Source: a virus. Taken from it: a DNA stretch of 64,000 nt. The position numbers and the translations under genes are program-made. Shown piece by piece: positions 1 to 64,000 of the stretch. The stretch spans positions 7,228 to 71,227 of IMG/VR virus record IMGVR_UViG_3300044974_000721; one strand, 5' to 3'. The number at the start of each line of letters is the position of its first letter. The first letter of the stretch is position 1. The notes under the pieces were generated by a model. That model was not told the DNA's origin and ran no database searches. It was given only the letters and a program-made list of their open reading frames with translations.

Positions 1-223
1 TTGTACTACCATCTTTATATTTAAGGCTAAAGGTATCCGCCCTAGCGACTAGTTTATTAAGGGAGTTTAGGCTACTAGAGATATTAGGAGGGTTAGTTTC
101 TACAGTTTTTATTGAGTTTGGAGAATAAGGGCTGGAGGGGTTAGTAGAGTTAATAACAGAGGAGGAGGAAGCTATAAGGTTAGAAATAGTAGCGTCAAGG
201 GCTAGAGGGGTGTCTGAAACCAT
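1..223 (-). CDS. 5' part of a hypothetical virion protein (runs off the left edge); paralog of 268..1107
   Basis: ATG at 223 opens a frame MVSDTPLALD...PNSIKTVETNPPNISSSLNSLNKLVARADTFSLKYKDGST with no stop to the window edge. It shares IKTVETNPP and DTFxxKY with ORF 268..1107. Confidence 0.75.
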   Translation of the reverse strand, partial: MVSDTPLALDATISNLIASSSSVINSTNPSSPYSPNSIKTVETNPPNISSSLNSLNKLVARADTFSLKYKDGST

Positions 224-267
224 AGGTTTTTATACTGTTCTTTTTTTGTATTTTTTTTAGGAGTAAG

Positions 268-1107
268 TTATTTAGTAATGCTTATAGTAATAGAATAGTA
301 AGCTTTGTTACGGCGTACGACGTAGAGTCTAAAATCAGTAATAGTACCAGCGAGGTTAATAGTAGAGGTTTTTTTGTTAGGTTCCTGAGTCTTAATAAAG
401 ACGCGAATTGGGCGTCCGGGTTGAACTACTTTTTCATCAAAGAGTTTTGCTTTAGTATAAGCGCTGTCGTTATTAGAGTTTGGGTCAACGTAAATTGGAT
501 TAAGGGATGCGGAGGTCTTGGCCTCTAAAGTACTAGATTCGTTGCCGATAAACGCGCCGACTAGTGTTAAAAAACTACTTTCTACACCAATAGTTTGGGT
601 AATAGGGGTATTACCTAGAAAGTTAATAATACGATGTTTAACAACTGTTCTTATAGGGATACCAGCTTTTACTTCGGGTACGTTGCTGTTACCTCTAAAA
701 GGCCCTGAAGCTGAGTATTGCATAGTAGTTTCTATAGCAGGGGGCAGCGAGAAGTTAAAGTAGTTAATTTTATTTGTACTGTCTTTAGAGTATTCCTGAT
801 ACTTAATATAAAAGGTATCTTTAGGGAAAATAAGCGTCTCCATAGCTTTTATATCTTTTTTGCTAATAGAGGGAGGATTAGTTTCCACCGTTTTTATAGG
901 TTTATAGTTGGGGGTAGGACCCGAAGGTTTAGAGGGTTTGTTGGGGTTATTGTTGGGAGTATTGTTGCTGTTATTGTCGGGAGTATTGTTGGGAGTATTG
1001 TTGGGAGTATTGTTGGGAGTATTGTTGGGAGTATTGTTGGGGGTTGTAGGGACCTCGGGGAATAAGTTATCTATTCTTCTTCGTGGGCTGTCATGCAATA
1101 TCGCCAT
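268..1107 (-). CDS. Hypothetical virion protein, possibly tail-tube initiator/baseplate (gpU-like), with N-terminal TPNN repeats
   Basis: 279-aa ORF. QTIGVESSFLTLVGAFIG resembles the Q.xG.E...LTL.G.F pattern of tube-initiator proteins. It lies among structural genes. Confidence 0.45.
   Translation of the reverse strand: MAILHDSPRRRIDNLFPEVPTTPNNTPNNTPNNTPNNTPNNTPDNNSNNTPNNNPNKPSKPSGPTPNYKPIKTVETNPPSISKKDIKAMETLIFPKDTFYIKYQEYSKDSTNKINYFNFSLPPAIETTMQYSASGPFRGNSNVPEVKAGIPIRTVVKHRIINFLGNTPITQTIGVESSFLTLVGAFIGNESSTLEAKTSASLNPIYVDPNSNNDSAYTKAKLFDEKVVQPGRPIRVFIKTQEPNKKTSTINLAGTITDFRLYVVRRNKAYYSITISITK
940..1043. repeat. 12-bp tandem repeat (gggagtattgtt) encoding TPNN units
   Basis: Directly visible, about 8 partly degenerate copies, in frame within 268..1107. 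Confidence 0.95.
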
Positions 1108-1122
1108 GGTTGGTATAAGAGG

Positions 1123-1659
1123 TTATAAAAGGTTAGTAATAGGTAGTAATAAGCGAAGGGTTTCAGAGACGTTAAGTTCTTTAGTTTTAGGGCCGGAGTG
1201 TTGGAGATAGAGATGAGAGAGGGAAGAGAGGTTAGAGGAGAGAATAGTATTAGAGGTAACAGGGGTAGGGGATATAGCTAAGCCTAGCCCGCGCCAGGAT
1301 GATTGTGGTAATTGACTATGAACTAATATAGATTCAAAGCAGATATTAAAGCAGTTATAGGAAGAGATATCAGAGAAGGTGGGGGCTAGTTTTTTATAAA
1401 AAAGGCCATTAAAAGAGAAATCCGAGGTTGTAGAGCTAGAGATTTGGATAACTGGCGAAGCGCTGGCTACCTTTAGGTACCCAAATAACTCAACTGGATT
1501 AGTTATATTAGGAGTTACTGATGGAGGTATATATTCTATAGGCCATGGAGTATACTTACTAAAAGTAAAAACATAAGTACTACTAGCATTAGTAATTGTG
1601 GAGCAGATATTAGATATTTTTAGAAAGGCGTTAGTGTTAAGAAAAGAGGTAGAAATCAT
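1123..1659 (-). CDS. Putative baseplate structural protein
   Basis: 178 aa. KYTPW..E..PP...ELFGYLK and P..SWRGLGL resemble the TPW..E..PP / GYKK / RQ.G pattern of myovirus baseplate wedge proteins. Confidence 0.45.
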   Translation of the reverse strand: MISTSFLNTNAFLKISNICSTITNASSTYVFTFSKYTPWPIEYIPPSVTPNITNPVELFGYLKVASASPVIQISSSTTSDFSFNGLFYKKLAPTFSDISSYNCFNICFESILVHSQLPQSSWRGLGLAISPTPVTSNTILSSNLSSLSHLYLQHSGPKTKELNVSETLRLLLPITNLL

Positions 1660-1661
1660 AA

Positions 1662-4600
1662 TTAAATGTAGTTATCGTATTGTTGGTCTAATTCCGACAT
1701 GTTTTCATCGTATAAATTTAATGTACCTAGTATTTGGTTTCTTTCAGTATTAGATACACCCTCTTCAGAAAAGTCTACTTGAGCATAATAGTAAGAGTCA
1801 TTATTATCATAGACAATCTCGCTCATAGAGGATATAACAGCTTCTATATAGTTGTTAGTAGCAGCTTGAGAAGACTGTCGTATTTGGTCAATAACTCTAA
1901 GGGCTATATTGCTTTCGGTATAATCTTCAGTAGGTAATCCAGCCTGGCTATTAGTCATAAGACCAGCAAGACCTAATCCTATTATACCCCCAGCGAACTC
2001 GGCTAAGAATCTACCTTTAACAGTACTAGAGAAACCGTCTTGTAAGTTATCAAAATAATCAACGGCTTGTTTAGTTAGAGCCTGGGACGCTTTAAATATA
2101 CCTTCAAAAGCTACACCAGCAGCCAGCCCTGCTGTAAAGCTATCATTATATTTAAGTTGATTACGAATTCTAGTTACTTGCATTGACTGCATAACCCTAT
2201 GAGATTTTAGTAATTCCTCTGGGCTTGGAGTAGAAAGGGGGCTTGCCATAATACCCATAGCTGTAGGAGACCCTACCATAGACTGGTACATATCTAGAGT
2301 GCCTGCTGCTATTTGCTCTACTGAGTCTCCAGGGTTTTGCATAATAGCAAATAATGCAGGAATAGCTAGTATACTAAGACCTTCTGACATGCTATTAATT
2401 CTAGATGCGGTTTTTCCTAGTACTACTCTTGCTTGTTCATTCTGTTCTTTTTGTACTTGTTTAGTGTGCGTGGCTATTGTTTGCTCTAATTTATTTACTA
2501 GGTCCTCTGCACCACTATCCACACCTAAATTTCTGAATTCATTTATTAACGCCTGTCTATTGTCTTGTGGTCTAAACAACATATTTTCTAGTTCTAGTCC
2601 CCTTTCCCTTAATCTTTTTTCATCTTCATCTGATAAATCTGGGCTTCTTAACTTCTCTCCTATATCTATCATCTCTGTAGTTAACTGCTGAACAGCGTAA
2701 CTAAATGCATTTGTCTCAGCTGCGTAATCTACAGATGATTTATTTAAATGCTTAATTGTAGATAAATCTTGCTTAAACTCTGTATACTTAGCTATTTCTT
2801 TGTCTAAGTCTACTCCTGTAGTGGTTTGTTTTTTAAGTTCATGCGCTCTAGAAACTAACTTTTCTATCTGTAAAGACTGCCTATCAAATTCTGATAATTT
2901 ATCTGACTCAGACAAACTCTCATCTATACTTGAAAACGTAAGGGCATCTAGATTGGCTATTAAGTCTGTATCACCTTGGGCATAATTTAGTTTAGTATGT
3001 TCTTTAGCTAGTTGTAACCTCTGGTCAAAAGTAGCTTTATGTGTACCTGCTTGTTTATAAGCGTTGGTAAACTCTGTTTCATCTACACCAGTGGGTGTAA
3101 TTAAATTAGGAGAGAATAAACTGTCTGCATTATTAATACCGGCTAAGCTATATAGTAAGTTATCATACATAGAGGAATCGCCGGCTGCATTTTTAACATC
3201 AGCTGTTTGTTTTAGTTCTGCTAGTTTAGGAATAATAGTAGCAAAGAATCCTGTAAATAAATTAAGGTCTGTATGCCCACTACCCAGTCTATTAGCAAAC
3301 GCTGTGCTATATAACCCTAGTTCCTGTTCTAATTGGTCAACTCCAGGTAGGTTATTAGCTTTCATATTCTGTATAGTGCTATGTAACCCTTTTAGTTGCT
3401 GTAACCCCTTTATAAAAGACTCAGAATCCTGTTCTATGTTTTTGGAGATTAGCGCCTCCATTGCCGTTTGATAAACTATACCTTCGTCAGACTTACCTCC
3501 TGCACTTAACGCTTTTATAGCAGTTGATACTGCATCCGAACGTTCTGTTAATTTTTTATAATATTCCTCTCTAAATTCTTCAGCATCTTTATCTCCGCTC
3601 GTATACTCTCTAAATAAAGATTTTTCTTTTAGGTAGTCCTCTGTAATTTTATTTAGTTTAGTATCTCTATCACTTAGGATATTTCCTTCTCTATCTAACC
3701 CGTAATACTCTAGTAATTCATAGCCTTTATTAAACTGTTCTTTCCTGTTAGCTAAGTCTACAGAAACGTTGCTCACAGTATATTTTAGTTGAAAGTCTGA
3801 GTACAAATTTGCTATGTATTTAGTTATAAAATCATCACTAGTATAGCCTTCGTATTCTTTGCTAGATTGTGCACTCTTTAAAGCAGTGGATAAGGGGCTA
3901 TTATTTATAAGGTCATCTGCTGTCTTATATTTACCTGATAAGTAATCAGTTACTATCTGTAAAGCTGCAAAGGACCTTAAAGTTGATAGCGCTTCATCAT
4001 CTTTATACATTTGAGCTGCTATTAGAGGTTCTCCTACTTTTGTGGAGAGAAATCTGTTTAATAGCTCTTCTCTGAATTTATTAGCATTCTTAGGGTCGTT
4101 TGCTTCTTCTATTGCTCTAATAATACTTGTTAACCCTTGGAGCTTTTCTGCTTTTTCTTTATCTATATTGTATTCCGAGGCTATTTTCGGGTCAATTGTA
4201 TATGTATCAACTGCTTCTAAGAGAGACTTAGGCCCACTTTTTCCAGAAGTGTCTCCTTTTCTTTCCTTAGGTTTTAATCCTGCGTCTCTAATAAACTGTT
4301 GTGTTGTAGTTACAAACCGCATAGCTACTTCGATGTCTTTTTCAGCTTGCAGCTGGGCTATCTTTGCTTTTGCTGAATACTGCCCAGTTAGTAACTGTTC
4401 TTTTAAGTTATTCAGCTCTGCTATAGGTACAGAAGGTATACTTAAAGTTGAAGAAGCACTTGTTTGAGCCATAATTCCAGCAGCTAAAGCTAACCTGTAA
4501 GATTTATCTTCTTTGCTGCTTAAAGCTTTTAAAGCTCCAATATTAGCCATTTGCAATGCTATTAGAGGTACTACTGTGTTATACGTAGTTCCTAGTAATC

Positions 4601-7600
4601 CCCCGGTTGACGTTCCTATAATAGCTTGCAGCTCTTGTAGTGTTTGGTCGTTAATTATGCTTCCCTGGGCTGATTTTAGTATTTTACTTGTAATTGTACT
4701 AGTAGCAGCTCCTAATTGCGCTACAGTAGCTATTTCAGTTTGTACATATTTAACTAAGGGAGCCATTAAGTCTTCCTGAGTAGCTTTATTGCTTTTTGCT
4801 TGTATTATAGTACGCTGTTGTCTTGTTAAGACTTCTAGTAAGTTTTGCTCTTCCGCAGTAAGATCACTTTCCTCTTTACCTAAGAAAGTTAGATATTGCT
4901 GTAGGGTTCTAAACTCTTCGCTATCACGAGATACACCTTCAAACCCAGAGAGTAACCTACGGCTTATATCATTTGAATGAATAGAGTTTAGTCTAGCTTG
5001 TTGTTGTGCTTCTGTAGTACCCTCGGTTAAAAATCTTAAACTAGAAAGGAATTTTGGAGATAATTGTTGAGTGGCAGTCATTACTGAACCTACATGGTCA
5101 GCAGCTCCTATAGTGTCTCTAAACTGTTTTACAAACGTTTGAAGATGTATATCTTTTATAAATTTGCTATCTCCTATTAGTTCTTCAGGTAATGCTGAGT
5201 AAACTCTAGCAAAAGTTCTAATACCTTTTTTAGCTCTGCTAACTGCGTTATTTCTAATAAGCTCAAACTGTTTTAGAGCTTCATTATGCTGACGCGTTAG
5301 GTTTTCTAATTTATGTTCTTCTTCTTGTATATCTTGTCTTCTAACTTCTTGAGCCAACTCTTTAGCTGTATCATTATTTTCTATTCTTGGCTGATGCTTT
5401 AGACTAATTCTATCTTGTAGTTCTTTTATCTTTTGACTTTGTTCTTTTATTCTTCTTGTTAGTACCGCCATTTGTGTTACAGCGCTCTGGAAACTATCCC
5501 CGTCGTTATCTCCTAGTTGGGTATAATGCGTACCTAAAGCCGACATTAAAACTAAAGTGTTACTGCCCTCCTCCGCCGGGCTAATATTAGTATTTAATAT
5601 ATCTGCCCTCTCTCTTAACTCTTCTACTGTGCGTGTCTCATTTAACAAGGTTCCTGTCTCGGACAATAAACTAGTACCGCTAGGAGACCCCGCCCTCAGC
5701 GTTGTAGCAAACGTTATGCTTCCTTTTATTTTGTTCTTGTTCTGTTCATAACTTCTTTTAGCTTCCTCTTGTGTCTCTGCTACTCTTGCAGCGTTCATGC
5801 CCTCTGCGTCTGTAGCTAAGACTAACTTTAATATAAAATCATTTATCTGGTCTACAGATAGGTATTTGTTATTTGTATACCTTGCTATCTGATCTATATG
5901 ACTCTTTGTTATCTCTAAGTCTACTGGCATTGCTGCCGTTTCTCCTCCTCTCAAATAATATTCTCTCTTTATTAGATTGTATTCCTCAACCCCTTTGTTT
6001 AAAATTTCTTCTCCTACTTCCCTTCTAAATAATGTTTCACTATTTATAACTCCTCTGTCTATTGTTGTATCTATGCTGCTAGTCAGCATACGCGCTACTG
6101 CTTTTTCTTCATTTGTCAGCTCGCTATACTTCTTATATTTTGTGTAAGTCGTTTCTTTATATCTTTCTCTTTGTACTTTTAACTCTGCTTTTTGCTGCTC
6201 TAGCCTAGCTCTTTCAACATCTCTACCCTCCTCTAACCTGGCTATTTCTCTCTCTTTATCTCTTATTTCTTTACTTAATCTTTTATACTCTTTGTAGTTA
6301 CTGTATCTTACTTCTTTTCTGTATAAGCTTTTAAGGTCTCTCTTAGAACGTCTTAGGGTACTTAACTGACTTCTAATATCATTTATTCTTTCTGTCTCAT
6401 CTGCAATCTCGCCCCTTTCAGAATCTAACTGAATATTAAGTGCTTCTATCCTGCGCTCCATAGCGCTTTCTAATCTAGTAATAGTTTGGTTGAGTTGGGC
6501 AATTTGTTGCTCATACCTATTAATAACTGCTTGCCTTCTATTTATACGTTCTTTATAACTTTGTTCTTCTTGTTGTTGAGCTAGTAACAGATTTGATCTT
6601 CTAGTATCAGCAGTTAAAGTAAAGTCATTTATTCTAGCTTGACGATTCTCAAGTAGACGTTGTCTAATCTGTTGGTCATTATAGGTTCCTTCTTGGATTA
6701 AGCTAGCCCTTAAGATTGTATTTTCTTGCTCTATACTTCTTAATAACGATCTTCTATCTTGTCTTATTTGATTGTTTAAGTCTGTTGTTTGCCTTCTATG
6801 TCGTGTAGACATATCGCGCTCTAAGGTAGATATCGTATTTTGAGATCTTGTAATCAAAGACCTTATATTGGCCGACTTTTGTAGCTTATCTTCTATATTT
6901 CCTATATAAAGGGCTAAGATATCTGTGTTAGTATTTAAATTTAGTTGTGATTCTAATCTTCTTATATTACCTTCTATTTCTTCTATGAGGTATATTTGAC
7001 TTTGAGCAGCGTTTGGTAGTCTACTTGGAAAGCGTCCAGAAGGTGTTTCTATAAAACTATTAGTTTGTTGCTCAGCACTTAATTGAGCATAATTTCTTCG
7101 GGCTATATTTAATAATTCTCTTTGCGTTAGCAGTTCTTGTTGTAGTGTACTATCAAGGTTTGTTATCTGTTCTATATTTGATATACTTACGTTATATTCT
7201 CGTCTATATGTTTGTAGCTCTTGATGTCTTAACTCAAGTTGTCTTATATTACCCTGTATTTCTTCTATAAGGTATATATAACTTTGAGCAGCGTTTGGTA
7301 GTCTACTTGGAAAGCGTCCAGAAGGTGTTTCTATAAAACTATTAGTTTGTTGCTCAGCAGTTAATTGAGCATAATTTCTTCTTGCTATATTTAATAACCT
7401 TCTTTGCCTTACCAGTTCTGCATTTGTAGCTTCTACATTTAGTGGTCCTGTATTTAAAGATCTTAGGTTGTTTTTTATAGTTTGTAACTGTGAGATTAAT
7501 GAAGATTGTGATGCAGCATAACTTAAAATATCAGCTAGCTGCTGTTCTCTTCTTTCTTGTCTTAATCTTGGATTAAGTATACTAGGTTGCGAGCGCGTAT

Positions 7601-10600
7601 TTCTTAGATTACGTATAACGGTTAGAGAATTAGAGTAGACGTTAACATTATCCTGTCTTGTTTGTATTTCTAGGTTACGCTGGTCTCTATTAGCTATGCC
7701 TGTGTTTAGTCTTTCTGTAGTATCTGTAATTTGTTGTTCTATACTACTTAACTCTTCTCTATATTGTTGTGCTGTTTTTGTATCATCCCCAGTATAATAT
7801 CTTATAGAGTTATTAGTAATAGAAGACCCTGGTTGTTTCTTTGCTTCTAATAGTATAGTTTCTGTTCTTTCTTCCCCCGTAGTAGTAATACGTTTTAGTT
7901 TTACATTATTCTGGTCATCTTTATCAATTATTACGTAGTTATTATCAGAGTAAGCTGAACTTCCATAAACAAATGACTTTAGTGCATCATCTGAGTCAAT
8001 AAGAGTATTTAATGCATGAAGGTCATAGTTTTTACCTCTTAGTCTTCTTTCTACACTCCCTTTAGCTTCCTTAAACTTTTTATTAAGTTTAAAGGACACA
8101 TCTGAGATGTTTTTAGTTAATATTTCAGGTGTATTAGTATCCTGTGAAATTTCCTCAAATTTAGACCCAGCGGCTATTTCATGGCTACTTAGAAGAAAAG
8201 AACTCATAGCAATAGAGCTAAATCCCACCAATTTTAGTCTATCTGAACCCGCCTGCCGTATTGTTTCTTGGTTATTTATTAGGTCCATTGTTGTAGCTTG
8301 AGTCTGCAGCAAAAGCGTTTGAAGATTCTCATATTGCTTTTTCTCTTCAGCACTTATAGTAGGCAGATTATCTAAGCTAGCCGGATTTAATAGTTGATGG
8401 TCTGCTATTCTTTTTAGTAGAGGTGCTGTTTCTTCTAGCGCGTATCTTAGTCTGATTTGTGCTACTAGTGCATCATGGCTTTGACCTTGAAATACTAAAG
8501 ATAATTTTTCCAGGAGGTCTAATCCCAGTAAAATTCCATGTGTACCTGTTTGTTTGCTATCTGGTGAATAGAACACATCATATTTACCAGATTCTGTTGT
8601 ACTCAACCCTATATAAAGCGCGGGTAATGTTACCAACTGTGTATTAGTCACACTCTTATATAGCGATTCTGCTCTTTCTCTTTGTTCTCTATTTAATGAG
8701 CTTGTGCTACTTATATTCTTTAGTAGTTTACTATATGACCTAAGACTTTCAAGACTTTGATTTACATATTCTGTCCCTATTGATGTACCTTTAGCACTTT
8801 CTATTCTACTTCTTAATTGTTCTCTATATACTGTAAATACTCCCGCGTCTTCTAGAAGCTCTTTAGTTAAAAACCTATCTATATTAGTAGCAGTTGCTCC
8901 ACTATCATATAAGGATGTAAAAAGACTTACATAATATTCTTCAGGTACAGATACAGTTCCTGTTCGTTTTTGATGCTGCAGAGCAAATTTAACCAATGTA
9001 TTTGTATCAGTACTTGTTGGAAACAAGGTTCTAAAATAGGTAATTAATCGAAGTGTTCCTTGAATCTTGCTTTTTTGCGCATCATCAGATAACAATGTAG
9101 CAAGCATTATATCTTCTATCTTGCTTAATCTAAGGCTTGTGCTGTCTTCTTGTGCCTCACTTGCTCTGTTACTTAATAGTCCTAGTAATATATTTTTAGT
9201 ATTGCTTAGTTCTGATAAAGCCACGTTGGATTTTTCGTTGTCCCCCAGAACATAATTTAGGATAGCCTCTTTTGCTAAGCTAGTAGTTTTGTTATCTGTA
9301 TTAACAATTGTAGGTAAACCTTTATCTGCTTGTTCTGTATAAGCTGTTGTAAATTTAGATATAAATTCTAAAGGACTACCAGTTTGGCCAATAAGAGCTA
9401 AGTTATTAGCTTGTATTTTGTATTTAGTTTTAGCTTTTGTAGGGTCAATAAGTTCTCCTTCTACAATACTACCAAGCATGAGTACAGCCTGTTGTATATT
9501 AAGAATGTCTTCGCTTTCTTTATGTCTATCTGTGTACAAACCCATTTGGTTTTTAGTCAGTTCGTACATATACTGACCTTCCATTTTGGTCATATTTTGC
9601 ATACCAATAGCCACTGCGATACGGCTAGGCATTTGCTCTACACCAAACTCTAAAAAGCGGTTTAAACGTAAGATTGTATCAAGCTGTCGAAGTCCTAACT
9701 GTAACTCTCTTATCTTTGTTTTTCTTTTGTCTTCTTCTAATGTTTGTATCTCTTCTGGAGTAGGTAAGTGTATATTTAACACTGAACCTATTACCTGTAC
9801 AGATTGTATTAAAGCTAATACTGCAGCTTTATTTTTACTTTCTAAATTATTATTTGAGTAGTAATGTTCTATGTTATTCCCTTGTAGGAAGTACCCAGCG
9901 TTTATCTCACTTATAGATTTACCTGTTAATCTGTCATTTATATTTATGTTTCTAAACAAGTCTTGAGAGGCTTTAGTAAAGAAGGCTAATACACTAGCTG
10001 TTCTAGTAGATTCATCATTAAATATAAACCTGTTGTTATAGTTAAAGCTATTAGGGTTACTTCTAGCAGTTTCAAAAAGTTTAATTGACTGTGTTCTTAT
10101 ATGAGAAAGTGCTGCCGAATCACCGCGTAAAGCTGCCGCTACAGTTTTTATTAGAGCCTGAGATATATCTGGGGTATCTTTAGCTAGTTCTTGTTTTACA
10201 TATGCAGGTAGAGCTAAACTAGAAAGTTCTCCAAATACTGTAAACGTAGGTTCAAGATTATCAGTTTTAGTAGCTGTATCTCCCAGTTTACGTTTAGGTA
10301 ATTTCATTTTTTTAGCATAGTCGTGCTTTGCTAATATATCAAGTGCTTTTGCAGCTTGAGTCTTACTATCCTGCTGATTTAAAGATGTAGCGAGTAATTG
10401 CATTATAGTATCACTCCCCGCTTTTTCACCCAGCATCATTAAAGCTAAGCCTTCTGCTAATGCTTTGGACCCATCTGTTTTTTTTATTTCTTTCAGGAAA
10501 GATGAGTCTTTATCCTCTATAAGCATTAACCCCTGCTCAAAGTTAAACCCTTTTATTTGTGACGGGGAGAGAATAGCGTATATGTCTTGCTTTCTTATTC

Positions 10601-13600
10601 TTTGTGGTAGTAATGTATCTAGTTTTCTTTCTTCTTGTTCTTTTTTAAGTTGCTCGAATATTCTGCTTTCTAATAAGTACGCTGGACCTTTACTTGTATC
10701 ACTCCCAGGACGTAAGTTTGATACCATATCGCGCCGCGTGGCTGTTGTTAACTCTAATTGTATACTTGATGCCCCTGAGTGATATATATAAGGATTCTCT
10801 ACTAAAAAGCTTACCCCTCTATATTCCCTTGCTGATGTTGCTGGTAACTTAAATTTTATATACTCTTGTCTTCTTCTCTGCCCATCTTGTTTTGTATACT
10901 GGCTAAACGCATTTATTGTAAAATACCCGGCGTTTATATCTATATCTCCTATGCGCCTTACACTCTTTAACCTATCTAATATATTATTACTACTACTACT
11001 AACAGGTGAGTAAACACCTCCTTTATAGTAAAAACTATTAGTATCTCCTCTAAAGTTTACACTTTCGTAAGTAAGTCCTAACAACTTATTTATTACGTTA
11101 AGCTGTCTTCTATCCAGGTTTCTTACATCTTCAAACCTAGTAATAGTCGTCGCATCTCCGTACTCTCCAAACTTTGCTATTAAGTTTCTTAGCGTGTTTG
11201 ATAATTTACTACTTTCTAAACCTAATCTACTAGCAATATCATCCGCACTTATATTGCTTATTAATAAATTAGCTACATTTACAGTCTCTTGTTTTAGAGC
11301 TGTTTTTACGTTTTCATTTACTATTAGCTGGTCTTTATGTATAAAGCTTGTTCCTTGCTTTAAATGCTTTTCAATGTCTGCTTTAAAACTAGTGTTTCCT
11401 AATAAATTAGCGCTGTCTAGACTAATGTTAGTCACATGATATTGTACATATTCTGGTCTTGTCTTATTATTTCCTGCTTCGTATCTAAACCCTTCATTAA
11501 CATACGAAAAGTCAGACATAGTTGATATGCCGATGGACTGTAGAACGCGCTTGGGGGCTTTACCTCCAAGAAACCCTCTAACTAGTAGTTGGGAGTTAGC
11601 GTAATCTACCTTTAGCTTCTGTAGTATAGTAACAGCATCCTCTCCTGTGTTTAACCTATCCTGTATAATTCTAAATTGGTGCGGCGCTAAGCTCGTAAGA
11701 AACGTATTATCAATTAGCGTCTCAGGATTACTTAACACATCTCCTATGGCGCTGTCTGCCCCTAAAGTATCTGCTGCTAATCCAAATTTATACGACGCTG
11801 ATTCTACCGGTCTTGTACTCTGTAAGTTTCTCATCCGTTCTGGAATCTGTTCTGTTACTCTATATGGAAAGTACATAACAGTCTCATTATCTATATCCCC
11901 AGATACATTCTTATTTATACTGAATAACTCATTAGTCATTGCATCTACTATGCGGGTTATTTCTTCTTTTGTATAGCCTTGGTTCTTTAGGCTTCTTCTT
12001 ACTTGGTTTTTGTACTCTTTCTTGTTTATAACCGACAACCCTCTCATAGTCTGCATCATTAAATGCGTCTGTCTTATAGTTACTGCCCCCTCCGCTACGT
12101 TATATATCCCACCTAAGTTATCGTATAACTCAGGTTTTATAAACCTCTTGTGGTCAGCTTTTCCTCTTATAAATCCTTTCCCATCTACTTCAAGAGTCTC
12201 TCCGTGTCTTAAAGGATGAGGGCTTAATAGTAAGTCTAGGGTACCTTGTTCTTCAGCTAAGTCATATATATCATCGTTTATACCATATACAGGTCTTTTA
12301 AACATAGCTTGGCCCATAGAGTATCTTAACTCATGCGGCTGCATAAAAGGACTTGTTATTTGGTTAAACATTTCTGTTTTGATTCTTCTTATTCTATTGT
12401 CGTAAAAGACTTGCGCCCTTCTGTCACTTTTTACCATTAACCTCTGTATATCAGAAAACATAGTAGCGGTTTCTTTATTAGACCTAGTATTTTCTATAAT
12501 ATCTAATAGCTCTGCTACTATTGCATCTCCTTGATTTCTAGCATCTAACGGTTTTTTAAAGAAGTCCGCTGCTGTTTTATCCTTGTACAAATTACTTATA
12601 AGGTCTCCTCTAGCTTTTAGATGAGAAGGATTCATACCGGGGACAGCATATACTTTATCATACGTTTTTAGCCTATTAAGAGTGTCTGTAAGTATTTTTT
12701 GTTTTAGGTTATTATTAATAGATTGAGATTGTAATTGCATAAGAAGAGCGCTAAAATTCTTCTCTCTTGATGTAAGAGAAGGAAAATGCTTATTCATTTC
12801 AAGGCTAAGAATTGTCCCTAATATTTTTTGTAGTGCAGTTGTTTTATCTGCAGCAGTCATAATATTAAGCGCTTGGTTTATAGACCCCCGCGTAGCTTCA
12901 AAAGTCAACATATGTCTCATAGTGTTAACCAAGCCTCCTACTACCTCAAGAGCATTAAAGGTTTGTTGTCCTCTTGGGTTTATTGTTTTATCTCCTAACA
13001 CTTTCAGCGCGCGGCTACTGTTATTCACAAATGTCATGCCGTTTATTACTCTTCCTGTTTTTGATAAGTACGCTACCGGCTCTACTTGTCCACTTATCCC
13101 TCTCTCTTCTCCTAATGTTACCGAAAAACTATACCCCGGTAACTCCCCATTTAATGACCCTATACTTATATCTACACCTATACGCTTATAAGTATTTGGG
13201 TCGTAGATTATTGTGTAAGAAAACTCTTTGCCTTTAGGAGTACCTTCAGTAGAGTATACTCCCCCCATTTTTTTTAGAATACTAATTAGTTCATCTGTTT
13301 GTTGTTGACTTCCTCTTCTCTGTGTAGGAGAACTAAGATTAGCTCCTCTGTTTAACTTAGAAAAGTTACTCACACCGTAGTAGTAATAGTCTGCTATTTC
13401 TTGTTGTTCTTTATCTGTTAAGCCCCCTACTGTGTTTTTGTCTAACATCATAAACACTTCAAGGTTATCTTTATAAGCTTTATAGCTTAAGTTGCTAGAA
13501 CCAATACCATATTGTAAAAGTTTTAGGTCTTGCGCATTACTATCATCTATAACTGCAAAGCTTTTACTATGCGCAAATCTAGTAGGTAAAATAGAAAAGG

Positions 13601-15113
13601 ATTTATGTTCTAACAATACCTTCATAGTATTCTTAGCTAAGTGATATAAATCATCACCATCTGCTTTTGTTCTAGCTAAATCTTCATTGTAGTATCTATC
13701 TAACAAAGGGAATAAACCTTGGCTATCCCCATAACTTTTACCCGCTACTCCTATACTTAACCTATCTTGCTCTGCTAGTCTTCTAAAGACCTTAAGCATT
13801 TCTTTTCTTATATTCTTGTTATACTCTGAGTATGCGGCATCTTTAGGCCCATCTTTCTTGCCCCCAAAGCCTGATTTTGATTGGATAAATAGGCTCTCTA
13901 CATATTGCATAGAGATAACTACTTTAGATTTCTCCCCGTCTTTACTTAATTTTCTTAATTTATTTAGCAGTTCAGTTTGTATTTCATCTCTAATAAATAC
14001 AGTTCTATTAGGACCTACTCCGCTTCTTTTAGATTGAAAACTACGTTTAATATCTTCAACAAACTCTTTAGGGTTTACTAGAGATAGGCTATTTATAACT
14101 TCTGACACTTCTAAGGAAGCCAAATTGTATTTAGGGTCAGAAGCTACGGTATATATACTATCCGTTATATCTTTTATTTCTTGTATTAAGTTATTTCTAA
14201 TAAAAGTTCTTTTACTGTCTGAGAAGTTATGCGATCTTAAAATAAGCATTTCCTCAGTAGTATGAGCACGGCTTAAAGTATCTGTAATATTTTGAGTACT
14301 AATAAAAGCTATAGAAGCGGTATCAGGAGTATTATAAAGGTAACCAACTTTAGCGTGCAAGCTAAAGTTATTAAATCCCACAGTAGCGACAGTTTTACCT
14401 TGTTCTGTAAGAACTTTAGTAGCAATATCGTTACCTAAAAGGACGTTCATTGCAGTTTTATTTTGATTTTTTATAAGTTCTGCTTCATTGCTAATGTCGG
14501 GGAGAGGACTTTTAAGATAAGACTGAGTAACTAACTCAACAGAGCCAGGGCGTTGGCTTAAAGCAGAGAAGACACTGTTTTCTTGTACTTGGTACAAGGA
14601 GGTACGAAGAGTAAGGTCTTGAGTTTCTTTGCTATTAAAGAGGGAAAATAGGTCGTAGTGTGTAGGTCGAGAAACAAAGCCATCTGCGGAATATAGGTCT
14701 CTATGAAGTGTGGATGGATTAACAGTTTGAGTATTATTAATAGTGTAAAGAGTAGCTTGCTCCATTTGACTAAGATAAGAGCCAAGGGAGTTTTGAAGCC
14801 TATTTGCTTGATAGTTTACTAAAAGTTCAGTACGCAGGCGAAGTTCAGCTTGGTCGTAATTAAATGACGATTGAGTCATTTTATTGAAAAAATCGTTGCT
14901 GTGTTTTTTAGCAGCAACAAAAGGGTCATTAGCATTTTCATCAAAGCTTGAGAAAAACTGGGTAATAGGGCTACCCGCGTTCATATTGTATTCTACAAGG
15001 CTTTGGAAAACATCATCTTTAGGGTGGGGTCTGCCCTTTAAAGAGGATTCATCATCAGAAATATCTGACCCATCATCGGACAATCCCGATGTAGTTTTTT
15101 CTTCTTCGTCCAT
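1662..15113 (-). CDS. Giant 4483-aa protein: N-terminal tandem PLD (HxK) domains plus putative single-chain two-barrel RNA polymerase with a long coiled-coil insert (candidate virion RNAP)
   Basis: PLD-like motifs HAK..ISTQN (H253) and HSKSFAVID..GSSN..E (H515). RNAP-like motifs in order: MSDFSY (D1201), LRPGSDTSKG (R1468/K1475), DIYAILSPSQIK (K1521), IRQAGSDRLKLVGFSSIAMSSFLLSSHEI (H2311), TLRAGSP (R3140), LGDNDGDS (D3202), GLLGTTYN, QQFIRDAGLK. The ORF is certain; the function is inferred. Confidence 0.65.
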   Translation of the reverse strand: MDEEEKTTSGLSDDGSDISDDESSLKGRPHPKDDVFQSLVEYNMNAGSPITQFFSSFDENANDPFVAAKKHSNDFFNKMTQSSFNYDQAELRLRTELLVNYQANRLQNSLGSYLSQMEQATLYTINNTQTVNPSTLHRDLYSADGFVSRPTHYDLFSLFNSKETQDLTLRTSLYQVQENSVFSALSQRPGSVELVTQSYLKSPLPDISNEAELIKNQNKTAMNVLLGNDIATKVLTEQGKTVATVGFNNFSLHAKVGYLYNTPDTASIAFISTQNITDTLSRAHTTEEMLILRSHNFSDSKRTFIRNNLIQEIKDITDSIYTVASDPKYNLASLEVSEVINSLSLVNPKEFVEDIKRSFQSKRSGVGPNRTVFIRDEIQTELLNKLRKLSKDGEKSKVVISMQYVESLFIQSKSGFGGKKDGPKDAAYSEYNKNIRKEMLKVFRRLAEQDRLSIGVAGKSYGDSQGLFPLLDRYYNEDLARTKADGDDLYHLAKNTMKVLLEHKSFSILPTRFAHSKSFAVIDDSNAQDLKLLQYGIGSSNLSYKAYKDNLEVFMMLDKNTVGGLTDKEQQEIADYYYYGVSNFSKLNRGANLSSPTQRRGSQQQTDELISILKKMGGVYSTEGTPKGKEFSYTIIYDPNTYKRIGVDISIGSLNGELPGYSFSVTLGEERGISGQVEPVAYLSKTGRVINGMTFVNNSSRALKVLGDKTINPRGQQTFNALEVVGGLVNTMRHMLTFEATRGSINQALNIMTAADKTTALQKILGTILSLEMNKHFPSLTSREKNFSALLMQLQSQSINNNLKQKILTDTLNRLKTYDKVYAVPGMNPSHLKARGDLISNLYKDKTAADFFKKPLDARNQGDAIVAELLDIIENTRSNKETATMFSDIQRLMVKSDRRAQVFYDNRIRRIKTEMFNQITSPFMQPHELRYSMGQAMFKRPVYGINDDIYDLAEEQGTLDLLLSPHPLRHGETLEVDGKGFIRGKADHKRFIKPELYDNLGGIYNVAEGAVTIRQTHLMMQTMRGLSVINKKEYKNQVRRSLKNQGYTKEEITRIVDAMTNELFSINKNVSGDIDNETVMYFPYRVTEQIPERMRNLQSTRPVESASYKFGLAADTLGADSAIGDVLSNPETLIDNTFLTSLAPHQFRIIQDRLNTGEDAVTILQKLKVDYANSQLLVRGFLGGKAPKRVLQSIGISTMSDFSYVNEGFRYEAGNNKTRPEYVQYHVTNISLDSANLLGNTSFKADIEKHLKQGTSFIHKDQLIVNENVKTALKQETVNVANLLISNISADDIASRLGLESSKLSNTLRNLIAKFGEYGDATTITRFEDVRNLDRRQLNVINKLLGLTYESVNFRGDTNSFYYKGGVYSPVSSSSNNILDRLKSVRRIGDIDINAGYFTINAFSQYTKQDGQRRRQEYIKFKLPATSAREYRGVSFLVENPYIYHSGASSIQLELTTATRRDMVSNLRPGSDTSKGPAYLLESRIFEQLKKEQEERKLDTLLPQRIRKQDIYAILSPSQIKGFNFEQGLMLIEDKDSSFLKEIKKTDGSKALAEGLALMMLGEKAGSDTIMQLLATSLNQQDSKTQAAKALDILAKHDYAKKMKLPKRKLGDTATKTDNLEPTFTVFGELSSLALPAYVKQELAKDTPDISQALIKTVAAALRGDSAALSHIRTQSIKLFETARSNPNSFNYNNRFIFNDESTRTASVLAFFTKASQDLFRNININDRLTGKSISEINAGYFLQGNNIEHYYSNNNLESKNKAAVLALIQSVQVIGSVLNIHLPTPEEIQTLEEDKRKTKIRELQLGLRQLDTILRLNRFLEFGVEQMPSRIAVAIGMQNMTKMEGQYMYELTKNQMGLYTDRHKESEDILNIQQAVLMLGSIVEGELIDPTKAKTKYKIQANNLALIGQTGSPLEFISKFTTAYTEQADKGLPTIVNTDNKTTSLAKEAILNYVLGDNEKSNVALSELSNTKNILLGLLSNRASEAQEDSTSLRLSKIEDIMLATLLSDDAQKSKIQGTLRLITYFRTLFPTSTDTNTLVKFALQHQKRTGTVSVPEEYYVSLFTSLYDSGATATNIDRFLTKELLEDAGVFTVYREQLRSRIESAKGTSIGTEYVNQSLESLRSYSKLLKNISSTSSLNREQRERAESLYKSVTNTQLVTLPALYIGLSTTESGKYDVFYSPDSKQTGTHGILLGLDLLEKLSLVFQGQSHDALVAQIRLRYALEETAPLLKRIADHQLLNPASLDNLPTISAEEKKQYENLQTLLLQTQATTMDLINNQETIRQAGSDRLKLVGFSSIAMSSFLLSSHEIAAGSKFEEISQDTNTPEILTKNISDVSFKLNKKFKEAKGSVERRLRGKNYDLHALNTLIDSDDALKSFVYGSSAYSDNNYVIIDKDDQNNVKLKRITTTGEERTETILLEAKKQPGSSITNNSIRYYTGDDTKTAQQYREELSSIEQQITDTTERLNTGIANRDQRNLEIQTRQDNVNVYSNSLTVIRNLRNTRSQPSILNPRLRQERREQQLADILSYAASQSSLISQLQTIKNNLRSLNTGPLNVEATNAELVRQRRLLNIARRNYAQLTAEQQTNSFIETPSGRFPSRLPNAAQSYIYLIEEIQGNIRQLELRHQELQTYRREYNVSISNIEQITNLDSTLQQELLTQRELLNIARRNYAQLSAEQQTNSFIETPSGRFPSRLPNAAQSQIYLIEEIEGNIRRLESQLNLNTNTDILALYIGNIEDKLQKSANIRSLITRSQNTISTLERDMSTRHRRQTTDLNNQIRQDRRSLLRSIEQENTILRASLIQEGTYNDQQIRQRLLENRQARINDFTLTADTRRSNLLLAQQQEEQSYKERINRRQAVINRYEQQIAQLNQTITRLESAMERRIEALNIQLDSERGEIADETERINDIRSQLSTLRRSKRDLKSLYRKEVRYSNYKEYKRLSKEIRDKEREIARLEEGRDVERARLEQQKAELKVQRERYKETTYTKYKKYSELTNEEKAVARMLTSSIDTTIDRGVINSETLFRREVGEEILNKGVEEYNLIKREYYLRGGETAAMPVDLEITKSHIDQIARYTNNKYLSVDQINDFILKLVLATDAEGMNAARVAETQEEAKRSYEQNKNKIKGSITFATTLRAGSPSGTSLLSETGTLLNETRTVEELRERADILNTNISPAEEGSNTLVLMSALGTHYTQLGDNDGDSFQSAVTQMAVLTRRIKEQSQKIKELQDRISLKHQPRIENNDTAKELAQEVRRQDIQEEEHKLENLTRQHNEALKQFELIRNNAVSRAKKGIRTFARVYSALPEELIGDSKFIKDIHLQTFVKQFRDTIGAADHVGSVMTATQQLSPKFLSSLRFLTEGTTEAQQQARLNSIHSNDISRRLLSGFEGVSRDSEEFRTLQQYLTFLGKEESDLTAEEQNLLEVLTRQQRTIIQAKSNKATQEDLMAPLVKYVQTEIATVAQLGAATSTITSKILKSAQGSIINDQTLQELQAIIGTSTGGLLGTTYNTVVPLIALQMANIGALKALSSKEDKSYRLALAAGIMAQTSASSTLSIPSVPIAELNNLKEQLLTGQYSAKAKIAQLQAEKDIEVAMRFVTTTQQFIRDAGLKPKERKGDTSGKSGPKSLLEAVDTYTIDPKIASEYNIDKEKAEKLQGLTSIIRAIEEANDPKNANKFREELLNRFLSTKVGEPLIAAQMYKDDEALSTLRSFAALQIVTDYLSGKYKTADDLINNSPLSTALKSAQSSKEYEGYTSDDFITKYIANLYSDFQLKYTVSNVSVDLANRKEQFNKGYELLEYYGLDREGNILSDRDTKLNKITEDYLKEKSLFREYTSGDKDAEEFREEYYKKLTERSDAVSTAIKALSAGGKSDEGIVYQTAMEALISKNIEQDSESFIKGLQQLKGLHSTIQNMKANNLPGVDQLEQELGLYSTAFANRLGSGHTDLNLFTGFFATIIPKLAELKQTADVKNAAGDSSMYDNLLYSLAGINNADSLFSPNLITPTGVDETEFTNAYKQAGTHKATFDQRLQLAKEHTKLNYAQGDTDLIANLDALTFSSIDESLSESDKLSEFDRQSLQIEKLVSRAHELKKQTTTGVDLDKEIAKYTEFKQDLSTIKHLNKSSVDYAAETNAFSYAVQQLTTEMIDIGEKLRSPDLSDEDEKRLRERGLELENMLFRPQDNRQALINEFRNLGVDSGAEDLVNKLEQTIATHTKQVQKEQNEQARVVLGKTASRINSMSEGLSILAIPALFAIMQNPGDSVEQIAAGTLDMYQSMVGSPTAMGIMASPLSTPSPEELLKSHRVMQSMQVTRIRNQLKYNDSFTAGLAAGVAFEGIFKASQALTKQAVDYFDNLQDGFSSTVKGRFLAEFAGGIIGLGLAGLMTNSQAGLPTEDYTESNIALRVIDQIRQSSQAATNNYIEAVISSMSEIVYDNNDSYYYAQVDFSEEGVSNTERNQILGTLNLYDENMSELDQQYDNYI
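6958..7408. repeat. Internal duplication of ~165 bp, copies 282 bp (94 aa) apart, inside the giant gene
   Basis: LLNIARRNYAQL(T/S)AEQQTNSFIETPSGRFPSRLPNAAQS(Y/Q)IYLIEEI(Q/E)GNIR occurs twice; ctacttggaaagcgtccagaagg is at 7021 and 7303. Confidence 0.95.
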
Positions 15114-15171
15114 TTTTTATAGTTATATTAAGTGTACAGAACTTTTTAAACAGGCAAACAGCTAATAATAT

Positions 15172-15954
15172 ATGACTGGTAAACAGGTTTTAACAATTGA
15201 TGCATCTTCAACACCTAACCAGGTATTAACAGTAAGTTTTTACGTACCGGATTATGGTGATTACGTAAAGGTAAAGAGGTTATATCCTTATCCTACCAGG
15301 GATGGAGAGCAAAGACCCCCCTATAGTGTTGAGGAACTATTATTTGCTTATCTTATTGCTGAGATAAAGAAAAAGGGAAAAGCCTTACCTATAGACCCTC
15401 AAGACTTACCCTCTAGACTAGAACCTTTTCCTATAGATGATCGTCAAGCTATCATGCAGGAGTTTATAGCTACTTGTTTTCCAGACGATGAGCAACAAAA
15501 AACGGCTAGAAACTTTGCGTTGGAGCAACGAAAAGGAGAACCTAAACCCTCTATAGTTGTGCCAGCTTTAATTACTCCTAGTGGACGTAGCTACACTTTT
15601 GTAAGACCCAATACAGGGGCTCAATGGAAAGCGGACAACAGTTGGAAGAGTGCTTCGGAGAACGGCTGTACTTTAGATGAATATTTACTAGCAATGTGTT
15701 TAACACATGTAGACGGTAAAGAGATAGAACCTCAAAAAGACCCTATTGAGGTTTTTACAGGAGAGAGTATAGAGTTAGTACAGTTTCTAGCTATGATTTT
15801 TGTTAACGCCTTTTTATTAGACGACAAGGCGGCTGAAGAAGCAAAAAAGAGGGGAAAACTGAACAAGCAGAAATTGAGAGCCGCATTTGGGAACAGCAAG
15901 TCTGCTACACACCGAACAGTAGATACTACACCGACATCAGCTGCACAAGTTTAA
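15172..15954 (+). CDS. Tail assembly chaperone (gpG-like)
   Basis: 260 aa with RP.T...Q / LLAMCLTHVDG pattern typical of myophage tail chaperones; slippery heptamers near the 3' end. Confidence 0.65.
   Translation: MTGKQVLTIDASSTPNQVLTVSFYVPDYGDYVKVKRLYPYPTRDGEQRPPYSVEELLFAYLIAEIKKKGKALPIDPQDLPSRLEPFPIDDRQAIMQEFIATCFPDDEQQKTARNFALEQRKGEPKPSIVVPALITPSGRSYTFVRPNTGAQWKADNSWKSASENGCTLDEYLLAMCLTHVDGKEIEPQKDPIEVFTGESIELVQFLAMIFVNAFLLDDKAAEEAKKRGKLNKQKLRAAFGNSKSATHRTVDTTPTSAAQV
15843..15858 (+). promoter_or_regulatory. Programmed -1 frameshift site (A AAA AAG and G GGA AAA)
   Basis: Both X XXY YYZ heptamers are correctly phased in the 15172 frame. The -1 frame opens just after TGA at 15834-15836 and runs without a stop into ORF 16005..16433. 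Confidence 0.75.
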
Positions 15955-16004
15955 GTATAGGAAAAGGTAATCTACCTTATTGCTATTATGTTCCAGCAAA
16001 GCCT

Positions 16005-16433
16005 ATGGCTGCTAATATACTAATATCAGGTAGATTATGTATATATCCAAGTTGGTACCCGGTACCAAGAGGGTTAATGTTTAACACACAGCAAGAGGCA
16101 GATAATTTTACCATATCTGAGAGTTTAAGATTGGATGCTGAATCTGAGTACTTTTCTAAAAGATATGATTTAGGTAGTTTTATTGCTATAAACCAATATA
16201 TTAAGTTAGATATAACTGATTGGTTAGGACTGAGGGAATCTCCTTTTGTTAAGCATTATGGCATACCTGATTGTATTAAAAAAGCTTTAGCATTTGAGGT
16301 TGCAAATATAGCCCGCGAGCAAGAAAGTAAACGCCGCGAACAAGAACGCCAACTTGAAATGAAAAGTATGGAGTACTCCAGCCAACTTAAATTCGGCTCT
16401 AATAACACTTCTTTTGGTAAGGTATATAATTAA
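16005..16433 (+). CDS. gpT-like C-terminal extension of the tail assembly chaperone, probably expressed by -1 frameshift
   Basis: Open -1 frame from 15837 to 16433 overlapping the end of 15172..15954. Confidence 0.65.
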   Translation: MAANILISGRLCIYPSWYPVPRGLMFNTQQEADNFTISESLRLDAESEYFSKRYDLGSFIAINQYIKLDITDWLGLRESPFVKHYGIPDCIKKALAFEVANIAREQESKRREQERQLEMKSMEYSSQLKFGSNNTSFGKVYN

Positions 16434-16500
16434 CTTTTTACCTTTTTATACTTCCTTTTAATATCTTTGGTACCTTTTAGGTGTTGCGCTGCATAGGCTT

Positions 16501-17925
16501 ATGACTGATATAGATTATCCAGATAAACGGTCCGCACGGGGCAAATTTACACAACTGGGCATGCATAGTTCTTTGACTTATGCTCGTAGATTACCTCATG
16601 TTAGAATTAGATTGTACGAACGATTAGCTAAACAAGACTTAACTATAAAAACTGCTTTAAACACACTAATAGATTATGTAATATCAACTATAGGAGATGT
16701 AACACATCCTGATCCAGAAATAGCTGATTTTCTTAACACTAATCTTAGAAGAATGGAAGATACTCTCGGCGTAAGCTGGAAAAACTGCCTTCGTGTAGCT
16801 GAATTTACTAAGTCTTGGGCCGGCTCTTCTGTCTCTGAACTAATGTTTAATCTGGAATTTGGTACTCTTACATTAGCTGATATTATAACCTATCACCCCT
16901 CTACTATTTTTATATACACAAATAAAAAAGGACGATTAGTAGATGGAGAAGCAACCTGGGATGGTCATAGAAAGTCTGGCGTATACCAAACTGTTGTAGG
17001 CTCAACAACTGCAGAAAAGAAGTTAGACCTTTGGAAAGTTCTTTATTTATGTAATGAACAAGACTTTGGTAACTATTATGGTCAATCTCTAGTAGCCCCT
17101 TGTTATAAATGGGAACGGTTAAAAAATGCTTTAATTGATTTGATGATGATTTATATGGAGAAAGCTGGTCATAGGTTAACATGGATAGCCTCTACTAGTT
17201 CACCTACAAATCAATCCAGAGTAAATCCGTCTACAGGAGAAGAGGAACCTATAACTACCTTTGACTTACTAAAAGAGCAGATTGACGCGGATGAGGGAAT
17301 AAAAAATACGTTAATGCTCCCTTTTAATATAGACGGCGCTAGACCAGAAGTCGGTTCTATAGCTCAAGCGGACATAATAGGAAACACGTATTTAGACGCT
17401 ATATGGTATGCTGACCAAGAATGCATAAGGCATATAATACCTTATTTTCTTATTTCTGACAGGAGTTTAGGATTAAATCCTGAGTCTGTAGAACGAAGGA
17501 TGGAGGTATTTTATGAGTCTTTAGAAGCTAAACGCGAGCAGTTAACTTCAGCTTTAATTAAGCAAGTATTTACATTGTTAATTCAATGGAATTTTAACCG
17601 TGAGTCCGCTAAAACTCCTCCCAGATTTACTAGAATATACTCCGACCGCTCTGAAGACAGAGTAGCAACTATGCAGGTAATTAAGGGTTTAACAGAAATT
17701 GGCTGTTTAAACCCTCGGAATGACGAAGACTGGAAGATGATACGTCAAATGGTAAGATTAGGTGGAAGACAAATTGAGCCTGATGATTTGAAGTTTATAC
17801 AGCAAGTTGTTATTGAACCTAGACAGAAAACCCAATTGTCAGATGTAGGCCCTAATGGCGCTGGTAAACCTGGTAGGTCTACGGGGTCTACTACTAAACA
17901 GATTAAAGCTAGAGATAAACAGTAG
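16501..17925 (+). CDS. Portal protein (Mu gp29/DUF935-like)
   Basis: 474 aa; GSSVSEL and GNYYGQSLVAPCYKW..K.......YMEKAG motifs; lies upstream of protease and capsid genes. Confidence 0.85.
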   Translation: MTDIDYPDKRSARGKFTQLGMHSSLTYARRLPHVRIRLYERLAKQDLTIKTALNTLIDYVISTIGDVTHPDPEIADFLNTNLRRMEDTLGVSWKNCLRVAEFTKSWAGSSVSELMFNLEFGTLTLADIITYHPSTIFIYTNKKGRLVDGEATWDGHRKSGVYQTVVGSTTAEKKLDLWKVLYLCNEQDFGNYYGQSLVAPCYKWERLKNALIDLMMIYMEKAGHRLTWIASTSSPTNQSRVNPSTGEEEPITTFDLLKEQIDADEGIKNTLMLPFNIDGARPEVGSIAQADIIGNTYLDAIWYADQECIRHIIPYFLISDRSLGLNPESVERRMEVFYESLEAKREQLTSALIKQVFTLLIQWNFNRESAKTPPRFTRIYSDRSEDRVATMQVIKGLTEIGCLNPRNDEDWKMIRQMVRLGGRQIEPDDLKFIQQVVIEPRQKTQLSDVGPNGAGKPGRSTGSTTKQIKARDKQ

Positions 17926-17943
17926 CCGCGCGGCTACTGTTTA
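17916..17943. terminator. Perfect 28-bp palindrome between convergent genes (bidirectional terminator-like)
   Basis: taaacagtagccgcgcggctactgttta contains the stop codons of both the portal gene and the opposite-strand SWIM gene. Confidence 0.75.
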
Positions 17944-18579
17944 CTCAATCTGTATTATAGAACTTACCTTACTTCTATTACTTATTATTGCTTTAGCAGC
18001 TCTATTATGCTCACAGTCTTTATACAAACTAAAGTCATCACATGTACAATTGTACCTTGTAACCATATTTGGTACTGAATCCTCTCCTGTAATTATAAAG
18101 TGGCTTCCCTTTACTTCTTTTATATAATACCCTCTACTTAAAATACTACATAGCAGTAAATCGTTATAGCTCGTCTCTACTATAGGCTTTGAAGGTAAAT
18201 CTATCTCTATATCCGAGGAGTTAAGAATATAAAGCAGTTTTCCATTTTTTATAGCTGAGTACTTTATACTTCTTTTTATTATCTCTTGTATATATAAGTT
18301 AGCTATAGATAACTCTAGAGTTGAATAGTCCATTTTTAAATTTAGGACTTGCGACTGTACTTGTACTATGTTTTTAGCGTATTGGTAGAAACCAGGTATT
18401 GACTCGAAGTTTATTTCTAAACTTTGTTCTTTGCTGTTAAGCATTGTATTATAGATCTGAACTTCTATACAGTTTGACAGCACTTTTGCTTCTTTAATAC
18501 TTAGGTCTTTATAGATATCAAAGAACGACAACAAAAAAGATTTAGATTCCATATATGAATGACAACCAATTAATATCAA
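17941..18579 (-). CDS. SWIM-type zinc-finger protein
   Basis: C-terminal CTCDDF......CEH matches the SWIM CxC...CxH pattern. Confidence 0.7.
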   Translation of the reverse strand: MILIGCHSYMESKSFLLSFFDIYKDLSIKEAKVLSNCIEVQIYNTMLNSKEQSLEINFESIPGFYQYAKNIVQVQSQVLNLKMDYSTLELSIANLYIQEIIKRSIKYSAIKNGKLLYILNSSDIEIDLPSKPIVETSYNDLLLCSILSRGYYIKEVKGSHFIITGEDSVPNMVTRYNCTCDDFSLYKDCEHNRAAKAIISNRSKVSSIIQIE

Positions 18580-19346
18580 TGCTAATGAACGGTACAGATT
18601 TACAAGAAGTAGCTAAAATAGATGTGGAGCCTATTGTAGCTCAATCAGAAGCACTCCTTAGAAAAGATGTACAAAAAGTGGTAGAAAGTCCCGCAGAAAG
18701 TCCCGCAGAAAGTCCTATAGAAAGTAAAACTTTAGGTACTAAAGACTTAATAAAGTTATCTGATTATGTATATTCTATGCCTGCAGGGGATTTAGGTATG
18801 CTAGAAAACTGTGGTGTACCTAATTATAGACTAGCGCAATGCTGCGCTAACTGCGCCTTTTCTGTATACGACCCCGTATTAAATAGCGCGCGCTGTGTTA
18901 AGTGGGATTGTTGTATAGTACCTGTATATTATTGTGATGAACATAAAGACCCCAGAAGTTTAATAAGTAAAGAGGATAATGTAGAAGAAACAGAGGAGAG
19001 AGAAGAGGAAGAGTATAAAGAAGAGATAGGCTTAGAAGTATTAAGTGAACAGCAGCCCCGCGCGGCTACATTTAATCAAGATTCTACCCCTCTAGAAGAC
19101 TCTACAACCCCTCTAGAAGACTCTATAAGCCCTTTAGATTCTTCTCACAATACAACCTCTATAACTTCACCCGACACCCCCTTACAACTAATATCTAACC
19201 ACTATAAAGACCAAGAACTCTTTTTAGCCGCAACTACTAATGTCCCCGCTATTGAACCTGAGGTATACAAACAAGCTTATATTAAGAAGAAGTATTTACA
19301 GCTCTATAAAGAAAAGTATGGTTCTTTTGAAGGAGCTGTTATTTAG
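18555..19346 (+). CDS. Hypothetical protein with Cys/His metal-binding cluster and acidic low-complexity linker
   Basis: 263 aa; CCANCAF...RCVKW......YCDEH; ESPA and PLEDS repeats. Confidence 0.6.
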   Translation: MNDNQLISMLMNGTDLQEVAKIDVEPIVAQSEALLRKDVQKVVESPAESPAESPIESKTLGTKDLIKLSDYVYSMPAGDLGMLENCGVPNYRLAQCCANCAFSVYDPVLNSARCVKWDCCIVPVYYCDEHKDPRSLISKEDNVEETEEREEEEYKEEIGLEVLSEQQPRAATFNQDSTPLEDSTTPLEDSISPLDSSHNTTSITSPDTPLQLISNHYKDQELFLAATTNVPAIEPEVYKQAYIKKKYLQLYKEKYGSFEGAVI

Positions 19347-19375
19347 TTTTATATACTTTTAACATTACAGTTAAT

Positions 19376-20362
19376 ATGACCAAGTTTATAGAGATACAAA
19401 AGCAAGAACTAGCTGAAGTATCAAATTCAGTAAAAAAGCTATTAAAAGTACCTATAGCAACAATAGGAAGTTGGGTACACCCAGAGTACGGTGAGGTAAA
19501 GTTTTCTCAAGAGGATTTTAGCCAGATAGTAGGTAATTGGAGTAATAATATAGCAGGGTACGAACCTCCTTTATTTTTAGGTCATCCTACAGATATAAAT
19601 AGTGTAGAAGGAGCCCCTTCAGTAGGTTTTTTAGAGAAACTATACCAAGAGGGTTCTGTATTATATGGTTTATTTGACCCCGTAGACGATAAAGTATTTA
19701 ACGATGTTGCTAAAGGGTCATACAGATACTCAAGTGCAGAGTTGTCCAGAAACGCTTTAAGCAAAGAGACTGGTGAATCTATAGGAACTTTACTGCGCGG
19801 GGCTGCGCTTACTAACAGACCTTTTCTAACTGGCTTACCTCGTGTAGAAGCTGTTTACCAACAGTTTAGTGAACAACAACCTGAATCAAATTTTACCTTT
19901 TTATTTCATTTAAATACTATGTCAAACTCTTTTGAAACTACAGCTGCAGCTCCCTCTGTATCTGTCTCTGAACAAAAACTGGCCGAAGTCGCCGCTGATT
20001 TAACTCTTAAACTTGAAGAACTCAGCAAAAAACTAGAAGCTACTGAACTTAAACTCTCCGAAGCTAACTCCGAAATCGACCGCCTGACTTCAGAGTCAAC
20101 TCTTAAACAAGTTTCTCTTCTAAATATCTCCTCTGATACTAAACAGGTATTCTCTGAACTATTACCCTCCCTCAGCAAACAACAACGTCAAGAACAATTA
20201 GAAAAACTTATTAAACTCTCTGAAGGTAACTCCCTAAAGTTTAATGAGCCTCAAGGTCAATCTAAACCAGATACCTCTGACCAACCTTCTAACCCTTACG
20301 AAGATATCATTAAACGTAATCAACAAGTCTTTGCTGACCTTCAGAAGGCTAAACTCTACTAA
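19376..20362 (+). CDS. Prohead protease/scaffold (Mu I-like)
   Basis: LGH, YRYSSAE and GAALTNRPFL motifs; C-terminal coiled-coil scaffold; immediately upstream of the capsid gene. Confidence 0.85.
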   Translation: MTKFIEIQKQELAEVSNSVKKLLKVPIATIGSWVHPEYGEVKFSQEDFSQIVGNWSNNIAGYEPPLFLGHPTDINSVEGAPSVGFLEKLYQEGSVLYGLFDPVDDKVFNDVAKGSYRYSSAELSRNALSKETGESIGTLLRGAALTNRPFLTGLPRVEAVYQQFSEQQPESNFTFLFHLNTMSNSFETTAAAPSVSVSEQKLAEVAADLTLKLEELSKKLEATELKLSEANSEIDRLTSESTLKQVSLLNISSDTKQVFSELLPSLSKQQRQEQLEKLIKLSEGNSLKFNEPQGQSKPDTSDQPSNPYEDIIKRNQQVFADLQKAKLY

Positions 20363-20413
20363 TTATACCCATATAGAAAATATTCTTTGTTTTAATCTTT
20401 ATAGGAATTTATT

Positions 20414-21730
20414 ATGACAATCCCATTTGATGCTGAAGTAAGCCCTTATAAGTATATAGGGGATGAATACACTTTTGGTTCGTTACAGCTAACAATGTTA
20501 GCAAGGTCATTTGAACAGTTAGCAGTAACTTCGTTACAAGAGTTTTTCCCCTCAAGATTAATTAATGAGCGGACTATTGTAGTTGAACAAATTATTGAAG
20601 GCGTAGGTATTATGCCTATCGTTCGCTTTGGTGTTCCTAGCGGCGGTTATTTAGAACAAAACCGCGTCCGCTCAATGACCGCCCGCCCCGCTGTTGTTCG
20701 TGAAGATGATTTTATTGAACAACATTTTATTAACCAAGTACGCCGTGTCGGTACTTTTAATGAAGCTTACCGCCCTGAAGAATTTATCCAACGCCGCGTT
20801 CAACAACTTGTTGCTCGCCATTCTCGTACTAAAGACCTTTTTATTACTAAAGCTCTTCTCGGTGGTATAAAGTATACTGACCCTCGTACTGGCGTTAGTA
20901 TAGATGTATCTTCTAATATTCCTGCTCATAACTTATTTAAGTACGACGGTTATAACAGTACCGCTGCTTCCGGTGATTTGAATGTCGCTGGCTCTGGATT
21001 AAAAGCTAATAAAGCTCTAAGTAACACTAAGGGCAGACCTGAAGCTCTTATGTTTAAATCTACTGATGGTCGCTGCGCTGTGCCTTGGACTGATAATAAA
21101 GCAGATATTATTTACTGCTTACGTCTTATTAAAGAATATCTTTATAAAACTAACAAAAACCGCCCTACTGATATCATAATGAGCTCCGATTTACTCACTA
21201 TCTTAATGGAAAATGAGTATATTAAAGCTCTAAGCAATGTACCTGGCGTTGTAATTCTTAACCAACCAACCACCTCAGTTGCTGGTAATGCTAATATTGC
21301 TTCTACCTCTAATACCCCAGCAAGCTATATCACAATGGGTGCAGGTGGCGAAATCTCTTCTATCGCAGGCCTTCGCATTATTGGCGTAGATGGTCTATAC
21401 CGCGACCCTGTAGATAATGTTATTAAAACCTATTGGCCTGCTCATAAAGTCGCTATCGTCTCCCGGTCCGCTTCTGGTGACCCCTCCTCTACTCTAGGCT
21501 TTACTTACCACTGTAGCGGTGAAGCCCCAGATGGTCAGCCCGGAATGTACATGCGCACCTCCGCTATGTCTGAACCCCCCGCACCTCCAGGTCGTGTAAT
21601 GCAGCTCGGTGACGCTTTCCTCCCTGTTGTTATTTACCCTCACTGGATTTCTATCCTTGATGTGTGCGAACCTAATGAACTATCCAATAAGTTCATTATT
21701 CAATCCAACCTCAGCTACGGTACTTTCTAA
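20414..21730 (+). CDS. Major capsid protein (HK97 fold, lambda gpE-like family)
   Basis: 438 aa following the protease gene; FFP, P.VR.G, ALLGG and FLPVV.YP patterns of gpE-like capsids. Confidence 0.8.
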   Translation: MTIPFDAEVSPYKYIGDEYTFGSLQLTMLARSFEQLAVTSLQEFFPSRLINERTIVVEQIIEGVGIMPIVRFGVPSGGYLEQNRVRSMTARPAVVREDDFIEQHFINQVRRVGTFNEAYRPEEFIQRRVQQLVARHSRTKDLFITKALLGGIKYTDPRTGVSIDVSSNIPAHNLFKYDGYNSTAASGDLNVAGSGLKANKALSNTKGRPEALMFKSTDGRCAVPWTDNKADIIYCLRLIKEYLYKTNKNRPTDIIMSSDLLTILMENEYIKALSNVPGVVILNQPTTSVAGNANIASTSNTPASYITMGAGGEISSIAGLRIIGVDGLYRDPVDNVIKTYWPAHKVAIVSRSASGDPSSTLGFTYHCSGEAPDGQPGMYMRTSAMSEPPAPPGRVMQLGDAFLPVVIYPHWISILDVCEPNELSNKFIIQSNLSYGTF

Positions 21731-21807
21731 TTCTTTTACTCCTAGTCTTTTTTCTAGGAGTATACACATACTTATAAACATCATAAACATATTATTAAGA
21801 GGTTTAA

Positions 21808-22596
21808 ATGACCACTCCTATTGAATTACAGGTAGCACCTGGTTTCCGTTTTTTAAAAGATTTATATCCTGAATCTAGAGGCATGGGGCTTAGCTATTAT
21901 CCCTACTCCTCTATCTACTCTGGTTTAGTTCCTAGTTGGACTGCAACAGCTGGTAATTTGTCTACTCCTCCAGCTCAAACTGTATCTATTAGTGCAGGTT
22001 CAGCTTATTTAGATAGCCAATTGTCTACTTTAGCTAGTTCTGTAGATATAACAGTACCTACAACTTCCGCAGCAGTTGGCGATAACTATTATTATATTAT
22101 TCTTAACCCTAGCCGCCGCGTTGTCCCTTATGTTGGCTCTACTAAACCTTCTACTCTATTAAATGGTGATAGTGTTACTGAAGGAGATTGGGCAGTTCAA
22201 TGCGCTGATTTAGATGAATACCTGATCGCTAATTCTTTCTTTAAAAGAGTAGGCTCTTCTTGGCAACAATCTATCTCTAACGACCCTATTAACGATCTTA
22301 TCTTCCAAGCCCCTATTGTCCCTTCCCAAAAAGGTAAAAACCGTCATTGGGGTAACCAAGTAGCTTCTAAGGTTACTGCTTCTAACTTCCAAGTAAATAT
22401 TGTTGAAAAACGTGTTTATATCGGCAGCGTTTACCCCCCATATGTTAACTCTAACTCTTTGGCTCTCTTACGCGATTGCGCTTCCCTTCATATTGCTACT
22501 CTGGTTATTAACTTTAATGAGGGCACTGGTACTGCTAGAACCTTAAATACTGATAAAAGCTATTTGACAGTAGTAAATAACGTTAAGAACCCTTAG
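21808..22596 (+). CDS. Putative head decoration/virion structural protein
   Basis: 262 aa, beta-rich (TVSISAGSAYLD), directly after the capsid gene. Confidence 0.5.
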   Translation: MTTPIELQVAPGFRFLKDLYPESRGMGLSYYPYSSIYSGLVPSWTATAGNLSTPPAQTVSISAGSAYLDSQLSTLASSVDITVPTTSAAVGDNYYYIILNPSRRVVPYVGSTKPSTLLNGDSVTEGDWAVQCADLDEYLIANSFFKRVGSSWQQSISNDPINDLIFQAPIVPSQKGKNRHWGNQVASKVTASNFQVNIVEKRVYIGSVYPPYVNSNSLALLRDCASLHIATLVINFNEGTGTARTLNTDKSYLTVVNNVKNP

Positions 22597-22627
22597 AACC
22601 AATAGTAGTTAAAAGTAAAAGGTTTGT

Positions 22628-23218
22628 ATGAGTTATAGACTATTAGCTGTAAAACCGGAAATATTATATATAAATGGGAAAGGTCAAACAGTAACAGCCG
22701 GAGACTGTCTACATCTAAGTAATGTAGACGCTCAAGCTTTATTAGCCTCACCTATTAGTTCTTCTTTTGTTGTTATTGCTAGTGATGACCCCCAAGACGT
22801 TACACAATTATCTAGCTTTACTGAAGGGTCCGCTACTGAAACTGTAGCCCCTCCTCAAGAAAACTCTGTTTTGGGATCTGCTGTAACTGACCCTTTGGAG
22901 GAAGTTTATGGGGAGTACAAACAAGATGGCGAACCTCTCTTTGCTTCTCTACAGAACCCCCAATCTTTACCTTCTACTGAGCCCTCTCTAGACCCTTCCC
23001 CTATAACCGGCTTTGACTCCGAAATTATTCGAGTTTTAGGTGAAACCCCTAACTGGAAAAGCTTAGTTAATTATGTTAGAGAACTCGGTACCCAATCCCT
23101 TCCTAACCTTGAACTTATAAACTATATCCAGCAAAAGTATTCTTCTATGGGATCTGTAGTTAATGAGTGCAAACGCGTTATTACCTCTATTCAAGAAAAA
23201 CAGATAGAAGAAAACTAA
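22628..23218 (+). CDS. Hypothetical protein
   Basis: 196-aa ORF in the head operon, tightly abutting the next gene. Confidence 0.65.
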   Translation: MSYRLLAVKPEILYINGKGQTVTAGDCLHLSNVDAQALLASPISSSFVVIASDDPQDVTQLSSFTEGSATETVAPPQENSVLGSAVTDPLEEVYGEYKQDGEPLFASLQNPQSLPSTEPSLDPSPITGFDSEIIRVLGETPNWKSLVNYVRELGTQSLPNLELINYIQQKYSSMGSVVNECKRVITSIQEKQIEEN

Positions 23219-23219
23219 T

Positions 23220-24860
23220 ATGAGCATTCAGTTAAACTTTTCAGATAGATTTAGCTATCCCGCGCCAAACGGCATCCCCGGATATCCCTCTGATAGTATG
23301 GATAGTTTAACTGAGGCTCAAATATTAGAAGCCTCGTCTGAACTGTCTAGTATGGTAGACATTGTTAGACGGGCTTCTGTCCTTTTGAGACGTAAATCCG
23401 CTCTAGAAATCTTTAAAATAATTACCTTTGAATCGGACCCCCGTATCGCTCTTATTCTAGCTTCTGCTAAACGTCGCTCTGATAGTACTTACCTATTCCA
23501 GGGTCTTACTCAAGTACAAGAAGTTATGTTTGCCTCTACTCAACGAGGGGTCTCTGGTCAAACTAACCGAAATCTCTTCTCTGATGGCATAAAACGTGTC
23601 TCTGCTATACTAACTGCTTCTGTCTTAATAGGACAGTTAGCTCAAGTAACAGAGCAAGCTGAACATTCTAAAGTTCTTGAAAAGCAAGCTCTTGAAGATT
23701 TAGATAGAATTTGCTTAACCTATGAATTATCCAGCAGCACTTCTAGTGGTCATTTAGCTGAGATTGAAGAGCAGCCCGGTTTTATCTTTAACTCTACTAA
23801 TATAGTATTAAATACCTCTGAATCTGTTAGGGTTAGTTGGTATGCTACCCATTTAACTAACTCTTGGATTAATTTACCTCCTTATACTTCTTCATTGCCT
23901 GTATGGCGTATAGTATCAGATTTAGCTGACTCTATTAATGCTGTAAGTGTCTTATATGAAGGCATAGGCTTAGTAGCATCAGTACAGTTAGCAGGTAAGA
24001 AGAATGAATTTTATTCAAATACTCATATCCTTAGGTTTTATGCCCGGAATACAAACTCAGGATTAACAACATACTCTTTAAATATAAAGATAGAAAAATA
24101 CACCGATACTACTTCTACTAATGTTTCCCCGTTTGTATGGGGTATTAATATGAATTCATTAACTAGTAATATCCTTAATGGTTTAATTCTAGTTATAAAA
24201 GATAGTAAGACATCTACTATAAATAAAGATGTAGAGATAGAGCCCCAGGTATTATATATAAGAAACAAAGTACAGTATAGTGTAGGAGGTCCAACACCTC
24301 CAACTACAGCTAAAGTAAAGTATAGATTGCAGTTTTGGTCCCCTACTGAAATAATATCAAGTACAGACTTTCAAGAGATAACAATAACAAGAAGAATAGA
24401 TAGTAACGCTGAGGTACAAAAAGACTTAGATAATTTAAGGTACTCACAGGTAGCTGTTAGTTTAATGGAAGCTATTACTGTTGAAAGAAATTATTCTGGC
24501 ATGACCGGAGCGTTAATAAAAAATGATCCTTTAACTGCTTACCCCCCAGAAGCTGCTATTGAACTAATTGCTTGGACTCTTTCTAGATTAAATGTGTATG
24601 TAGTATTAGATATATTAGAGGTTCCTATAGATATTGATATAGCTACAGGTAATCTTATGAGCGCGTATAGTTTATATAGTAGTAATCCAAAATCTGTGAG
24701 AGTACAAGCAAGAACGTTAGCCGGCGGGGCTATAATTAACAATACCTCTTATACACAACCCCCTCTATTATCAACCCAACCTAAACGTAGTAATATACTG
24801 CGTAACATAGAAGACGAAGTGAAGAATTTAGGATACGGTCAATGGCCACAAATACTGTAG
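23220..24860 (+). CDS. Putative head-tail adaptor/neck protein with C-terminal extension
   Basis: 546 aa; the N-terminal helical part ending ALEDLDRI resembles Mu gp36-like adaptors; lies between head and sheath genes. Confidence 0.4.
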   Translation: MSIQLNFSDRFSYPAPNGIPGYPSDSMDSLTEAQILEASSELSSMVDIVRRASVLLRRKSALEIFKIITFESDPRIALILASAKRRSDSTYLFQGLTQVQEVMFASTQRGVSGQTNRNLFSDGIKRVSAILTASVLIGQLAQVTEQAEHSKVLEKQALEDLDRICLTYELSSSTSSGHLAEIEEQPGFIFNSTNIVLNTSESVRVSWYATHLTNSWINLPPYTSSLPVWRIVSDLADSINAVSVLYEGIGLVASVQLAGKKNEFYSNTHILRFYARNTNSGLTTYSLNIKIEKYTDTTSTNVSPFVWGINMNSLTSNILNGLILVIKDSKTSTINKDVEIEPQVLYIRNKVQYSVGGPTPPTTAKVKYRLQFWSPTEIISSTDFQEITITRRIDSNAEVQKDLDNLRYSQVAVSLMEAITVERNYSGMTGALIKNDPLTAYPPEAAIELIAWTLSRLNVYVVLDILEVPIDIDIATGNLMSAYSLYSSNPKSVRVQARTLAGGAIINNTSYTQPPLLSTQPKRSNILRNIEDEVKNLGYGQWPQIL

Positions 24861-26026
24861 ACACTCAAGCATTAGATAATGTATTTCCTACTCATGACCA
24901 AGCAGTATTAGCACTACTTAGTGCTATTCTAAATCACCCTGAGATAAAAAATAGTCAAATATATTATCCTGTGTTATTAGGAGAGTCCTCAGTAACCGAG
25001 CGTATTACAATAACAAGCGCTAGAGATTTTAGCGGTATCGAATTAATAGAGCCGGGGCTAACTTTAGCTGTTTTTCCTTTACATGATGATTACGACCAAA
25101 AGTCTTCTACTTTTACAGCCCGTAAGTCTACTAAGTCTGTTATATATGACGACCAGTATCTCGGCAGAAGCTCTACTTATAACTATGGCGTTAAATGCAC
25201 CTTTAACTTTGTAGTCCAACTCTATTATCAAGATTCTATTTTTAACGCCCCTGTAGAGCTTTTATCCGATGTCGTAAACTTTGACAGCGAAACCCCAGGT
25301 TTTTACCCCTTAACTATCCCCGCTGTTGACTCTATTCAATATAAAGATAGATTACTCCCCCCTAACATTCTTAGCCTTCAAGAACGTCTTCAATCTTCTC
25401 TCTTTGAATTCCCTTTCTCTGAAAACCCTAATGTACCAGGTACAACTCTAAAAAAACCTACTAAGTTACGCTCGGATCCTCAAACTCTCTCTAAAGAATC
25501 TAGATTAGGTGGTTTAGATAGCTCCGTCTCTGTAACTACTCTGCCCGGAGAACGTATTATAAGATCTTGGATGTCTTTATTAGTTAAAGTTATACGGTCT
25601 TTAGTCTACCTTAAACCCTTTGCTCTAAGAAACCCTACTATTAGTATGGTTGATTATCCCTCTACTAATTGGTATAGAAACTCTGAAAACTTAGTATTTC
25701 ATACCGGTTACTGTTTGGTTAGCTATGACTTAATTGAGGCAGATGAACATACTGTATACTCTTTTCCTCAACCACCAAATGATCCTGACCCTTTTGACCC
25801 CCCAGAACCCCCAGAACCTCCTTTTCCTAATGTTAATGAATTAGTTATTCAACACGAAGTTGATAACCCTATAACTATAAATTTAACTTCCCAAGAACAA
25901 CCTCTTACCCCTAGCTCAGAATTACAAACAGAACGAATTGTTTATGCCCAACCCGATAACGAAGTGAAACTCTCTCAAATCCGTGAGATGTTAAATCTAC
26001 TTAATGTAGACGGTGGATTTTTTTAA
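24842..26026 (+). CDS. Putative neck/tail completion protein
   Basis: 394 aa upstream of the sheath gene; Pro-rich linker and C-terminal VDGGFF. Confidence 0.4.
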   Translation: MATNTVDTQALDNVFPTHDQAVLALLSAILNHPEIKNSQIYYPVLLGESSVTERITITSARDFSGIELIEPGLTLAVFPLHDDYDQKSSTFTARKSTKSVIYDDQYLGRSSTYNYGVKCTFNFVVQLYYQDSIFNAPVELLSDVVNFDSETPGFYPLTIPAVDSIQYKDRLLPPNILSLQERLQSSLFEFPFSENPNVPGTTLKKPTKLRSDPQTLSKESRLGGLDSSVSVTTLPGERIIRSWMSLLVKVIRSLVYLKPFALRNPTISMVDYPSTNWYRNSENLVFHTGYCLVSYDLIEADEHTVYSFPQPPNDPDPFDPPEPPEPPFPNVNELVIQHEVDNPITINLTSQEQPLTPSSELQTERIVYAQPDNEVKLSQIREMLNLLNVDGGFF

Positions 26027-26056
26027 CAACTACACTACCTTTATATAACTTTTAGT

Positions 26057-26236
26057 ATGAATAGTGTTTACTACCGTTTTCATAAACAAACTGGTTGCTT
26101 TGCTGGAGAAACTTCTCAACCAGTTAATGACGAACTTTTTAGTTCTACCCCAATACCTTATCCTTTTTATGACTTTGATAGCCAAGAGCCTATTTGGGAC
26201 GGCTTTTCTTGGTCTATAAAGAATATTCTTATATAA
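26057..26236 (+). CDS. Small tail-fibre-assembly-like protein (59 aa, below the ORF-track cutoff)
   Basis: MNSVYYRFHKQTGCFAGE...STPIPYP......PIWDGFSW matches the Y.F...TG.F.G...T..P....WDG..W pattern of Tfa-like chaperones. Confidence 0.6.
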   Translation: MNSVYYRFHKQTGCFAGETSQPVNDELFSSTPIPYPFYDFDSQEPIWDGFSWSIKNILI

Positions 26237-26268
26237 AATTACTTATTCTTATACTTATTTAAACTTAT

Positions 26269-29200
26269 ATGCCTGCACCTAGTATTAAATTTATAGACAG
26301 TTTGGTAGGACCCTCTCCTGTAACTAAGCAATGGCGAGACTTAGTTGGAGTTGTAGGTACTTTTAGTAGAGGACCCGAAATCCCTATTGAAGTAGAAGAC
26401 ATAAAAACCTTTGCTAGTACTTATGGTGTAGATTCTAGCACCGGGTCTTTATTTGTGCAACAAGCTATGGCTAACGGATTAAACCGTTTTGTTGTTGTTA
26501 GGTCTTCTGCTAGCTCTAATCCCGCTTCCTCTAAAATTACATTCTCTTCTGAAAGCCCTCAGTTAAGCCCACAAGTTGGTTTTGTTAGAGTAGGTAACTC
26601 CCTTGAACCTTCTAGTCAAAGAACTACTGGTTTTAAACTGGACTTTAATTACATAGGCAAACCAATTGTTACTAACTCTATCTACACAACTGTAGATACT
26701 CGCCGTGGCCAGGTTAATTTGCCAAGTTTTCAAGGTATAGCTCGCTTTAATTTCTTTGTTACTAAAGCAGTTGAAGGACGCAGCTCTTCTAATATTCTTC
26801 ACTCTGAATCTAACTTGAACAGCTTAACTATTGAGGTGGATACTGTACACTCCCCCTCTCCTGGTTATATTGTTGGGTTAATAAAAAAAGATGCCTTAAA
26901 CTACTCGTTATTAAAAGAGTATATCCGCCCAGGATACTCTTTAACTTTAGTCGCTGAGACACCATCTGATGACTTAATTATTGCTTCTAGTATTATAGAA
27001 AATTACTCTTTAGACTATGATGCTATCCTGTTACGGTCTGATAAAAAACACAGCCATGTCGTTTGGGGTTTAGCTCAGGGTATAGAAAATACTACTACTT
27101 CCTCTAGTAAACTTAGAGTAGGTAAAATCAGAACTATATTGGGTAATTATAGCTCTCAAGTCTCTACTGGTACTCCCTCTGTTGAAACTTCTACTTTTAA
27201 AGCTCTCAAACAGATGGTACTTTTAATTGACGGCAAGGAGTATACTCAATCTTCAGCTCCAGTAGCTATAACTACTGGAGTATACCCAATCAATACCTCA
27301 GTAGCTACTGAAAACTCTACAGGCCAAGACTTACCCTTTAGCTTTGATGACCTTATTGACGAGAGTATTAGTGAAGCAACTAATTTAGAAAATATTGATG
27401 GTACTTCTTTTGAGTTTAGTTTAAGCGGGAGTATTCCCTCTATACAAGGAGGCAGTTCTGTTAGTTTTCTTCCAGTTGTAGAAACTGTTACTAACTCTAA
27501 CAATTCTAGTACTTTTACTGTTACTGGTTTGTTTTCTGCTTTGCTTACTAATAGTACTGACGCTAAACGTCTTCAATCTTCTACTAAAGATAACTACTAT
27601 ATAGTTATAAATAATATTAAGTACTCTATAACACAGGTTGCTGCTTCTACAGATGACCATAAACTAGATATAACAGTAGCTGGAACGGTATCAGGTGTTG
27701 AAGGTAAAGCTGTTTATATATACTATGAACCTAATACTGCAGACCAATCATTCCAAATAAGGGCGCCTAGGGTAGCTCAATATGTACTGGGTTACTCCTT
27801 TGATAGTCAATCTGGTAGTTTAGGAAATGATTATTTTACTTTAAGACAGGATTACAACACAGGCACCTATAATGTTGCTTTAGATAATACTTTCTTGTTA
27901 ACAGAAATGTCAGCCGGCCGCTACATTTCTTTTGGTTACTTTATCAAACCTTTGTTTGAAACAGAATTTGATAATAAGGCTTACCCCCTAAATACCAAAA
28001 GCTTTGGTATAGAACTCATATTCGGCGCTCAATCTAATAATATTTCTTCTTTACCTTTAGCTGAGGGAGGATCTTTTTCTGTTCCTTTTGCTAAAACATC
28101 AATTAGTGTCGGTTCCTCTACTAGCACTTCTGCTACCTCTTTTAAAGACGGAGATAGTTTTACTGAAATTGTAAAAGACTTTGAATCTGCTCTGCGCTCT
28201 AATAATATTATTTCTTCTTTGATAAATAACATTACTATAGAAGAATCTATACTTGTTAATGGATTACAGGAATTTAGACCTACTATTACTCTTAACTCAA
28301 CCCATAGTGGAGACCAAGCTAATAGAATTAACTGGTCCTTAACTAGATATACAACTGATGCTAGTACAGTAACAGAAGCAAATAAAGTAAAAGATGTTAT
28401 CTTAGGTAATTCTATAGGTAATTTTGGTAAAATACATTATTTTGAAGGAGGCTACAACGGGTCTCAAGCTGCTTTTAGAGATTTATACTCGGCTGACGGC
28501 ACTTTGTTGTGGAGAATAGAAGCTGTTACACCTGGAGTGCACGGAAATAACATTTCTTGCTCAGTTCGTAACCAAAAAACATCAGGTAAAAATAGCTCTT
28601 TTGAGTTGGAAGTTCAAGATCTTAATACTACAGTTATAGCTTCTGACTCTCGCTTTGTTACTACTGTTACTACAGCTAATTTAGATTTTACTACCGGACG
28701 TAGTTTAGCTTTTAGCACTACTAGCTTAGTTCAAATTTACTTTATGCCTGTAGTTAATTCTTTAGCTAGAAATGTAACTATAGATAGTACTCATAAAGTA
28801 TTTAGATTAGTTCCCCAACGTTTGGCACCACCTTTACAACGTATTAGTTCCGCTTTTTCTGGGGGCGATACCGGGTTCTCTCGTCAAGGTGCCAGTGTTC
28901 TTTCTCTATTCTATTTAAGTAACGGTAGTGATAGTACTCAACAAAACCCCTCTAAACAATCACTAGCTCAAGGCTTAGTTAAAGGTATTACTTCTTTAGA
29001 TAGTATTAATCTAGCCTGTTTGGCTCTCCCAGGTATTTACTATGGAGACCCAGATTTTGATGCTGTATTTGAAAAAGCTATTGATAGTGTTAACAAATCA
29101 ACACCAGAAAGTGGGTTAAGGTCCGCTGTATTTGAGCTTCCACCTGGTATAGACCCGGATAGAGCTAAGTTATTAGCTGATAGATTAGATAACGAACGAA

Positions 29201-29823
29201 TTGTATTAATCGCGGGCACACAACTAATGCGCGGCGCTAACGGATTACTTGTACCTAATGTCGGTTCTTCTGGTTCTTATCTCGGTTACGATTTATCCCG
29301 CTCCCCTAATCTTTCCCCCGCTGCTTCTTACTCTGGTTCTCTTGTAAGAAATGTTATTTCCGTTGATACTTTAACTACAGGTAGTTATTTAGATAGAATG
29401 TCTGATGCAGGTATAGAAGTCTTACTTTTTGATTCTAATCTCGGCGGCTTCCGTTTCTGCAATGGGTTAACTACTAGCAGACAACTTGCTAAACGCTATC
29501 GCTCTATTAGCCGTACTTTAGACCAAGTTAAAACTGATCTATATCTTGCTCTTCAATGGTGCCGTTCTAGACCTAATACTCCCGCTCTACAGTCTGAAGT
29601 TGCTAGCTCCTGTGACACTTACCTCTATTCTAAACTTAGAGACGGTTGGTTTACTAATCTAGAACCTACTATCTGCTCTGCTGCTAATAATACTGTACGA
29701 GACCAGCTTGAAGGTCGTCTTAATATACGTATTCGCTTTACACCTTCCTTCCCCGCTGATAATATAATAGTTTCTACTATTATGGATATAAGTGATGACC
29801 TTACTATTCAAACCTCAGTTTAA
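26269..29823 (+). CDS. Tail sheath protein with large internal insertion
   Basis: N-terminal GVVGTFSRGP...P..V...F...YG; central A.TPG.HGN.I; C-terminal NNT..DQLEGRLNIRIRFTPSFPADNI sheath motifs; 1184 aa. Confidence 0.9.
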   Translation: MPAPSIKFIDSLVGPSPVTKQWRDLVGVVGTFSRGPEIPIEVEDIKTFASTYGVDSSTGSLFVQQAMANGLNRFVVVRSSASSNPASSKITFSSESPQLSPQVGFVRVGNSLEPSSQRTTGFKLDFNYIGKPIVTNSIYTTVDTRRGQVNLPSFQGIARFNFFVTKAVEGRSSSNILHSESNLNSLTIEVDTVHSPSPGYIVGLIKKDALNYSLLKEYIRPGYSLTLVAETPSDDLIIASSIIENYSLDYDAILLRSDKKHSHVVWGLAQGIENTTTSSSKLRVGKIRTILGNYSSQVSTGTPSVETSTFKALKQMVLLIDGKEYTQSSAPVAITTGVYPINTSVATENSTGQDLPFSFDDLIDESISEATNLENIDGTSFEFSLSGSIPSIQGGSSVSFLPVVETVTNSNNSSTFTVTGLFSALLTNSTDAKRLQSSTKDNYYIVINNIKYSITQVAASTDDHKLDITVAGTVSGVEGKAVYIYYEPNTADQSFQIRAPRVAQYVLGYSFDSQSGSLGNDYFTLRQDYNTGTYNVALDNTFLLTEMSAGRYISFGYFIKPLFETEFDNKAYPLNTKSFGIELIFGAQSNNISSLPLAEGGSFSVPFAKTSISVGSSTSTSATSFKDGDSFTEIVKDFESALRSNNIISSLINNITIEESILVNGLQEFRPTITLNSTHSGDQANRINWSLTRYTTDASTVTEANKVKDVILGNSIGNFGKIHYFEGGYNGSQAAFRDLYSADGTLLWRIEAVTPGVHGNNISCSVRNQKTSGKNSSFELEVQDLNTTVIASDSRFVTTVTTANLDFTTGRSLAFSTTSLVQIYFMPVVNSLARNVTIDSTHKVFRLVPQRLAPPLQRISSAFSGGDTGFSRQGASVLSLFYLSNGSDSTQQNPSKQSLAQGLVKGITSLDSINLACLALPGIYYGDPDFDAVFEKAIDSVNKSTPESGLRSAVFELPPGIDPDRAKLLADRLDNERIVLIAGTQLMRGANGLLVPNVGSSGSYLGYDLSRSPNLSPAASYSGSLVRNVISVDTLTTGSYLDRMSDAGIEVLLFDSNLGGFRFCNGLTTSRQLAKRYRSISRTLDQVKTDLYLALQWCRSRPNTPALQSEVASSCDTYLYSKLRDGWFTNLEPTICSAANNTVRDQLEGRLNIRIRFTPSFPADNIIVSTIMDISDDLTIQTSV

Positions 29824-29864
29824 CACTCATACCTTTATAACCTATACTTTAAAACATAATTATT

Positions 29865-30554
29865 ATGGCTAATACTAATAATAGAATTGTTGTTAATAAC
29901 GCGACTTTAGACCCTATTCAAGGTTTTCACCTAAATGTTTACATGAATGACCAAGCAAACGGTGAGCCAGTTTTAGTTGGAGGATTTACCTCTTTCCAAA
30001 AAACTATGCGTAACGCTACTGAAGCTTATATGCCTTTTGGACGTAAAACCCCCCGCTTGTTAGATGGCGAGTTTCAGTATGGTTGGGTCCTTGAACGTGG
30101 CCTATTAGATATAGGTATATTAAAAGACGTTTTTGGAGTTGACGAAGTTGGACCTGAGTTTAAAGCTGACCCAACTCCTCGATTTGTTATAACTGTTGAA
30201 GTAAATGCACCAGAATTAGACCAGAAGGGAGTAAATTTTCCTATTAGGGGTAGTCGTAACCAAAGCGGTTCTAATAACGGCGGCCGCGCAAGAAATGCTA
30301 GCGGAAAATATCAACTTATCTATGCTAAAATTGACTCAGTTACTTTAGGGGCAATGGCAGGTCGCTCTGTAGTAGCTACTAGATTTGAAGGCCTGTGCGA
30401 AAGTATTAGATTTATTGATAATAGCGCAAATAATGGCCTTCTACCAACCTCTAGTGAGAGATTAGGAGTTAAAGATCCTCAGCTAGATGGCCGTCCTCGT
30501 ACAGTTGCTACTGGTAATAATGCCGGTACCGGCCAAAATTATTTATATACTTAA
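29865..30554 (+). CDS. Tail tube protein
   Basis: Follows the sheath gene; VGGFTS, Y.PFG...P..LDG......LERG tube-like pattern. Confidence 0.8.
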   Translation: MANTNNRIVVNNATLDPIQGFHLNVYMNDQANGEPVLVGGFTSFQKTMRNATEAYMPFGRKTPRLLDGEFQYGWVLERGLLDIGILKDVFGVDEVGPEFKADPTPRFVITVEVNAPELDQKGVNFPIRGSRNQSGSNNGGRARNASGKYQLIYAKIDSVTLGAMAGRSVVATRFEGLCESIRFIDNSANNGLLPTSSERLGVKDPQLDGRPRTVATGNNAGTGQNYLYT

Positions 30555-30602
30555 CAGCTTTTATTATCTTCAAAGTTTATAGTATAGTAGTATAATAGTA
30601 TT

Positions 30603-30634
30603 AAGGGGGTATACCTACCCCCTTTATTATTTTT
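30603..30634 (+). terminator. Intrinsic terminator-like hairpin after the tube gene
   Basis: aagggggta-tacc-taccccctt stem-loop followed by a T-rich tract. Confidence 0.65.
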
Positions 30635-30645
30635 ATTTAGTTTTT

Positions 30646-32586
30646 ATGCCAAACGTACAAGCTAGGTTTAGTGCCGACCCCCAAAAACCTGTTTTAGGAA
30701 GCTCTTTTCATCAACAAGCAGACGGTCAAGTTCCTGTCTGTTTTATTACCGATATAAGTAACAATATACTTATACAACATAAACCAACAGAGACAAGTAA
30801 GTGGGTTGTATCAAGATCAAGAATAAATATTACTAGGCTATGGGCTTGCTCTACAGCTTTTATAAAGTGTGTTTGCGCTATACCAGATAATGATGTCCCT
30901 ACTCCCCCTTTAACAAATAAACCCGTATTTAGACCAAAACCCCAAGATCCTAGTTCTACTGAAATAATAAAAGACGACGCTAGTACTCCTTACCCATTAG
31001 GTATAGGAGATGAAATCTGTGTTTATTTTGGTTATTTAAATAACATTTCTGAAGATATAAAAACTGAGGACATAGGGGCTAAATTTAGAAGAGTTTTTAT
31101 AGGGGGTATTGACACTATTACAGAAGCTAGTAACTTTAATGAGGGCGTTACCTTAGCTATAGAATGCAGGGATAGAATGAAATATTTAATGGATTCTATT
31201 TCTAATTATAACCCTGCTGATACTTCTAAACCTTCACTCGCAGAAAGTGAACGCAATAAGGCCAGAAGCCAAGTAATTCTAGAAATTGCTAGATCCGCTG
31301 TAGGAGACTTCACTGACAGCACTAGTTGTACTACTAACGGGTGTGGGTATAAAATACAACAACAAGCTGCTAGTGGTAATGATTATACAGACATAGATTA
31401 TTTTTATACTTCTAGTGTGAAGGGAAGTTTAGCTGTTATAGATGGAAATAAGAAACAACCACCTGTTTCTATAATGCCTATATTCTATATTCAAAGTACT
31501 AGACAGGATTATGGGGGGGAGGATAAACTCAATTATACTATAGTTGTTGATAGATTACCTATTGATTATTTAAAGTATATGTCTCTGCAAGAGATCTATT
31601 ACACTGAAGTATTTGCTCATAACGTTACTGGAGATTATTACTATTCTGCCAGATTTGTTAGTACAGAAGGCTTAAACAATCCTAAACTCTTATATAGAAC
31701 TTATTTTAATAGGATAACTCCTCCCGGTTTAGGCAAGCTATACAATAAAGATAATTCTATAGACAATTTACATCCTAGTCAAATAGCAATAGCTTATCAA
31801 GAAGAAAACAGTTTAATCTCTTGGAGATCAAATGTAATTATTAAAAATGATGCTACTGGTACTAGTCCATCATCTAACTTTCTTCATGTTAAAAGTACCC
31901 CTGCAAGATTTGAGAAGAGAGGTTTTCCCTGTAGCTATGTTTTTATCACCGATTCTACTTTAAGTAAACCAGCTGAGTATGCTGCGACTGCTATTGCTTA
32001 TATACGCCGTGTTGGTAAGCCTGTTAGAGCGGCTGAGCTACATTTACTAGGAGACCCTAGTTTATCCCCTGGAGAACTTATTCAGGTTATTGGCTCTATG
32101 CCTAAAAATACCACTACCCCTCAAGACCAAAAAACTCTTTTAGAAGAATCTTTTAAACAAAGACAAAATGCTATGTCTTATGCCAATCTTTACAAACAAG
32201 AGATTAAAGAGATAGTAAGCGCTATTGACAGAGATGTATCTGTAACTGAAAGTTCATCTTCTGAGTCTACCTCTATTTCTGTTAATGGTATAAAAACAAC
32301 AGGTAGCGTGACAGTACAAACTATAACTGAAAGTACAAACATTTATTGCTCTGCTACTACTAACTCCTCCACTGAAGCCACGGAAAACCAATCCTCTGCT
32401 ACTACTGACTCTCCCACTGAAGCCACGGAAAACCAATCCTCTGCTACTAGTGAGAGCTCTAACATAGCTGATATAACTGTACTAGAGGATATAGATAGTA
32501 TGTGGAGAATAGAGAATGTTCAACACCAATTTAATGACGGCAAACCAGGTTTTTACAGTATATTAGCATTAACAAATCCTTATTGA
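30646..32586 (+). CDS. Baseplate hub protein (gp27/gpD-like)
   Basis: GDEICVYFGY, VFIGGIDTI, IECRDRMKYL, LLGDPSLSPGELIQV and WRIENVQHQF..GF.S.L motifs of hub proteins. Confidence 0.8.
   Translation: MPNVQARFSADPQKPVLGSSFHQQADGQVPVCFITDISNNILIQHKPTETSKWVVSRSRINITRLWACSTAFIKCVCAIPDNDVPTPPLTNKPVFRPKPQDPSSTEIIKDDASTPYPLGIGDEICVYFGYLNNISEDIKTEDIGAKFRRVFIGGIDTITEASNFNEGVTLAIECRDRMKYLMDSISNYNPADTSKPSLAESERNKARSQVILEIARSAVGDFTDSTSCTTNGCGYKIQQQAASGNDYTDIDYFYTSSVKGSLAVIDGNKKQPPVSIMPIFYIQSTRQDYGGEDKLNYTIVVDRLPIDYLKYMSLQEIYYTEVFAHNVTGDYYYSARFVSTEGLNNPKLLYRTYFNRITPPGLGKLYNKDNSIDNLHPSQIAIAYQEENSLISWRSNVIIKNDATGTSPSSNFLHVKSTPARFEKRGFPCSYVFITDSTLSKPAEYAATAIAYIRRVGKPVRAAELHLLGDPSLSPGELIQVIGSMPKNTTTPQDQKTLLEESFKQRQNAMSYANLYKQEIKEIVSAIDRDVSVTESSSSESTSISVNGIKTTGSVTVQTITESTNIYCSATTNSSTEATENQSSATTDSPTEATENQSSATSESSNIADITVLEDIDSMWRIENVQHQFNDGKPGFYSILALTNPY
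32350..32449. repeat. 45-bp tandem repeat (SATT(N/D)S(S/P)TEATENQS) in the hub gene
   Basis: ctgctacta recurs at 32351, 32396 and 32441. Confidence 0.9.
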
Positions 32587-32587
32587 T

Positions 32588-34804
32588 ATGGCAGCCCTAA
32601 ATATATCTCCTTTAGTAACACAAAGCCTTAGGCACAATAAAGTTCCAGACAAGATAGTTTTTGGTAGGGTTATAAAAGGGCCAACTGAACTAAAACTTAA
32701 CAGAGCTATTGTATATTTAATAGCCGATGGTTCTAAAATTGAAGTAGAATTATCAGCGGCGGTTGCAGACCAAAATCCAAAACCAGGAGATTTAGTAGCT
32801 ATACTTTTTTCTGCGGCGGACCAAGGACTAAATCCTTTAATTATAAACTCCTACAATGTTAAGGATGAAAACACACTAAGAGATTCCGCATTTAAAGATA
32901 TTAAAGATGGTAAAAGTGACGAGCTTTTACTACCCCCTAAGATATATAATCCGACAGAATTGTCTACTGCGGGCTATTCTCTCCCAAACGTAGGGTTTAG
33001 GAGGTCAAAGAATAAAAATGATATATTAAAACTTACATTTGAAGCAGACACTAAAGAAGGTATAAAGGTTTTTGCACCAGGTAACAAAGAGTTTAAACTA
33101 AATGGAGACCTGGTTCACGCACAGACAGAGGAGGGAGATATTGCTCTTAGTTTAAAAGACAAATATCAAACTCCAACTCAGAAAGAAGCTAGGATAAAGA
33201 AGCAGGAAGAAGATATAAAGAATCTACAGACAGCTTTAAACTTCCAGCAGGCAAACTATGTTAACCGTTTAATAAAAGACGACGGGACTATTAACATTGA
33301 AGTTTTTAAGAAAGATGATAATTATACTCTATACACTGATACTGAAGTAACACAAGCCTTTGCAAAAATATATACAACCAAATCAGCTAGTGAAAATAAA
33401 GAGTTACAAGCATATCTAAAGAGGCTTAGAGAAGTAACTAAGTGTATGGAGGAGACTGCTAAACAGTCTAAAAAAAAGACTAAGACTTTTCTAGAACAGG
33501 TTGGAGATGAATTTGTTAATCAAGTACTATTAGGAGTAGCTAAAGAGTTTGCATTAACTGCTTTAAACAGTGTATTACCGGACTATCTTAAAGTAAATAT
33601 AGTTATAGAAAGAGATGAGAATGGGGATGTTTTTGTAAAAAACTTTTCTATTGGGCAAATAGTGTATGACGTTAGGGAAGATACTGTAACTGTAGGCGGC
33701 GACATCTTTAACCCTTTTATAAACTCTGGTGTAGATGAGGTTAATAAGTTATTACCCCCCTTTCTTCAAGTAAGCGCATCAGAATTAGGCTTAGAAGTTG
33801 GTGATATTGTAATAAGAAAAAATGAGCTTGAACAAGATACTCAAAAAGAATATAGAGTTAGAGATGATATTATAGTAGTTAATGGTAACGCAACTACTTA
33901 TATACAAATGCGCGGACAGAAGTTTAACTTAGGTAGAGCATCAGATATATATGTCGATAGAACAATAAGTTACGGCTTAGACGAGCTTAACAAAAACCTA
34001 CCAGACTTATTTCACGTATCTGTTAGCAGAGACCCAGATGATAATTCTAGAGTTTTTGAATCCGGTCCCTTTACTATAAAGGCAAGCGGTAAGAACGCCG
34101 GGCTATCCGTTGACCAAGAAAAACTAACACAAACTATAGAGCAGCTACCTAATGAACTATTAAATCAGGTCCCAGCTCCTCTACAAGGTACCGCTAGAGC
34201 TTTATGGAGTCAAGCTAGTAAATATATAGTAGATGATATTTTATATAGCAAAGCAACTGAAGCTAAACGAGAACGAGAACGAAAAGAAAAAGAAATAGCT
34301 ACAACCTTTGTTAAAAAACAAAACAACCTCCTAAAGAGAAAGCAAGCCCTTGAGAGTGCTGAACAAAGTTTACTAGTAGATAAAGAGTTATTAGAAATCA
34401 ATAAGCAAATTCTAAAAGATAAAAAAGAAGAATCGTATCTTTATAGTAAAGATAGTATAGATAAAACACAAAAAGAAATAGATCGGCTTACAAAAAAAAT
34501 AGAGGCTGAAGAAAAAAGAATACCAGAAGAAAAACTTAGTATTCAGACAGAGGAACAGAGACTAGCTAAGATTGAGCCTGATATCTCTCCTGAGTTAATT
34601 GCACAGGCTCAACAAGAAGAAGCTTCAACTGTAGCCGCGCGCTATGATGCCTGCGTCGCTACTCTTAAAAGTGATACCCCAAAAACCAAACCTATAGCAG
34701 GTACAGCTGTTGGCGCACCTTTAGCTCCCCCAGGGCAGTCCCCTAGTGCACCTCGTTTAAGCCCGGGTAACCCTGCCTCCTCCCGACTTGCTTCTACCCC
34801 TTAA
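32588..34804 (+). CDS. Putative baseplate spike-associated protein (N-terminal OB-fold-like, C-terminal coiled coil)
   Basis: GRV...PKPGDLVAILF......PLII resembles the gp5/gpV OB fold; follows the hub gene. Confidence 0.5.
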   Translation: MAALNISPLVTQSLRHNKVPDKIVFGRVIKGPTELKLNRAIVYLIADGSKIEVELSAAVADQNPKPGDLVAILFSAADQGLNPLIINSYNVKDENTLRDSAFKDIKDGKSDELLLPPKIYNPTELSTAGYSLPNVGFRRSKNKNDILKLTFEADTKEGIKVFAPGNKEFKLNGDLVHAQTEEGDIALSLKDKYQTPTQKEARIKKQEEDIKNLQTALNFQQANYVNRLIKDDGTINIEVFKKDDNYTLYTDTEVTQAFAKIYTTKSASENKELQAYLKRLREVTKCMEETAKQSKKKTKTFLEQVGDEFVNQVLLGVAKEFALTALNSVLPDYLKVNIVIERDENGDVFVKNFSIGQIVYDVREDTVTVGGDIFNPFINSGVDEVNKLLPPFLQVSASELGLEVGDIVIRKNELEQDTQKEYRVRDDIIVVNGNATTYIQMRGQKFNLGRASDIYVDRTISYGLDELNKNLPDLFHVSVSRDPDDNSRVFESGPFTIKASGKNAGLSVDQEKLTQTIEQLPNELLNQVPAPLQGTARALWSQASKYIVDDILYSKATEAKRERERKEKEIATTFVKKQNNLLKRKQALESAEQSLLVDKELLEINKQILKDKKEESYLYSKDSIDKTQKEIDRLTKKIEAEEKRIPEEKLSIQTEEQRLAKIEPDISPELIAQAQQEEASTVAARYDACVATLKSDTPKTKPIAGTAVGAPLAPPGQSPSAPRLSPGNPASSRLASTP

Positions 34805-34888
34805 CAAACTCTTAGTATTTTACTAAACTAAGTTTACTTTATACGTTAAATACTTGTTAAGTTCATAACCACTAACTCTATTACTTTT

Positions 34889-35518
34889 ATGTTTAAATCA
34901 TATACTAATACTATTACACCCCCACCAGCTTTCTTAGATGAGGACGAAGATACTGATACTCTCTTAGTAGACAAACTTTACCTTTATTCTGTTAGATTTC
35001 CGACTGAAGTAGTTAAAGCATATAGCAATCTTATTACTTATTCCTCTTTCTATGATCTCTTTGATCTTGTTCTTTTTTCTTGCCCTGATTCCCTTTTTGG
35101 TATCCCTGTCTGTTCTCTTCAGTTTTTTATTACTAAATCTCTTAACTCTACTTTTATTCAATCTTTTAAGTATAGCAGCTCCTACATCGAACAAACTATT
35201 AAGTCTTTAACTTCACAATCTTTACTTCAACAGTATCTTGAAACTTTTCTTCTACTTAAACCTTTTAGTATTGATTCTTTCCTTAAAGACCCTATGTACC
35301 TTATCGACTGGTGTTTGCTTATTGACCCTTCTTATACTAGTATCTTACAACCTATTAAAGATAGAGATATTAATAAGTTCTTTATAGAACTAGTAAATAA
35401 ATCTAGTAACTGCTATATTACTATACATACCAAACCTCTATCTGACTTGCTAGAAAACATCCAACGATATTATTTTAATTACGTTTTAGGAGCAATACCA
35501 GTTCATGGTACAGTATAA
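34889..35518 (+). CDS. Hypothetical protein
   Basis: 209-aa ORF in the baseplate cluster. Confidence 0.6.
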   Translation: MFKSYTNTITPPPAFLDEDEDTDTLLVDKLYLYSVRFPTEVVKAYSNLITYSSFYDLFDLVLFSCPDSLFGIPVCSLQFFITKSLNSTFIQSFKYSSSYIEQTIKSLTSQSLLQQYLETFLLLKPFSIDSFLKDPMYLIDWCLLIDPSYTSILQPIKDRDINKFFIELVNKSSNCYITIHTKPLSDLLENIQRYYFNYVLGAIPVHGTV

Positions 35519-36617
35519 AGTTGGTTTACCTTTATCTCCGTATAGCCAGAAATTTGGCTATGAAATACCAGAGCGCCTTTCTACAGAACAATGGCGCAGT
35601 ATTGATATAACTTTAGCTCAGGCTAATTTACAAGAACAAGCATCTAAATACAACCCCCTTAACCTAAAATCTCCTACTCTTCTTAACTATAGAGATTATT
35701 TTGTATATAAAGCCTATGAGCATTTTATAAGAAATACTCAGTACTCAGATACACAAGAAACTTCTTTAACTAATAAGGCTGTACAAACATGGCAAACTCT
35801 CTCTTTTGATGATATATGGCCCTATACCGGCCCTAGTATAGCAGAGTTGAAAGACCCCCCTACTTATGGTGGGGAGCTCGGCTCTTTAGCTTATTACAGC
35901 CAGTACGTTGATAGCGAGCTGCCTTTTCCTCTAGTTATAGAAGAAACTCTAAAATTTATATGGTCTATCTGTGGCTCAAACTATGATAAATTACCTAACC
36001 AACGCTTGCTAGATATTGTTAATGATTGTGGCTTTACTCCTGAAATTGTTAATCTGATAGAAACCTACAGCAAAGCCCTCTTTGATTTACAACCTACTTC
36101 AAAAGAATATTTCCTTTTAGTCTACGCCAGAACGCGCGCTGTAATTCCTTCCTCTTTCTCTAATCTTTTACTTCGCGTTCTTTTCCACGAATACCAACCT
36201 GAAATCTTTAGCTCCGTCCTCCCTTTAGTTCCTGTTATACAACAAGATAAGACTCAAAATGCTCTCTATAATGTCTCTCGCTTACTCCCTCCTTCTGGCT
36301 TTATTCTCCTCTTTCAATCCCTTATCTGTGAATCTTATATACGCTGCGCTTTGTTTATAACTTACCTCGACCCCTCTTTCTACTCCCTTTCCCTTGCACA
36401 AATTGAATCTTCTAAAGAGTTTAACTTTATTACCCTTCAAATCTCTCGTCTACTCTGTCTCGCTTTTGATTCTTTATCCGCTTTATCCGCTTTCTCTACT
36501 TTTACTCAAACTGATTCTGAACTCTCTTCTATCCAAAAAGATATAACTGCTTGGCTCGCTTTGTCTAAATCTACTATCTCTGATAAAGATGATTACAGGT
36601 TGTACTCTTTTGTATAA
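35505..36617 (+). CDS. Hypothetical protein
   Basis: 370-aa ORF overlapping the upstream gene. Confidence 0.65.
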   Translation: MVQYKVGLPLSPYSQKFGYEIPERLSTEQWRSIDITLAQANLQEQASKYNPLNLKSPTLLNYRDYFVYKAYEHFIRNTQYSDTQETSLTNKAVQTWQTLSFDDIWPYTGPSIAELKDPPTYGGELGSLAYYSQYVDSELPFPLVIEETLKFIWSICGSNYDKLPNQRLLDIVNDCGFTPEIVNLIETYSKALFDLQPTSKEYFLLVYARTRAVIPSSFSNLLLRVLFHEYQPEIFSSVLPLVPVIQQDKTQNALYNVSRLLPPSGFILLFQSLICESYIRCALFITYLDPSFYSLSLAQIESSKEFNFITLQISRLLCLAFDSLSALSAFSTFTQTDSELSSIQKDITAWLALSKSTISDKDDYRLYSFV

Positions 36618-36647
36618 GAATTATTATGTTACTAAAGGGCTTATTTT

Positions 36648-38453
36648 ATGGCAAAACAATTTTCGGGTAATACCGTAGAGAGTACAAAAACTATTCCTGG
36701 GATAGGCAGCTTAAAAACTATAAACATAACCTGTGATAACCCTATCTGCACTAAATCTACTGTTATACGTGTGTCTGGCGCTAATCCAGACGCTTATAAG
36801 TTAATTCCTGTCTATACCGGAGATATAACACCACAGGTTACTATTACTATTAACAACAGCTCGGCTAATAGTTCTCTCCATAACATTGAATTTGATTCCG
36901 AAGGTCAAGTCCAAGTCTATGCTGTCCCCTCTGATTACCCTAAAGAATATGCTCTTTTCTCTCAGCTTTCTTCTATTAATAACTACAGCCGCTCTGTCTC
37001 TATCTCTTGCTCTAAACCCTCTTCCTCCCTCTCTAACTCCTCTACCTCTCTTAACTCTTCTACTTTTTCTGTCGATAACGATTTAAAAACTGCTAATAAC
37101 CTCAGTAAGTGCTTCCCTAATACTAAGCCTAAATTTAATCAAAAGCCTGACCATAACTACATCAAAGCCGCTTATTATGAAGAAGACCACTGCGTATCTA
37201 AACAAGTTAATAACTTATATAGCCTCGCAGGTGTTTCTTTTAATGTTAAAGATAATCACGTTGATAATGACTTACAAGCTATAACTAACTGGATTAAAAG
37301 TCTTAACCCTTCAAACAGACATAAAAACAGTGTCGATTATCTAAAAGGATATAAGACTCAACTAGATTCTTCTAATAATAAATGGAATGTATGGGTTCAA
37401 GACTCTAAAAATCTATACTCCAAAGACAGGCATATCCAAACCTATCAGTCCTATTTCTGTAAAACATACACTACTCTTTTTAACTGTGATAGAGACTTTT
37501 CTATTAATACTCCTTTATTTTATGTTAACAGCAGTACCACTGCCTTTAAAAGCTCTTGTTTTACCCTCATTAGCGATATTAATAGACTAAATGCACAATA
37601 TAAGTGGGATTCAGTAGACTCTTTATATACTACACGAACATCAACTAAAATAGATTACTGCAGTGAAGGACTATATCAGTATCTAAATAAACATTATGTA
37701 AAATGTGATGGGGAAGTAGTTCTATCTTCTTACTCTAAATCTGAAGAAATACTAACAACTTCTTCCTTAGAAGCACTAAGCTCTACTACTACTTGTCTTA
37801 AAGACTATACCGTAAGAGCCCATCAGTTAGTCTACCATCAATCCTATAAAGACTTGTATTCTATCTCTAAGAAAGACTCTAAGTATATATCCGGCGGCGA
37901 ATCTATCTACTCTAGTAAGGAGTCTACTACTATTGTTTCTGGCGGAGAAACCTATATAACATCCTATAAGGATATACAAGTATCTGCTACTAATATTTTA
38001 GCTTTAGATGGAAGTACAGTTCGTATTGGTATGGGCGCTTCTCGTAAAGTTACTTATAATTTAGATACTAATAAATTTGAGTCAACCTCTGAGGCAACTG
38101 GTTTACCTCCTACTAATACTAGCCCCGCTCAATCCGCTAGTACTGCCGCTTCCTCAGATTCTAATGTCCCCTCCTCTATCGTTCCTACTAGCCCTTCTAC
38201 TAATACAAACTCTGTTAAGGACCAAGAAGTAAAATCTTCTATAGAAGATGTTATAAGCCCTAAAGCCGTTGCAGACGCAGCTAGCGGTAATACTAGTACA
38301 GCAGTCTCAGAACTTAGCAGTAAAGGTCTTTCTATGGCCTCTAGTACTATCTCTAAGCTATTCTCTAAAACAGATAAACCTAAACCTTCATCTCCACCTA
38401 ACCCCCCGTCTGTCTCTACTCCTCCTCCGGTTAAACCTACTACCTTAGTCTAA
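36648..38453 (+). CDS. Putative baseplate spike-like protein
   Basis: 601 aa; short beta-repeat stretch ISGGESIYSSKESTTIVSGGETYITSYKDIQVSATNILALDGSTVRIG resembles spike beta-helix C-termini. Confidence 0.4.
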   Translation: MAKQFSGNTVESTKTIPGIGSLKTINITCDNPICTKSTVIRVSGANPDAYKLIPVYTGDITPQVTITINNSSANSSLHNIEFDSEGQVQVYAVPSDYPKEYALFSQLSSINNYSRSVSISCSKPSSSLSNSSTSLNSSTFSVDNDLKTANNLSKCFPNTKPKFNQKPDHNYIKAAYYEEDHCVSKQVNNLYSLAGVSFNVKDNHVDNDLQAITNWIKSLNPSNRHKNSVDYLKGYKTQLDSSNNKWNVWVQDSKNLYSKDRHIQTYQSYFCKTYTTLFNCDRDFSINTPLFYVNSSTTAFKSSCFTLISDINRLNAQYKWDSVDSLYTTRTSTKIDYCSEGLYQYLNKHYVKCDGEVVLSSYSKSEEILTTSSLEALSSTTTCLKDYTVRAHQLVYHQSYKDLYSISKKDSKYISGGESIYSSKESTTIVSGGETYITSYKDIQVSATNILALDGSTVRIGMGASRKVTYNLDTNKFESTSEATGLPPTNTSPAQSASTAASSDSNVPSSIVPTSPSTNTNSVKDQEVKSSIEDVISPKAVADAASGNTSTAVSELSSKGLSMASSTISKLFSKTDKPKPSSPPNPPSVSTPPPVKPTTLV

Positions 38454-38494
38454 CTTTTTTACTAACCTCTACGTAACAGAAACCTTCTTGTATA

Positions 38495-39133
38495 ATGGAT
38501 AACTCTATTTTTGAACCAGCTTCTAGTTTTATTGCTAATAAATATAACCCTACCGAACACTACTCTATTACTAGTCTTGACCTCTCTAACCCCTCTAAAC
38601 CTCTAGCTGTCCTCTCCCCTACCTCTACTTTTGTTATCCCAAAACCGGGTCAGCTAGTCTCTTTTCTTAACGGTACTTGTACTTTCTATATAGATTCTAT
38701 TTCTTCCGGTATTAAAGCTGTATATGTCAGTGGTGATACTGCACAGCTAAAAGAAAAAGATTTAGGTACAATACAAAATATATATAAACCACAAGATATA
38801 AGATATAAGATTATAAACAAAACTGCAAAGCTGGGAGCGTTAAAGGTAAAGGTAAATACTCCTGTGCATCATAAGGATGGTTACTTAGGATGGACACTAT
38901 ATTTATATGACAGCGTGCTATTAGTAGGAAATGATCTTAATTCTAAAGGCTATATAGAGTTTTATGGTTCTTCAGTATGGGAGCCTGGTTTATATAGAAT
39001 AGTAGTATCAGCTTATGACCAATACACTAAGGGACTATTAAATATAGCTGATAAAGAAATTGAAATTACAGCCCCCGCTGCTTCCTTTGATATCGGCACT
39101 CCTTATTCCCTCCATAAACCTATAACCTTTTAA
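38495..39133 (+). CDS. Hypothetical virion protein
   Basis: 212-aa beta-rich ORF in the baseplate cluster. Confidence 0.6.
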   Translation: MDNSIFEPASSFIANKYNPTEHYSITSLDLSNPSKPLAVLSPTSTFVIPKPGQLVSFLNGTCTFYIDSISSGIKAVYVSGDTAQLKEKDLGTIQNIYKPQDIRYKIINKTAKLGALKVKVNTPVHHKDGYLGWTLYLYDSVLLVGNDLNSKGYIEFYGSSVWEPGLYRIVVSAYDQYTKGLLNIADKEIEITAPAASFDIGTPYSLHKPITF

Positions 39134-39156
39134 CCTCTTAACCTCTTAATCCCTTT

Positions 39157-39567
39157 ATGCGTGGCTTAATCTTTACACAAGGTGATTTGTCCCTTGATTG
39201 GGTATACTACCCCCAAATCTTTCAACACGAAGTCTCTACCCGTCTTTCTACTAATCCCTCTTCCTACTCCAGATACTGCCTTCTAACTACTGTCGACGAC
39301 AATGACCAACCCTCTTATAATATCTTCCCCCTCGACGAAAACTACGGCTGCTATCTCAGTTCTTTCCTCTCTGTCCCTGAATCAGAACTCAATGACTCCG
39401 AAATTCAAGATACTATCCAATCCTCTCTCTCTCTAGACCCTAGAGTTACTTTTATCTCCTCTGATTATATTGGTAATGGTAATATCTCTGTTACATATAA
39501 ACCCTCTGACTCCTTTGACCCAACTGACTCTAACTCTTTTACTTCTACTATAGTTAATAACTCTTAG
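39157..39567 (+). CDS. Baseplate wedge protein (gp25/gpW-like)
   Basis: 136 aa; YG..L...L......I...IQSSLSLDPRV; directly before baseplate J. Confidence 0.7.
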   Translation: MRGLIFTQGDLSLDWVYYPQIFQHEVSTRLSTNPSSYSRYCLLTTVDDNDQPSYNIFPLDENYGCYLSSFLSVPESELNDSEIQDTIQSSLSLDPRVTFISSDYIGNGNISVTYKPSDSFDPTDSNSFTSTIVNNS

Positions 39568-39592
39568 CTCTTTCTCTTCTATTCTTACTTAT

Positions 39593-40693
39593 ATGTACTA
39601 CCCTAGACTTTTTCAAGATATCTTTGATGACTATTTAAACTCAATTGAACAAGCTGGCTTCGGCTTAGACCTCCAACTTAACCCCTCTTCCCCTCTCTAT
39701 GTTCTCGCCCGCGCTAATTCTACTGTTATAGCTGACCTTGAATCTCAACTTGTTAATGTTTTTACCTCCTCTTCCCCTCTTACAGCTACAGGCTTAGACC
39801 TTGATAATCTTATATATACACCCTCTATAAAACGCTTTCCTGCTTCCTTGTCTTTTGGTTCCGTTATCGTTAAACCTACTCCTACTTCTCTCTCTATCCC
39901 TAATAATACTATTCTTACAGACCTCGATAACGGCCTTCAATTTGCTACATCTCAGTCCGCTGTAACTACAACATTTGCTAACACTATTATCCCTGTTTCT
40001 TCCCTTACAACTGGCTTCTCTAATAATTTACCCGCAGGGACAGTTCTTTTCACACCCGATTTTCCTACTATTGACTTTTTTGTTGGCTCTTCTATCTCCT
40101 CTAACAATATTTTCTTTGGCGACTTTACCGGCGGCGCTGATGAAGAAGACGATGATTCTCTTAGAAGTAGGTTCTTAAATTTTATTACCACTCTTGACCG
40201 CACTTCCTCTCTTCCTTTTATTAAAAACGCTGTTCAATTACAACCTAATGTCTCTAAATCTTTTGTAAAAAATCGCCTTCCCGGTATCATTGAACTTTGG
40301 GTTCGCTTCTCTTCCCTTGATGGTACTACTTTTTATTCTGATACTGAAGTAGATGAATTAAAATCCTCTTTACTACCTTATATACCCGCTGGTATAAGTA
40401 TCTCTATTAATGAAGCAAAAATAAAATATGTTCAACTAGCTATATCTGTTGTACCTTACTCCTCTTCCTCAGATTTTACAACTATAAACTCTCAAATCTC
40501 TTTTGCTATTGAAGACCTCGTAGCTACCTTAGATTTGGGACAAACTTTATTTCTATCTTCTATTACTACTGCTATACTCCCTTTTGTATCTAAAGTAGTT
40601 ATTACAGAACCTACTACAGATATTGTCCCTGATATGGATCAAGTTGTTGTTGTCTCTTCAATTAAACTAACTCTTCCTACTTATCAATTATAA
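39593..40693 (+). CDS. Baseplate J-like protein
   Basis: TATGLDLD, IPNNT, GGADEEDDDSLRSR and PAGI motifs. Confidence 0.9.
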   Translation: MYYPRLFQDIFDDYLNSIEQAGFGLDLQLNPSSPLYVLARANSTVIADLESQLVNVFTSSSPLTATGLDLDNLIYTPSIKRFPASLSFGSVIVKPTPTSLSIPNNTILTDLDNGLQFATSQSAVTTTFANTIIPVSSLTTGFSNNLPAGTVLFTPDFPTIDFFVGSSISSNNIFFGDFTGGADEEDDDSLRSRFLNFITTLDRTSSLPFIKNAVQLQPNVSKSFVKNRLPGIIELWVRFSSLDGTTFYSDTEVDELKSSLLPYIPAGISISINEAKIKYVQLAISVVPYSSSSDFTTINSQISFAIEDLVATLDLGQTLFLSSITTAILPFVSKVVITEPTTDIVPDMDQVVVVSSIKLTLPTYQL

Positions 40694-40695
40694 CT

Positions 40696-42930
40696 ATGCA
40701 TCAAACTTTATCTTCTCTTTTCTTTAAATCCCAAGGCTCTTCTAGTTTTTCTGACTTAGAATTATCTTATTCTAACCTTAGCTCTGACCCCTCTCTTTAT
40801 TCCCGCTCTCTTTATATTTCTCCTCTCTCCCCCTCCTTTTCCCCTTTTACTCTTACTGCCCCTCTCCATTCTACTCCTATTACCTGTTCCCATCCTGTAC
40901 TTCTTAGTAGCAAATCGGCTATTAACTCTACTTTAACTATTTCTTCTGTTACTAGTACCATTACTCCTAGTCAGGAAACTAGACTTATAACATTCCTAAA
41001 TACTAATCAACCTAAACTAAAGCCTTATATAGGTAACTCTTATACATACCAAATTGTTTTTCCTTTTGATGGTTCTAATATACTAAAATTCCCTAATGAA
41101 TCTGTTGTAGTTACTTCGGGTTTTGACTCTAATAACACACCAGTTACTTATACTTTACCAAACTATAAAACTGGCTGTAAGTGTTCAGTATCAGTAACAG
41201 ATACTACTAAATCTATATCTTCTATAGCTTGGGGTTTAATACTAGCCGCCGCAACTGACTCCGACTCTTTAGTTATCTCTACTCTTAATGGACTTATTAA
41301 CTCCTTTATAGATAATCAAAGCCTTTCTCAAACTGACGGCGGGGTTGTTATTAACTCCTCTTTGACCCCTCTCTCTAATTCTATATACGATAACTCCCTT
41401 CTTGGTCTCTCCGTCTGCTTATCACTTCAATATCTAACTTCTAAGTCTAACCTTCATCTTGCTATTAATAACTTCTATGAAGATTGTATTCAATTAGCTC
41501 GTTTACTCTCTTTTATCTCCTCTCAATATGTTAACCCCGTTAATAACTTTGTTTATGGCTCTTTTTCTGCTGAGGGTATTAATACCGAAGACCTCTCTTT
41601 TATAACCTCTTGCGTTACTTCTCTCTTCTTTAACTCTTTTCTCTCTATTGATTATGACTCTATTATCCATTATAAAGCAGCTAAACTCTATCTGGCTATT
41701 CTTGAACTTCCAGTTGTACCCGATATCCTTCAATATTCTATCTTTTCTGACTCTTCTACTTTAAGTACTATCGCCTATAAACTCTGGTGGCACTGCGAAT
41801 TTGACCTCCCAAGAGCTCCTTTGCTTTTGACTAGCTATAACTCCTCTCGTCTCTCTACTTTAGAAGGTACTAACTCAACTTATACAGAACTAGATTTCTT
41901 AGTCGCTTCTCTTACAAATCTCTATCTTTTTGACTTCAGGCCTACTTGGGTATTTTGGCTATTTGAACAGTTTAAACTGGATTCTCAACTTAAATCTGTT
42001 TCAACCCTTAATATTAACTCCTTAACTCCTATTGTATGCTACTCCTTTAAGTTTAAACTTATATCTAACTACGTTTTTGATACGGGTGCTACTAGCTGCC
42101 GCGCTTATTCCTCTTATATTAAAAATCTCTTTATCCTATCTCTCCCAGAAGGCCCCTTCTGGTCTTCTCGCACTAACGAAGAAAACTCTTATACTACTAT
42201 AGGCTCACTTATCCACGCGTATTCATCTGCTTTTTTTTATATTACTTTACACCTCTTCTTACTAAAACAGCCTTTATTCTCTTCTAGTTCCTACATACTG
42301 CGCCGCCTGGCTAGTTTTATCTTAAAACCTTCTGTATACCTAGCAGAACCTCTTATAAAAAGTTATATCTCTATCTTGTTAGATGCCACTTTAAGCCCTA
42401 TAGAAAAACTAAACCTATTCTTTAAATCTAACTTCACACGCTATTTTGATACTGTACCTAACTATAAAATTCTTTTAGATAGACAAACTAAAACTTATAC
42501 TACAGATATAACAGTATATAACCATGAATTCCTTACGGGCCCACAATATCAATCTATTGTCTTCTACCCTGTATCAAGAGAAATTAACACTCAAGCTTCT
42601 AATGCTCTCGCTTTAAGAACTACTCCAGGATTACCTTATTCTTCTCCTAAAACTAGCCCCGCTCCCGGTACTTCCCCCTCCCCTAATGAATCTAATACTC
42701 ATATCCTTCCCCTCTCTAACTTAACCGGTTTGGTTAATCTTACAGATAATATACCCGCTCCTAATAATCTCCACCACATTACTACTCTTGTTGCCCCCGC
42801 TGGTGTTATATATAAATACTCTTTTCATTATTTTAATACCGTTGCTACTAACTACGTTATCTCCTCTTTCTCTACTACTGTCTCTATAGGCGCTAAAATA
42901 TCTGTAGGTTCTACTGTTTTTATTGTCTGA
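40696..42930 (+). CDS. Baseplate wedge protein (gpI/YmfQ-like C-terminal part)
   Basis: Follows J; LPEGPFW and VAPAGV motifs of gpI/DUF2313-type proteins; long N-terminal extension. Confidence 0.5.
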   Translation: MHQTLSSLFFKSQGSSSFSDLELSYSNLSSDPSLYSRSLYISPLSPSFSPFTLTAPLHSTPITCSHPVLLSSKSAINSTLTISSVTSTITPSQETRLITFLNTNQPKLKPYIGNSYTYQIVFPFDGSNILKFPNESVVVTSGFDSNNTPVTYTLPNYKTGCKCSVSVTDTTKSISSIAWGLILAAATDSDSLVISTLNGLINSFIDNQSLSQTDGGVVINSSLTPLSNSIYDNSLLGLSVCLSLQYLTSKSNLHLAINNFYEDCIQLARLLSFISSQYVNPVNNFVYGSFSAEGINTEDLSFITSCVTSLFFNSFLSIDYDSIIHYKAAKLYLAILELPVVPDILQYSIFSDSSTLSTIAYKLWWHCEFDLPRAPLLLTSYNSSRLSTLEGTNSTYTELDFLVASLTNLYLFDFRPTWVFWLFEQFKLDSQLKSVSTLNINSLTPIVCYSFKFKLISNYVFDTGATSCRAYSSYIKNLFILSLPEGPFWSSRTNEENSYTTIGSLIHAYSSAFFYITLHLFLLKQPLFSSSSYILRRLASFILKPSVYLAEPLIKSYISILLDATLSPIEKLNLFFKSNFTRYFDTVPNYKILLDRQTKTYTTDITVYNHEFLTGPQYQSIVFYPVSREINTQASNALALRTTPGLPYSSPKTSPAPGTSPSPNESNTHILPLSNLTGLVNLTDNIPAPNNLHHITTLVAPAGVIYKYSFHYFNTVATNYVISSFSTTVSIGAKISVGSTVFIV

Positions 42931-42976
42931 TTTTTTGTCTTATTATTTCTTCCCTTTATACCTCTACTAATCTTTT

Positions 42977-43366
42977 ATGCTTAATTCTTCTATCTCTTCC
43001 TCTATACTTAAGTCTATTGTCTATGGCGGTACTATCTCTAGTAACTCTACCCCCTCTCTCCCTACTTCTTTTACTCCTGTAACCTCTATACGCTTCTATA
43101 CCTCTAACCCTTTCCTAAACCCTACTACCGGTACTATCTCCGCTATCTTTACTCCCGCTATTTCTGTTGATAATTTATATATCTACAATACTAATACTAT
43201 TCAAGTAAATATTATATCCAATAATACTCTTTACTATGCTGGTCTTTTAGCTGCTGATACCACTATTCTACTGGCATCTAAACTGTCTACCCCCCTCACT
43301 GTTGTCGCTGGGCAACAACTCTCTATTCAACCTAATGAATTTGCTGTCTCTTTTATTAACCTTTAA
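42977..43366 (+). CDS. Small tail/baseplate structural protein
   Basis: 129 aa; YAGL......LL...L..PLTV.AGQQLSI pattern of tail-fibre-proximal proteins. Confidence 0.5.
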   Translation: MLNSSISSSILKSIVYGGTISSNSTPSLPTSFTPVTSIRFYTSNPFLNPTTGTISAIFTPAISVDNLYIYNTNTIQVNIISNNTLYYAGLLAADTTILLASKLSTPLTVVAGQQLSIQPNEFAVSFINL

Positions 43367-43407
43367 GAGTACATTTACCTAGTTTTAACAGTTTACTAAC
43401 TATATTT

Positions 43408-45204
43408 ATGTCTATTAAGAATAAAGGGTTTGACCTTGATGGATTTCTTGATGATTTAGCTGATAGTATCCAAGATGAGTTTGGTGCCTCAACTGAAGAG
43501 TTTAATATTGTAGACTTTGTAGAGAATCAAATAGATAAACTTAGCTGGGGCGTTAAAGAATTAAACCCCCGTCAATGGGTTCTTCTTAAAACTTTTTATA
43601 GCCTCCCTTTATCTGACGACGAAATCTCTATACTCGAGGCTTGGTACGCTCTTGACCGTACTTCCCTTAACCCTATTTCTAATTACCCCCCTCAACAACC
43701 TTTCCAAGCTCTTATTGTTGAAGCTGGTCGTAGAGGTAGTAAAAGCTTTACCGCTTCTATTATTGTCGCCTTTGAGTTCTGTAGACTCTGTCTTATGAAA
43801 TCTCCCCAACTCTACTACGGTATTGCTACCTCTACCCCTATTTCTATCTACTGTATCGCTACTAGTGCTACTCAAACTAAACGTACTATATTCGCTCAAG
43901 CAAAAGCTTTACTTGAGCACATACCTGCTATAAAAAGGTTAGTTGATAGAAAGAAAGTAATTATAGGCGAAGAAGAAATAAAGTACCCTGATAAGTTGTT
44001 ATATATATACAGCGGTAACTCAAATTCAGCTTCTCAGGTCGGCTCTTCTGTTATTTGCTTAGTTATGGATGAAGTGGCTAGATTTGATGACGAAGGTAAA
44101 GATAATGATGAAAGCAATGCTCTCCAATTATGGTCAAATATTGGTATCTCTGGTGTAACTTTTGGTAAAGATGCTAAACGCATCGCTATTAGTTCCGCTT
44201 GGTGTGATGGCGATGCTATACAAAAGCTGTACAGTCTTACTAAAGAGTCTCCCGGTACTTTAGGCTTTAGGTTACGTTCTTGGGATTTAAACCCCGTACA
44301 CGCCGCTAGAGACAATCCTGTAGTTCAATCTGAATATTTGTTAGACCCTAGAAAAGCTGCTCTTGAATTTGAAGGTATTCGCTTTAATAAAGCTTACTCT
44401 TTCTTTACTGATGATGATATACAAAAAGCTTTTAGAGGCTCTACTTCTATCTCTGTCTCTAAATTAAAATCTCCTGATTCTATTGTTCGCCTTCAAATTG
44501 ATGATATTCTACCTACTATTAACGGTAGCGTTATGCACTTAGACCCAGCTTTCGTTCGTGATAGCTATGCCATTGCATTTGGTCATAGAGAAACTATTAA
44601 AGGTGATAGGTTTGCTATTATTGATGGTCTTCTTGTCTGGGAACCTGATGTTAACCAACAAGTTGGTATAACTAATATTTATAAATGCATTTATGAAATA
44701 CATAACCGCCGCCCTCTATCTAAAATAACTTCTGACCACTATAACCCCGAAACCGTTCAACATCTTAGAAATAACGGCCTAAACGCTTCCGTTATTACTT
44801 TCTCTCAAGGTAAACAACTTGAATTGTACGACTTCTTTAGAAAAATGCTTCATGAGGAGCGTGTTATTCTACCTAATAACTCCCCTTGGTCTTCTAAGCT
44901 AAAAGATGAGCTTTTTGGTATACAATTAATAAAGGGTAAAAAGATTGATCATAGGCGAGACGGTTCTAAAGACATCGCAGATGCTTGTGTAGCCGTAGTG
45001 TGGCATCTAATGTCAGACTTTAATTTAACAGCAACTCCTGTTAGTAACTCCGTAAAACCTACTCAACCTATACCTTTTAAAGATGATTTAGCAGATTTAG
45101 GATTCTCTTCAGCTAAAGAGTTAGTAACTCAAGTTAAAAGATCTTATTCTAAATGGGATTCTAAATATCTTAGTGAACCTTCCTGGCTCTCTGATGATAT
45201 TTAG
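43408..45204 (+). CDS. terL: Terminase large subunit
   Basis: Q motif (PRQ), Walker A AGRRGSKS, Walker B CLVMDE, coupling motif ISS, RNase H-like nuclease HLDPAF..DS and SKDIADA. Confidence 0.92.
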   Translation: MSIKNKGFDLDGFLDDLADSIQDEFGASTEEFNIVDFVENQIDKLSWGVKELNPRQWVLLKTFYSLPLSDDEISILEAWYALDRTSLNPISNYPPQQPFQALIVEAGRRGSKSFTASIIVAFEFCRLCLMKSPQLYYGIATSTPISIYCIATSATQTKRTIFAQAKALLEHIPAIKRLVDRKKVIIGEEEIKYPDKLLYIYSGNSNSASQVGSSVICLVMDEVARFDDEGKDNDESNALQLWSNIGISGVTFGKDAKRIAISSAWCDGDAIQKLYSLTKESPGTLGFRLRSWDLNPVHAARDNPVVQSEYLLDPRKAALEFEGIRFNKAYSFFTDDDIQKAFRGSTSISVSKLKSPDSIVRLQIDDILPTINGSVMHLDPAFVRDSYAIAFGHRETIKGDRFAIIDGLLVWEPDVNQQVGITNIYKCIYEIHNRRPLSKITSDHYNPETVQHLRNNGLNASVITFSQGKQLELYDFFRKMLHEERVILPNNSPWSSKLKDELFGIQLIKGKKIDHRRDGSKDIADACVAVVWHLMSDFNLTATPVSNSVKPTQPIPFKDDLADLGFSSAKELVTQVKRSYSKWDSKYLSEPSWLSDDI

Positions 45205-45316
45205 CTCGCTTTAAACTCTGCTTGTTTAGGCTGTTATTACAGCATAGCGCCTATTTTTCTAACTTATTTTGTTCTTGGTTACAGTGTTTTTAGCTCTATA
45301 GTTACTGTTATTTATT

Positions 45317-46180
45317 ATGTTAACAAAACACCAGATTGATAGGTTTAACTCCTGCCATAACCTACATTTCTCTCTCTCGCCTATTACCCTTTTTATGGGG
45401 CATAACAACACAGGTAAATCATCTATCCTTAGACATATTTATTATAAACGTAACGCAGAACATGTTCTTTATCTTAACTCCCGCCGCGCTATTATTCCTA
45501 ACTATTACTACCTTAAAGACCCTATCACTTTCTTAGCCGGCATTAATGGTCAGTATATCTATCCTTTCTTTATAGCTCTTAAAAAAAGTGTCCCTAACTT
45601 TGAAGCTACTCTCTCTAAAACTCTCTCTGACCTTAATCTTGTTCAATCTATATCGTTAAAACAATCTACTACTAAACCTAATAAGTATAAGATTATTGCT
45701 AAAACGTTTGATGGCTTTAAAGTCGAGGTTAATAAACTTGGTACTTCTGTTAACTCTATTCTACAATTACTAATCTTATTAGAATTTGTTAGTCACGATA
45801 CTACTTTGGCTTTAGATAACCCTGATGCAGGCTTAGACCCCCAATTACAAGTAGCTCTAGCTGATATATTAATAGATTACTATAAAACTAAAAACTTACA
45901 GTTTTTAGTGGAAACTAACAGCATTAACTTTCTTACAAGATTTCGACGAAGGATAGCAGAAGGTTCTTACTATAACACTAAGTTTAAAGTATATAACGTT
46001 TACTTAGATAATAATTACAAAACTAAGCTAACTACAGCACTTGTAGATGAGGAAGGAACTATAAGTAACTGGGACGATATACTAGGAGATTCCTCAACAG
46101 CAATAGAGATAGAAGATTTAGATGCTATACTCCAAGCTAATATTCTAAAACAATTAGAAAGTACTAAAAAGCCAGAGTAG
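45317..46180 (+). CDS. ABC-type ATPase (AAA_15/DUF3696-like), catalytic residues degenerate
   Basis: Walker A GHNNTGKSS; LGTSV signature; ALDNPDAGLDP..Q; VETNS; C-terminal VDEEGTISNW. Confidence 0.75.
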   Translation: MLTKHQIDRFNSCHNLHFSLSPITLFMGHNNTGKSSILRHIYYKRNAEHVLYLNSRRAIIPNYYYLKDPITFLAGINGQYIYPFFIALKKSVPNFEATLSKTLSDLNLVQSISLKQSTTKPNKYKIIAKTFDGFKVEVNKLGTSVNSILQLLILLEFVSHDTTLALDNPDAGLDPQLQVALADILIDYYKTKNLQFLVETNSINFLTRFRRRIAEGSYYNTKFKVYNVYLDNNYKTKLTTALVDEEGTISNWDDILGDSSTAIEIEDLDAILQANILKQLESTKKPE

Positions 46181-46210
46181 TAACTAAACATTTTTTATCT
46201 TGTCTGTTTT

Positions 46211-46238
46211 AAAGGTAGCCGCGCGGCTACCTTTTTAA
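46211..46238 (+). terminator. Perfect 24-bp palindrome with T tail (terminator-like)
   Basis: aaaggtagccgcgcggctaccttt followed by tt, downstream of the ATPase gene. Confidence 0.75.
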
Positions 46239-46341
46239 TTTCTCTTACTTTTTTCTATACGTTAGTTTAGCTATTACTTTCTAGCTCCTCTCCTCCCTCT
46301 CTCCTTTCATCTCTTCTACCCTCTAATACTATCTTCCCTCT

Positions 46342-46905
46342 ATGTCTAATACTAATCTTTTTTATAATCCTGTCCTACCTTTAACTTATAGCCCTATTGC
46401 TTTAGAACTAGTCTCTGCTTATAAACTTAACGAGGTAACCCCAACTATCGACTTTACTAAGTATTCTCTTTATATCCAACCACCTCGTTCTTCTCGCCCT
46501 TCTATTCAACACTACCTCCCTCAACCTTTTCGCATTCAATTCCCTTCAAACGGTATTCTTAAACTACAACTTGTCCCATCTGATATTTACCTTCCTATTG
46601 GTCGCTACCATGTCTCTTACTATAAAGAAGATGTCTCTAAACCACTTGATAAACAAGTTTGGATTGTTCGTAGCCGCCCTCTTATCTCTTCCTATTCTTT
46701 CTTACTTAATACTAACCCCTACTTTCTCCCCCTCACTTTCTGGGACGTTCTCTCCGTTAACTCCTCTTCCTCTTTCTCTTACGAGAATAATATGCTTAAT
46801 GTCTTCTCTGACAACCTTCTTAATACTATCATCAATATTACATTTCAACCTGCTCTAACTGTCGACCAGCTGGTTGAATATAACATAAATACACTACCAA
46901 ATTAA
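46342..46905 (+). CDS. Hypothetical protein
   Basis: 187-aa ORF upstream of the second giant gene. Confidence 0.65.
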   Translation: MSNTNLFYNPVLPLTYSPIALELVSAYKLNEVTPTIDFTKYSLYIQPPRSSRPSIQHYLPQPFRIQFPSNGILKLQLVPSDIYLPIGRYHVSYYKEDVSKPLDKQVWIVRSRPLISSYSFLLNTNPYFLPLTFWDVLSVNSSSSFSYENNMLNVFSDNLLNTIINITFQPALTVDQLVEYNINTLPN

Positions 46906-46968
46906 CAGTACTGGTTATTAATAAACAACTTATACTTATAAGCTTAGGATTAAGGGTATAAACATATA

Positions 46969-49900
46969 ATGCTTCCATTTATTTCAAAACACTTGATGGC
47001 TCCATTAGGTCTGGCAGCAACAGCAGGTTTAGCTGGTGCTACTCTTTTTTCGTCTATGACTTTAAATTCAGACCCATTAAAACCAGCAAAGTCATCCTTT
47101 TATTTAGCATCTGAGTTTGTACAAAACTCCCTGTTCCTTAACCCTTATGAAAATCTATATAATCAGTACGGTCAACAATACTCTCCTAAACTTCAAGGGC
47201 GTTTTAGCCATGATTACAGTACATTCTTTCAAGATGGCAATTTCTTTAAACCTATTTCCGTAAGTGATGATACTTATGCTTTGCCTTCCTTTTCTCAATC
47301 AGAAGAAAGACAGCGCTCTATTGATGCTGCCGATAAGCTTTTTGAGCGCGATAAATATATAACTCCTTATGAAAGAGCCACTTATACCTCTGTTGGTGCT
47401 TTATCTGGTCTAGCTTTAACAGGTGTTTTATACGGTGCCAGCAATCTTATTGTTAAAACTGGAGACTTACCTACTAAAAACTATACAGCATTTCAGTATC
47501 TATTTGAAAGCGAAGTTATTAATTATAACAAAAGTAGTGGCACCTTACCAAAACCAACACGCTATTTACCCACAAATTTTATGCCTGCTACTATAGGCGC
47601 TCTTACTGGTTACTCTGTCTCTGGTACTGAGGGGGCTGTTATTGGTACTATGCTTGGTAGTTATATAGGGGGTTATCTTCTTATGAAGGAAGAGTATGGA
47701 CCTCAACTTAAACCTCTTGTAGCCGGTGCTTTATATGGGGCCTTAGCGGCTAATATTATTTTGGATAGTTTAAAAACGTTTACCCAGGAAAAGACTCAAT
47801 CTCAATCCTTTACGTCCTCTTCTTTAATCAAAAACTCTGGTATTAAATCTCGATTACTTAACCAAGATTTTTATAAGTCATCTAACCCTTATTCCTTTTC
47901 CTTTACAGAGTTAAAGAGTTTAGTTGATAGTAGCGTTACTAATAACATTTATTATACCAACTTTGTTGATAATACTTATAGTCCTGGATACAAAAGCGTT
48001 AAACGGTTAAATTTTAAAGATACTATATTAAGTTCTTATAAACCTAACTATAGCGCTAATAAGCTGTATAGAATAGAAAAGGGACAAAAGAGTAATGAGC
48101 TAAAAACTGAAACTAATGTATTTGATTTTCTTAAACCATTACCTACGGCTATATCTGCTTCGTTTTTTGCTTCTTTACCTCTTCTTTTAACTGCAGCTTT
48201 GGGGACTGAAAAAGCTGACTCTGTTAAGAAAGAAGTTAATAAAGGACTTGTCAATTTCTGGAATATCTTTGGAGCCTATGAAGCTCGACAAGCAAATATT
48301 AAAGCTCAAGGTGAGATAGTAGAAAGCAGCAAGGGCTTATTATCTAGTCTTAATGAAGGAAAACTGTCCGGGAGTTTTAAATCTACTCTTACTCTTGGTA
48401 AATCAACTTTTAACTACTTTAGATCCGAAGTTGTAAAAAACCTTAAAGCTCCTTTACCTATTGCGGCAGGTGCTCTTGTATATAGTCTACTATCTACTTA
48501 TCAATATAATAGGTCTTCTGAGTTAGTAAAAGACATAGATAAAGATTATATACCTAGTAATAGTATTAAACTTAATAACGCTCCTTTAAATATTTTAAGT
48601 TATGCAGCACTTGGGGGAGTTGTTGGGGGAACTACAAGTCATTTTTTATCAAAGTTTCCCGCCTATAGAAAGCTTTCTTACAGTCTACCTTTTACTAGTT
48701 TAATAGGAGGAGCTATAACTGGGGCTGCTGAACTACAAAGGGCAAATTTAATAAATGATAGCAGCTCTGTCTTACCTAATACTCTTTTAGGGACCACTAT
48801 GGGGTTTGGTTTAGCTTTTCCCTTAACCCAATATTCTAAAAGCTTACATACAAAAGGTGAAAAGTACCTTAAGGGTAATACTATCAGTTCTGCTCTATTT
48901 GGCTCTATTATTGGGGCTATCTCCGGTTTTATATCTTCATATCAATTTGAATCAAAGTCTGAAACTCCTAGTAATTATAATAAAGACCCTATAATAGTAA
49001 TCAATCAAGCAGTAGCACCACCAGGTACAGACAAAGAGACTGTTAATTATGCTAATGAACTTATTAATAACTCAAGATACTTAGCGGAGGGTATGGCTGT
49101 TAGATTAGACAATAGTCATATATTTTACGATTCAGGTACTATAGGTACTGGTTTAATGAGTTTTCTTAAAGGCTCTAAAGATAATACTCTTTTAGGTGCC
49201 TTTTATGAGCTGTCTTCTGATAAAGAGTTTTTAGGACTACTTGCTACTAAAGCGAGAGATGAAGGTATTGTAGTTTCTATGGGAGGTAATATTTCTTTTA
49301 CAGGTGGTCTTGAAGGGGCATATAAATCTATTCTTAACTCTTTTGGGTTAGGTGGACCAGGCGCGGCTATTACTTATAAAATTTCTGAGGCTATCAACTC
49401 AGTATCTAAGAATATGACAGGTAAAAATGTCTATAAAACTTTAGAGGAAAAGGCTAATCCTAATACTGATAGTGATGATAGCGGCGCTAGAACTATTAAT
49501 TCTTTACTTTTCGGCGGACTGGGTTTTATTACCGCGCCTACTATGACTAAAATTATATCTAATATATACTTTAATCAGTCTACTTCTGGTATCTTCTCTA
49601 ATAAGAACGTATTTAGTAGGCTGTTTATAGGCTTTACATTTGGCACATTAGGGTATAATTTTGCATCTACTACTCTAGATAGTACACCTTATAGACATAT
49701 TGAACAGGCAGCAGAGTATTTTGCGGGTACACCTATAGATTCTCTTAAAGCTTATGGTTTAACTATTGGAAAAAATGGACCTAATACTAAAAACTATTTT
49801 ACAGGTAATTTTATAGACCATATGTTAGCTATGTTTAGTAGAACCACTTTACTAAGTGGTATAGACGTAACTAACAAGACTACACCGTTCGCTTTAGGTT

Positions 49901-52900
49901 ATAAATACGACCCTTCAAAGAAAAATGAAATATATAATTACATCCTTCATTCTAAATTTTTTGTAGAAGAAGAAGGTTATTCGGACCGATATTTTGTTTC
50001 TACAGGTAATCTTGAAACTGTAGTCCAAACCTCAAGAGGCGCTCGTAAACAACTTAACTATGCTATTTATGGCAAAGACCCCCAAATAGCTAAGGATCTA
50101 AGAACTGTAGCTAAATTTGTAGCTACGGCTAATACTTCCGATGATCTTAGTACTCTTACTAATCAACTTACATCTAAAAAAGTTTCTATCGGCGGTTTTG
50201 GTAGTAACTCAGACCAACAAATTATTAATCTTATACGCGAATCTAAAGGACAGATCTACGGCGTTATGCCTTACGCTTCAGATGTAGAAATAGCTAATGC
50301 CTTTGTTCAGGCACAAAAAGAAGGTAATGATGTAACTGTATTTATTCAAAATCCTTTAGGTGTAAAAGCAGGCGGTAGTCAAGTAGCTAGTTCTAACTTT
50401 GCTAGAATCCTATTTGAAGGCGGAGTTACTATCCAAATACTTCCAGAAGATTCTACTTACCTTCCCCACGCTAAAGTTATTGCTTCTAAAGATACTGTTC
50501 ATCTAGGTAGTCATAACTTTTCCTCTAACTCTGCTCGTCACGTTATTGAAGCTAGTCTACAGTTTCGTTCTTCTAATATTGGCACCCCGGTTATACAAGC
50601 TATAAAACGAGATATATACACTACAGGCGCTATTGCTTTAAATACAAAAAACTATAAGGAAGTAGTAGACAAAGCTTTATCTTCTAAAGATTACTTTACA
50701 CTACGCTTGTATAAAGCTTTATACGGTACTAGCAACTTAAAGGAAAATCAAACAAGAATATCTAATAAAAATGATTTAGTAGAGTTTCTTACCCCGGATT
50801 TACTATCTATAAGTGGGATTATAGATAGTAACTTAAATTCAGGCGCTGTCTTTCTTCCCACTTCTATCCCAACTGATTATTACTCTAGACACGGTTTTAG
50901 TGCTAAACCTAATATCTATCAACATATTCGCTACGGTCTTGATAAACAATCTTCTATTGAACGATTCTCTGCCTTCTACGCTGATTTTGCTCTTCAACAT
51001 CCTTTGACTAAAGGCCTCGGCTCTTATATTAATTCTGTATTTCCTAACCTCTATAAACCTAATGATGGTTTATTTACTACTGTTACTAAAGGGTTAGGTC
51101 GCTTTTTAGATACTATAACTGGACACTACACTAACATGTATTATAAGGACTTAAGACAAGGCCTTATATATGGGACAATAAAAGATTACCATAAGTCAGC
51201 TTATCGTAATGATAACAGAAGAGGCTTCTTTGAAAATACTTTGTCTACTGTTAGCTCCGCTATGTCTACTACAGTTTACTCTTTAGCTTTTTACTTCGGC
51301 GTAACACATAGTATGTCTATTGCTAGAGCTAAATTTGAAGATATAGGCACTGATTATATATCTCAATTAAACTTTGACTCCACCCCAGACTATATAAAAA
51401 AAATATACTTTGACTCTAGCTCTATAAAACGCTTTTCTCTTGTTAAAGATATAACAGATACCTTAAAAACAACATCCTCTACACAACTAGGTAAGGTTCT
51501 AGATCAGTATTATGATTACATTATTTCAGAAGCCTATTCCTCTACACCCACTACATCCTCTACAACTACTTCCGCTATAAAATCTATAGACTCTGATATA
51601 AAAACTCAGTTTGATACTTTAAGAACTAGCACTGACGGTCATAATCTTATTATAGAGCATGATATAGATTCTGTAAAAGAGGCTATAACTAATAAAAAAA
51701 TAGACGTTAATGATTCTTCCTCTATAGCTAAGTTTAAAAAAGAAACTTTTGGTGTTGATGATACTAATATTACCTTCCGTACAGTTGAAGGTAGACCGGC
51801 ACTCTTTAATACTGTTAGCTACTTGAGAAACATTGATAACAGTCATTTTAATAATATCATTGAACCTATTATCAGAGATATAGCTATATACGACTCAGCT
51901 GATGCAGCTAGTTTTGAGAATACATTATTAGCCCTTAAACGTAGTATCTCTGGACCTATAACACTTAGTTTTAAAGAAGGAAGCGATTATAAAGACCTTT
52001 TAGATGTTGAAAACTTTGGTTATAAACGGTTAGAGAATATAGCTACTCAGTTAGATAAATTAGCTAGTTTTATCCCCGCTAATCCTTTACTTTATTACAA
52101 ACCTTATCGGCAAGCTCGTGGGGTTACTACTCTCTCTCAGTATAATATAAGCCCCTCCGGCGCTATTTTTAAAGATAGTATATCCCTAAAAAGCCTTATT
52201 GGCCCAGGCTTCTCCGGTCTTACTTCTTTTAGTACCCAAGTACTCCAACATATTAAAACTGTTAAGTTAGATAAATTTGTATCAGAGAGCTTTAACTCCT
52301 TTGTCCTACAAAATAAACTTATTAAAACTGAACTTAAAATAGCTAAGGAAGTAGATAACCTACTAAAACTAAACACAGTGCCTGTAGATTTACTACAAGA
52401 CTTAACTGATTTTAACAACAGTACTCTTACAAGTAAATCTCTAAAAGAGCTATCAGATAACCTTAAAGATAATGTAGGAGAAGCTCTAAAAGACATAATA
52501 AATGATTCTAAACTATCTACGCTAATCCTTCAATATACACAAGATTATGACGCTTTTATATCTAATACTAAATTTTATGGGAATGATTCTATAGAAAAAA
52601 TTAAAGACAACAGTAATATAGGTTTGAATAGAACTTTACGTTCTATACTTTTTTCTGCGGGTCCTATTCTTATTCTTGACCGTTTGCTAGACCCTCACTT
52701 AATGCAAAACAACGGCGACTTAATATCTCAAATCTTTGCTGACTTTAATCTTACTAGAACTAAAGATGATAAACGTGTTAGTCAAATAGAATTTACTGGT
52801 GGCATACCTTTCTACATTAAGTACCCCGCTATACTTTCAGGTTTTGTTACTGGGGGCTTTGCTTTACCTGCTAGACAATCAACACATAGTGTTATCTCTC

Positions 52901-55900
52901 TTCTAAACACTACTTTACAGTCTCGTTACGCTAATGTAAACTTATCAGGCTTGACAGGTGCCGCAGATAGTTCTTTACTGAATGAAGCACACGAGTATTT
53001 AAAAACTCTATCCTCTTCTAGCTCTGCTGCTATTGACCTTGACTCTCCCGTGTCTAAATACTTATTTGGAGGGGGCGGTCAAAGACTTAAATTAAAATTC
53101 GGATATATGGGAGCTTTTGTAGGAGGCTCAGCGGCTCTTATTGCAACACAAACCTTATTTAATTTAACGGCTTTAACTCTTAACTTTATTAAATGGGCTG
53201 ATAAAGGTGAGGGTCAAAAACCTAGTTCAGAAGAAATGGCAGCCGGCCTAAAAGTTATGAGCATTATTAAAAGGTCTTTAACTGCACAAAAAACCTCAAA
53301 AAAAGCTACTGTTGATGAAATAGCTTCTAGAGAAGTCTTACGGTTAGGAGCCCTTAATTTAACTTATGGGCGGGATAAACGTTCCTCTTACGTCTATACT
53401 TTCTCTAGTCAAATCCCAACACCTTTATTCCAAGCTACTCTAGTTAGTAAACTTGACAAACAAGGTAATGCTCTTACCTATGGTTTAGGGTTTCAATTTT
53501 TTCCTATTCTAGGCTCTGGTTCTATCCCTACTGCTCCTTTTAGCATTAGCCTTAGACCTTTACGTAATACTATTGCTGATAAACGCTTATCTTATATCAA
53601 TTATTTGTCTGGAACTACTTCTAATGAATACGAAAAGGTTAATGAATATAAAAGACAACTTAACCATAGCTTGGGTGTATCCCTATTATCATTGCCCGGA
53701 CAGTTTATATCAGTCGATAAAGATACTACACTTTCTGCTGCTATTAACTTCTTGGGGGCTACTTCTTATCTCTCTAGCCTTGCTTCTAAAATACCTAAGT
53801 CTGTAAGTCCTTCTGATAAAGCTTTTAGATATACTACTGCTTTTGCTTTTGATACAGCGCGTAACATAGTTGGCTATAGTCAAGCATTAACTATAGCTCT
53901 TCCTAATGCTTTCTTTAAGGTAGGTACTTCTTTACTAGGTAATCCTAATATTAAACCGTTAGGCCCTGCATCTCGTAAATTGGCTCCTTTTATTCTTTCT
54001 TATATGTATGCTTCTGGTATTACTGCACCAGAAGGTTCTTTCTCTCATATAGGATCTCATATAGCCAACCCTGTAGATGCTGAATGGTATCGATTTATTA
54101 CAGCTGTAGCACCAACAACACTAATTTACGGGGTTGGGTTACACCAGGCTAAGGTCTTTAGCAAAGCGCAAGATATGGCTCCTCTTGATACTAGTACAGA
54201 TTTCATATCTAATAAACAAAGAGCAATAAAAAACATTTACGATGCAGCAGTTAAGTCTATAGACCCTAAGTTAGTTGCTAACTATGAGCTTCCTTTAATA
54301 AGAACTGCTAACTTAAGGTTAAATATAGCCGCGCGCCGTATTTTCTCTATAACCTCTCTTCTTGTCGCCGGTGGCCTTATTAGCAACGTTAGTAACCTAA
54401 AAATCGGATTCCTTGATATTATTTCTGATTCTCAATCTAAACAGCTTTCTGAAGTAGAACGCGTTCTTCAAGGGGATAACTCTAATCTTGTCCGTTACCG
54501 CCCTTCTAATGTTTTTGATGCCGCTATCTCTTATGCTGACTTCCTTGCCCGCTCTGTTACTGGTATCTTTGGTGTTCAAAATCTATTCTATAGAGACGAC
54601 CCTAATGCTTTTTTATCTCTTGGCGGCCCTTTTGGTATCAGCGAAACTCAACCTAATAAACATAGAGATTATGTCCAAAACCAAGCCTCATCAGCTGATA
54701 TTAGTGGCTCTAAAGTAACTCTGGCAGCCCAATTAGCTAGCGCTGATTTCTCTATGCAGCTTAAAGCTATGCTAGACTTATCTGGCTCTAAAGACAAAAC
54801 CTCTTCTCAAGTCTTTACCCGCCTTTTTGCTTACCCCAGAAAAGATTTTGCTAAAATAAGCCGCTACATATCCCAAAGTGAATACTCTTTAATTAGAAAC
54901 CGTAGCGGGGCTTTTCAACTAGCTATCGCTACCCGCGAGTACCAATTACAACACCTTAAACACCAAAGACCTATTGAACTAGCTTATACCTTACTTAAAG
55001 AACTTTACGCCGCCGGTAGAATTAATTCCCCTAAAACCCGTATTCCTGTTACATACACCCCTCTGGACTCTCTTCCAGATATGTTTGCAACTGTATACTC
55101 TACCCCTTCAGATTCCTCTCTCGATCTTTCTACCCGTATTACTCGACTTTTAAAAGGCTTTACTTCTAAATCTTCTACCTTTGTAGCACTAGAAGATATA
55201 GCTATGCAACAATATAAGGAAATGAGTAGCCAAATACCCTTTATTGGCTACTTTATTGATAACTTTAAAGATATCGCTAGCTCTATTTCTGGTAATACTA
55301 CAGCCTCTAGCGGCTTTGCTTTAGCTCTCCAAGCAGTTCCTTTAGCTACTTTTGCTCTTGGTGGTGTTTTCTCTGTTGGTTCACAACTTCTTACCTCTTT
55401 ATATGCTGTTCAAACAGGTAACATACTTAAGTCTTCAAGAAATGAATTAGAAACAGTTAGGTCTAATTTAGAACGTATTAAAAAAGCACCGTTTGGGTAT
55501 GACCCTACTACTAAAAAGTTGAAATTTAACAACACCCCTATAAATGAGGCTATTATTGATGTAACTAATCCTACTCTTTTGTCGTCTAATATACAAACTG
55601 CTCATACTAGTTTGTTTGACACAAACTTTATTGATAATGAAATAACTTCAGATATACAAGAAATTTCAACTCTAAAAAATTCACTAAGAACTGCTACCGA
55701 CTCGTCTCATATTGCCTCTATTAAGAGTGATATAGAAACAAAAACACTCAGCTTAAAAGATAAATTGACAAAAAAACTAGAATATTTTCTAGATACTGAT
55801 ATTAATATTGGCCCCTCTAAATCCTTAAAAGTATCCGAGGTTTTGCAAATAACTTCGGAGGTTAAAGATAATCTATTGAGTAAAGCTAACAATATACTCA

Positions 55901-58900
55901 CTGAATTAACCTCTATTATAGAAAGTACTCAATTAGAAGAAGTATTAGACCCTCGTATAAAACGGGCTTTGGGTCAAGCTTTGATAGAGTTACATAAAGA
56001 TATATACAGTCAAGCACATTTACCACCTACAACTAAACCAAATGTGCAAACTAGTAGCTTGTCTTCAACTGTAGCCCGCGCTGATAAAACTGCTTCTATC
56101 CCTGTCAAAAATCTTAACTCTATTATTCAACAACGCGGTATTACTGGCCTTGTTTTACAATCCTCTCAAGGCGCTTTTAGTCTAGCTTCTAAATTCCAAG
56201 ATTTACATGGCCCTTATGAAGTCCTCTCTGGCTTAACTTTAACTATCTCCTCTACTAACCGTCTTCAAAAATATCAGGGTGCTTACGCTGCTTCTTCTGG
56301 CTTAATAACTACAGCCGCCGCTTTTGCGGCTATGTTGGCTATTAACAGCTTGGGTGTTAGCGCCCTTCCTCTTATGATTGCTATGGGCCTTGGTGTTTGG
56401 GGCTTTACTTCTTGGGATTCTACTTTTAATAATAAACGCTTTACTAGGTCAGCTTTATCTACTATGCTTGCTATAGATAAAGCAGTATTTGACCCTGTTC
56501 GCTACGGCACGGCTAACCTTTTATATAATCTCCCTACTATACCTATTTTAGGCCCCCTTTCTCACGCCCCCTTCTCTCTGTTTGACTCTTTTCTTAATAA
56601 CATTTACTCCTCTTCTTTTGTATCAGAAAACCCTAACGTTCAAATGGGTTTATCTTTCATTTTGCCTGAAACACCTCAAAGGTATGACCTCTTTAGAATG
56701 AGTAAAGTCCCTAACTCTTATACCTTTGCAGGCCCTAGACAAGAAATCCTCTCTTACGATGAATACCTTAAAACTATTGCTAGTAACTATCAACAAAATG
56801 TACAACGCGCAGCTTCATACAAACCTAATATAGACCCTCTTGTTCATCCTTACCTTCAAGGATCCGTTTATACAGGTAATCCATTTGTAGATGAACCCTA
56901 CCTCTCCCCCTCTCGGGGAGGAGGCCGCTCTCGCCTTTTATCTAAATTTGCTAACCCCCCAGCTATCTCTAATATCCTTCGTATTGCTATTGGACTTCGA
57001 TCTTCTCAGTCAGACTTTGACACTTATGGCGCTTCTATTTACCGCTCTTATAATAAACCTAAAAACCCTCTTATAGGTTTTGGTCAGTTCGCCTTTCTTA
57101 ACGCAGCGCGCGCTGGGTTTTTTCTTAATAACAATATCTTTAGCTTCTCTACCAAAACTATTTCTAAAGCTTCTAGCCTTTCTTCTCAATATCTCTTTGG
57201 CCCTGTTACTTCTTTTATAGCTGATATCTATAAAAAACTTTACATTCAACAAGGATTAACTTGGGTTACTAACCAATTGTCTCCTTTTGTAAAAGGATCT
57301 TTATTTACTAGTTTAATTCTTGGCGGTCTCGAATACTACCAACCTAATATGAATCCTTTAAGTCAATTAGGTATTAGTATACTTGGCGGCTCCGCACTAA
57401 CAATTGGTTTGCATCAATTAACTAAATATCTTCGGAACAACGCTTTAAATCCCTCAGTTATTTCTTCTTCTAACACCTTTGGAAGTTTCATAAAAACGGT
57501 AAAAAACCCCTACTTACAAGGAGTAGGTTTACTCCTTGGGGTCTCTATGCTTGGAGGTAGCTCGTTTATAAACGATAATGATAAAAATAGTAAACCTATT
57601 AAACCTTTTCTTCAAGTTGCTGGCAGTATTTTAACTGCTTCTGCAGGTGTACCTTTAATACTATCCTCTGTAAAAAACTTTAAATTACCTAGTTTTTTTG
57701 GCCCCTCTATCGCTAAACATACACCTTTAGCTTTATTAGGTTTAAGTGTTGGTTATTTTACTTATAATAGCCTTAACTCTAATACCACTAAGGATAAAAC
57801 AGTTCCCTTACTCGGCGGAGTAGGTTCTGGTATTATATCTTATGTCGGAGGTTACTATACCCTTAAAGCTCTGCAGAAAAATATTTCTTCTGTAGGAAAA
57901 GCAGGCCTATTTTTACTTAGCTCCTCTTTAGTAACCGGGTTAATACGTTTTCCTGTTAAGAGCATTCTACCTCAATTAAACGAAACAGAACAAATTTTAA
58001 CTTCCTTTGCTATAGGCTCTGCTCTTACTTTTGCTGCATCTCGCACTTTACCTCGCTTAACAAACCTTATTTCTAAAACAGCAACTACTAGTTCTCTTAC
58101 TTCTTCTTTTTCTAGTACTACTACTAGGACTAACAGATGGTTTAATAATATAAAAAACATAAAAGGTAAAGTTTCAGGGTACTTAGCTAGAGGCTTTAAT
58201 TTTGCCGGTAACTTAGTTAAGTTTATGGGCAACCCCGCTACTCTTACTTTAATAGACTACCAAATCCTTTCTAGTAATGTAGACCGGCTTAACCAGCTAG
58301 ATAAATATAAAAAAGATAGACTAAATTATAGAGCTGATTACGCTAACGCTGTTAGTGCCGCTTCCAGCTCTTTAGCCTTTAGCATTTTAGGTGGCGGCAT
58401 CTCTAAAGGTAAAATTGGCGGCGGTAATATAAAATCTATGGCCATTGCTTGGCTTTTATCTTCGGTTATTGGTTATGTCACTGGACAATATGTAGGTACT
58501 ACCGCAGGGGATGCCGCTTACTACGAATCTAAAAACTTACCCGATAAAAACCAAACCAATTTTGTTTATAACATTTCTAAAAGTTTAGCTCCTCTCTTTA
58601 ATTTTATCCCTAAAGCTAACGCTGATAGTAATAATAATACCCCTACTACTTATACTAAAGATACTGTTTTAGGACTACTTAACGTAGCTTTCATAGCTAG
58701 TACTGCTTTAAATTTATTTGCAGGTATTCGCTATTGGAAGGCCACTGCAATTTCTACACCCGGTAGCTCTTTTTCTAGCTCTACCCCCGGCCCTGTCCCC
58801 GGTGACGACGGAGATATCCCAGGTAGCTCTACTCCTCCTACGAGCCCCGGTGACGCCGCTGATAGCTCCCGTAGACGCTACCACCGCCGCCGCTACGGCC

Positions 58901-61900
58901 CCCGTAGCGCCTCTAGTAGCAGCGGTGCTAGCTTCTTTAAAAGAGCCAGTAGTCGCCCTAGTAGCAGCGGTGGCTCCGGCCCTGTCCCCGGTGATGACGC
59001 TGATAGCTCCCGTAGACGCTACCGCCGCCGCCGCTACGGCCCCCGTAGCGCCTCTAGTAGCAGCGGTGCTAGCTTCTTTAAAAGAGCCAGTAGTCGCCCT
59101 AGTAGCGGCGGTGGATCTTTCCCTGGGTTCGACGTTGGCGTTGCCCCCAAGGTCGAAGACCTTGAGTCTTTTACTTCCTCTACTCCTAATAGTAAATTAA
59201 AGATTAAATATTTAGAAACAGATAGACTTAAAGGTACAACTATTGCGTCTCAAACTGTTAATTCTGCCGATGAAGTTTATAATAAACTAACTACTAAATA
59301 CAGTTCTAGTTTGGATGGCAAACAATATGACAAGCTATCTGATATAGTTAAAGAAAAACTGACCCCTAGTGTTATTCATGGGGGTAATGAATTTGTTACT
59401 ATGGGGTATGTAGATACAACTGGTAATTACAGCGCGCTTTCTGTCTCATATCAAGATACTAAGAGTGGCAGAATTGTAACCAAAATCTTTTACGCTGAAG
59501 GTACAGATAAATCCGTTATGGATTCTCTTATAAAAGAAAGCGGCGTAGATACTAAAAAAGACTGGCGGTCTTTTACTCACACATCCCCAGATTTTAAAAC
59601 CGTTGATTTTACCCCCTCTTCCCCTCTTCAACCTTCTAGTGCACAACCTCCTACCCGTAGTATCCTAGTATTAGAAGAAGGTAAAGGTATACAAGAACTT
59701 AATAATAAGGCTTTCCAACATAGTAGTAACCTAAAACTTGGTTATGTTCATTGGATTCATAACCTATCTACAAATAATATAAACTTGGATATAGAAAAAA
59801 AATCCGCCGGGGCTGTTTTTTCCCCTTTAAAAGGGTTTGGTCAACAGCTTAGCTTACTTATACATCAAACTCTTCATCTAGATAGCTTTTACAAACCTTT
59901 TAGTATACCTAACACACCTAACCCGGAACCACACCCCAAAAAATCGGGGGCGCCAGCTACAGCCAGTAAAACACCTATACCGGAACCACCTCCACCCCCA
60001 AAACGGGCGCCAGCTACAACCAGTAAAACACTTATACCGGAACCACCTCCACAAGAAGTAAAAACCATACAAAGTGCTAGCAAACTGCAGCCCGGCGCTT
60101 CTATTAACATAGATAACCTTCGTATCGATGAGTTTAGTACTGGACTACAACTTGTCCCTGGTAAAGGGTTTGTAGGGGGAAAAGAAACAGAGTTTGTATC
60201 AGACGGTTTTACAGGGAAATATGAAAAGTCAACTTTAACACCGGAAGATCATTCAAAATTACTAGGACAAGGTAGTAAATTTGATACCTCAATTTTAAGA
60301 GTTGACTCAGAGATGGGCGCAGTAAACATCAGATCTCCAGACAAAGTTAGCCCTATACTTACAGGCACAGTTGTAGAAATAGATGGAGAACAAAGAGCTT
60401 TTCTATCTGTTACTTCTGCCTTTAAAGACAACAAAAATAGATCAGGCCCTGGGGCTAGAATATTTACTGCAAAAGGTGGTAATGAGTCTTTATTAGCTTT
60501 AGTAAACTATTGGGAAGAACATGGAAATCCATCTTTTGAAATGGACCCTAATAGAGCACCACAACCTGTTTTTTACAATACTACTGTATCTTTAGATTTA
60601 GTCTCGTACTCTTCAGACACTAATACTAATCTTTTAAACCCTGGTACTCTTACAGTAAAACAAGCCGCGAGCCATAGTTATTTACTAGCAGAGAGCAAGG
60701 GTAATTTAGCTTCTTTTGAATATAACGCTATCCCTTTAAGTTTATCAAGAATAGCCAAAGCTCAAATTATACAACCAATAAACGAGAAATCCTATGAGAT
60801 TATAAGTAAGGACCAAAAAAAAGTAAAACCTATACATCATTACAAAAACTTTACTCAAATTAAGACTAGCTTAAATGCTATTTTAAACAGACCAATTCCT
60901 AAAGAGCAAGACATTACATTTTTCAAGTCTGAAATCGCTAAGAATCCAAACTTAAAACAAGACATCTTACCACTACTTGAAGGTCAGGGACTAGATCAAA
61001 TTCGTAAGGAGTTTAAGAAAACTACTCTTAAAAGCCAAATTGCTTTTAGTACAAGGCAGATTAATTTACTATCTTTCTTTAACGAGATTACTTCAGATAC
61101 TGAATTTAAGGATTCTTTTTCTGACTACGTTACAAAAGCTAACCAGAATGCTAGAGGTTTATCTAAAGAAGCTAAAGACAACGCGCGCGCTATGAAAACG
61201 TGGCAAGATACCTACAATAAATTTAGCGGCGGCGGCGGTCCTAGTAGTAGTACATTTACAGGCGAGTTTAGTGCTGAACAAGATCCTACGTTGTCTTGGC
61301 TAGATAACTACGATGATAGTAGGTCTATACACGCAACGCTAATACCTTTTGATTTTCAGTATTTTAATAAACAATTTAGGTCGCTATTAAGTTTTGGAAA
61401 ACAAAAGATAGCTCCTGGCATTATTTCAGTCTCTTCTTCTGCTTACTCTTTCTTCTCTGACCTATCTAAATCTTCTTTTAGCTCAATCCGTGCTGCCTCT
61501 AATAAAGTCTCTTCTATCTTTAAACCAAGTCCTCGTCTTTCTGTTTCTTACACTGCACCTCGTCCTTCTCCAACTTATAGACCCAAACCTTTTGGTGTTC
61601 TTCGCTCTCGCTCTCATAACTTATTTAGACGATTCTATAGACCTACTCCTTCCGTCCCTAAAGCTCCTCCTACTCCTAACTCTAATATTAGTATTCAAAA
61701 AGGTGGTGTATTAACTGGGCTAAGTATTTTTGCTCTTAGTACCCTTCTTATAAACGACAAAGACCAAAACTCTCAAGCTCTTAGAACAACCCTTCAAATA
61801 GGTGGCGGCATGTTAGCTGTTACTTCTCTTTTAGCTCCGCTTTTGCAAAATAAGTATGTGCAACGGTCTTTAGACTCTGTAGGCTATCTTTTCTTTGTTC

Positions 61901-64000
61901 ATAACACTCTTCAAACTATCTCTTCTGTTCTTACTCTTAATAGAGAAGTCTCCTTAAAAAATGATAACCCGCTGGTTTCTACTTATCGCCGTTTGGGTTT
62001 ATTAGACCCACACAATGATTCTTATTATTATGATATCAAATCAGCTTCTAGAAGAATGGGGTCTACTTTAGTAGATATTATGGCTAGAGGTATAGACTCT
62101 ATATTCTACCCAGCTAACTTTTTTCTAGGTATAGCTGTATCTTCATTAACTTCTTATTTTAGTGGACCTGTAAAAGCTTTAGTAGGAGATTACCTAGAAA
62201 GTGAAATGCTTAAACACGGTATGTACAACGCTACCCCCCGAGCCCTTGCTAATTTATCCAAAGAAGCCGGTGAGGGCGCAATGGCAGGTGGCGCTATAGG
62301 GGCCGCCGCTAGTGTTTTGGCTCTTCTTGGACTAGGCGCCGCTAGTGCTTTGTCCGGCGGTACTGCTCTTCCTGCTACTGTCCCTGTTATGTTAGGTATT
62401 GTTGGTGGTAGCACTGCTGTAGGCGCCGGTAGTGGTTTTCTAATTAACTTCCATGCTGGCACTAATCGCTATAGCCAACAACGACGCATTTCCAGACTTA
62501 GATCTTATGCTATTCAAAACGCTATCGCTAGCTCCTACGCCTCTAATTCCGCTTCTAGTTCAGATATCTACGATAATCAAGGTTTAGACCCCCAATTCTA
62601 TCCGGGTAGTATCTCTTTTTCTAATTATGGACATAAGGATCCGTCCGGAGGTAATAAGGATCAGCAATACAACATAAGCTCTTTTGCAGAAGCTTATCCC
62701 CACCATGCTGTATTTAGAAGAAAGCGCAGCCAATCTCTTTTTTATGTAAACAGCCGAGGTGAAAAAGTACCTCATGAAGTACAAGAACATATAGGACCAG
62801 ACGGTACTACACGCGAATTTGTAAAGCTAGATATTACTCTTCGTAAGGGCGGCCGTATGATAGGTGTTGAATTGCCTAGCTTTGCTACCGGTTATGCAAA
62901 AGTAGTCAGTGCGGGTAAAAACTCTTATGTGAGTATATATAAAGATCGGGAGATGACAAAATTTCTAGGTAGGGCGATACATATACGAGCTACAGTACGT
63001 ACAGGGCAAAAGGTTTTCTTTGGGCAGATAATAGGTACACAATATCCAGATGGGGGTAACACTCATACTGACTTAACTCTTTTACCAGAAACTTATGACC
63101 GCTATTTTAAGGCTTTAAAAACTGGAAATTGGGGTAATAACTTACCCCCCGCTCTAATTCCACCACCTTCTGCACAACCTCAAAACCAATCTACTTCAAC
63201 TGTTACTCAAGGACGTAACCTTTTAACACCAGAACTATATAATAGGCTTACACCTAAAGGTAAGCTGTATTACGACAATCTTAGAACTAATCCGGCTATA
63301 CTTGCCCTTGCAGATGCTGTAGCGCGCGCGGAAGGGACCGATTTTAGGAATAACTCTGTAAATTTTGGATATGGATATATTATTGGTGGCTCTAACATTG
63401 AACTATCTAAACTTAATAATATACAACACCCTTTCGTAGCCCCAGCTGGGCATACTCCTTTACGACGTAGAGCGGACCACCTGTCTACGGCATCGGGTAG
63501 ATATCAAGCTTTAGATTTTGTTTATGCAAGAGTAGCAAGTATGAACCATAATGCCCCAGACTTAGCTAAAATGTTTGAAGGTGTAGACCGCCGCATACCT
63601 ATAAACTCTTTTTCTCCAGGTGTCCAAGATTTAATGTTTATTTACTCTCTTGAAAAGCGGGGTATACTACAGGATGTAATTGGTGGAAACTTCTCAGAGG
63701 CTGTTCTTGATAAACTATCCAGAGAATATACTAGTATTACTATTACTAGAAATTATGGGGGGCATGGAACTCCTGAAGGTAGGAAAAATAATTTCATTAG
63801 GTTCTTAATGGACAGATACAGAATTCGTCAAGCAGAACAGCTTAGGTCTAAAACACCAAATACTAATACACAAGCAAAAACACCTAAGAACTCTACTAAT
63901 ACTCAAGCAAAAACACCTAAGGACACTGCTAATATACAGCCGCGCGCTGTTTTTTCTCCTAAACCTTCTTCTCCTTACTCTCTTTCCCCCCAACAACAAC
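46969..64000 (+). CDS. Giant multidomain virion protein (at least 5677 aa, 3'-truncated): tape-measure/ejection-like, with membrane segments, tandem PLD, M23-like peptidase and lambda-type lysozyme
   Basis: ATG at 46969 (MLPFISKHLMAPLGLAATAGLAG...). Every stretch I translated in this frame is open, and the absence of any ORF-track entry in this frame implies no stop before 64000. Motifs: HSKFF..VSTGN (49948), HAKVIASKD..GSHNFS..E (50467), TGQKV..GQIIG (63001), AEGT/STASGRYQ/FSP..QD (63328-63630). Confidence 0.85.
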   Translation, partial: MLPFISKHLMAPLGLAATAGLAGATLFSSMTLNSDPLKPAKSSFYLASEFVQNSLFLNPYENLYNQYGQQYSPKLQGRFSHDYSTFFQDGNFFKPISVSDDTYALPSFSQSEERQRSIDAADKLFERDKYITPYERATYTSVGALSGLALTGVLYGASNLIVKTGDLPTKNYTAFQYLFESEVINYNKSSGTLPKPTRYLPTNFMPATIGALTGYSVSGTEGAVIGTMLGSYIGGYLLMKEEYGPQLKPLVAGALYGALAANIILDSLKTFTQEKTQSQSFTSSSLIKNSGIKSRLLNQDFYKSSNPYSFSFTELKSLVDSSVTNNIYYTNFVDNTYSPGYKSVKRLNFKDTILSSYKPNYSANKLYRIEKGQKSNELKTETNVFDFLKPLPTAISASFFASLPLLLTAALGTEKADSVKKEVNKGLVNFWNIFGAYEARQANIKAQGEIVESSKGLLSSLNEGKLSGSFKSTLTLGKSTFNYFRSEVVKNLKAPLPIAAGALVYSLLSTYQYNRSSELVKDIDKDYIPSNSIKLNNAPLNILSYAALGGVVGGTTSHFLSKFPAYRKLSYSLPFTSLIGGAITGAAELQRANLINDSSSVLPNTLLGTTMGFGLAFPLTQYSKSLHTKGEKYLKGNTISSALFGSIIGAISGFISSYQFESKSETPSNYNKDPIIVINQAVAPPGTDKETVNYANELINNSRYLAEGMAVRLDNSHIFYDSGTIGTGLMSFLKGSKDNTLLGAFYELSSDKEFLGLLATKARDEGIVVSMGGNISFTGGLEGAYKSILNSFGLGGPGAAITYKISEAINSVSKNMTGKNVYKTLEEKANPNTDSDDSGARTINSLLFGGLGFITAPTMTKIISNIYFNQSTSGIFSNKNVFSRLFIGFTFGTLGYNFASTTLDSTPYRHIEQAAEYFAGTPIDSLKAYGLTIGKNGPNTKNYFTGNFIDHMLAMFSRTTLLSGIDVTNKTTPFALGYKYDPSKKNEIYNYILHSKFFVEEEGYSDRYFVSTGNLETVVQTSRGARKQLNYAIYGKDPQIAKDLRTVAKFVATANTSDDLSTLTNQLTSKKVSIGGFGSNSDQQIINLIRESKGQIYGVMPYASDVEIANAFVQAQKEGNDVTVFIQNPLGVKAGGSQVASSNFARILFEGGVTIQILPEDSTYLPHAKVIASKDTVHLGSHNFSSNSARHVIEASLQFRSSNIGTPVIQAIKRDIYTTGAIALNTKNYKEVVDKALSSKDYFTLRLYKALYGTSNLKENQTRISNKNDLVEFLTPDLLSISGIIDSNLNSGAVFLPTSIPTDYYSRHGFSAKPNIYQHIRYGLDKQSSIERFSAFYADFALQHPLTKGLGSYINSVFPNLYKPNDGLFTTVTKGLGRFLDTITGHYTNMYYKDLRQGLIYGTIKDYHKSAYRNDNRRGFFENTLSTVSSAMSTTVYSLAFYFGVTHSMSIARAKFEDIGTDYISQLNFDSTPDYIKKIYFDSSSIKRFSLVKDITDTLKTTSSTQLGKVLDQYYDYIISEAYSSTPTTSSTTTSAIKSIDSDIKTQFDTLRTSTDGHNLIIEHDIDSVKEAITNKKIDVNDSSSIAKFKKETFGVDDTNITFRTVEGRPALFNTVSYLRNIDNSHFNNIIEPIIRDIAIYDSADAASFENTLLALKRSISGPITLSFKEGSDYKDLLDVENFGYKRLENIATQLDKLASFIPANPLLYYKPYRQARGVTTLSQYNISPSGAIFKDSISLKSLIGPGFSGLTSFSTQVLQHIKTVKLDKFVSESFNSFVLQNKLIKTELKIAKEVDNLLKLNTVPVDLLQDLTDFNNSTLTSKSLKELSDNLKDNVGEALKDIINDSKLSTLILQYTQDYDAFISNTKFYGNDSIEKIKDNSNIGLNRTLRSILFSAGPILILDRLLDPHLMQNNGDLISQIFADFNLTRTKDDKRVSQIEFTGGIPFYIKYPAILSGFVTGGFALPARQSTHSVISLLNTTLQSRYANVNLSGLTGAADSSLLNEAHEYLKTLSSSSSAAIDLDSPVSKYLFGGGGQRLKLKFGYMGAFVGGSAALIATQTLFNLTALTLNFIKWADKGEGQKPSSEEMAAGLKVMSIIKRSLTAQKTSKKATVDEIASREVLRLGALNLTYGRDKRSSYVYTFSSQIPTPLFQATLVSKLDKQGNALTYGLGFQFFPILGSGSIPTAPFSISLRPLRNTIADKRLSYINYLSGTTSNEYEKVNEYKRQLNHSLGVSLLSLPGQFISVDKDTTLSAAINFLGATSYLSSLASKIPKSVSPSDKAFRYTTAFAFDTARNIVGYSQALTIALPNAFFKVGTSLLGNPNIKPLGPASRKLAPFILSYMYASGITAPEGSFSHIGSHIANPVDAEWYRFITAVAPTTLIYGVGLHQAKVFSKAQDMAPLDTSTDFISNKQRAIKNIYDAAVKSIDPKLVANYELPLIRTANLRLNIAARRIFSITSLLVAGGLISNVSNLKIGFLDIISDSQSKQLSEVERVLQGDNSNLVRYRPSNVFDAAISYADFLARSVTGIFGVQNLFYRDDPNAFLSLGGPFGISETQPNKHRDYVQNQASSADISGSKVTLAAQLASADFSMQLKAMLDLSGSKDKTSSQVFTRLFAYPRKDFAKISRYISQSEYSLIRNRSGAFQLAIATREYQLQHLKHQRPIELAYTLLKELYAAGRINSPKTRIPVTYTPLDSLPDMFATVYSTPSDSSLDLSTRITRLLKGFTSKSSTFVALEDIAMQQYKEMSSQIPFIGYFIDNFKDIASSISGNTTASSGFALALQAVPLATFALGGVFSVGSQLLTSLYAVQTGNILKSSRNELETVRSNLERIKKAPFGYDPTTKKLKFNNTPINEAIIDVTNPTLLSSNIQTAHTSLFDTNFIDNEITSDIQEISTLKNSLRTATDSSHIASIKSDIETKTLSLKDKLTKKLEYFLDTDINIGPSKSLKVSEVLQITSEVKDNLLSKANNILTELTSIIESTQLEEVLDPRIKRALGQALIELHKDIYSQAHLPPTTKPNVQTSSLSSTVARADKTASIPVKNLNSIIQQRGITGLVLQSSQGAFSLASKFQDLHGPYEVLSGLTLTISSTNRLQKYQGAYAASSGLITTAAAFAAMLAINSLGVSALPLMIAMGLGVWGFTSWDSTFNNKRFTRSALSTMLAIDKAVFDPVRYGTANLLYNLPTIPILGPLSHAPFSLFDSFLNNIYSSSFVSENPNVQMGLSFILPETPQRYDLFRMSKVPNSYTFAGPRQEILSYDEYLKTIASNYQQNVQRAASYKPNIDPLVHPYLQGSVYTGNPFVDEPYLSPSRGGGRSRLLSKFANPPAISNILRIAIGLRSSQSDFDTYGASIYRSYNKPKNPLIGFGQFAFLNAARAGFFLNNNIFSFSTKTISKASSLSSQYLFGPVTSFIADIYKKLYIQQGLTWVTNQLSPFVKGSLFTSLILGGLEYYQPNMNPLSQLGISILGGSALTIGLHQLTKYLRNNALNPSVISSSNTFGSFIKTVKNPYLQGVGLLLGVSMLGGSSFINDNDKNSKPIKPFLQVAGSILTASAGVPLILSSVKNFKLPSFFGPSIAKHTPLALLGLSVGYFTYNSLNSNTTKDKTVPLLGGVGSGIISYVGGYYTLKALQKNISSVGKAGLFLLSSSLVTGLIRFPVKSILPQLNETEQILTSFAIGSALTFAASRTLPRLTNLISKTATTSSLTSSFSSTTTRTNRWFNNIKNIKGKVSGYLARGFNFAGNLVKFMGNPATLTLIDYQILSSNVDRLNQLDKYKKDRLNYRADYANAVSAASSSLAFSILGGGISKGKIGGGNIKSMAIAWLLSSVIGYVTGQYVGTTAGDAAYYESKNLPDKNQTNFVYNISKSLAPLFNFIPKANADSNNNTPTTYTKDTVLGLLNVAFIASTALNLFAGIRYWKATAISTPGSSFSSSTPGPVPGDDGDIPGSSTPPTSPGDAADSSRRRYHRRRYGPRSASSSSGASFFKRASSRPSSSGGSGPVPGDDADSSRRRYRRRRYGPRSASSSSGASFFKRASSRPSSGGGSFPGFDVGVAPKVEDLESFTSSTPNSKLKIKYLETDRLKGTTIASQTVNSADEVYNKLTTKYSSSLDGKQYDKLSDIVKEKLTPSVIHGGNEFVTMGYVDTTGNYSALSVSYQDTKSGRIVTKIFYAEGTDKSVMDSLIKESGVDTKKDWRSFTHTSPDFKTVDFTPSSPLQPSSAQPPTRSILVLEEGKGIQELNNKAFQHSSNLKLGYVHWIHNLSTNNINLDIEKKSAGAVFSPLKGFGQQLSLLIHQTLHLDSFYKPFSIPNTPNPEPHPKKSGAPATASKTPIPEPPPPPKRAPATTSKTLIPEPPPQEVKTIQSASKLQPGASINIDNLRIDEFSTGLQLVPGKGFVGGKETEFVSDGFTGKYEKSTLTPEDHSKLLGQGSKFDTSILRVDSEMGAVNIRSPDKVSPILTGTVVEIDGEQRAFLSVTSAFKDNKNRSGPGARIFTAKGGNESLLALVNYWEEHGNPSFEMDPNRAPQPVFYNTTVSLDLVSYSSDTNTNLLNPGTLTVKQAASHSYLLAESKGNLASFEYNAIPLSLSRIAKAQIIQPINEKSYEIISKDQKKVKPIHHYKNFTQIKTSLNAILNRPIPKEQDITFFKSEIAKNPNLKQDILPLLEGQGLDQIRKEFKKTTLKSQIAFSTRQINLLSFFNEITSDTEFKDSFSDYVTKANQNARGLSKEAKDNARAMKTWQDTYNKFSGGGGPSSSTFTGEFSAEQDPTLSWLDNYDDSRSIHATLIPFDFQYFNKQFRSLLSFGKQKIAPGIISVSSSAYSFFSDLSKSSFSSIRAASNKVSSIFKPSPRLSVSYTAPRPSPTYRPKPFGVLRSRSHNLFRRFYRPTPSVPKAPPTPNSNISIQKGGVLTGLSIFALSTLLINDKDQNSQALRTTLQIGGGMLAVTSLLAPLLQNKYVQRSLDSVGYLFFVHNTLQTISSVLTLNREVSLKNDNPLVSTYRRLGLLDPHNDSYYYDIKSASRRMGSTLVDIMARGIDSIFYPANFFLGIAVSSLTSYFSGPVKALVGDYLESEMLKHGMYNATPRALANLSKEAGEGAMAGGAIGAAASVLALLGLGAASALSGGTALPATVPVMLGIVGGSTAVGAGSGFLINFHAGTNRYSQQRRISRLRSYAIQNAIASSYASNSASSSDIYDNQGLDPQFYPGSISFSNYGHKDPSGGNKDQQYNISSFAEAYPHHAVFRRKRSQSLFYVNSRGEKVPHEVQEHIGPDGTTREFVKLDITLRKGGRMIGVELPSFATGYAKVVSAGKNSYVSIYKDREMTKFLGRAIHIRATVRTGQKVFFGQIIGTQYPDGGNTHTDLTLLPETYDRYFKALKTGNWGNNLPPALIPPPSAQPQNQSTSTVTQGRNLLTPELYNRLTPKGKLYYDNLRTNPAILALADAVARAEGTDFRNNSVNFGYGYIIGGSNIELSKLNNIQHPFVAPAGHTPLRRRADHLSTASGRYQALDFVYARVASMNHNAPDLAKMFEGVDRRIPINSFSPGVQDLMFIYSLEKRGILQDVIGGNFSEAVLDKLSREYTSITITRNYGGHGTPEGRKNNFIRFLMDRYRIRQAEQLRSKTPNTNTQAKTPKNSTNTQAKTPKDTANIQPRAVFSPKPSSPYSLSPQQQ
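58789..59110. repeat. GC-rich 141-bp tandem duplication encoding Arg/Ser-rich units
   Basis: gatagctcccgtagacgctacc at 58861 and 59002; DSSRRRY(H/R)RRRYGPRSASSSSGASFFKRASSRPSS occurs twice. Confidence 0.95.
59920..60060. repeat. Pro-rich ~57-bp repeat (APAT.SKT.IPEPPP) linker
   Basis: gcgccagctaca...agtaaaacac.tataccggaaccacctcca occurs twice. Confidence 0.85.
62690..63130 (+). other. M23-like peptidase domain within the giant ORF
   Basis: YPHH...KLDITL...LPSFATG...RAIHIRATVRTGQKVFFGQIIGTQ......THTD. Confidence 0.6.
63290..63740 (+). other. Lambda R-type lysozyme/lytic transglycosylase domain within the giant ORF
   Basis: ALADAVARAEGT...GYGYIIGG...QHP...STASGRYQ...FSPGVQD...KRGIL..V..G....LSREYTSI aligns by eye with lambda R (SEGT, GYDVIVGG, DHP, STAAGRYQ, FSP.SQD, WASL). 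Confidence 0.85.

Follow-up and report, generated by a model that had tools for sequence, protein, structure and literature searches.

RNA polymerases fused to giant virion proteins are known from Thermus phage P23-45 (gp96), crAss-like phages and N4-like phages (PMC10770324), and those of the crAss-like group have been termed 'extremely divergent' and are recognised mainly by a D-x-D-x-D motif (PMC7886860). In the literature searched, contractile-tailed cyanophages had no giant polymerase fusion on record and no such fusion included a phospholipase D (PLD) module, nor was there a prior description of a two-barrel RNA polymerase (RNAP) together with phospholipase D in a phage. The Ma-LMM01 and MaMV phages stand in print without any RNA polymerase and with wholly host-dependent transcription, in the available portions of PMC5780444 and PMC9927357. 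A prior account of a giant polymerase in the Ma-LMM01 group, or of gp080 (ORF80), was not found in the literature searched, and the preprint on Microcoleus phage My-WqHQDG has 0 occurrences of 'RNA polymerase'.

The window analysed here, the final 64 kb of a 71,227-bp IMG/VR contig that is about 50% complete, covers the structural half of a phage with a contractile tail, a relative of Ma-LMM01 and the Microcoleus-phage group. Its major capsid matched only Ma-LMM01-type phages in the phage collection, at 30-32% identity. Two giant open reading frames, hereafter giant 1 and giant 2, flank a morphogenesis module that was assigned from PHROG matches, capsid relatives and a gene order kept in relatives:

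1662-15113, minus strand: giant 1, an ORF of 4483 aa from a family of 3000-5200 aa phage proteins
16501-46905, plus strand: morphogenesis module, between the giants
16501-17925, plus strand: portal (PHROG)
19376-20362, plus strand: protease (PHROG)
20414-21730, plus strand: major capsid (PHROG and capsid relatives)
26269-29823, plus strand: sheath (PHROG)
29865-30554, plus strand: tube-like ORF (PHROG)
30646-32586, plus strand: hub-like (PHROG)
39593-40693, plus strand: baseplate wedge (PHROG)
43408-45204, plus strand: large terminase (PHROG)
46969-64000, plus strand: giant 2, 5677 aa in the window, 3' end open at the contig end

The open frame of giant 2 occupies 46969-63999 on the plus strand (5677 aa), and a full-length twin, 100% identical, measures 5810 aa. 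The preliminary description had noted the lack of a tape-measure gene between tube and hub, and none was recognised there, although an absent match is weak evidence. A 646-aa ORF that starts 91 bases past the tube-like ORF matches the post-tube gene of My-WqHQDG, and a Pfam scan of ten tail-module and neighbouring ORFs gave no useful match.

Each giant contains a two-copy PLD module, as follows:

13314-14426, minus strand: giant 1 two-copy PLD module (residues ~230-600), from motifs and PLDc_2
14289-14357, minus strand: giant 1 PLD copy 1, H253-x-K255 ... S272-T-Q-N275
13458-13571, minus strand: giant 1 PLD copy 2, H515-x-K517-(5 residues)-D523 ... G538-S-S-N541 ... E552
49948-50610, plus strand: giant 2 two-copy PLD module, from motifs and a PLDc_2 match at 50221-50610
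49948-50010, plus strand: giant 2 PLD copy 1, H994-x-K996 ... S1011-T-G-N1014
50467-50550, plus strand: giant 2 PLD copy 2, H1167-x-K1169-(5 residues)-D1175 ... G1180-S-H-N1183 ... E1194

The PLD motifs exceed chance in both giants. That each giant bears such a pair, as claimed in the preliminary description, was upheld by PLDc_2 and by relatives, which conserve H-x-K and N in either copy. Among the relatives of giant 1, H, K and Q/N of copy 1 and H, K, S and N of copy 2 were invariant in 13 of 13 aligned proteins and the motif residues were also conserved in an alignment of 20 sequences, and both motif pairs were kept in all of the relatives of giant 2 (6/6). With a Pfam gathering cut-off of 27 bits, PLDc_2 scored 40.2 bits (E=3.7e-10) on residues 1085-1214 of giant 2; on giant 1 it scored 19.4 bits with the whole protein and 29.4 bits (E=8e-7) with residues 150-720 alone, and it was found in 4 of 13 relatives of giant 1. 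The match covers copy 2 only, in either giant. With the ESM Atlas language model, the clusters nearest to the PLD region of giant 1 were all PLDc_2 (score 0.92). The HKD aspartate (H-x-K-x4-D) is missing from copy 1 in both families. In copy 2 the two window proteins have an Asp one residue farther along, which the relatives of giant 1 do not consistently keep.

The family of giant 1 comprised 27 representatives among 1.84 billion proteins, all of them giant phage proteins, colinear over their whole length and carrying no annotation, every source name being 'hypothetical protein'. One member is gp080 of the cultured phage Ma-LMM01. In a search of one genome each from 185,579 bacterial/archaeal species, the family was found on only 3 contigs, all from MAGs. 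Both halves of giant 1 gave zero tblastn matches in the phage collection, and the sole match in a single-protein scan of viral contigs was another contig from the same virus. The regions of giant 1 beyond the PLD module are:

8814-12974, minus strand: conserved middle region (residues 714-2100), ~50 invariant residues in alignment A6
8094-8846, minus strand: conserved block 1 (residues ~2090-2340), candidate first barrel
5814-8096, minus strand: coiled-coil-like insertion of ~760 aa (residues 2340-3100), from linker comparison
4914-5756, minus strand: candidate catalytic block (residues 3120-3400), R-x-G-x-P at 3140-3144 and G-D-N-D-G-D
5496-5513, minus strand: G-D-N-D-G-D (residues 3201-3206), invariant motif
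3714-4736, minus strand: conserved block 3' of the motif (residues 3460-3800), near-invariant columns
4563-4604, minus strand: G-L-L-G-T-T-Y-N-T-V-V-P-L, within residues 3460-3800
4266-4307, minus strand: Q-Q-F-x-R-D-A-x-L-K-P-K, within residues 3460-3800
1794-2516, minus strand: glycine-rich hydrophobic C-terminal block (residues ~4200-4440), matched in most family members

The middle region gave no match with profile A6 against the PDB or with Pfam. In 17 of the 23 family members compared, block 1 precedes the G-D-x-D-G-D block by ~70-190 aa. In compact homologues it stands at the expected distance upstream, and since it gave no significant hhalign alignment to rpoB, rpoC or phi14:2 gp66, we only infer its identity. 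The 760-aa insertion, which contains an internal duplication of ~94 aa with repeats beginning at residues 2573 and 2667, is missing or far shorter in most relatives (linker of 71-760 aa in 23 proteins). The C-terminal block includes a hydrophobic segment at residues 4369-4387.

The most conserved element of giant 1 is D3202-N-D-G-D3206, embedded in L-G-D-N-D-G-D-S-F-Q. All 32 family proteins had G-D-[YFN]-D-G-D, and its columns, invariant in alignments A1, A2, A4 and A5, were the sole invariant ones in the 961-column core alignment A1 (whose first row is a 961-aa stretch of P0009) and also in A4. Every one of these proteins therefore has the D-x-D-x-D Asp triad, set in a loop like that of beta-prime. 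In hhalign the motif block aligned with A-D-F-D-G-D of E. coli beta-prime (rpoC), with similar spacing to the upstream Arg, at a weak and motif-driven P=0.034. An EF-hand reading of D-x-D-G-D was considered and dropped because position 6 is Ser/Thr/Ala instead of Gly. The preliminary description had credited one giant with RNAP-like motifs; the invariant G-D-x-D-G-D lends this weak support, and no profile search reached a known RNAP. The core of giant 1 may be read as holding the catalytic loop of a single-chain RNA polymerase of the two-barrel kind that has diverged strongly.

Giant 2 shares with its relatives a long core, beyond which lies a C-terminal part with a predicted lysozyme:

50851-57063, plus strand: giant 2 conserved core (residues ~1295-3365), the part common to relatives, with hydrophobic segments
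62773-63084, plus strand: region first called M23-like (residues 5269-5372), H-I-G-P-D and H-T-D, hand-read
63283-63933, plus strand: lambda-R-type lysozyme-like domain (residues ~5439-5655), phrog_90 endolysin

Eight strongly hydrophobic 19-mers in giant 2 agree with the membrane segments proposed for it earlier. The lysozyme that had also been proposed was recovered as a family profile match, the C-terminal end hitting phrog_90 endolysin with E-values of 3.3e-11 and 1.6e-12, and a weak match (E=0.07) was seen to the lambda lysozyme chains 1am7 and 3d3d in the PDB. The C-terminal 2400 residues, which include this domain, were not found in 5 relatives. The lysozyme end is thus lineage-specific, and peptidoglycan cutting, put forward earlier as a role of these proteins, does not stand as a conserved one. 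The claimed M23-like peptidase was not confirmed: the hand-read H-x-x-x-D lies at residues 5274-5278, with H-T-D where M23 needs H-x-H, no Pfam or NCBIfam match was obtained at E<=0.1 and no PDB-sequence match, and phmmer found no similarity between this region and the M23 genes of two relatives.

Giant 1 and giant 2 occurred together, and in the same order, in all five related IMG/VR genomes that are near-complete and have a giant 1 homologue, the homologous open frames of giant 2 being 4155-6952 aa long. Microcoleus phage My-WqHQDG likewise has both giants, with a giant 2 CDS of 4151 aa. The co-occurrence in relatives, which the preliminary description had proposed as a check, was seen in these genomes but not in Ma-LMM01, which has giant 1 and in which giant 2 went undetected in a single-sequence search with residues 901-3400. 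On one side of giant 1 lay the portal in 10 of 14 loci and orf260 in 12 of 14; on the other lay a PHROG 'virion structural protein' in 8 of 14 and orf279 in 12 of 14. Baseplate, large terminase and orf187 preceded giant 2 in 5 of 6 loci. Both giants hold fixed places, one at either edge of the morphogenesis module. Related complete genomes also encode a third giant, far from the structural module, that combines an oxygenase part, a helicase-like part and G-D-F-D-G-D.

On gene position alone, both giants would be delivered by the virion. Because both carry a PLD module, and one also an RNAP metal-binding motif, they may be injected with the DNA. Most likely, both giants would be made late alongside the virion proteins, packaged, and ejected via the tail. 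Giant 1, on this reading a multidomain enzyme, has in order an N-terminal two-HKD PLD phosphodiesterase, ~1400 conserved residues, the G-D-x-D-G-D core and a conserved hydrophobic C-terminus; it would enter with the DNA, its nucleotidyl transfer being the transcription of the first genes. Giant 2 would be a membrane-inserting protein with a two-HKD PLD module, a long conserved core and a C-terminal lysozyme added in this lineage, and would act at the envelope, with its hydrophobic segments in membranes and its lysozyme on the wall. Fusion of a lysozyme domain to a hydrophobic giant is a typical feature of entry proteins carried in virions, such as T7 gp16 and the tape-measure lysins. The PLD modules might cut phosphodiester bonds, either in membrane lipids or in nucleic acid. 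Taken as a whole, with both giants packaged and ejected and giant 1 transcribing, delivery for entry and transcription is a serious possibility that we hold tentatively, at somewhat less than an even prospect.

Several parts of this account can be read otherwise. The preliminary description had derived the two PLD modules from one shared ancestral module, and what remains of that claim is a colinear profile alignment: hhalign paired the copies in order, first with first and second with second, at E=6.5e-4 for one comparison, but with a probability of only 27.5%, and BLASTP of the PLD region of giant 1 against that of giant 2 returned nothing. Shared ancestry is therefore weakly supported, and independent acquisition from the large PLD superfamily, as opposed to the duplication of one module, has close to an even chance. 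In keeping with separate origins, besides the empty BLASTP comparison and the low hhalign probability, the spacing from copy to copy is 262 residues in giant 1 vs 173 in giant 2, and Ma-LMM01 gp080 bears the module in a genome where giant 2 was undetected; the copy-by-copy colinearity speaks against them, as do the lack of the copy-1 HKD aspartate in both families, with [ST]-x-N replacing G-S-x-N there, and a word-indexed search in which no shorter protein carried the module of giant 2. G-D-x-D-G-D could instead belong to another metal-dependent enzyme or to an ion-binding loop, with a two-barrel DNA polymerase, a nuclease and a structural Ca/Mg site among the candidates, and giant 1 would then be no transcriptase. 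The profile searches that reached no known RNAP lend weight to this: phmmer with the whole of giant 1 gave 0 matches in the PDB, core profile A2 drew no RNAP and only coiled-coil noise from the PDB, the 93-column motif profile A5 drew no RNAP and only designed TPR proteins, its top matches being to a chance G-D-Y-D, the Pfam scan of giant 1 contained no polymerase match, and core A4 met phi14:2 gp66 in hhalign at a probability of 0.15%. When four blocks of giant 1 were compared with rpoB, rpoC and gp66 by hhalign, no second barrel was identified, and the sole positive was the aforementioned alignment of the motif block with rpoC, driven by the motif itself. Nevertheless, [LF]-G-D-[YFN]-D-G-D-[STA]-[FY]-[QA] mirrors the beta-prime loop across 8 residues, the motif is the single invariant element in a family with 20-40% identity, and divergent phage RNAP families share little except this motif (PMC10770324; PMC7886860), so that a function other than transcription appears somewhat unlikely.

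Delivery in the virion has its own competitors. The giants might not be virion cargo but work within infected cells, perhaps as a scaffold for replication or transcription that is anchored in a membrane or as host-takeover enzymes, and lie near the structural genes through late timing or history. Published virion proteomics for the Ma-LMM01 group was not found in the available part of PMC9927357, giant 1 and the head genes point away from each other in the window, and the third giant of the related complete genomes lies outside the structural module, which implies that the giant multidomain enzymes of this clade need not be structural. However, even distant relatives keep both giants at the module edges, the next gene downstream of giant 1 is a PHROG 'virion structural protein', and the C-terminal lysozyme of giant 2 is hard to explain in the cytoplasm, all of which makes a purely intracellular role unlikely. 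Tape measures often bear hydrophobic segments and lysin domains. Giant 2, in whole or part, could on this footing be the missing tape-measure or tail-lumen protein with its usual accessories, given its hydrophobic segments and lysozyme and the lack of a recognised tape measure between tube and hub; the tape measure of P23-45 is itself 5002 aa long and RNAP-fused (PMC10770324). Neither giant, though, is in the tube-to-hub place of a tape measure, giant 1 adjoining the portal and giant 2 following the large terminase, outside the tail block. Moreover, at 1.5 A per residue, homologues of 4151-6952 aa imply tails of ~600-1000 nm, vs the 260 nm reported for MaMV-DH01, a PLD enzyme core is no tape-measure feature, and because the contig is ~50% complete the tape measure may lie elsewhere. 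We consider such a role for giant 2 distinctly unlikely, and the idea that it is nothing but a tape measure was rejected on its gene position and the spread of lengths (4151-6952 aa).

The core observation is real, and the giants would represent a variant on giant phage proteins with a fused RNAP, their function being predicted from sequence. In its broadest form, delivery for entry and transcription would mean that a clade of cyanobacterial contractile-tailed phages, including the cultured Ma-LMM01 and MaMV phages, hides a family of PLD-fused single-chain two-barrel RNA polymerases co-injected with a membrane-spanning PLD giant of 4000-7000 aa; larger relatives would add a second polymerase-like giant, with an AlkB-type oxygenase and a helicase-like ATPase, giving a pair of virion and non-virion polymerases and making early transcription largely independent of the host. 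This extended proposal is unlikely as it stands. Published transcriptomics of Ma-LMM01 placed promoters of the host sigma-70 type ahead of all three gene classes (early, middle and late), with no phage-specific motif in the available part of the report (PMC5780444); this argues against the need for a virion polymerase in that phage and so weighs on the main reading as well. If true, the proposal would overturn the published wholly host-dependent transcription of the Ma-LMM01 group (PMC5780444; PMC9927357, as far as available) and give the tree of two-barrel polymerases a further branch, with a tractable test system at hand because the Ma-LMM01 and MaMV phages are cultured on Microcystis. Even without a polymerase, a conserved, unannotated set of 3000-7000 aa PLD-bearing proteins in fixed places beside virion genes defines a phage lineage and demands explanation.

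Among known proteins, the PLD modules are most readily compared with the two-HKD PLD superfamily (PLDc_2; BfiI and the DISARM protein DrmC), whose duplicated H-x-K ... N motifs occur in both giants too. The PLD region of giant 1 matched BfiI (2c1l, the best PDB sequence match) at E=0.29, which is not significant; DrmC was also among the weak best matches of the PLD modules, at E=0.052. Unlike PLDc_2 proteins such as these, the modules here sit inside phage proteins of 4000-6000 aa, and unlike canonical two-HKD PLDs the giants lack the aspartate in copy 1.

The closest cultured counterpart of giant 1 is Ma-LMM01 gp080 (YP_851094.1, 3562 aa, 'hypothetical protein'), which was matched by the giant 1 core profile at E=8.5e-21 and by the family HMM at E=1.3e-49 in four colinear blocks. 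It has L-G-D-F-D-G-D-T-F at 2535 and H-P-K..G-T-M-N at 287 and, as does giant 1, adjoins the head genes divergently. It differs in lacking the 760-aa insertion and in a PLD region too divergent to match PLD profile A3, and no giant 2 partner was detected in its genome, unlike in the phage described here.

With phi14:2 gp66 and the other 'transcription block' giants of Crassvirales, giant 1 shares very large size and a place beside structural genes, and in gp66 as in giant 1 an Asp-triad motif is the recognisable part of an otherwise unrecognisable sequence. No sequence or profile similarity was detected between the two. The record for gp66 annotates its detection by MS in virions; phi14:2 is a podovirus, whereas the present phage combines a contractile tail with a capsid of the Ma-LMM01 type; and giant 1 adds a PLD module, PLD having 0 mentions in the available text of the crAss RNAP paper (PMC7886860). 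Compared by description only, gp96 of Thermus phage P23-45, a tape-measure-fused virion two-barrel RNAP of ~5000 aa, has its polymerase at the N-terminus, whereas the motif of giant 1 is at residue 3200 of 4483, and giant 1, unlike gp96, lies outside the tape-measure position, in a contractile-tailed phage where P23-45 is a siphovirus. The likeness to gp96 is nonetheless one of overall design, a polymerase (putative in giant 1) joined to a putative envelope-entering part, and many phages carry two such RNAPs (PMC10770324), which parallels the second G-D-F-D-G-D giant in the relatives of the present phage.

The source record is a linear IMG/VR contig of 71,227 bp, about 50% complete by CheckV, from which the window takes bases 7228-71227. 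A myovirus morphogenesis module in it was found to be bracketed by two giant open reading frames (ORFs):

1662-15113, minus strand: giant 1, an ORF of 4483 aa
46969-63999, plus strand: giant 2, an ORF of 5677 aa that runs off the contig end

PHROG matches placed a portal, head protease, major capsid protein, 1184-aa sheath, tube-like protein, baseplate wedge subunit and large terminase between the giants, and no tRNA genes were found in the window. In a phage collection the major capsid protein had matches only in My-WqHQDG and in Microcystis phages belonging to the Ma-LMM01/MaMV group (30-32% identity). The large terminase (43408-45204, plus strand) was unusually placed, after the baseplate and fibre-like genes, directly before giant 2 and away from the portal. 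GC skew over the baseplate region (36001-44000) was strongly negative, -0.30 to -0.36; the remaining 4-kb bins ranged from -0.18 to +0.13. Downstream of giant 1, three of the ORFs, of 279 aa (268-1107, minus) and, farther along, 852 aa (L002:4892-7450, minus) and 424 aa (L002:3464-4738, minus), each matched the same stretch of phrog_37225, of unknown function, and look like a small paralogous series.

A pattern scan with an alignment of the giant 1 core, the region around its G-D-x-D-G-D motif, recovered 15 IMG/VR loci, one of them another contig of the same virus. Giant 1 was flanked on one side by orf260 (12 of 14 loci) and the portal (10 of 14), and on the other by orf279 (12 of 14) and a small 'virion structural protein' (8 of 14). 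Giant 2 was preceded by the large terminase, in the same unusual placement, and by orf187, each in five of six loci. The preliminary description had joined both giants in a single system, and they were indeed found together in relatives: all five near-complete IMG/VR records (91-97% complete, 190-217 kb) with a giant 1 homologue also carried a giant 2 homologue, in open frames of 4155-6952 aa, as did the metagenome-assembled Microcoleus phage My-WqHQDG. An exception was Ma-LMM01, which has a giant 1 homologue but in whose genome a single-sequence search detected no giant 2 homologue. In My-WqHQDG both are annotated 'hypothetical protein', giant 2 being a 4151-aa CDS whose PLD (phospholipase-D-type) region matched ours (E=7e-25) and giant 1 a 5'-truncated CDS matching the core profile (E=1.4e-17). 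The part of giant 2 common to the five relatives spanned only residues ~924-3365; no counterpart of its C-terminal 2400 residues, which include the lysozyme, was detected there.

A third giant ORF, of 3918 aa, was observed in the related complete genome G001 (L037:1071-12827; G001:C1:62070-73826). A 2OG-Fe(II) oxygenase domain lies at its residues 837-1021 (E=1.9e-28) and a helicase-like ATPase (AAA_30/AAA_19) at 3428-3594, and residue 2490 marks a stretch reading S-R-A-P...G-D-F-D-G-D; phmmer found no similarity to giant 1. Homologues were present in all four other near-complete relatives and absent from the half-complete contig of the window.

The PLD motif pair noticed earlier in each giant was present where described and conserved in relatives. 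In giant 1, the H and K of both copies were invariant in an alignment of 20 homologues and in one of 13, as were the Q-N-x-T that follows copy 1 and the S-x-N that follows copy 2. Against a cut-off of 27 bits, Pfam PLDc_2 scored 29.4 bits with residues 150-720 alone and 19.4 bits with the whole protein; it also matched 4 of 13 giant 1 relatives, and the ten best language-model clusters for residues 181-620 were all PLDc_2 (score 0.92). The best match among PDB sequences, the PLD-type restriction enzyme 2c1l, was not significant (E=0.29). In giant 2, PLDc_2 matched residues 1085-1214 (E=3.7e-10), both motif pairs were kept in six of six relatives, and a search for shorter proteins with this module found none. 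In neither family does copy 1 have the HKD aspartate, and its end reads [ST]-x-N. The modules may share an ancestor, as was suggested: profile-profile alignment placed copy 1 on copy 1 and copy 2 on copy 2 over 358 columns, although at a probability of only 27.5% (E=6.5e-4), and BLASTP found no similarity between them.

In the window giant 2 lacks only 133 residues, since longer contigs encode a 100% identical protein of 5810 aa. The membrane segments first proposed agreed with eight or more strongly hydrophobic stretches of 19 residues, and the C-terminal lysozyme was upheld by a match to the PHROG 90 endolysin (E=1.6e-12) and a weak one to lambda lysozyme chains. The proposed M23-like peptidase gained no search support at residues 5269-5372, where H-x-x-x-D is present and H-T-D stands in place of the M23 H-x-H. 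Searches of the long conserved core recognised no domains. In this lineage giant 2 also carries, at 58789-60012 (plus strand), a duplicated Arg/Ser-rich low-complexity unit, whose copies begin at residues 3941 and 4004, and, around residue 4338, a proline-rich stretch; both fall outside the part common to relatives.

As had been remarked, no ORF between tube and hub matched a tape-measure family, in a contig about half complete. A 646-aa ORF matching the My-WqHQDG post-tube gene begins 91 bases beyond the tube-like ORF, and the next ORF, of 738 aa, has a coiled-coil tail. Giant 2 itself is unlikely to be the tape measure, given its position and the 4151-6952 aa length spread of its homologues. 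Between tube and baseplate, My-WqHQDG (L029:25351-30992) has separate genes annotated as beta-lactamase-family, amidase, LD-endopeptidase and M23 peptidase. None of these Pfam domains showed up in the tail block of the window.

An exhaustive search of 1.84 billion proteins with giant 1 residues 2951-3750 yielded 27 family representatives, 22 of 3000-5200 aa and five of 333-2054 aa, colinear with giant 1 from end to end and all named 'hypothetical protein' at source. The family looks phage-restricted, because a search of 185,579 bacterial and archaeal species, each represented by a single genome, found it on just three MAG contigs. These three (L038, L039, L040), from MAGs labelled Actinomycetales (11.6 kb), Halobacteria (7.8 kb) and Synechococcus (253 kb), probably come from phages and were binned with cells. 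G-D-[YFN]-D-G-D, mostly as L-G-D-Y-D-G-D-S-F-Q, occurred in 32 of 32 family proteins and formed the sole invariant columns of the core alignment; R-x-G-x-P ~60 residues upstream, and G-L-L-G-x-T-Y-N-T-V-V-P-L and Q-Q-F-x-R-D-A-x-L-K-P-K downstream, were nearly invariant. An upstream conserved block (residues 2090-2340) is split from the motif block by a ~760-aa coiled-coil-like insertion, against a gap of 71-186 aa in 17 of 23 compared relatives. The insertion (5814-8096, minus strand) is Gln/Arg/Glu-rich, with a ~94-aa internal duplication starting at residues 2573 and 2667.

The RNA polymerase-like motifs reported earlier for giant 1 stood as to the invariant Asp triad and a loop which, with its flanks, resembles the catalytic loop of RNA polymerase beta-prime: when the motif block was aligned by hhalign with full-length E. 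coli beta-prime (1407 aa), G-D-Y-D-G-D fell on A-D-F-D-G-D (P=0.034), with the upstream Arg at similar spacing. No wider match followed, however. Giant 1 matched neither PDB sequences nor a polymerase Pfam family, and profiles of the core, the 93-column motif block and the middle region found no polymerase among 177,635 PDB sequences. Hhalign against gp66, the virion RNA polymerase of crAss-like phage phi14:2, gave nothing, and for a candidate first-barrel block no alignment to rpoB or gp66 was found; no profile match (PDB, Pfam, gp66) assigned giant 1 to a known RNA polymerase family. Such a motif standing alone is not unusual: many two-barrel families have little in common beyond the D-x-D-x-D region (PMC10770324) and crAss polymerases are extremely divergent (PMC7886860), according to the available portions of these papers. 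From this one motif, we consider it somewhat better than an even chance that giant 1 is an RNA polymerase.

The cultured Ma-LMM01 encodes gp080, a 3562-aa protein annotated hypothetical, whose gene lies beside the head genes in divergent orientation, exactly the placement of giant 1 here. It matched the core profile (E=8.5e-21) and, in four colinear blocks, the family HMM (E=1.3e-49), with L-G-D-F-D-G-D-T-F at residue 2535 and PLD-like motifs H-P-K..G-T-M-N and H-V-K..G-S-S-N; a search with the narrower giant 1 PLD profile, A3, missed it. As far as the accessible text of PMC5780444 and PMC9927357 goes, phages of this group are described as having no RNA polymerase, and host sigma-70-type promoters serve all three temporal classes. 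This host-promoter use speaks against the need for a virion polymerase, and the published view is also why the finding would matter if the polymerase reading holds. The available part of the My-WqHQDG preprint never mentions an RNA polymerase.

Two conserved PLD-bearing giants flank the virion genes, giant 1 with an invariant Asp triad and giant 2 with hydrophobic segments and a lysozyme. Both might be late, packaged proteins; giant 2 would insert in the envelope and would also cut the wall in this lineage, while giant 1 would enter behind the DNA and then polymerise RNA. The PLD modules would cut phosphodiesters of lipid or nucleic acid, and weak BfiI and DrmC matches incline us slightly towards nucleic acid. 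This scheme of packaged giants, with giant 2 at the envelope, giant 1 as an injected polymerase and PLD phosphodiester cutting, is tentative as a whole, its chances falling a little short of even. Among known systems, the giants are best filed with the giant phage polymerase-fusion or ejection proteins, here in contractile-tailed phages related to Ma-LMM01 and joined to PLD modules.

Follow-up and report, generated by a model that had tools for sequence, protein, structure and literature searches.

The window analysed here is a 64,000-nt stretch of viral DNA that ends where its contig, 71,227 bp long, also ends. Its last 17 kb resemble a gene desert: only two open reading frames (ORFs) of at least 100 aa (119 and 160 aa) overlap the region in other frames, and the earlier note was therefore right to describe short shadow ORFs only. 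Translation of frame +1 from the ATG at 46969 to the contig end at 64000 gave 5,677 codons and not a single stop, where base composition predicts ∼354 (log10 P(no stop) = −158.9) and each of the other five frames holds 279–796. No start codon precedes ATG 46969 in this frame, since the closest in-frame stop on the 5′ side ends at 46953; a ribosome-binding-like site (AAGGG/AGGA) lies 13–25 nt 5′ of this ATG. In the ORF listing, the gene appears as a 3′-open ORF. It is cut by the contig end and not finished there; an ORF that wraps around a circular genome was ruled out, as the contig has no terminal repeat and is simply cut.

An identical full-length protein (P0002) has 5,810 aa, which places the last 133 codons outside the contig, and another viral contig (L001) carries, in conserved gene order, a 76%-identical copy of 5,171 codons that is complete up to its stop. 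Contigs of four other metagenome runs also cover the gene. Among these independent assemblies, the ORF differs by −3 at 51641, −3 at 58116, +3 at 61227, +3 at 63474 and three +1 insertions inside 17 nt (60311–60327), and every reported indel keeps the frame. A search of GenBank phages returned no DNA nearly identical to the window. A single real gene for a phage protein of 5,810 residues fills the 17-kb 'gene desert', in agreement with the earlier claim of one uninterrupted gene of at least 5,677 codons. The exceptional size claimed for the product has to be seen against its own family, in which it is mid-range (2,898–7,866 aa).

All features of the locus lie on the plus strand. Directly 5′ of the giant gene (46969–64000, codons 1–5677 of 5,810) is a small conserved gene (46342–46905) for a cysteine-free protein of 187 aa. 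The giant protein opens with an optional module (aa 1–712; 46969–49104) with hydrophobic segments at aa 9, 144, 247, 394 and 638, the first of which (aa 9–27) resembles a signal peptide and is absent from relatives. The whole module is missing in L001, P0003 and one contig of run X8, and patches of it are conserved in Microcoleus phage My-WqHQDG, P0015 and P0018. There follow a two-lobed HKD (phospholipase-D superfamily) domain (aa ∼960–1225; 49846–50643) with HxK at H994 and H1167, and the mostly α-helical core that defines the family (aa ∼1230–3400; 50656–57168). The next stretch (aa ∼3400–3950; 57169–58818) is rich in hydrophobic segments and only 36–49% identical between relatives whose flanks are 92–100% identical, which suggests a mosaic or hypervariable region. 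An in-frame tandem repeat (58845–59114; 1.9 copies of a 141-nt unit) encodes an Arg/Ser-rich unit of 47 aa that is present as a single copy in P0003. Towards the C terminus lie a cluster of Gly/Ala-rich hydrophobic segments (aa ∼4941–5160; 61696–62448), an M23-like peptidase domain (aa ∼5288–5388; 62830–63132), a domain resembling lambda-type lysozyme/lytic transglycosylase (aa ∼5426–5620; 63244–63828) and a Thr/Lys/Pro-rich linker made of a second in-frame repeat (63861–63938; 2.4 copies of a 33-nt unit). Two close relatives differ by a block of 640 residues at the N terminus and have a C-terminal third that is ∼100% identical.

That enzymatic domains are interleaved with the hydrophobic regions, as the earlier note had it, was borne out for these three. 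With two motifs and a Pfam PLDc_2 score of 44.1 bits (cut-off 27), the HKD domain is, as judged from its sequence, an intact member of the phospholipase-D (PLD) superfamily. Both HxK...N motifs are invariant in all nine aligned sequences (alignment positions H104/K106/N124 and H277/K279/S291/N293), and the Asp of motif 2 lies one position later than in the classical HxK(x)4D. Although a search of the PDB with aa 661–1280 as a single sequence gave no match, an HKD profile found relatives at E-values from 2.5e-16 to 1e-10. These include nucleases (Nuc (1byr), 2.5e-16; poxvirus virion nicking-joining enzyme, 2.1e-14; PLD3/PLD4 exonucleases, ∼1e-13) as well as lipid enzymes (phospholipase 7e0m, 8.2e-16; mitochondrial cardiolipin hydrolase; PS synthase). 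As the nearest solved relatives fall in both groups, the sequence would fit a lipid or a nucleic-acid substrate equally. By blastp, the HKD region aligned in just 13 of 21 giants; the remaining eight align only from aa ∼1,224.

The M23-like domain scores below threshold in Pfam (PF01551, 13.6 bits versus a cut-off of 28.7; E 0.081). The zinc/catalytic motifs of M23 peptidases are HxxxD and HxH; HxxxD is kept (E-H-I-G-P-D), and the HxH position reads H-T-D (compare H-L-D in P0009), so that one metal-ligand His is replaced by Asp. An iterated HMM joins the domain to the M23 domains of eight giants, to proteins with the Pfam domain TMP_3 and to gp095 of Microcystis phage Ma-LMM01 (E 4.7e-31). The neighbouring domain matches the PHROG endolysin family phrog_90 (E 3.3e-11), and its profile aligns with lambda lysozyme in the PDB (3d3d/1am7; E 4.8e-4) over the EGTD and GRYQ motifs. 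By this similarity to lambda R, which includes the EGTD motif with the catalytic Glu, it is a predicted lambda-type lysozyme/lytic transglycosylase (GH104). As a pair, the two lysin domains are 33–46% identical to the same pair within proteins of 2,130–3,168 aa. Seven such relatives were listed, leaving out a 255-aa fragment of the giant protein itself; the five longest carry TMP_3 (three of the five were rescanned), and one of these lies in Calothrix sp. PCC 7103 amid lambda-like minor-tail and gpJ-type genes. The pair is thereby also a part of true tape-measure proteins in prophages of cyanobacteria. Among 20 giant relatives, an M23 domain near the C terminus is present in 8 and a lysozyme domain in 2; in the 96%-complete relative G002, the pair was not detectable. 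In Ma-LMM01, the giant gp120 lacks the pair, and lysozyme plus M23 form a separate gene, gp095, in the baseplate module (annotated 'metallo-endopeptidase'). Fusion in some giants and separation in Ma-LMM01 would be a Rosetta-stone pattern.

The many Gly/Ala-rich hydrophobic clusters that had been noted are indeed there: we counted 19–20 windows (19-residue Kyte-Doolittle mean ≥1.4) in the giant protein, and the two peptides singled out earlier lie where they had been placed (aa 208–234 at ∼47590 and aa 5103–5131 at ∼62275). Members of the family have 11–20 such Gly/Ala-rich, moderately hydrophobic segments each (seven giants tallied; 14 in gp120), and those in the core (aa ∼1890, 2046, 2453, 2783 and 3119–3133) are conserved in position over 16 distant members. 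The shared core is collinear, spans ∼2,400 residues and is mostly helical. AlphaFold gave two models of it, both with low confidence (mean pLDDT, 60 and 54), and in Foldseek neither gave a hit at E ≤ 0.001 or a recognisable fold. In VIA-align, the best Z-scores, 8.4 (57-residue helical hairpins) and 7.6 (a GldM/PorM-type transmembrane helix plus helical bundle, and dynamin/Mx stalks), lie below the noise level stated for helical folds by the tool. A protein atlas queried with the core and the 187-aa neighbour returned scores of at most 0.83 and no lead. Cysteine is absent from all 5,810 residues of the giant protein, whereas the other 28 ORFs of the window contain 97 in 10,608 residues (0.91%; chance of none in the giant, P ∼7e-24). 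The same avoidance is seen in 20 giant relatives (4 in 104,573 residues; none in gp120) and in five TMP_3 proteins (2 in 14,651 residues). It would fit travel in an unfolded state via a narrow channel into an oxidising compartment.

The giant protein belongs to an unnamed and uncharacterised family of giants whose constant feature is the helical hydrophobic core and not the HKD domain. Its source is probably a contractile-tailed phage distantly related to Ma-LMM01 and My-WqHQDG. Ma-LMM01 gp120 is matched collinearly by one member (P0013; E 5.7e-28) and also by the family HMM (E 6.5e-11). A 4,151-aa protein of My-WqHQDG matches over the HKD region (E 3e-30) plus collinear patches, and a 2,900-residue open frame of phage MaMV-DH01 also belongs here. 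In tblastn searches of phages, the N-terminal 3,000 residues and the L004 giant found My-WqHQDG only, and the C-terminal 3,000 residues found no match. A preliminary reading in which gp105 was the Ma-LMM01 terminase and the family was absent from that phage was rejected; the terminase is gp118 and the family member gp120, and gp108 and gp109 are fibre-like proteins with DUF4815. All three phage proteins are annotated 'hypothetical protein'. The My-WqHQDG preprint does not contain the words 'giant', 'largest' or 'tape measure', and the main text of the Ma-LMM01 transcriptome paper does not mention gp120 or gp080. A locus search with P0021 found no locus.

The gene sits in the structural module of a tailed phage. 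It closes a same-strand late operon with genes for portal, protease, major head protein, sheath, a tube-like protein, baseplate wedge and terminase (TerL); the genes just before it are those for the wedge and TerL and two small ones. In all six records inspected (the window, L001, L004, L005, My-WqHQDG and, as gp118-gp119-gp120, Ma-LMM01), a terminase gene is followed by one or more small genes and then by the giant. The 187-aa protein gave no family match; it is 38% identical to a 194-aa ORF upstream of the L004 giant, L001 has a 188-aa ORF in the same slot, and gp119 matches weakly (E 0.01). Its product may be a dedicated partner or chaperone of the giant.

A second giant protein is encoded in the same genomes. 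It is cysteine-free, coiled-coil-rich by eye and has 1–4 hydrophobic segments, mostly C-terminal; together, the two giant genes take up ∼30 kb of the 71-kb fragment. That the two are paralogues was rejected, as they have no BLAST similarity. PDB sequence searches returned nothing for the second giant or for the 646-, 738- and 546-aa proteins of the tail region, so that a hub/spike reading of the 646- and 738-aa genes is a sequence impression only. In Ma-LMM01, gp094 ('baseplate protein') follows the homologue of the 646-aa protein; no similarity between gp094 and the 738-aa protein was found, and the homologues of the latter have neither names nor Pfam domains.

We think it probable that the giant protein is delivered from the virion at entry in one form or another. 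The specific version that we favour, to which we give somewhat less than an even chance, is an 'all-in-one' protein, carried in the virion of a contractile-tailed cyanophage, that penetrates the envelope at entry and has no ruler role. The protein would be made late, with the head, tail and terminase genes, and kept in the particle, either inside the head or threaded through the tail channel. At infection, it would be expelled unfolded via the tail tube; the C-terminal M23-like peptidase and lambda-type lysozyme would cut the thick cyanobacterial peptidoglycan, and the Gly/Ala-rich, moderately hydrophobic helices would insert into host membranes and, with the large helical core, build or line a DNA conduit. 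The HKD domain would cleave phosphodiester bonds in membrane phospholipid or in nucleic acid. Virion presence, ejection, membrane insertion and all enzymatic activities are features that we infer. The entry reading is suggested by the conserved slot in the late virion operon, by the lysin pair common to TMP_3 proteins and the baseplate-module gp095, and by cysteine avoidance, conserved hydrophobic segments and the precedent of ejected phage proteins. Against it count the low-confidence core models, the M23-like domain below its Pfam cut-off, G002 as a 96%-complete relative with no detectable lysin pair, and the nucleases among the nearest solved HKD relatives; moreover, a protein with ∼20 hydrophobic segments could instead enter the host membrane from within the cell. 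Homology to known ejection-protein families likewise fails to appear: T7 gp14-16, P22 gp7/20/16 and N4 gp51/52 gave no match in Pfam, PHROGs or PDB sequences, and a fold search with the two low-confidence core models gave generic helical matches only. Phage papers that combine an ejection protein with phospholipase D were not found among the matches listed.

The earlier note had proposed a tape-measure/ejection-channel polyprotein. Its ejection half fits the cysteine-free sequence and the lysin pair common to tape measures and a baseplate gene; its tape-measure half lacks support in domain content, gene position and length. A strict ruler role is disfavoured, and we regard as unlikely a tail tape measure that sets tail length, is then ejected and carries the extra domains as add-ons. 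The giant protein does share its lysin pair and the lack of cysteine with TMP_3-bearing proteins and is predicted to be largely helical in both core models. Chaperone genes precede tape-measure genes, the pair being made by programmed frameshift, and the small conserved gene before the giant is a parallel. TMP_3 (PF20155) and PhageMin_Tail (PF10145) are absent from five of five related records including G002, and none of the genes immediately behind the tube matched a tape measure, which also speaks for this reading. However, the whole protein gave no tape-measure domain in Pfam or PHROGs (PLDc_2, endolysin-type and unknown-function PHROGs only), and hhalign against TMP_3 proteins aligned the lysin pair only (probability 90%, E 1.5e-6; next match, probability 0). 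Tape-measure genes usually, if not universally, lie between the tail tube/chaperone and baseplate hub genes, and the giant gene comes after the terminase instead. By the rule of ∼1.5 Å of tail per residue, 5,810 aa would mean a tail of ∼870 nm; in MaMV-DH01, the one phage on which the comparison rests, the 2,900-residue frame would mean ∼435 nm, and the measured tail is 230–260 nm. The discrepancy could be explained if the ruler is just one portion of the protein. The 640-residue N-terminal difference between close relatives, the globular two-lobed HKD domain and the 11–20 hydrophobic segments of giants, compared with 4–5 in the two TMP_3 proteins counted, also speak against a ruler. Within the same genomes, the second giant is an equally good or better candidate for it, and a conventional ruler may be encoded by the 738-aa gene that follows the tube, whose product has 2 Cys and a coiled-coil-like tail.

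Two further explanations were considered. The giant could be absent from the virion and act as a membrane or periplasm-facing protein of the infected cell (in lysis from within, superinfection exclusion or membrane remodelling), as its ∼20 hydrophobic segments and the signal-like N terminus of the window's copy would allow. Endolysins, too, typically have peptidoglycan hydrolase domains (phrog_90 is named 'endolysin'), and a limited search identified no lysis cassette in the window, on a contig of ∼50% of the genome. We consider this quite improbable: close relatives lack the N-terminal hydrophobic module, and in other members the N terminus has no hydrophobic segment; relatives of the lysin pair occur in tail proteins and, in Ma-LMM01, in a gene of the baseplate module instead of in lysis cassettes; the slot is conserved at the end of a virion-gene operon beside the terminase; and an endolysin or exclusion factor of 3,000–8,000 residues seems implausible. 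Alternatively, the giant could be cargo packaged in the head whose HKD nuclease attacks host or competitor nucleic acid (takeover or anti-defence), with envelope roles secondary. The top solved HKD relatives are nucleases, and the Arg-rich repeat could bind nucleic acid, but lipid enzymes score equally well against the HKD profile and the family constant is the core, the HKD region having aligned by blastp only in the 13 giants noted above. This we hold to be very improbable.

Among known proteins, the members in Ma-LMM01 (gp120, 2,898 aa), MaMV-DH01 and My-WqHQDG are closest, as they are of the same family and their genes likewise follow a terminase gene and one or more small genes; all are shorter than the giant of the window, with low and patchy identity. 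gp120 shares the lack of cysteine and the abundance of hydrophobic segments, but differs in the missing lysin pair and has no full HxK...D motif by regular expression. The TMP_3 proteins (P0007–P0011, including that of Calothrix) resemble the giant in lysin pair, near-absence of Cys, length, helicity and hydrophobic segments and, by analogy, probably work in the same way, expelled via the tail to open wall and membrane. In contrast to them, the giant has no TMP domain, nothing in common beyond the lysin pair, 3–4 times more hydrophobic segments, an HKD domain, a 2,400-residue core and another gene position. Other tape measures with C-terminal lysins are pb2 of phage T5, which is ruler, membrane-active protein and M23 peptidase in one, and CwlP/YomI of SPbeta. 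In T7, gp14, gp15 and gp16 are ejection proteins, with a transglycosylase domain in gp16. Phage N4 is reported to eject a protein of ∼3,500 residues, vRNAP, with its ejection proteins (PMC13434306), and jumbo contractile-tailed phages are reported to pack ejection proteins in the head, as in the ejection-protein bolus of SPN3US (PMC5694885). The logic proposed for the giant would be analogous (storage in the particle, expulsion in an unfolded state, a span across the envelope and cleavage of peptidoglycan), although no sequence or fold similarity to the T7, N4 or SPN3US proteins was detected. The giant is one chain in a contractile-tailed phage, compared with three chains in short-tailed phages, and up to twice the size of N4 vRNAP. 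Its HKD domain has the two HxK...N motifs of PLD-superfamily enzymes (1byr, 7e0m, PLD3/PLD4, cardiolipin hydrolase) and differs from them in being embedded in 5,810 residues and in the motif-2 Asp shifted by one.

Little is understood of how large contractile-tailed cyanophages bring their DNA through the thick wall of cyanobacteria. The phages concerned infect bloom-forming Microcystis and the toxic mat-former Microcoleus, and they spend 9–24 kb of coding sequence on one conserved gene that has so far been uncharacterised. Since one member, gp120, comes from a phage in culture (Ma-LMM01), the entry hypothesis is directly testable. Cysteine avoidance, common to both giants and the tape measures examined, may mark proteins expelled through tails, and the lysin pair and HKD domain are candidate envelope-active enzymes against cyanobacteria. 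A bolder extension, which we doubt, is that this family of cysteine-free proteins of 3,000–8,000 residues, universal in a clade of contractile-tailed cyanophages, is a single-chain trans-envelope machine for DNA delivery. One polypeptide would then cut lipid or nucleic acid, cut the wall and form the channel, tasks divided in other phages among a tape measure, a baseplate lysin and several ejection proteins. With the second cysteine-free giant encoded alongside it, the protein would make up a two-giant ejectosome as an adaptation to the thick, multilayered envelope of cyanobacteria.

Translation in frame +1 of window positions 46969-64000 (+) gave 5,677 residues without a single stop codon, bearing out the earlier note's claim that this stretch is one uninterrupted gene from ATG 46969. 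Base composition predicts ~354 stops in this frame (log10 P(none) = -158.9), and each of the other five frames contains 279-796 stops over the same interval. No other long ORF is present: in the other frames, just two overlapping ORFs reach 100 aa, with lengths of 119 and 160 aa. The preceding in-frame stop ends at 46953, the first start codon after it is ATG 46969, and a purine-rich, ribosome-binding-like site lies upstream of this ATG. Because the window ends where the 71,227-bp viral contig ends, and terminal repeats are absent, the gene is truncated here. Its full length is given by a recorded database protein (P0002) of 5,810 residues that is identical to the window's giant protein. A second recorded protein (P0003; 5,131 residues) is 71% identical, and a complete copy of 5,171 codons, stop included, is found on a syntenic viral contig (L001). 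The gene is also covered by assemblies of four other runs, from lake-water, plankton, freshwater and subsurface metagenomes, and every reported indel inside the ORF in their contigs keeps the frame.

HMMER, run exhaustively with residues 641-1560 of the giant, retrieved 25 cluster representatives, 21 of which are giants of 3,529-7,866 aa and four of which are short HKD proteins (354-432 aa). The giants are collinear, with 22-27% similarity over 2,000-3,000 residues spanning aa ~1,000-3,400 (BLASTP), and in their multiple alignment many G, D, R, Q and Y residues are invariant. Members were found on two more viral contigs, L004 (190 kb, 96% complete) and L005, in the Microcoleus phage My-WqHQDG (4,151 aa) and in the cultured Microcystis phage Ma-LMM01 (gp120, 2,898 aa; E 5.7e-28 against the family member P0013 and 6.5e-11 against the family HMM). 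A 2,900-residue open frame of the Microcystis phage MaMV-DH01 also matches. In all six records inspected, the terminase is followed by one or two small genes and then the giant; the small gene directly upstream (187 aa) is 38% identical to its L004 counterpart. Every annotation encountered for a member reads 'hypothetical protein', and the family is not described in any literature found.

The giant's neighbours form a virion module on the same strand (+): portal (16501), prohead protease (19376), major head protein (20414), tail sheath (26269-29823), a tube-like gene (29865; 37% identical to Ma-LMM01 gp092), baseplate wedge (39593) and large terminase (43408). The head protein shares 30-32% identity with its counterparts in My-WqHQDG and the Microcystis Fukuiviruses (10 of 10 matching records), and CheckV-type completeness of the contig is 50%. 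Thus, the window derives from half of a large contractile-tailed freshwater phage, probably a cyanophage. Genes of 646 and 738 aa are located after the tube gene. The sheath is unusually long (1,184 aa versus 774 aa in Ma-LMM01), with sheath-family matches confined to the C-terminal ~450-530 residues and the N-terminal ~640 residues forming an unexplained extension. In L004 (5678-9388, +) and L005 (5666-9382, +), the terminase large subunit has 1,236-1,238 aa, of which residues ~577-1030 match terminases and the N-terminal half matches the unknown PHROG phrog_9666; this pattern suggests that the gene is fused or carries a large insertion. Between the terminase and the 187-aa gene lies a 287-aa ORF (45317-46180, +) matching AAA_15/AAA_21 ATPase domains (E 2.4e-13 and 3.7e-8). 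L001 has this ORF and L004 and L005 lack it; it may be an inserted accessory gene of defence or anti-defence type. The intergenic region before the 187-aa gene is variable, as contigs from two metagenome runs (X8, X9) have a 25-nt insertion at ~46311 relative to the window and contigs from all four runs diverge around 46209-46244.

The giant begins with an optional module (aa 1-712) that has five hydrophobic segments and is missing in L001, P0003 and one X8 contig. A two-lobed HKD domain follows at aa ~960-1225 (Pfam PLDc_2, 44.1 bits; cut-off 27), both HxK...N motifs being invariant in nine of nine aligned sequences. The conserved core (aa ~1230-3400) is mostly helical in two AlphaFold models of low confidence (pLDDT 60 and 54; 18-row alignments), with one confident helical-bundle sub-domain (aa ~2819-3014); no credible fold match for these models was found with Foldseek or VIA-align. 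Core hydrophobic segments at aa ~1890, 2046, 2453, 2783 and 3119-3133 keep their positions across 16 distant members. The stretch at aa ~3400-3950 (57169-58818, +) is rich in hydrophobic segments, and here near-identical relatives share only 36-49% identity versus 92-100% in the flanks, a drop that indicates recombinational mosaicism or diversifying selection. Beyond it lie a 47-residue Arg/Ser-rich tandem repeat, a further hydrophobic cluster (aa ~4941-5160) and a lysin pair. The M23-like domain (aa ~5288-5388) matches Pfam weakly (E 0.081) and is firmly tied by iterated HMM to the M23 domains of other giants, of cyanobacterial (prophage) tape-measure proteins with a TMP_3 domain and of Ma-LMM01 gp095. 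The lambda-type lysozyme domain (aa ~5426-5620; PHROG endolysin, E 3.3e-11) matches lambda lysozyme by profile (E 4.8e-4) in an alignment that matches up the EGTD and GRYQ motifs.

The giant contains no Cys in 5,810 residues, whereas 97 occur among 10,608 residues (0.91%) in the window's 28 other ORFs, so that a Cys-free giant would arise by chance with P ~7e-24. Twenty relatives together have 4 Cys in 104,573 residues, Ma-LMM01 gp120 has none, and five TMP_3 proteins have 2 in 14,651. In a related viral record, G002 (96% complete), Cys is missing from just three ORFs of 350 aa or more, namely its two giants and a 558-aa protein. We infer that Cys avoidance is a signature of proteins that have to cross the tail channel in an unfolded state and end up in an oxidising compartment.

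A second giant of 4,483 aa, encoded divergently from the head module (1662-15113, -), likewise contains no Cys, and no Trp, and shows no similarity to the first. Its family includes a homologous Cys-free 3,211-aa ORF of G002 and, more weakly related, MaMV-DH01 ORF102 (3,562 aa), similarity across the three being collinear or weak; Ma-LMM01 gp080 matches in length and position. This family is Cys-poor and, by eye, rich in coiled coils, with 1-4 hydrophobic segments mostly in the C-terminal part. The window's member has long coiled-coil-like stretches, internal repeats of ~55 residues, hydrophobic segments close to the C-terminus, a single D-N-D-G-D motif (aa ~3202) and a weak PLDc_2 match below the cut-off (E 9.7e-4), and could be the ruler or another protein that is ejected. 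Two genes downstream of it (268-1107, -; 1123-1659, -) match the PHROGs of Ma-LMM01 gp111 (phrog_37225) and gp107 (phrog_1394), the latter a 'virion structural protein' with a weak Pfam match to a baseplate-wedge tail-fibre-network component. As gp111 and gp107 lie in the Ma-LMM01 tail-fibre region, further downstream and on the + strand, modules have been rearranged between the two phages.

The earlier note had read the giant as a tape-measure or ejection-channel polyprotein. The role broadly held, and the terms tape measure and polyprotein are unproven. No tape-measure domain was found in the giant itself, and its gene is placed after the terminase. A true tape measure is, in our view, unlikely, even with lysins common to both classes, Cys avoidance as in TMP_3 proteins, a helical character, a small conserved gene upstream and TMP_3 or PhageMin_Tail domains absent from five of five related records. 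The lysin pair is 33-46% identical to that of TMP_3-bearing proteins of 2,130-3,168 aa, one of them in Calothrix sp. PCC 7103 adjoining lambda-like minor-tail and gpJ-type genes. The likeness is confined to this pair (BLAST; profile-profile probability 90%, E 1.5e-6), and neither method found anything else outside it. Two relatives with a ~100% identical C-terminal third differ by 640 residues at the N-terminus, hydrophobic segments number 11-20 versus 4-5 in the two TMP_3 proteins for which they were tallied, and the HKD domain is globular. Tape measures generally follow a length rule of ~1.5 Å per residue. By this rule, a tail of ~435 nm would be expected from the 2,900-residue MaMV-DH01 frame, whereas the measured length is 230-260 nm (PMC9927357); the gap could close if only part of the protein acted as ruler. 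As a ruler, the second giant is at least as good a candidate.

The most likely reading, if still a tentative one, is a virion-delivered envelope-penetration protein without a ruler role; that the giant is delivered from the virion in one form or another, a true tape measure included, is probable. A non-virion membrane protein appears quite improbable, and a cargo with nuclease emphasis more doubtful still. The nearest solved relatives of the HKD domain mix nucleases (Nuc, 2.5e-16; PLD3/4; poxvirus nicking-joining enzyme) with lipid enzymes (phospholipase 7e0m, 8.2e-16; cardiolipin hydrolase; PS synthase) and so do not narrow the substrate to either class. By analogy, the proposed envelope-penetration protein may work like lysin-bearing tape measures. 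T5 pb2 and the T7 and N4 ejection proteins are further parallels; membership in any of these families is not demonstrable. Within the giant family, 8 of 20 relatives carry M23 near the C-terminus, and 2 of 20 carry the lysozyme there. The pair was not detected anywhere in G002, and in Ma-LMM01, gp120 lacks both lysins, the pair being encoded on its own by gp095 within the baseplate module. That a lysin domain has moved among the giant, a baseplate gene and genuine tape measures argues that all three would work at one and the same stage, when the wall is penetrated at entry.
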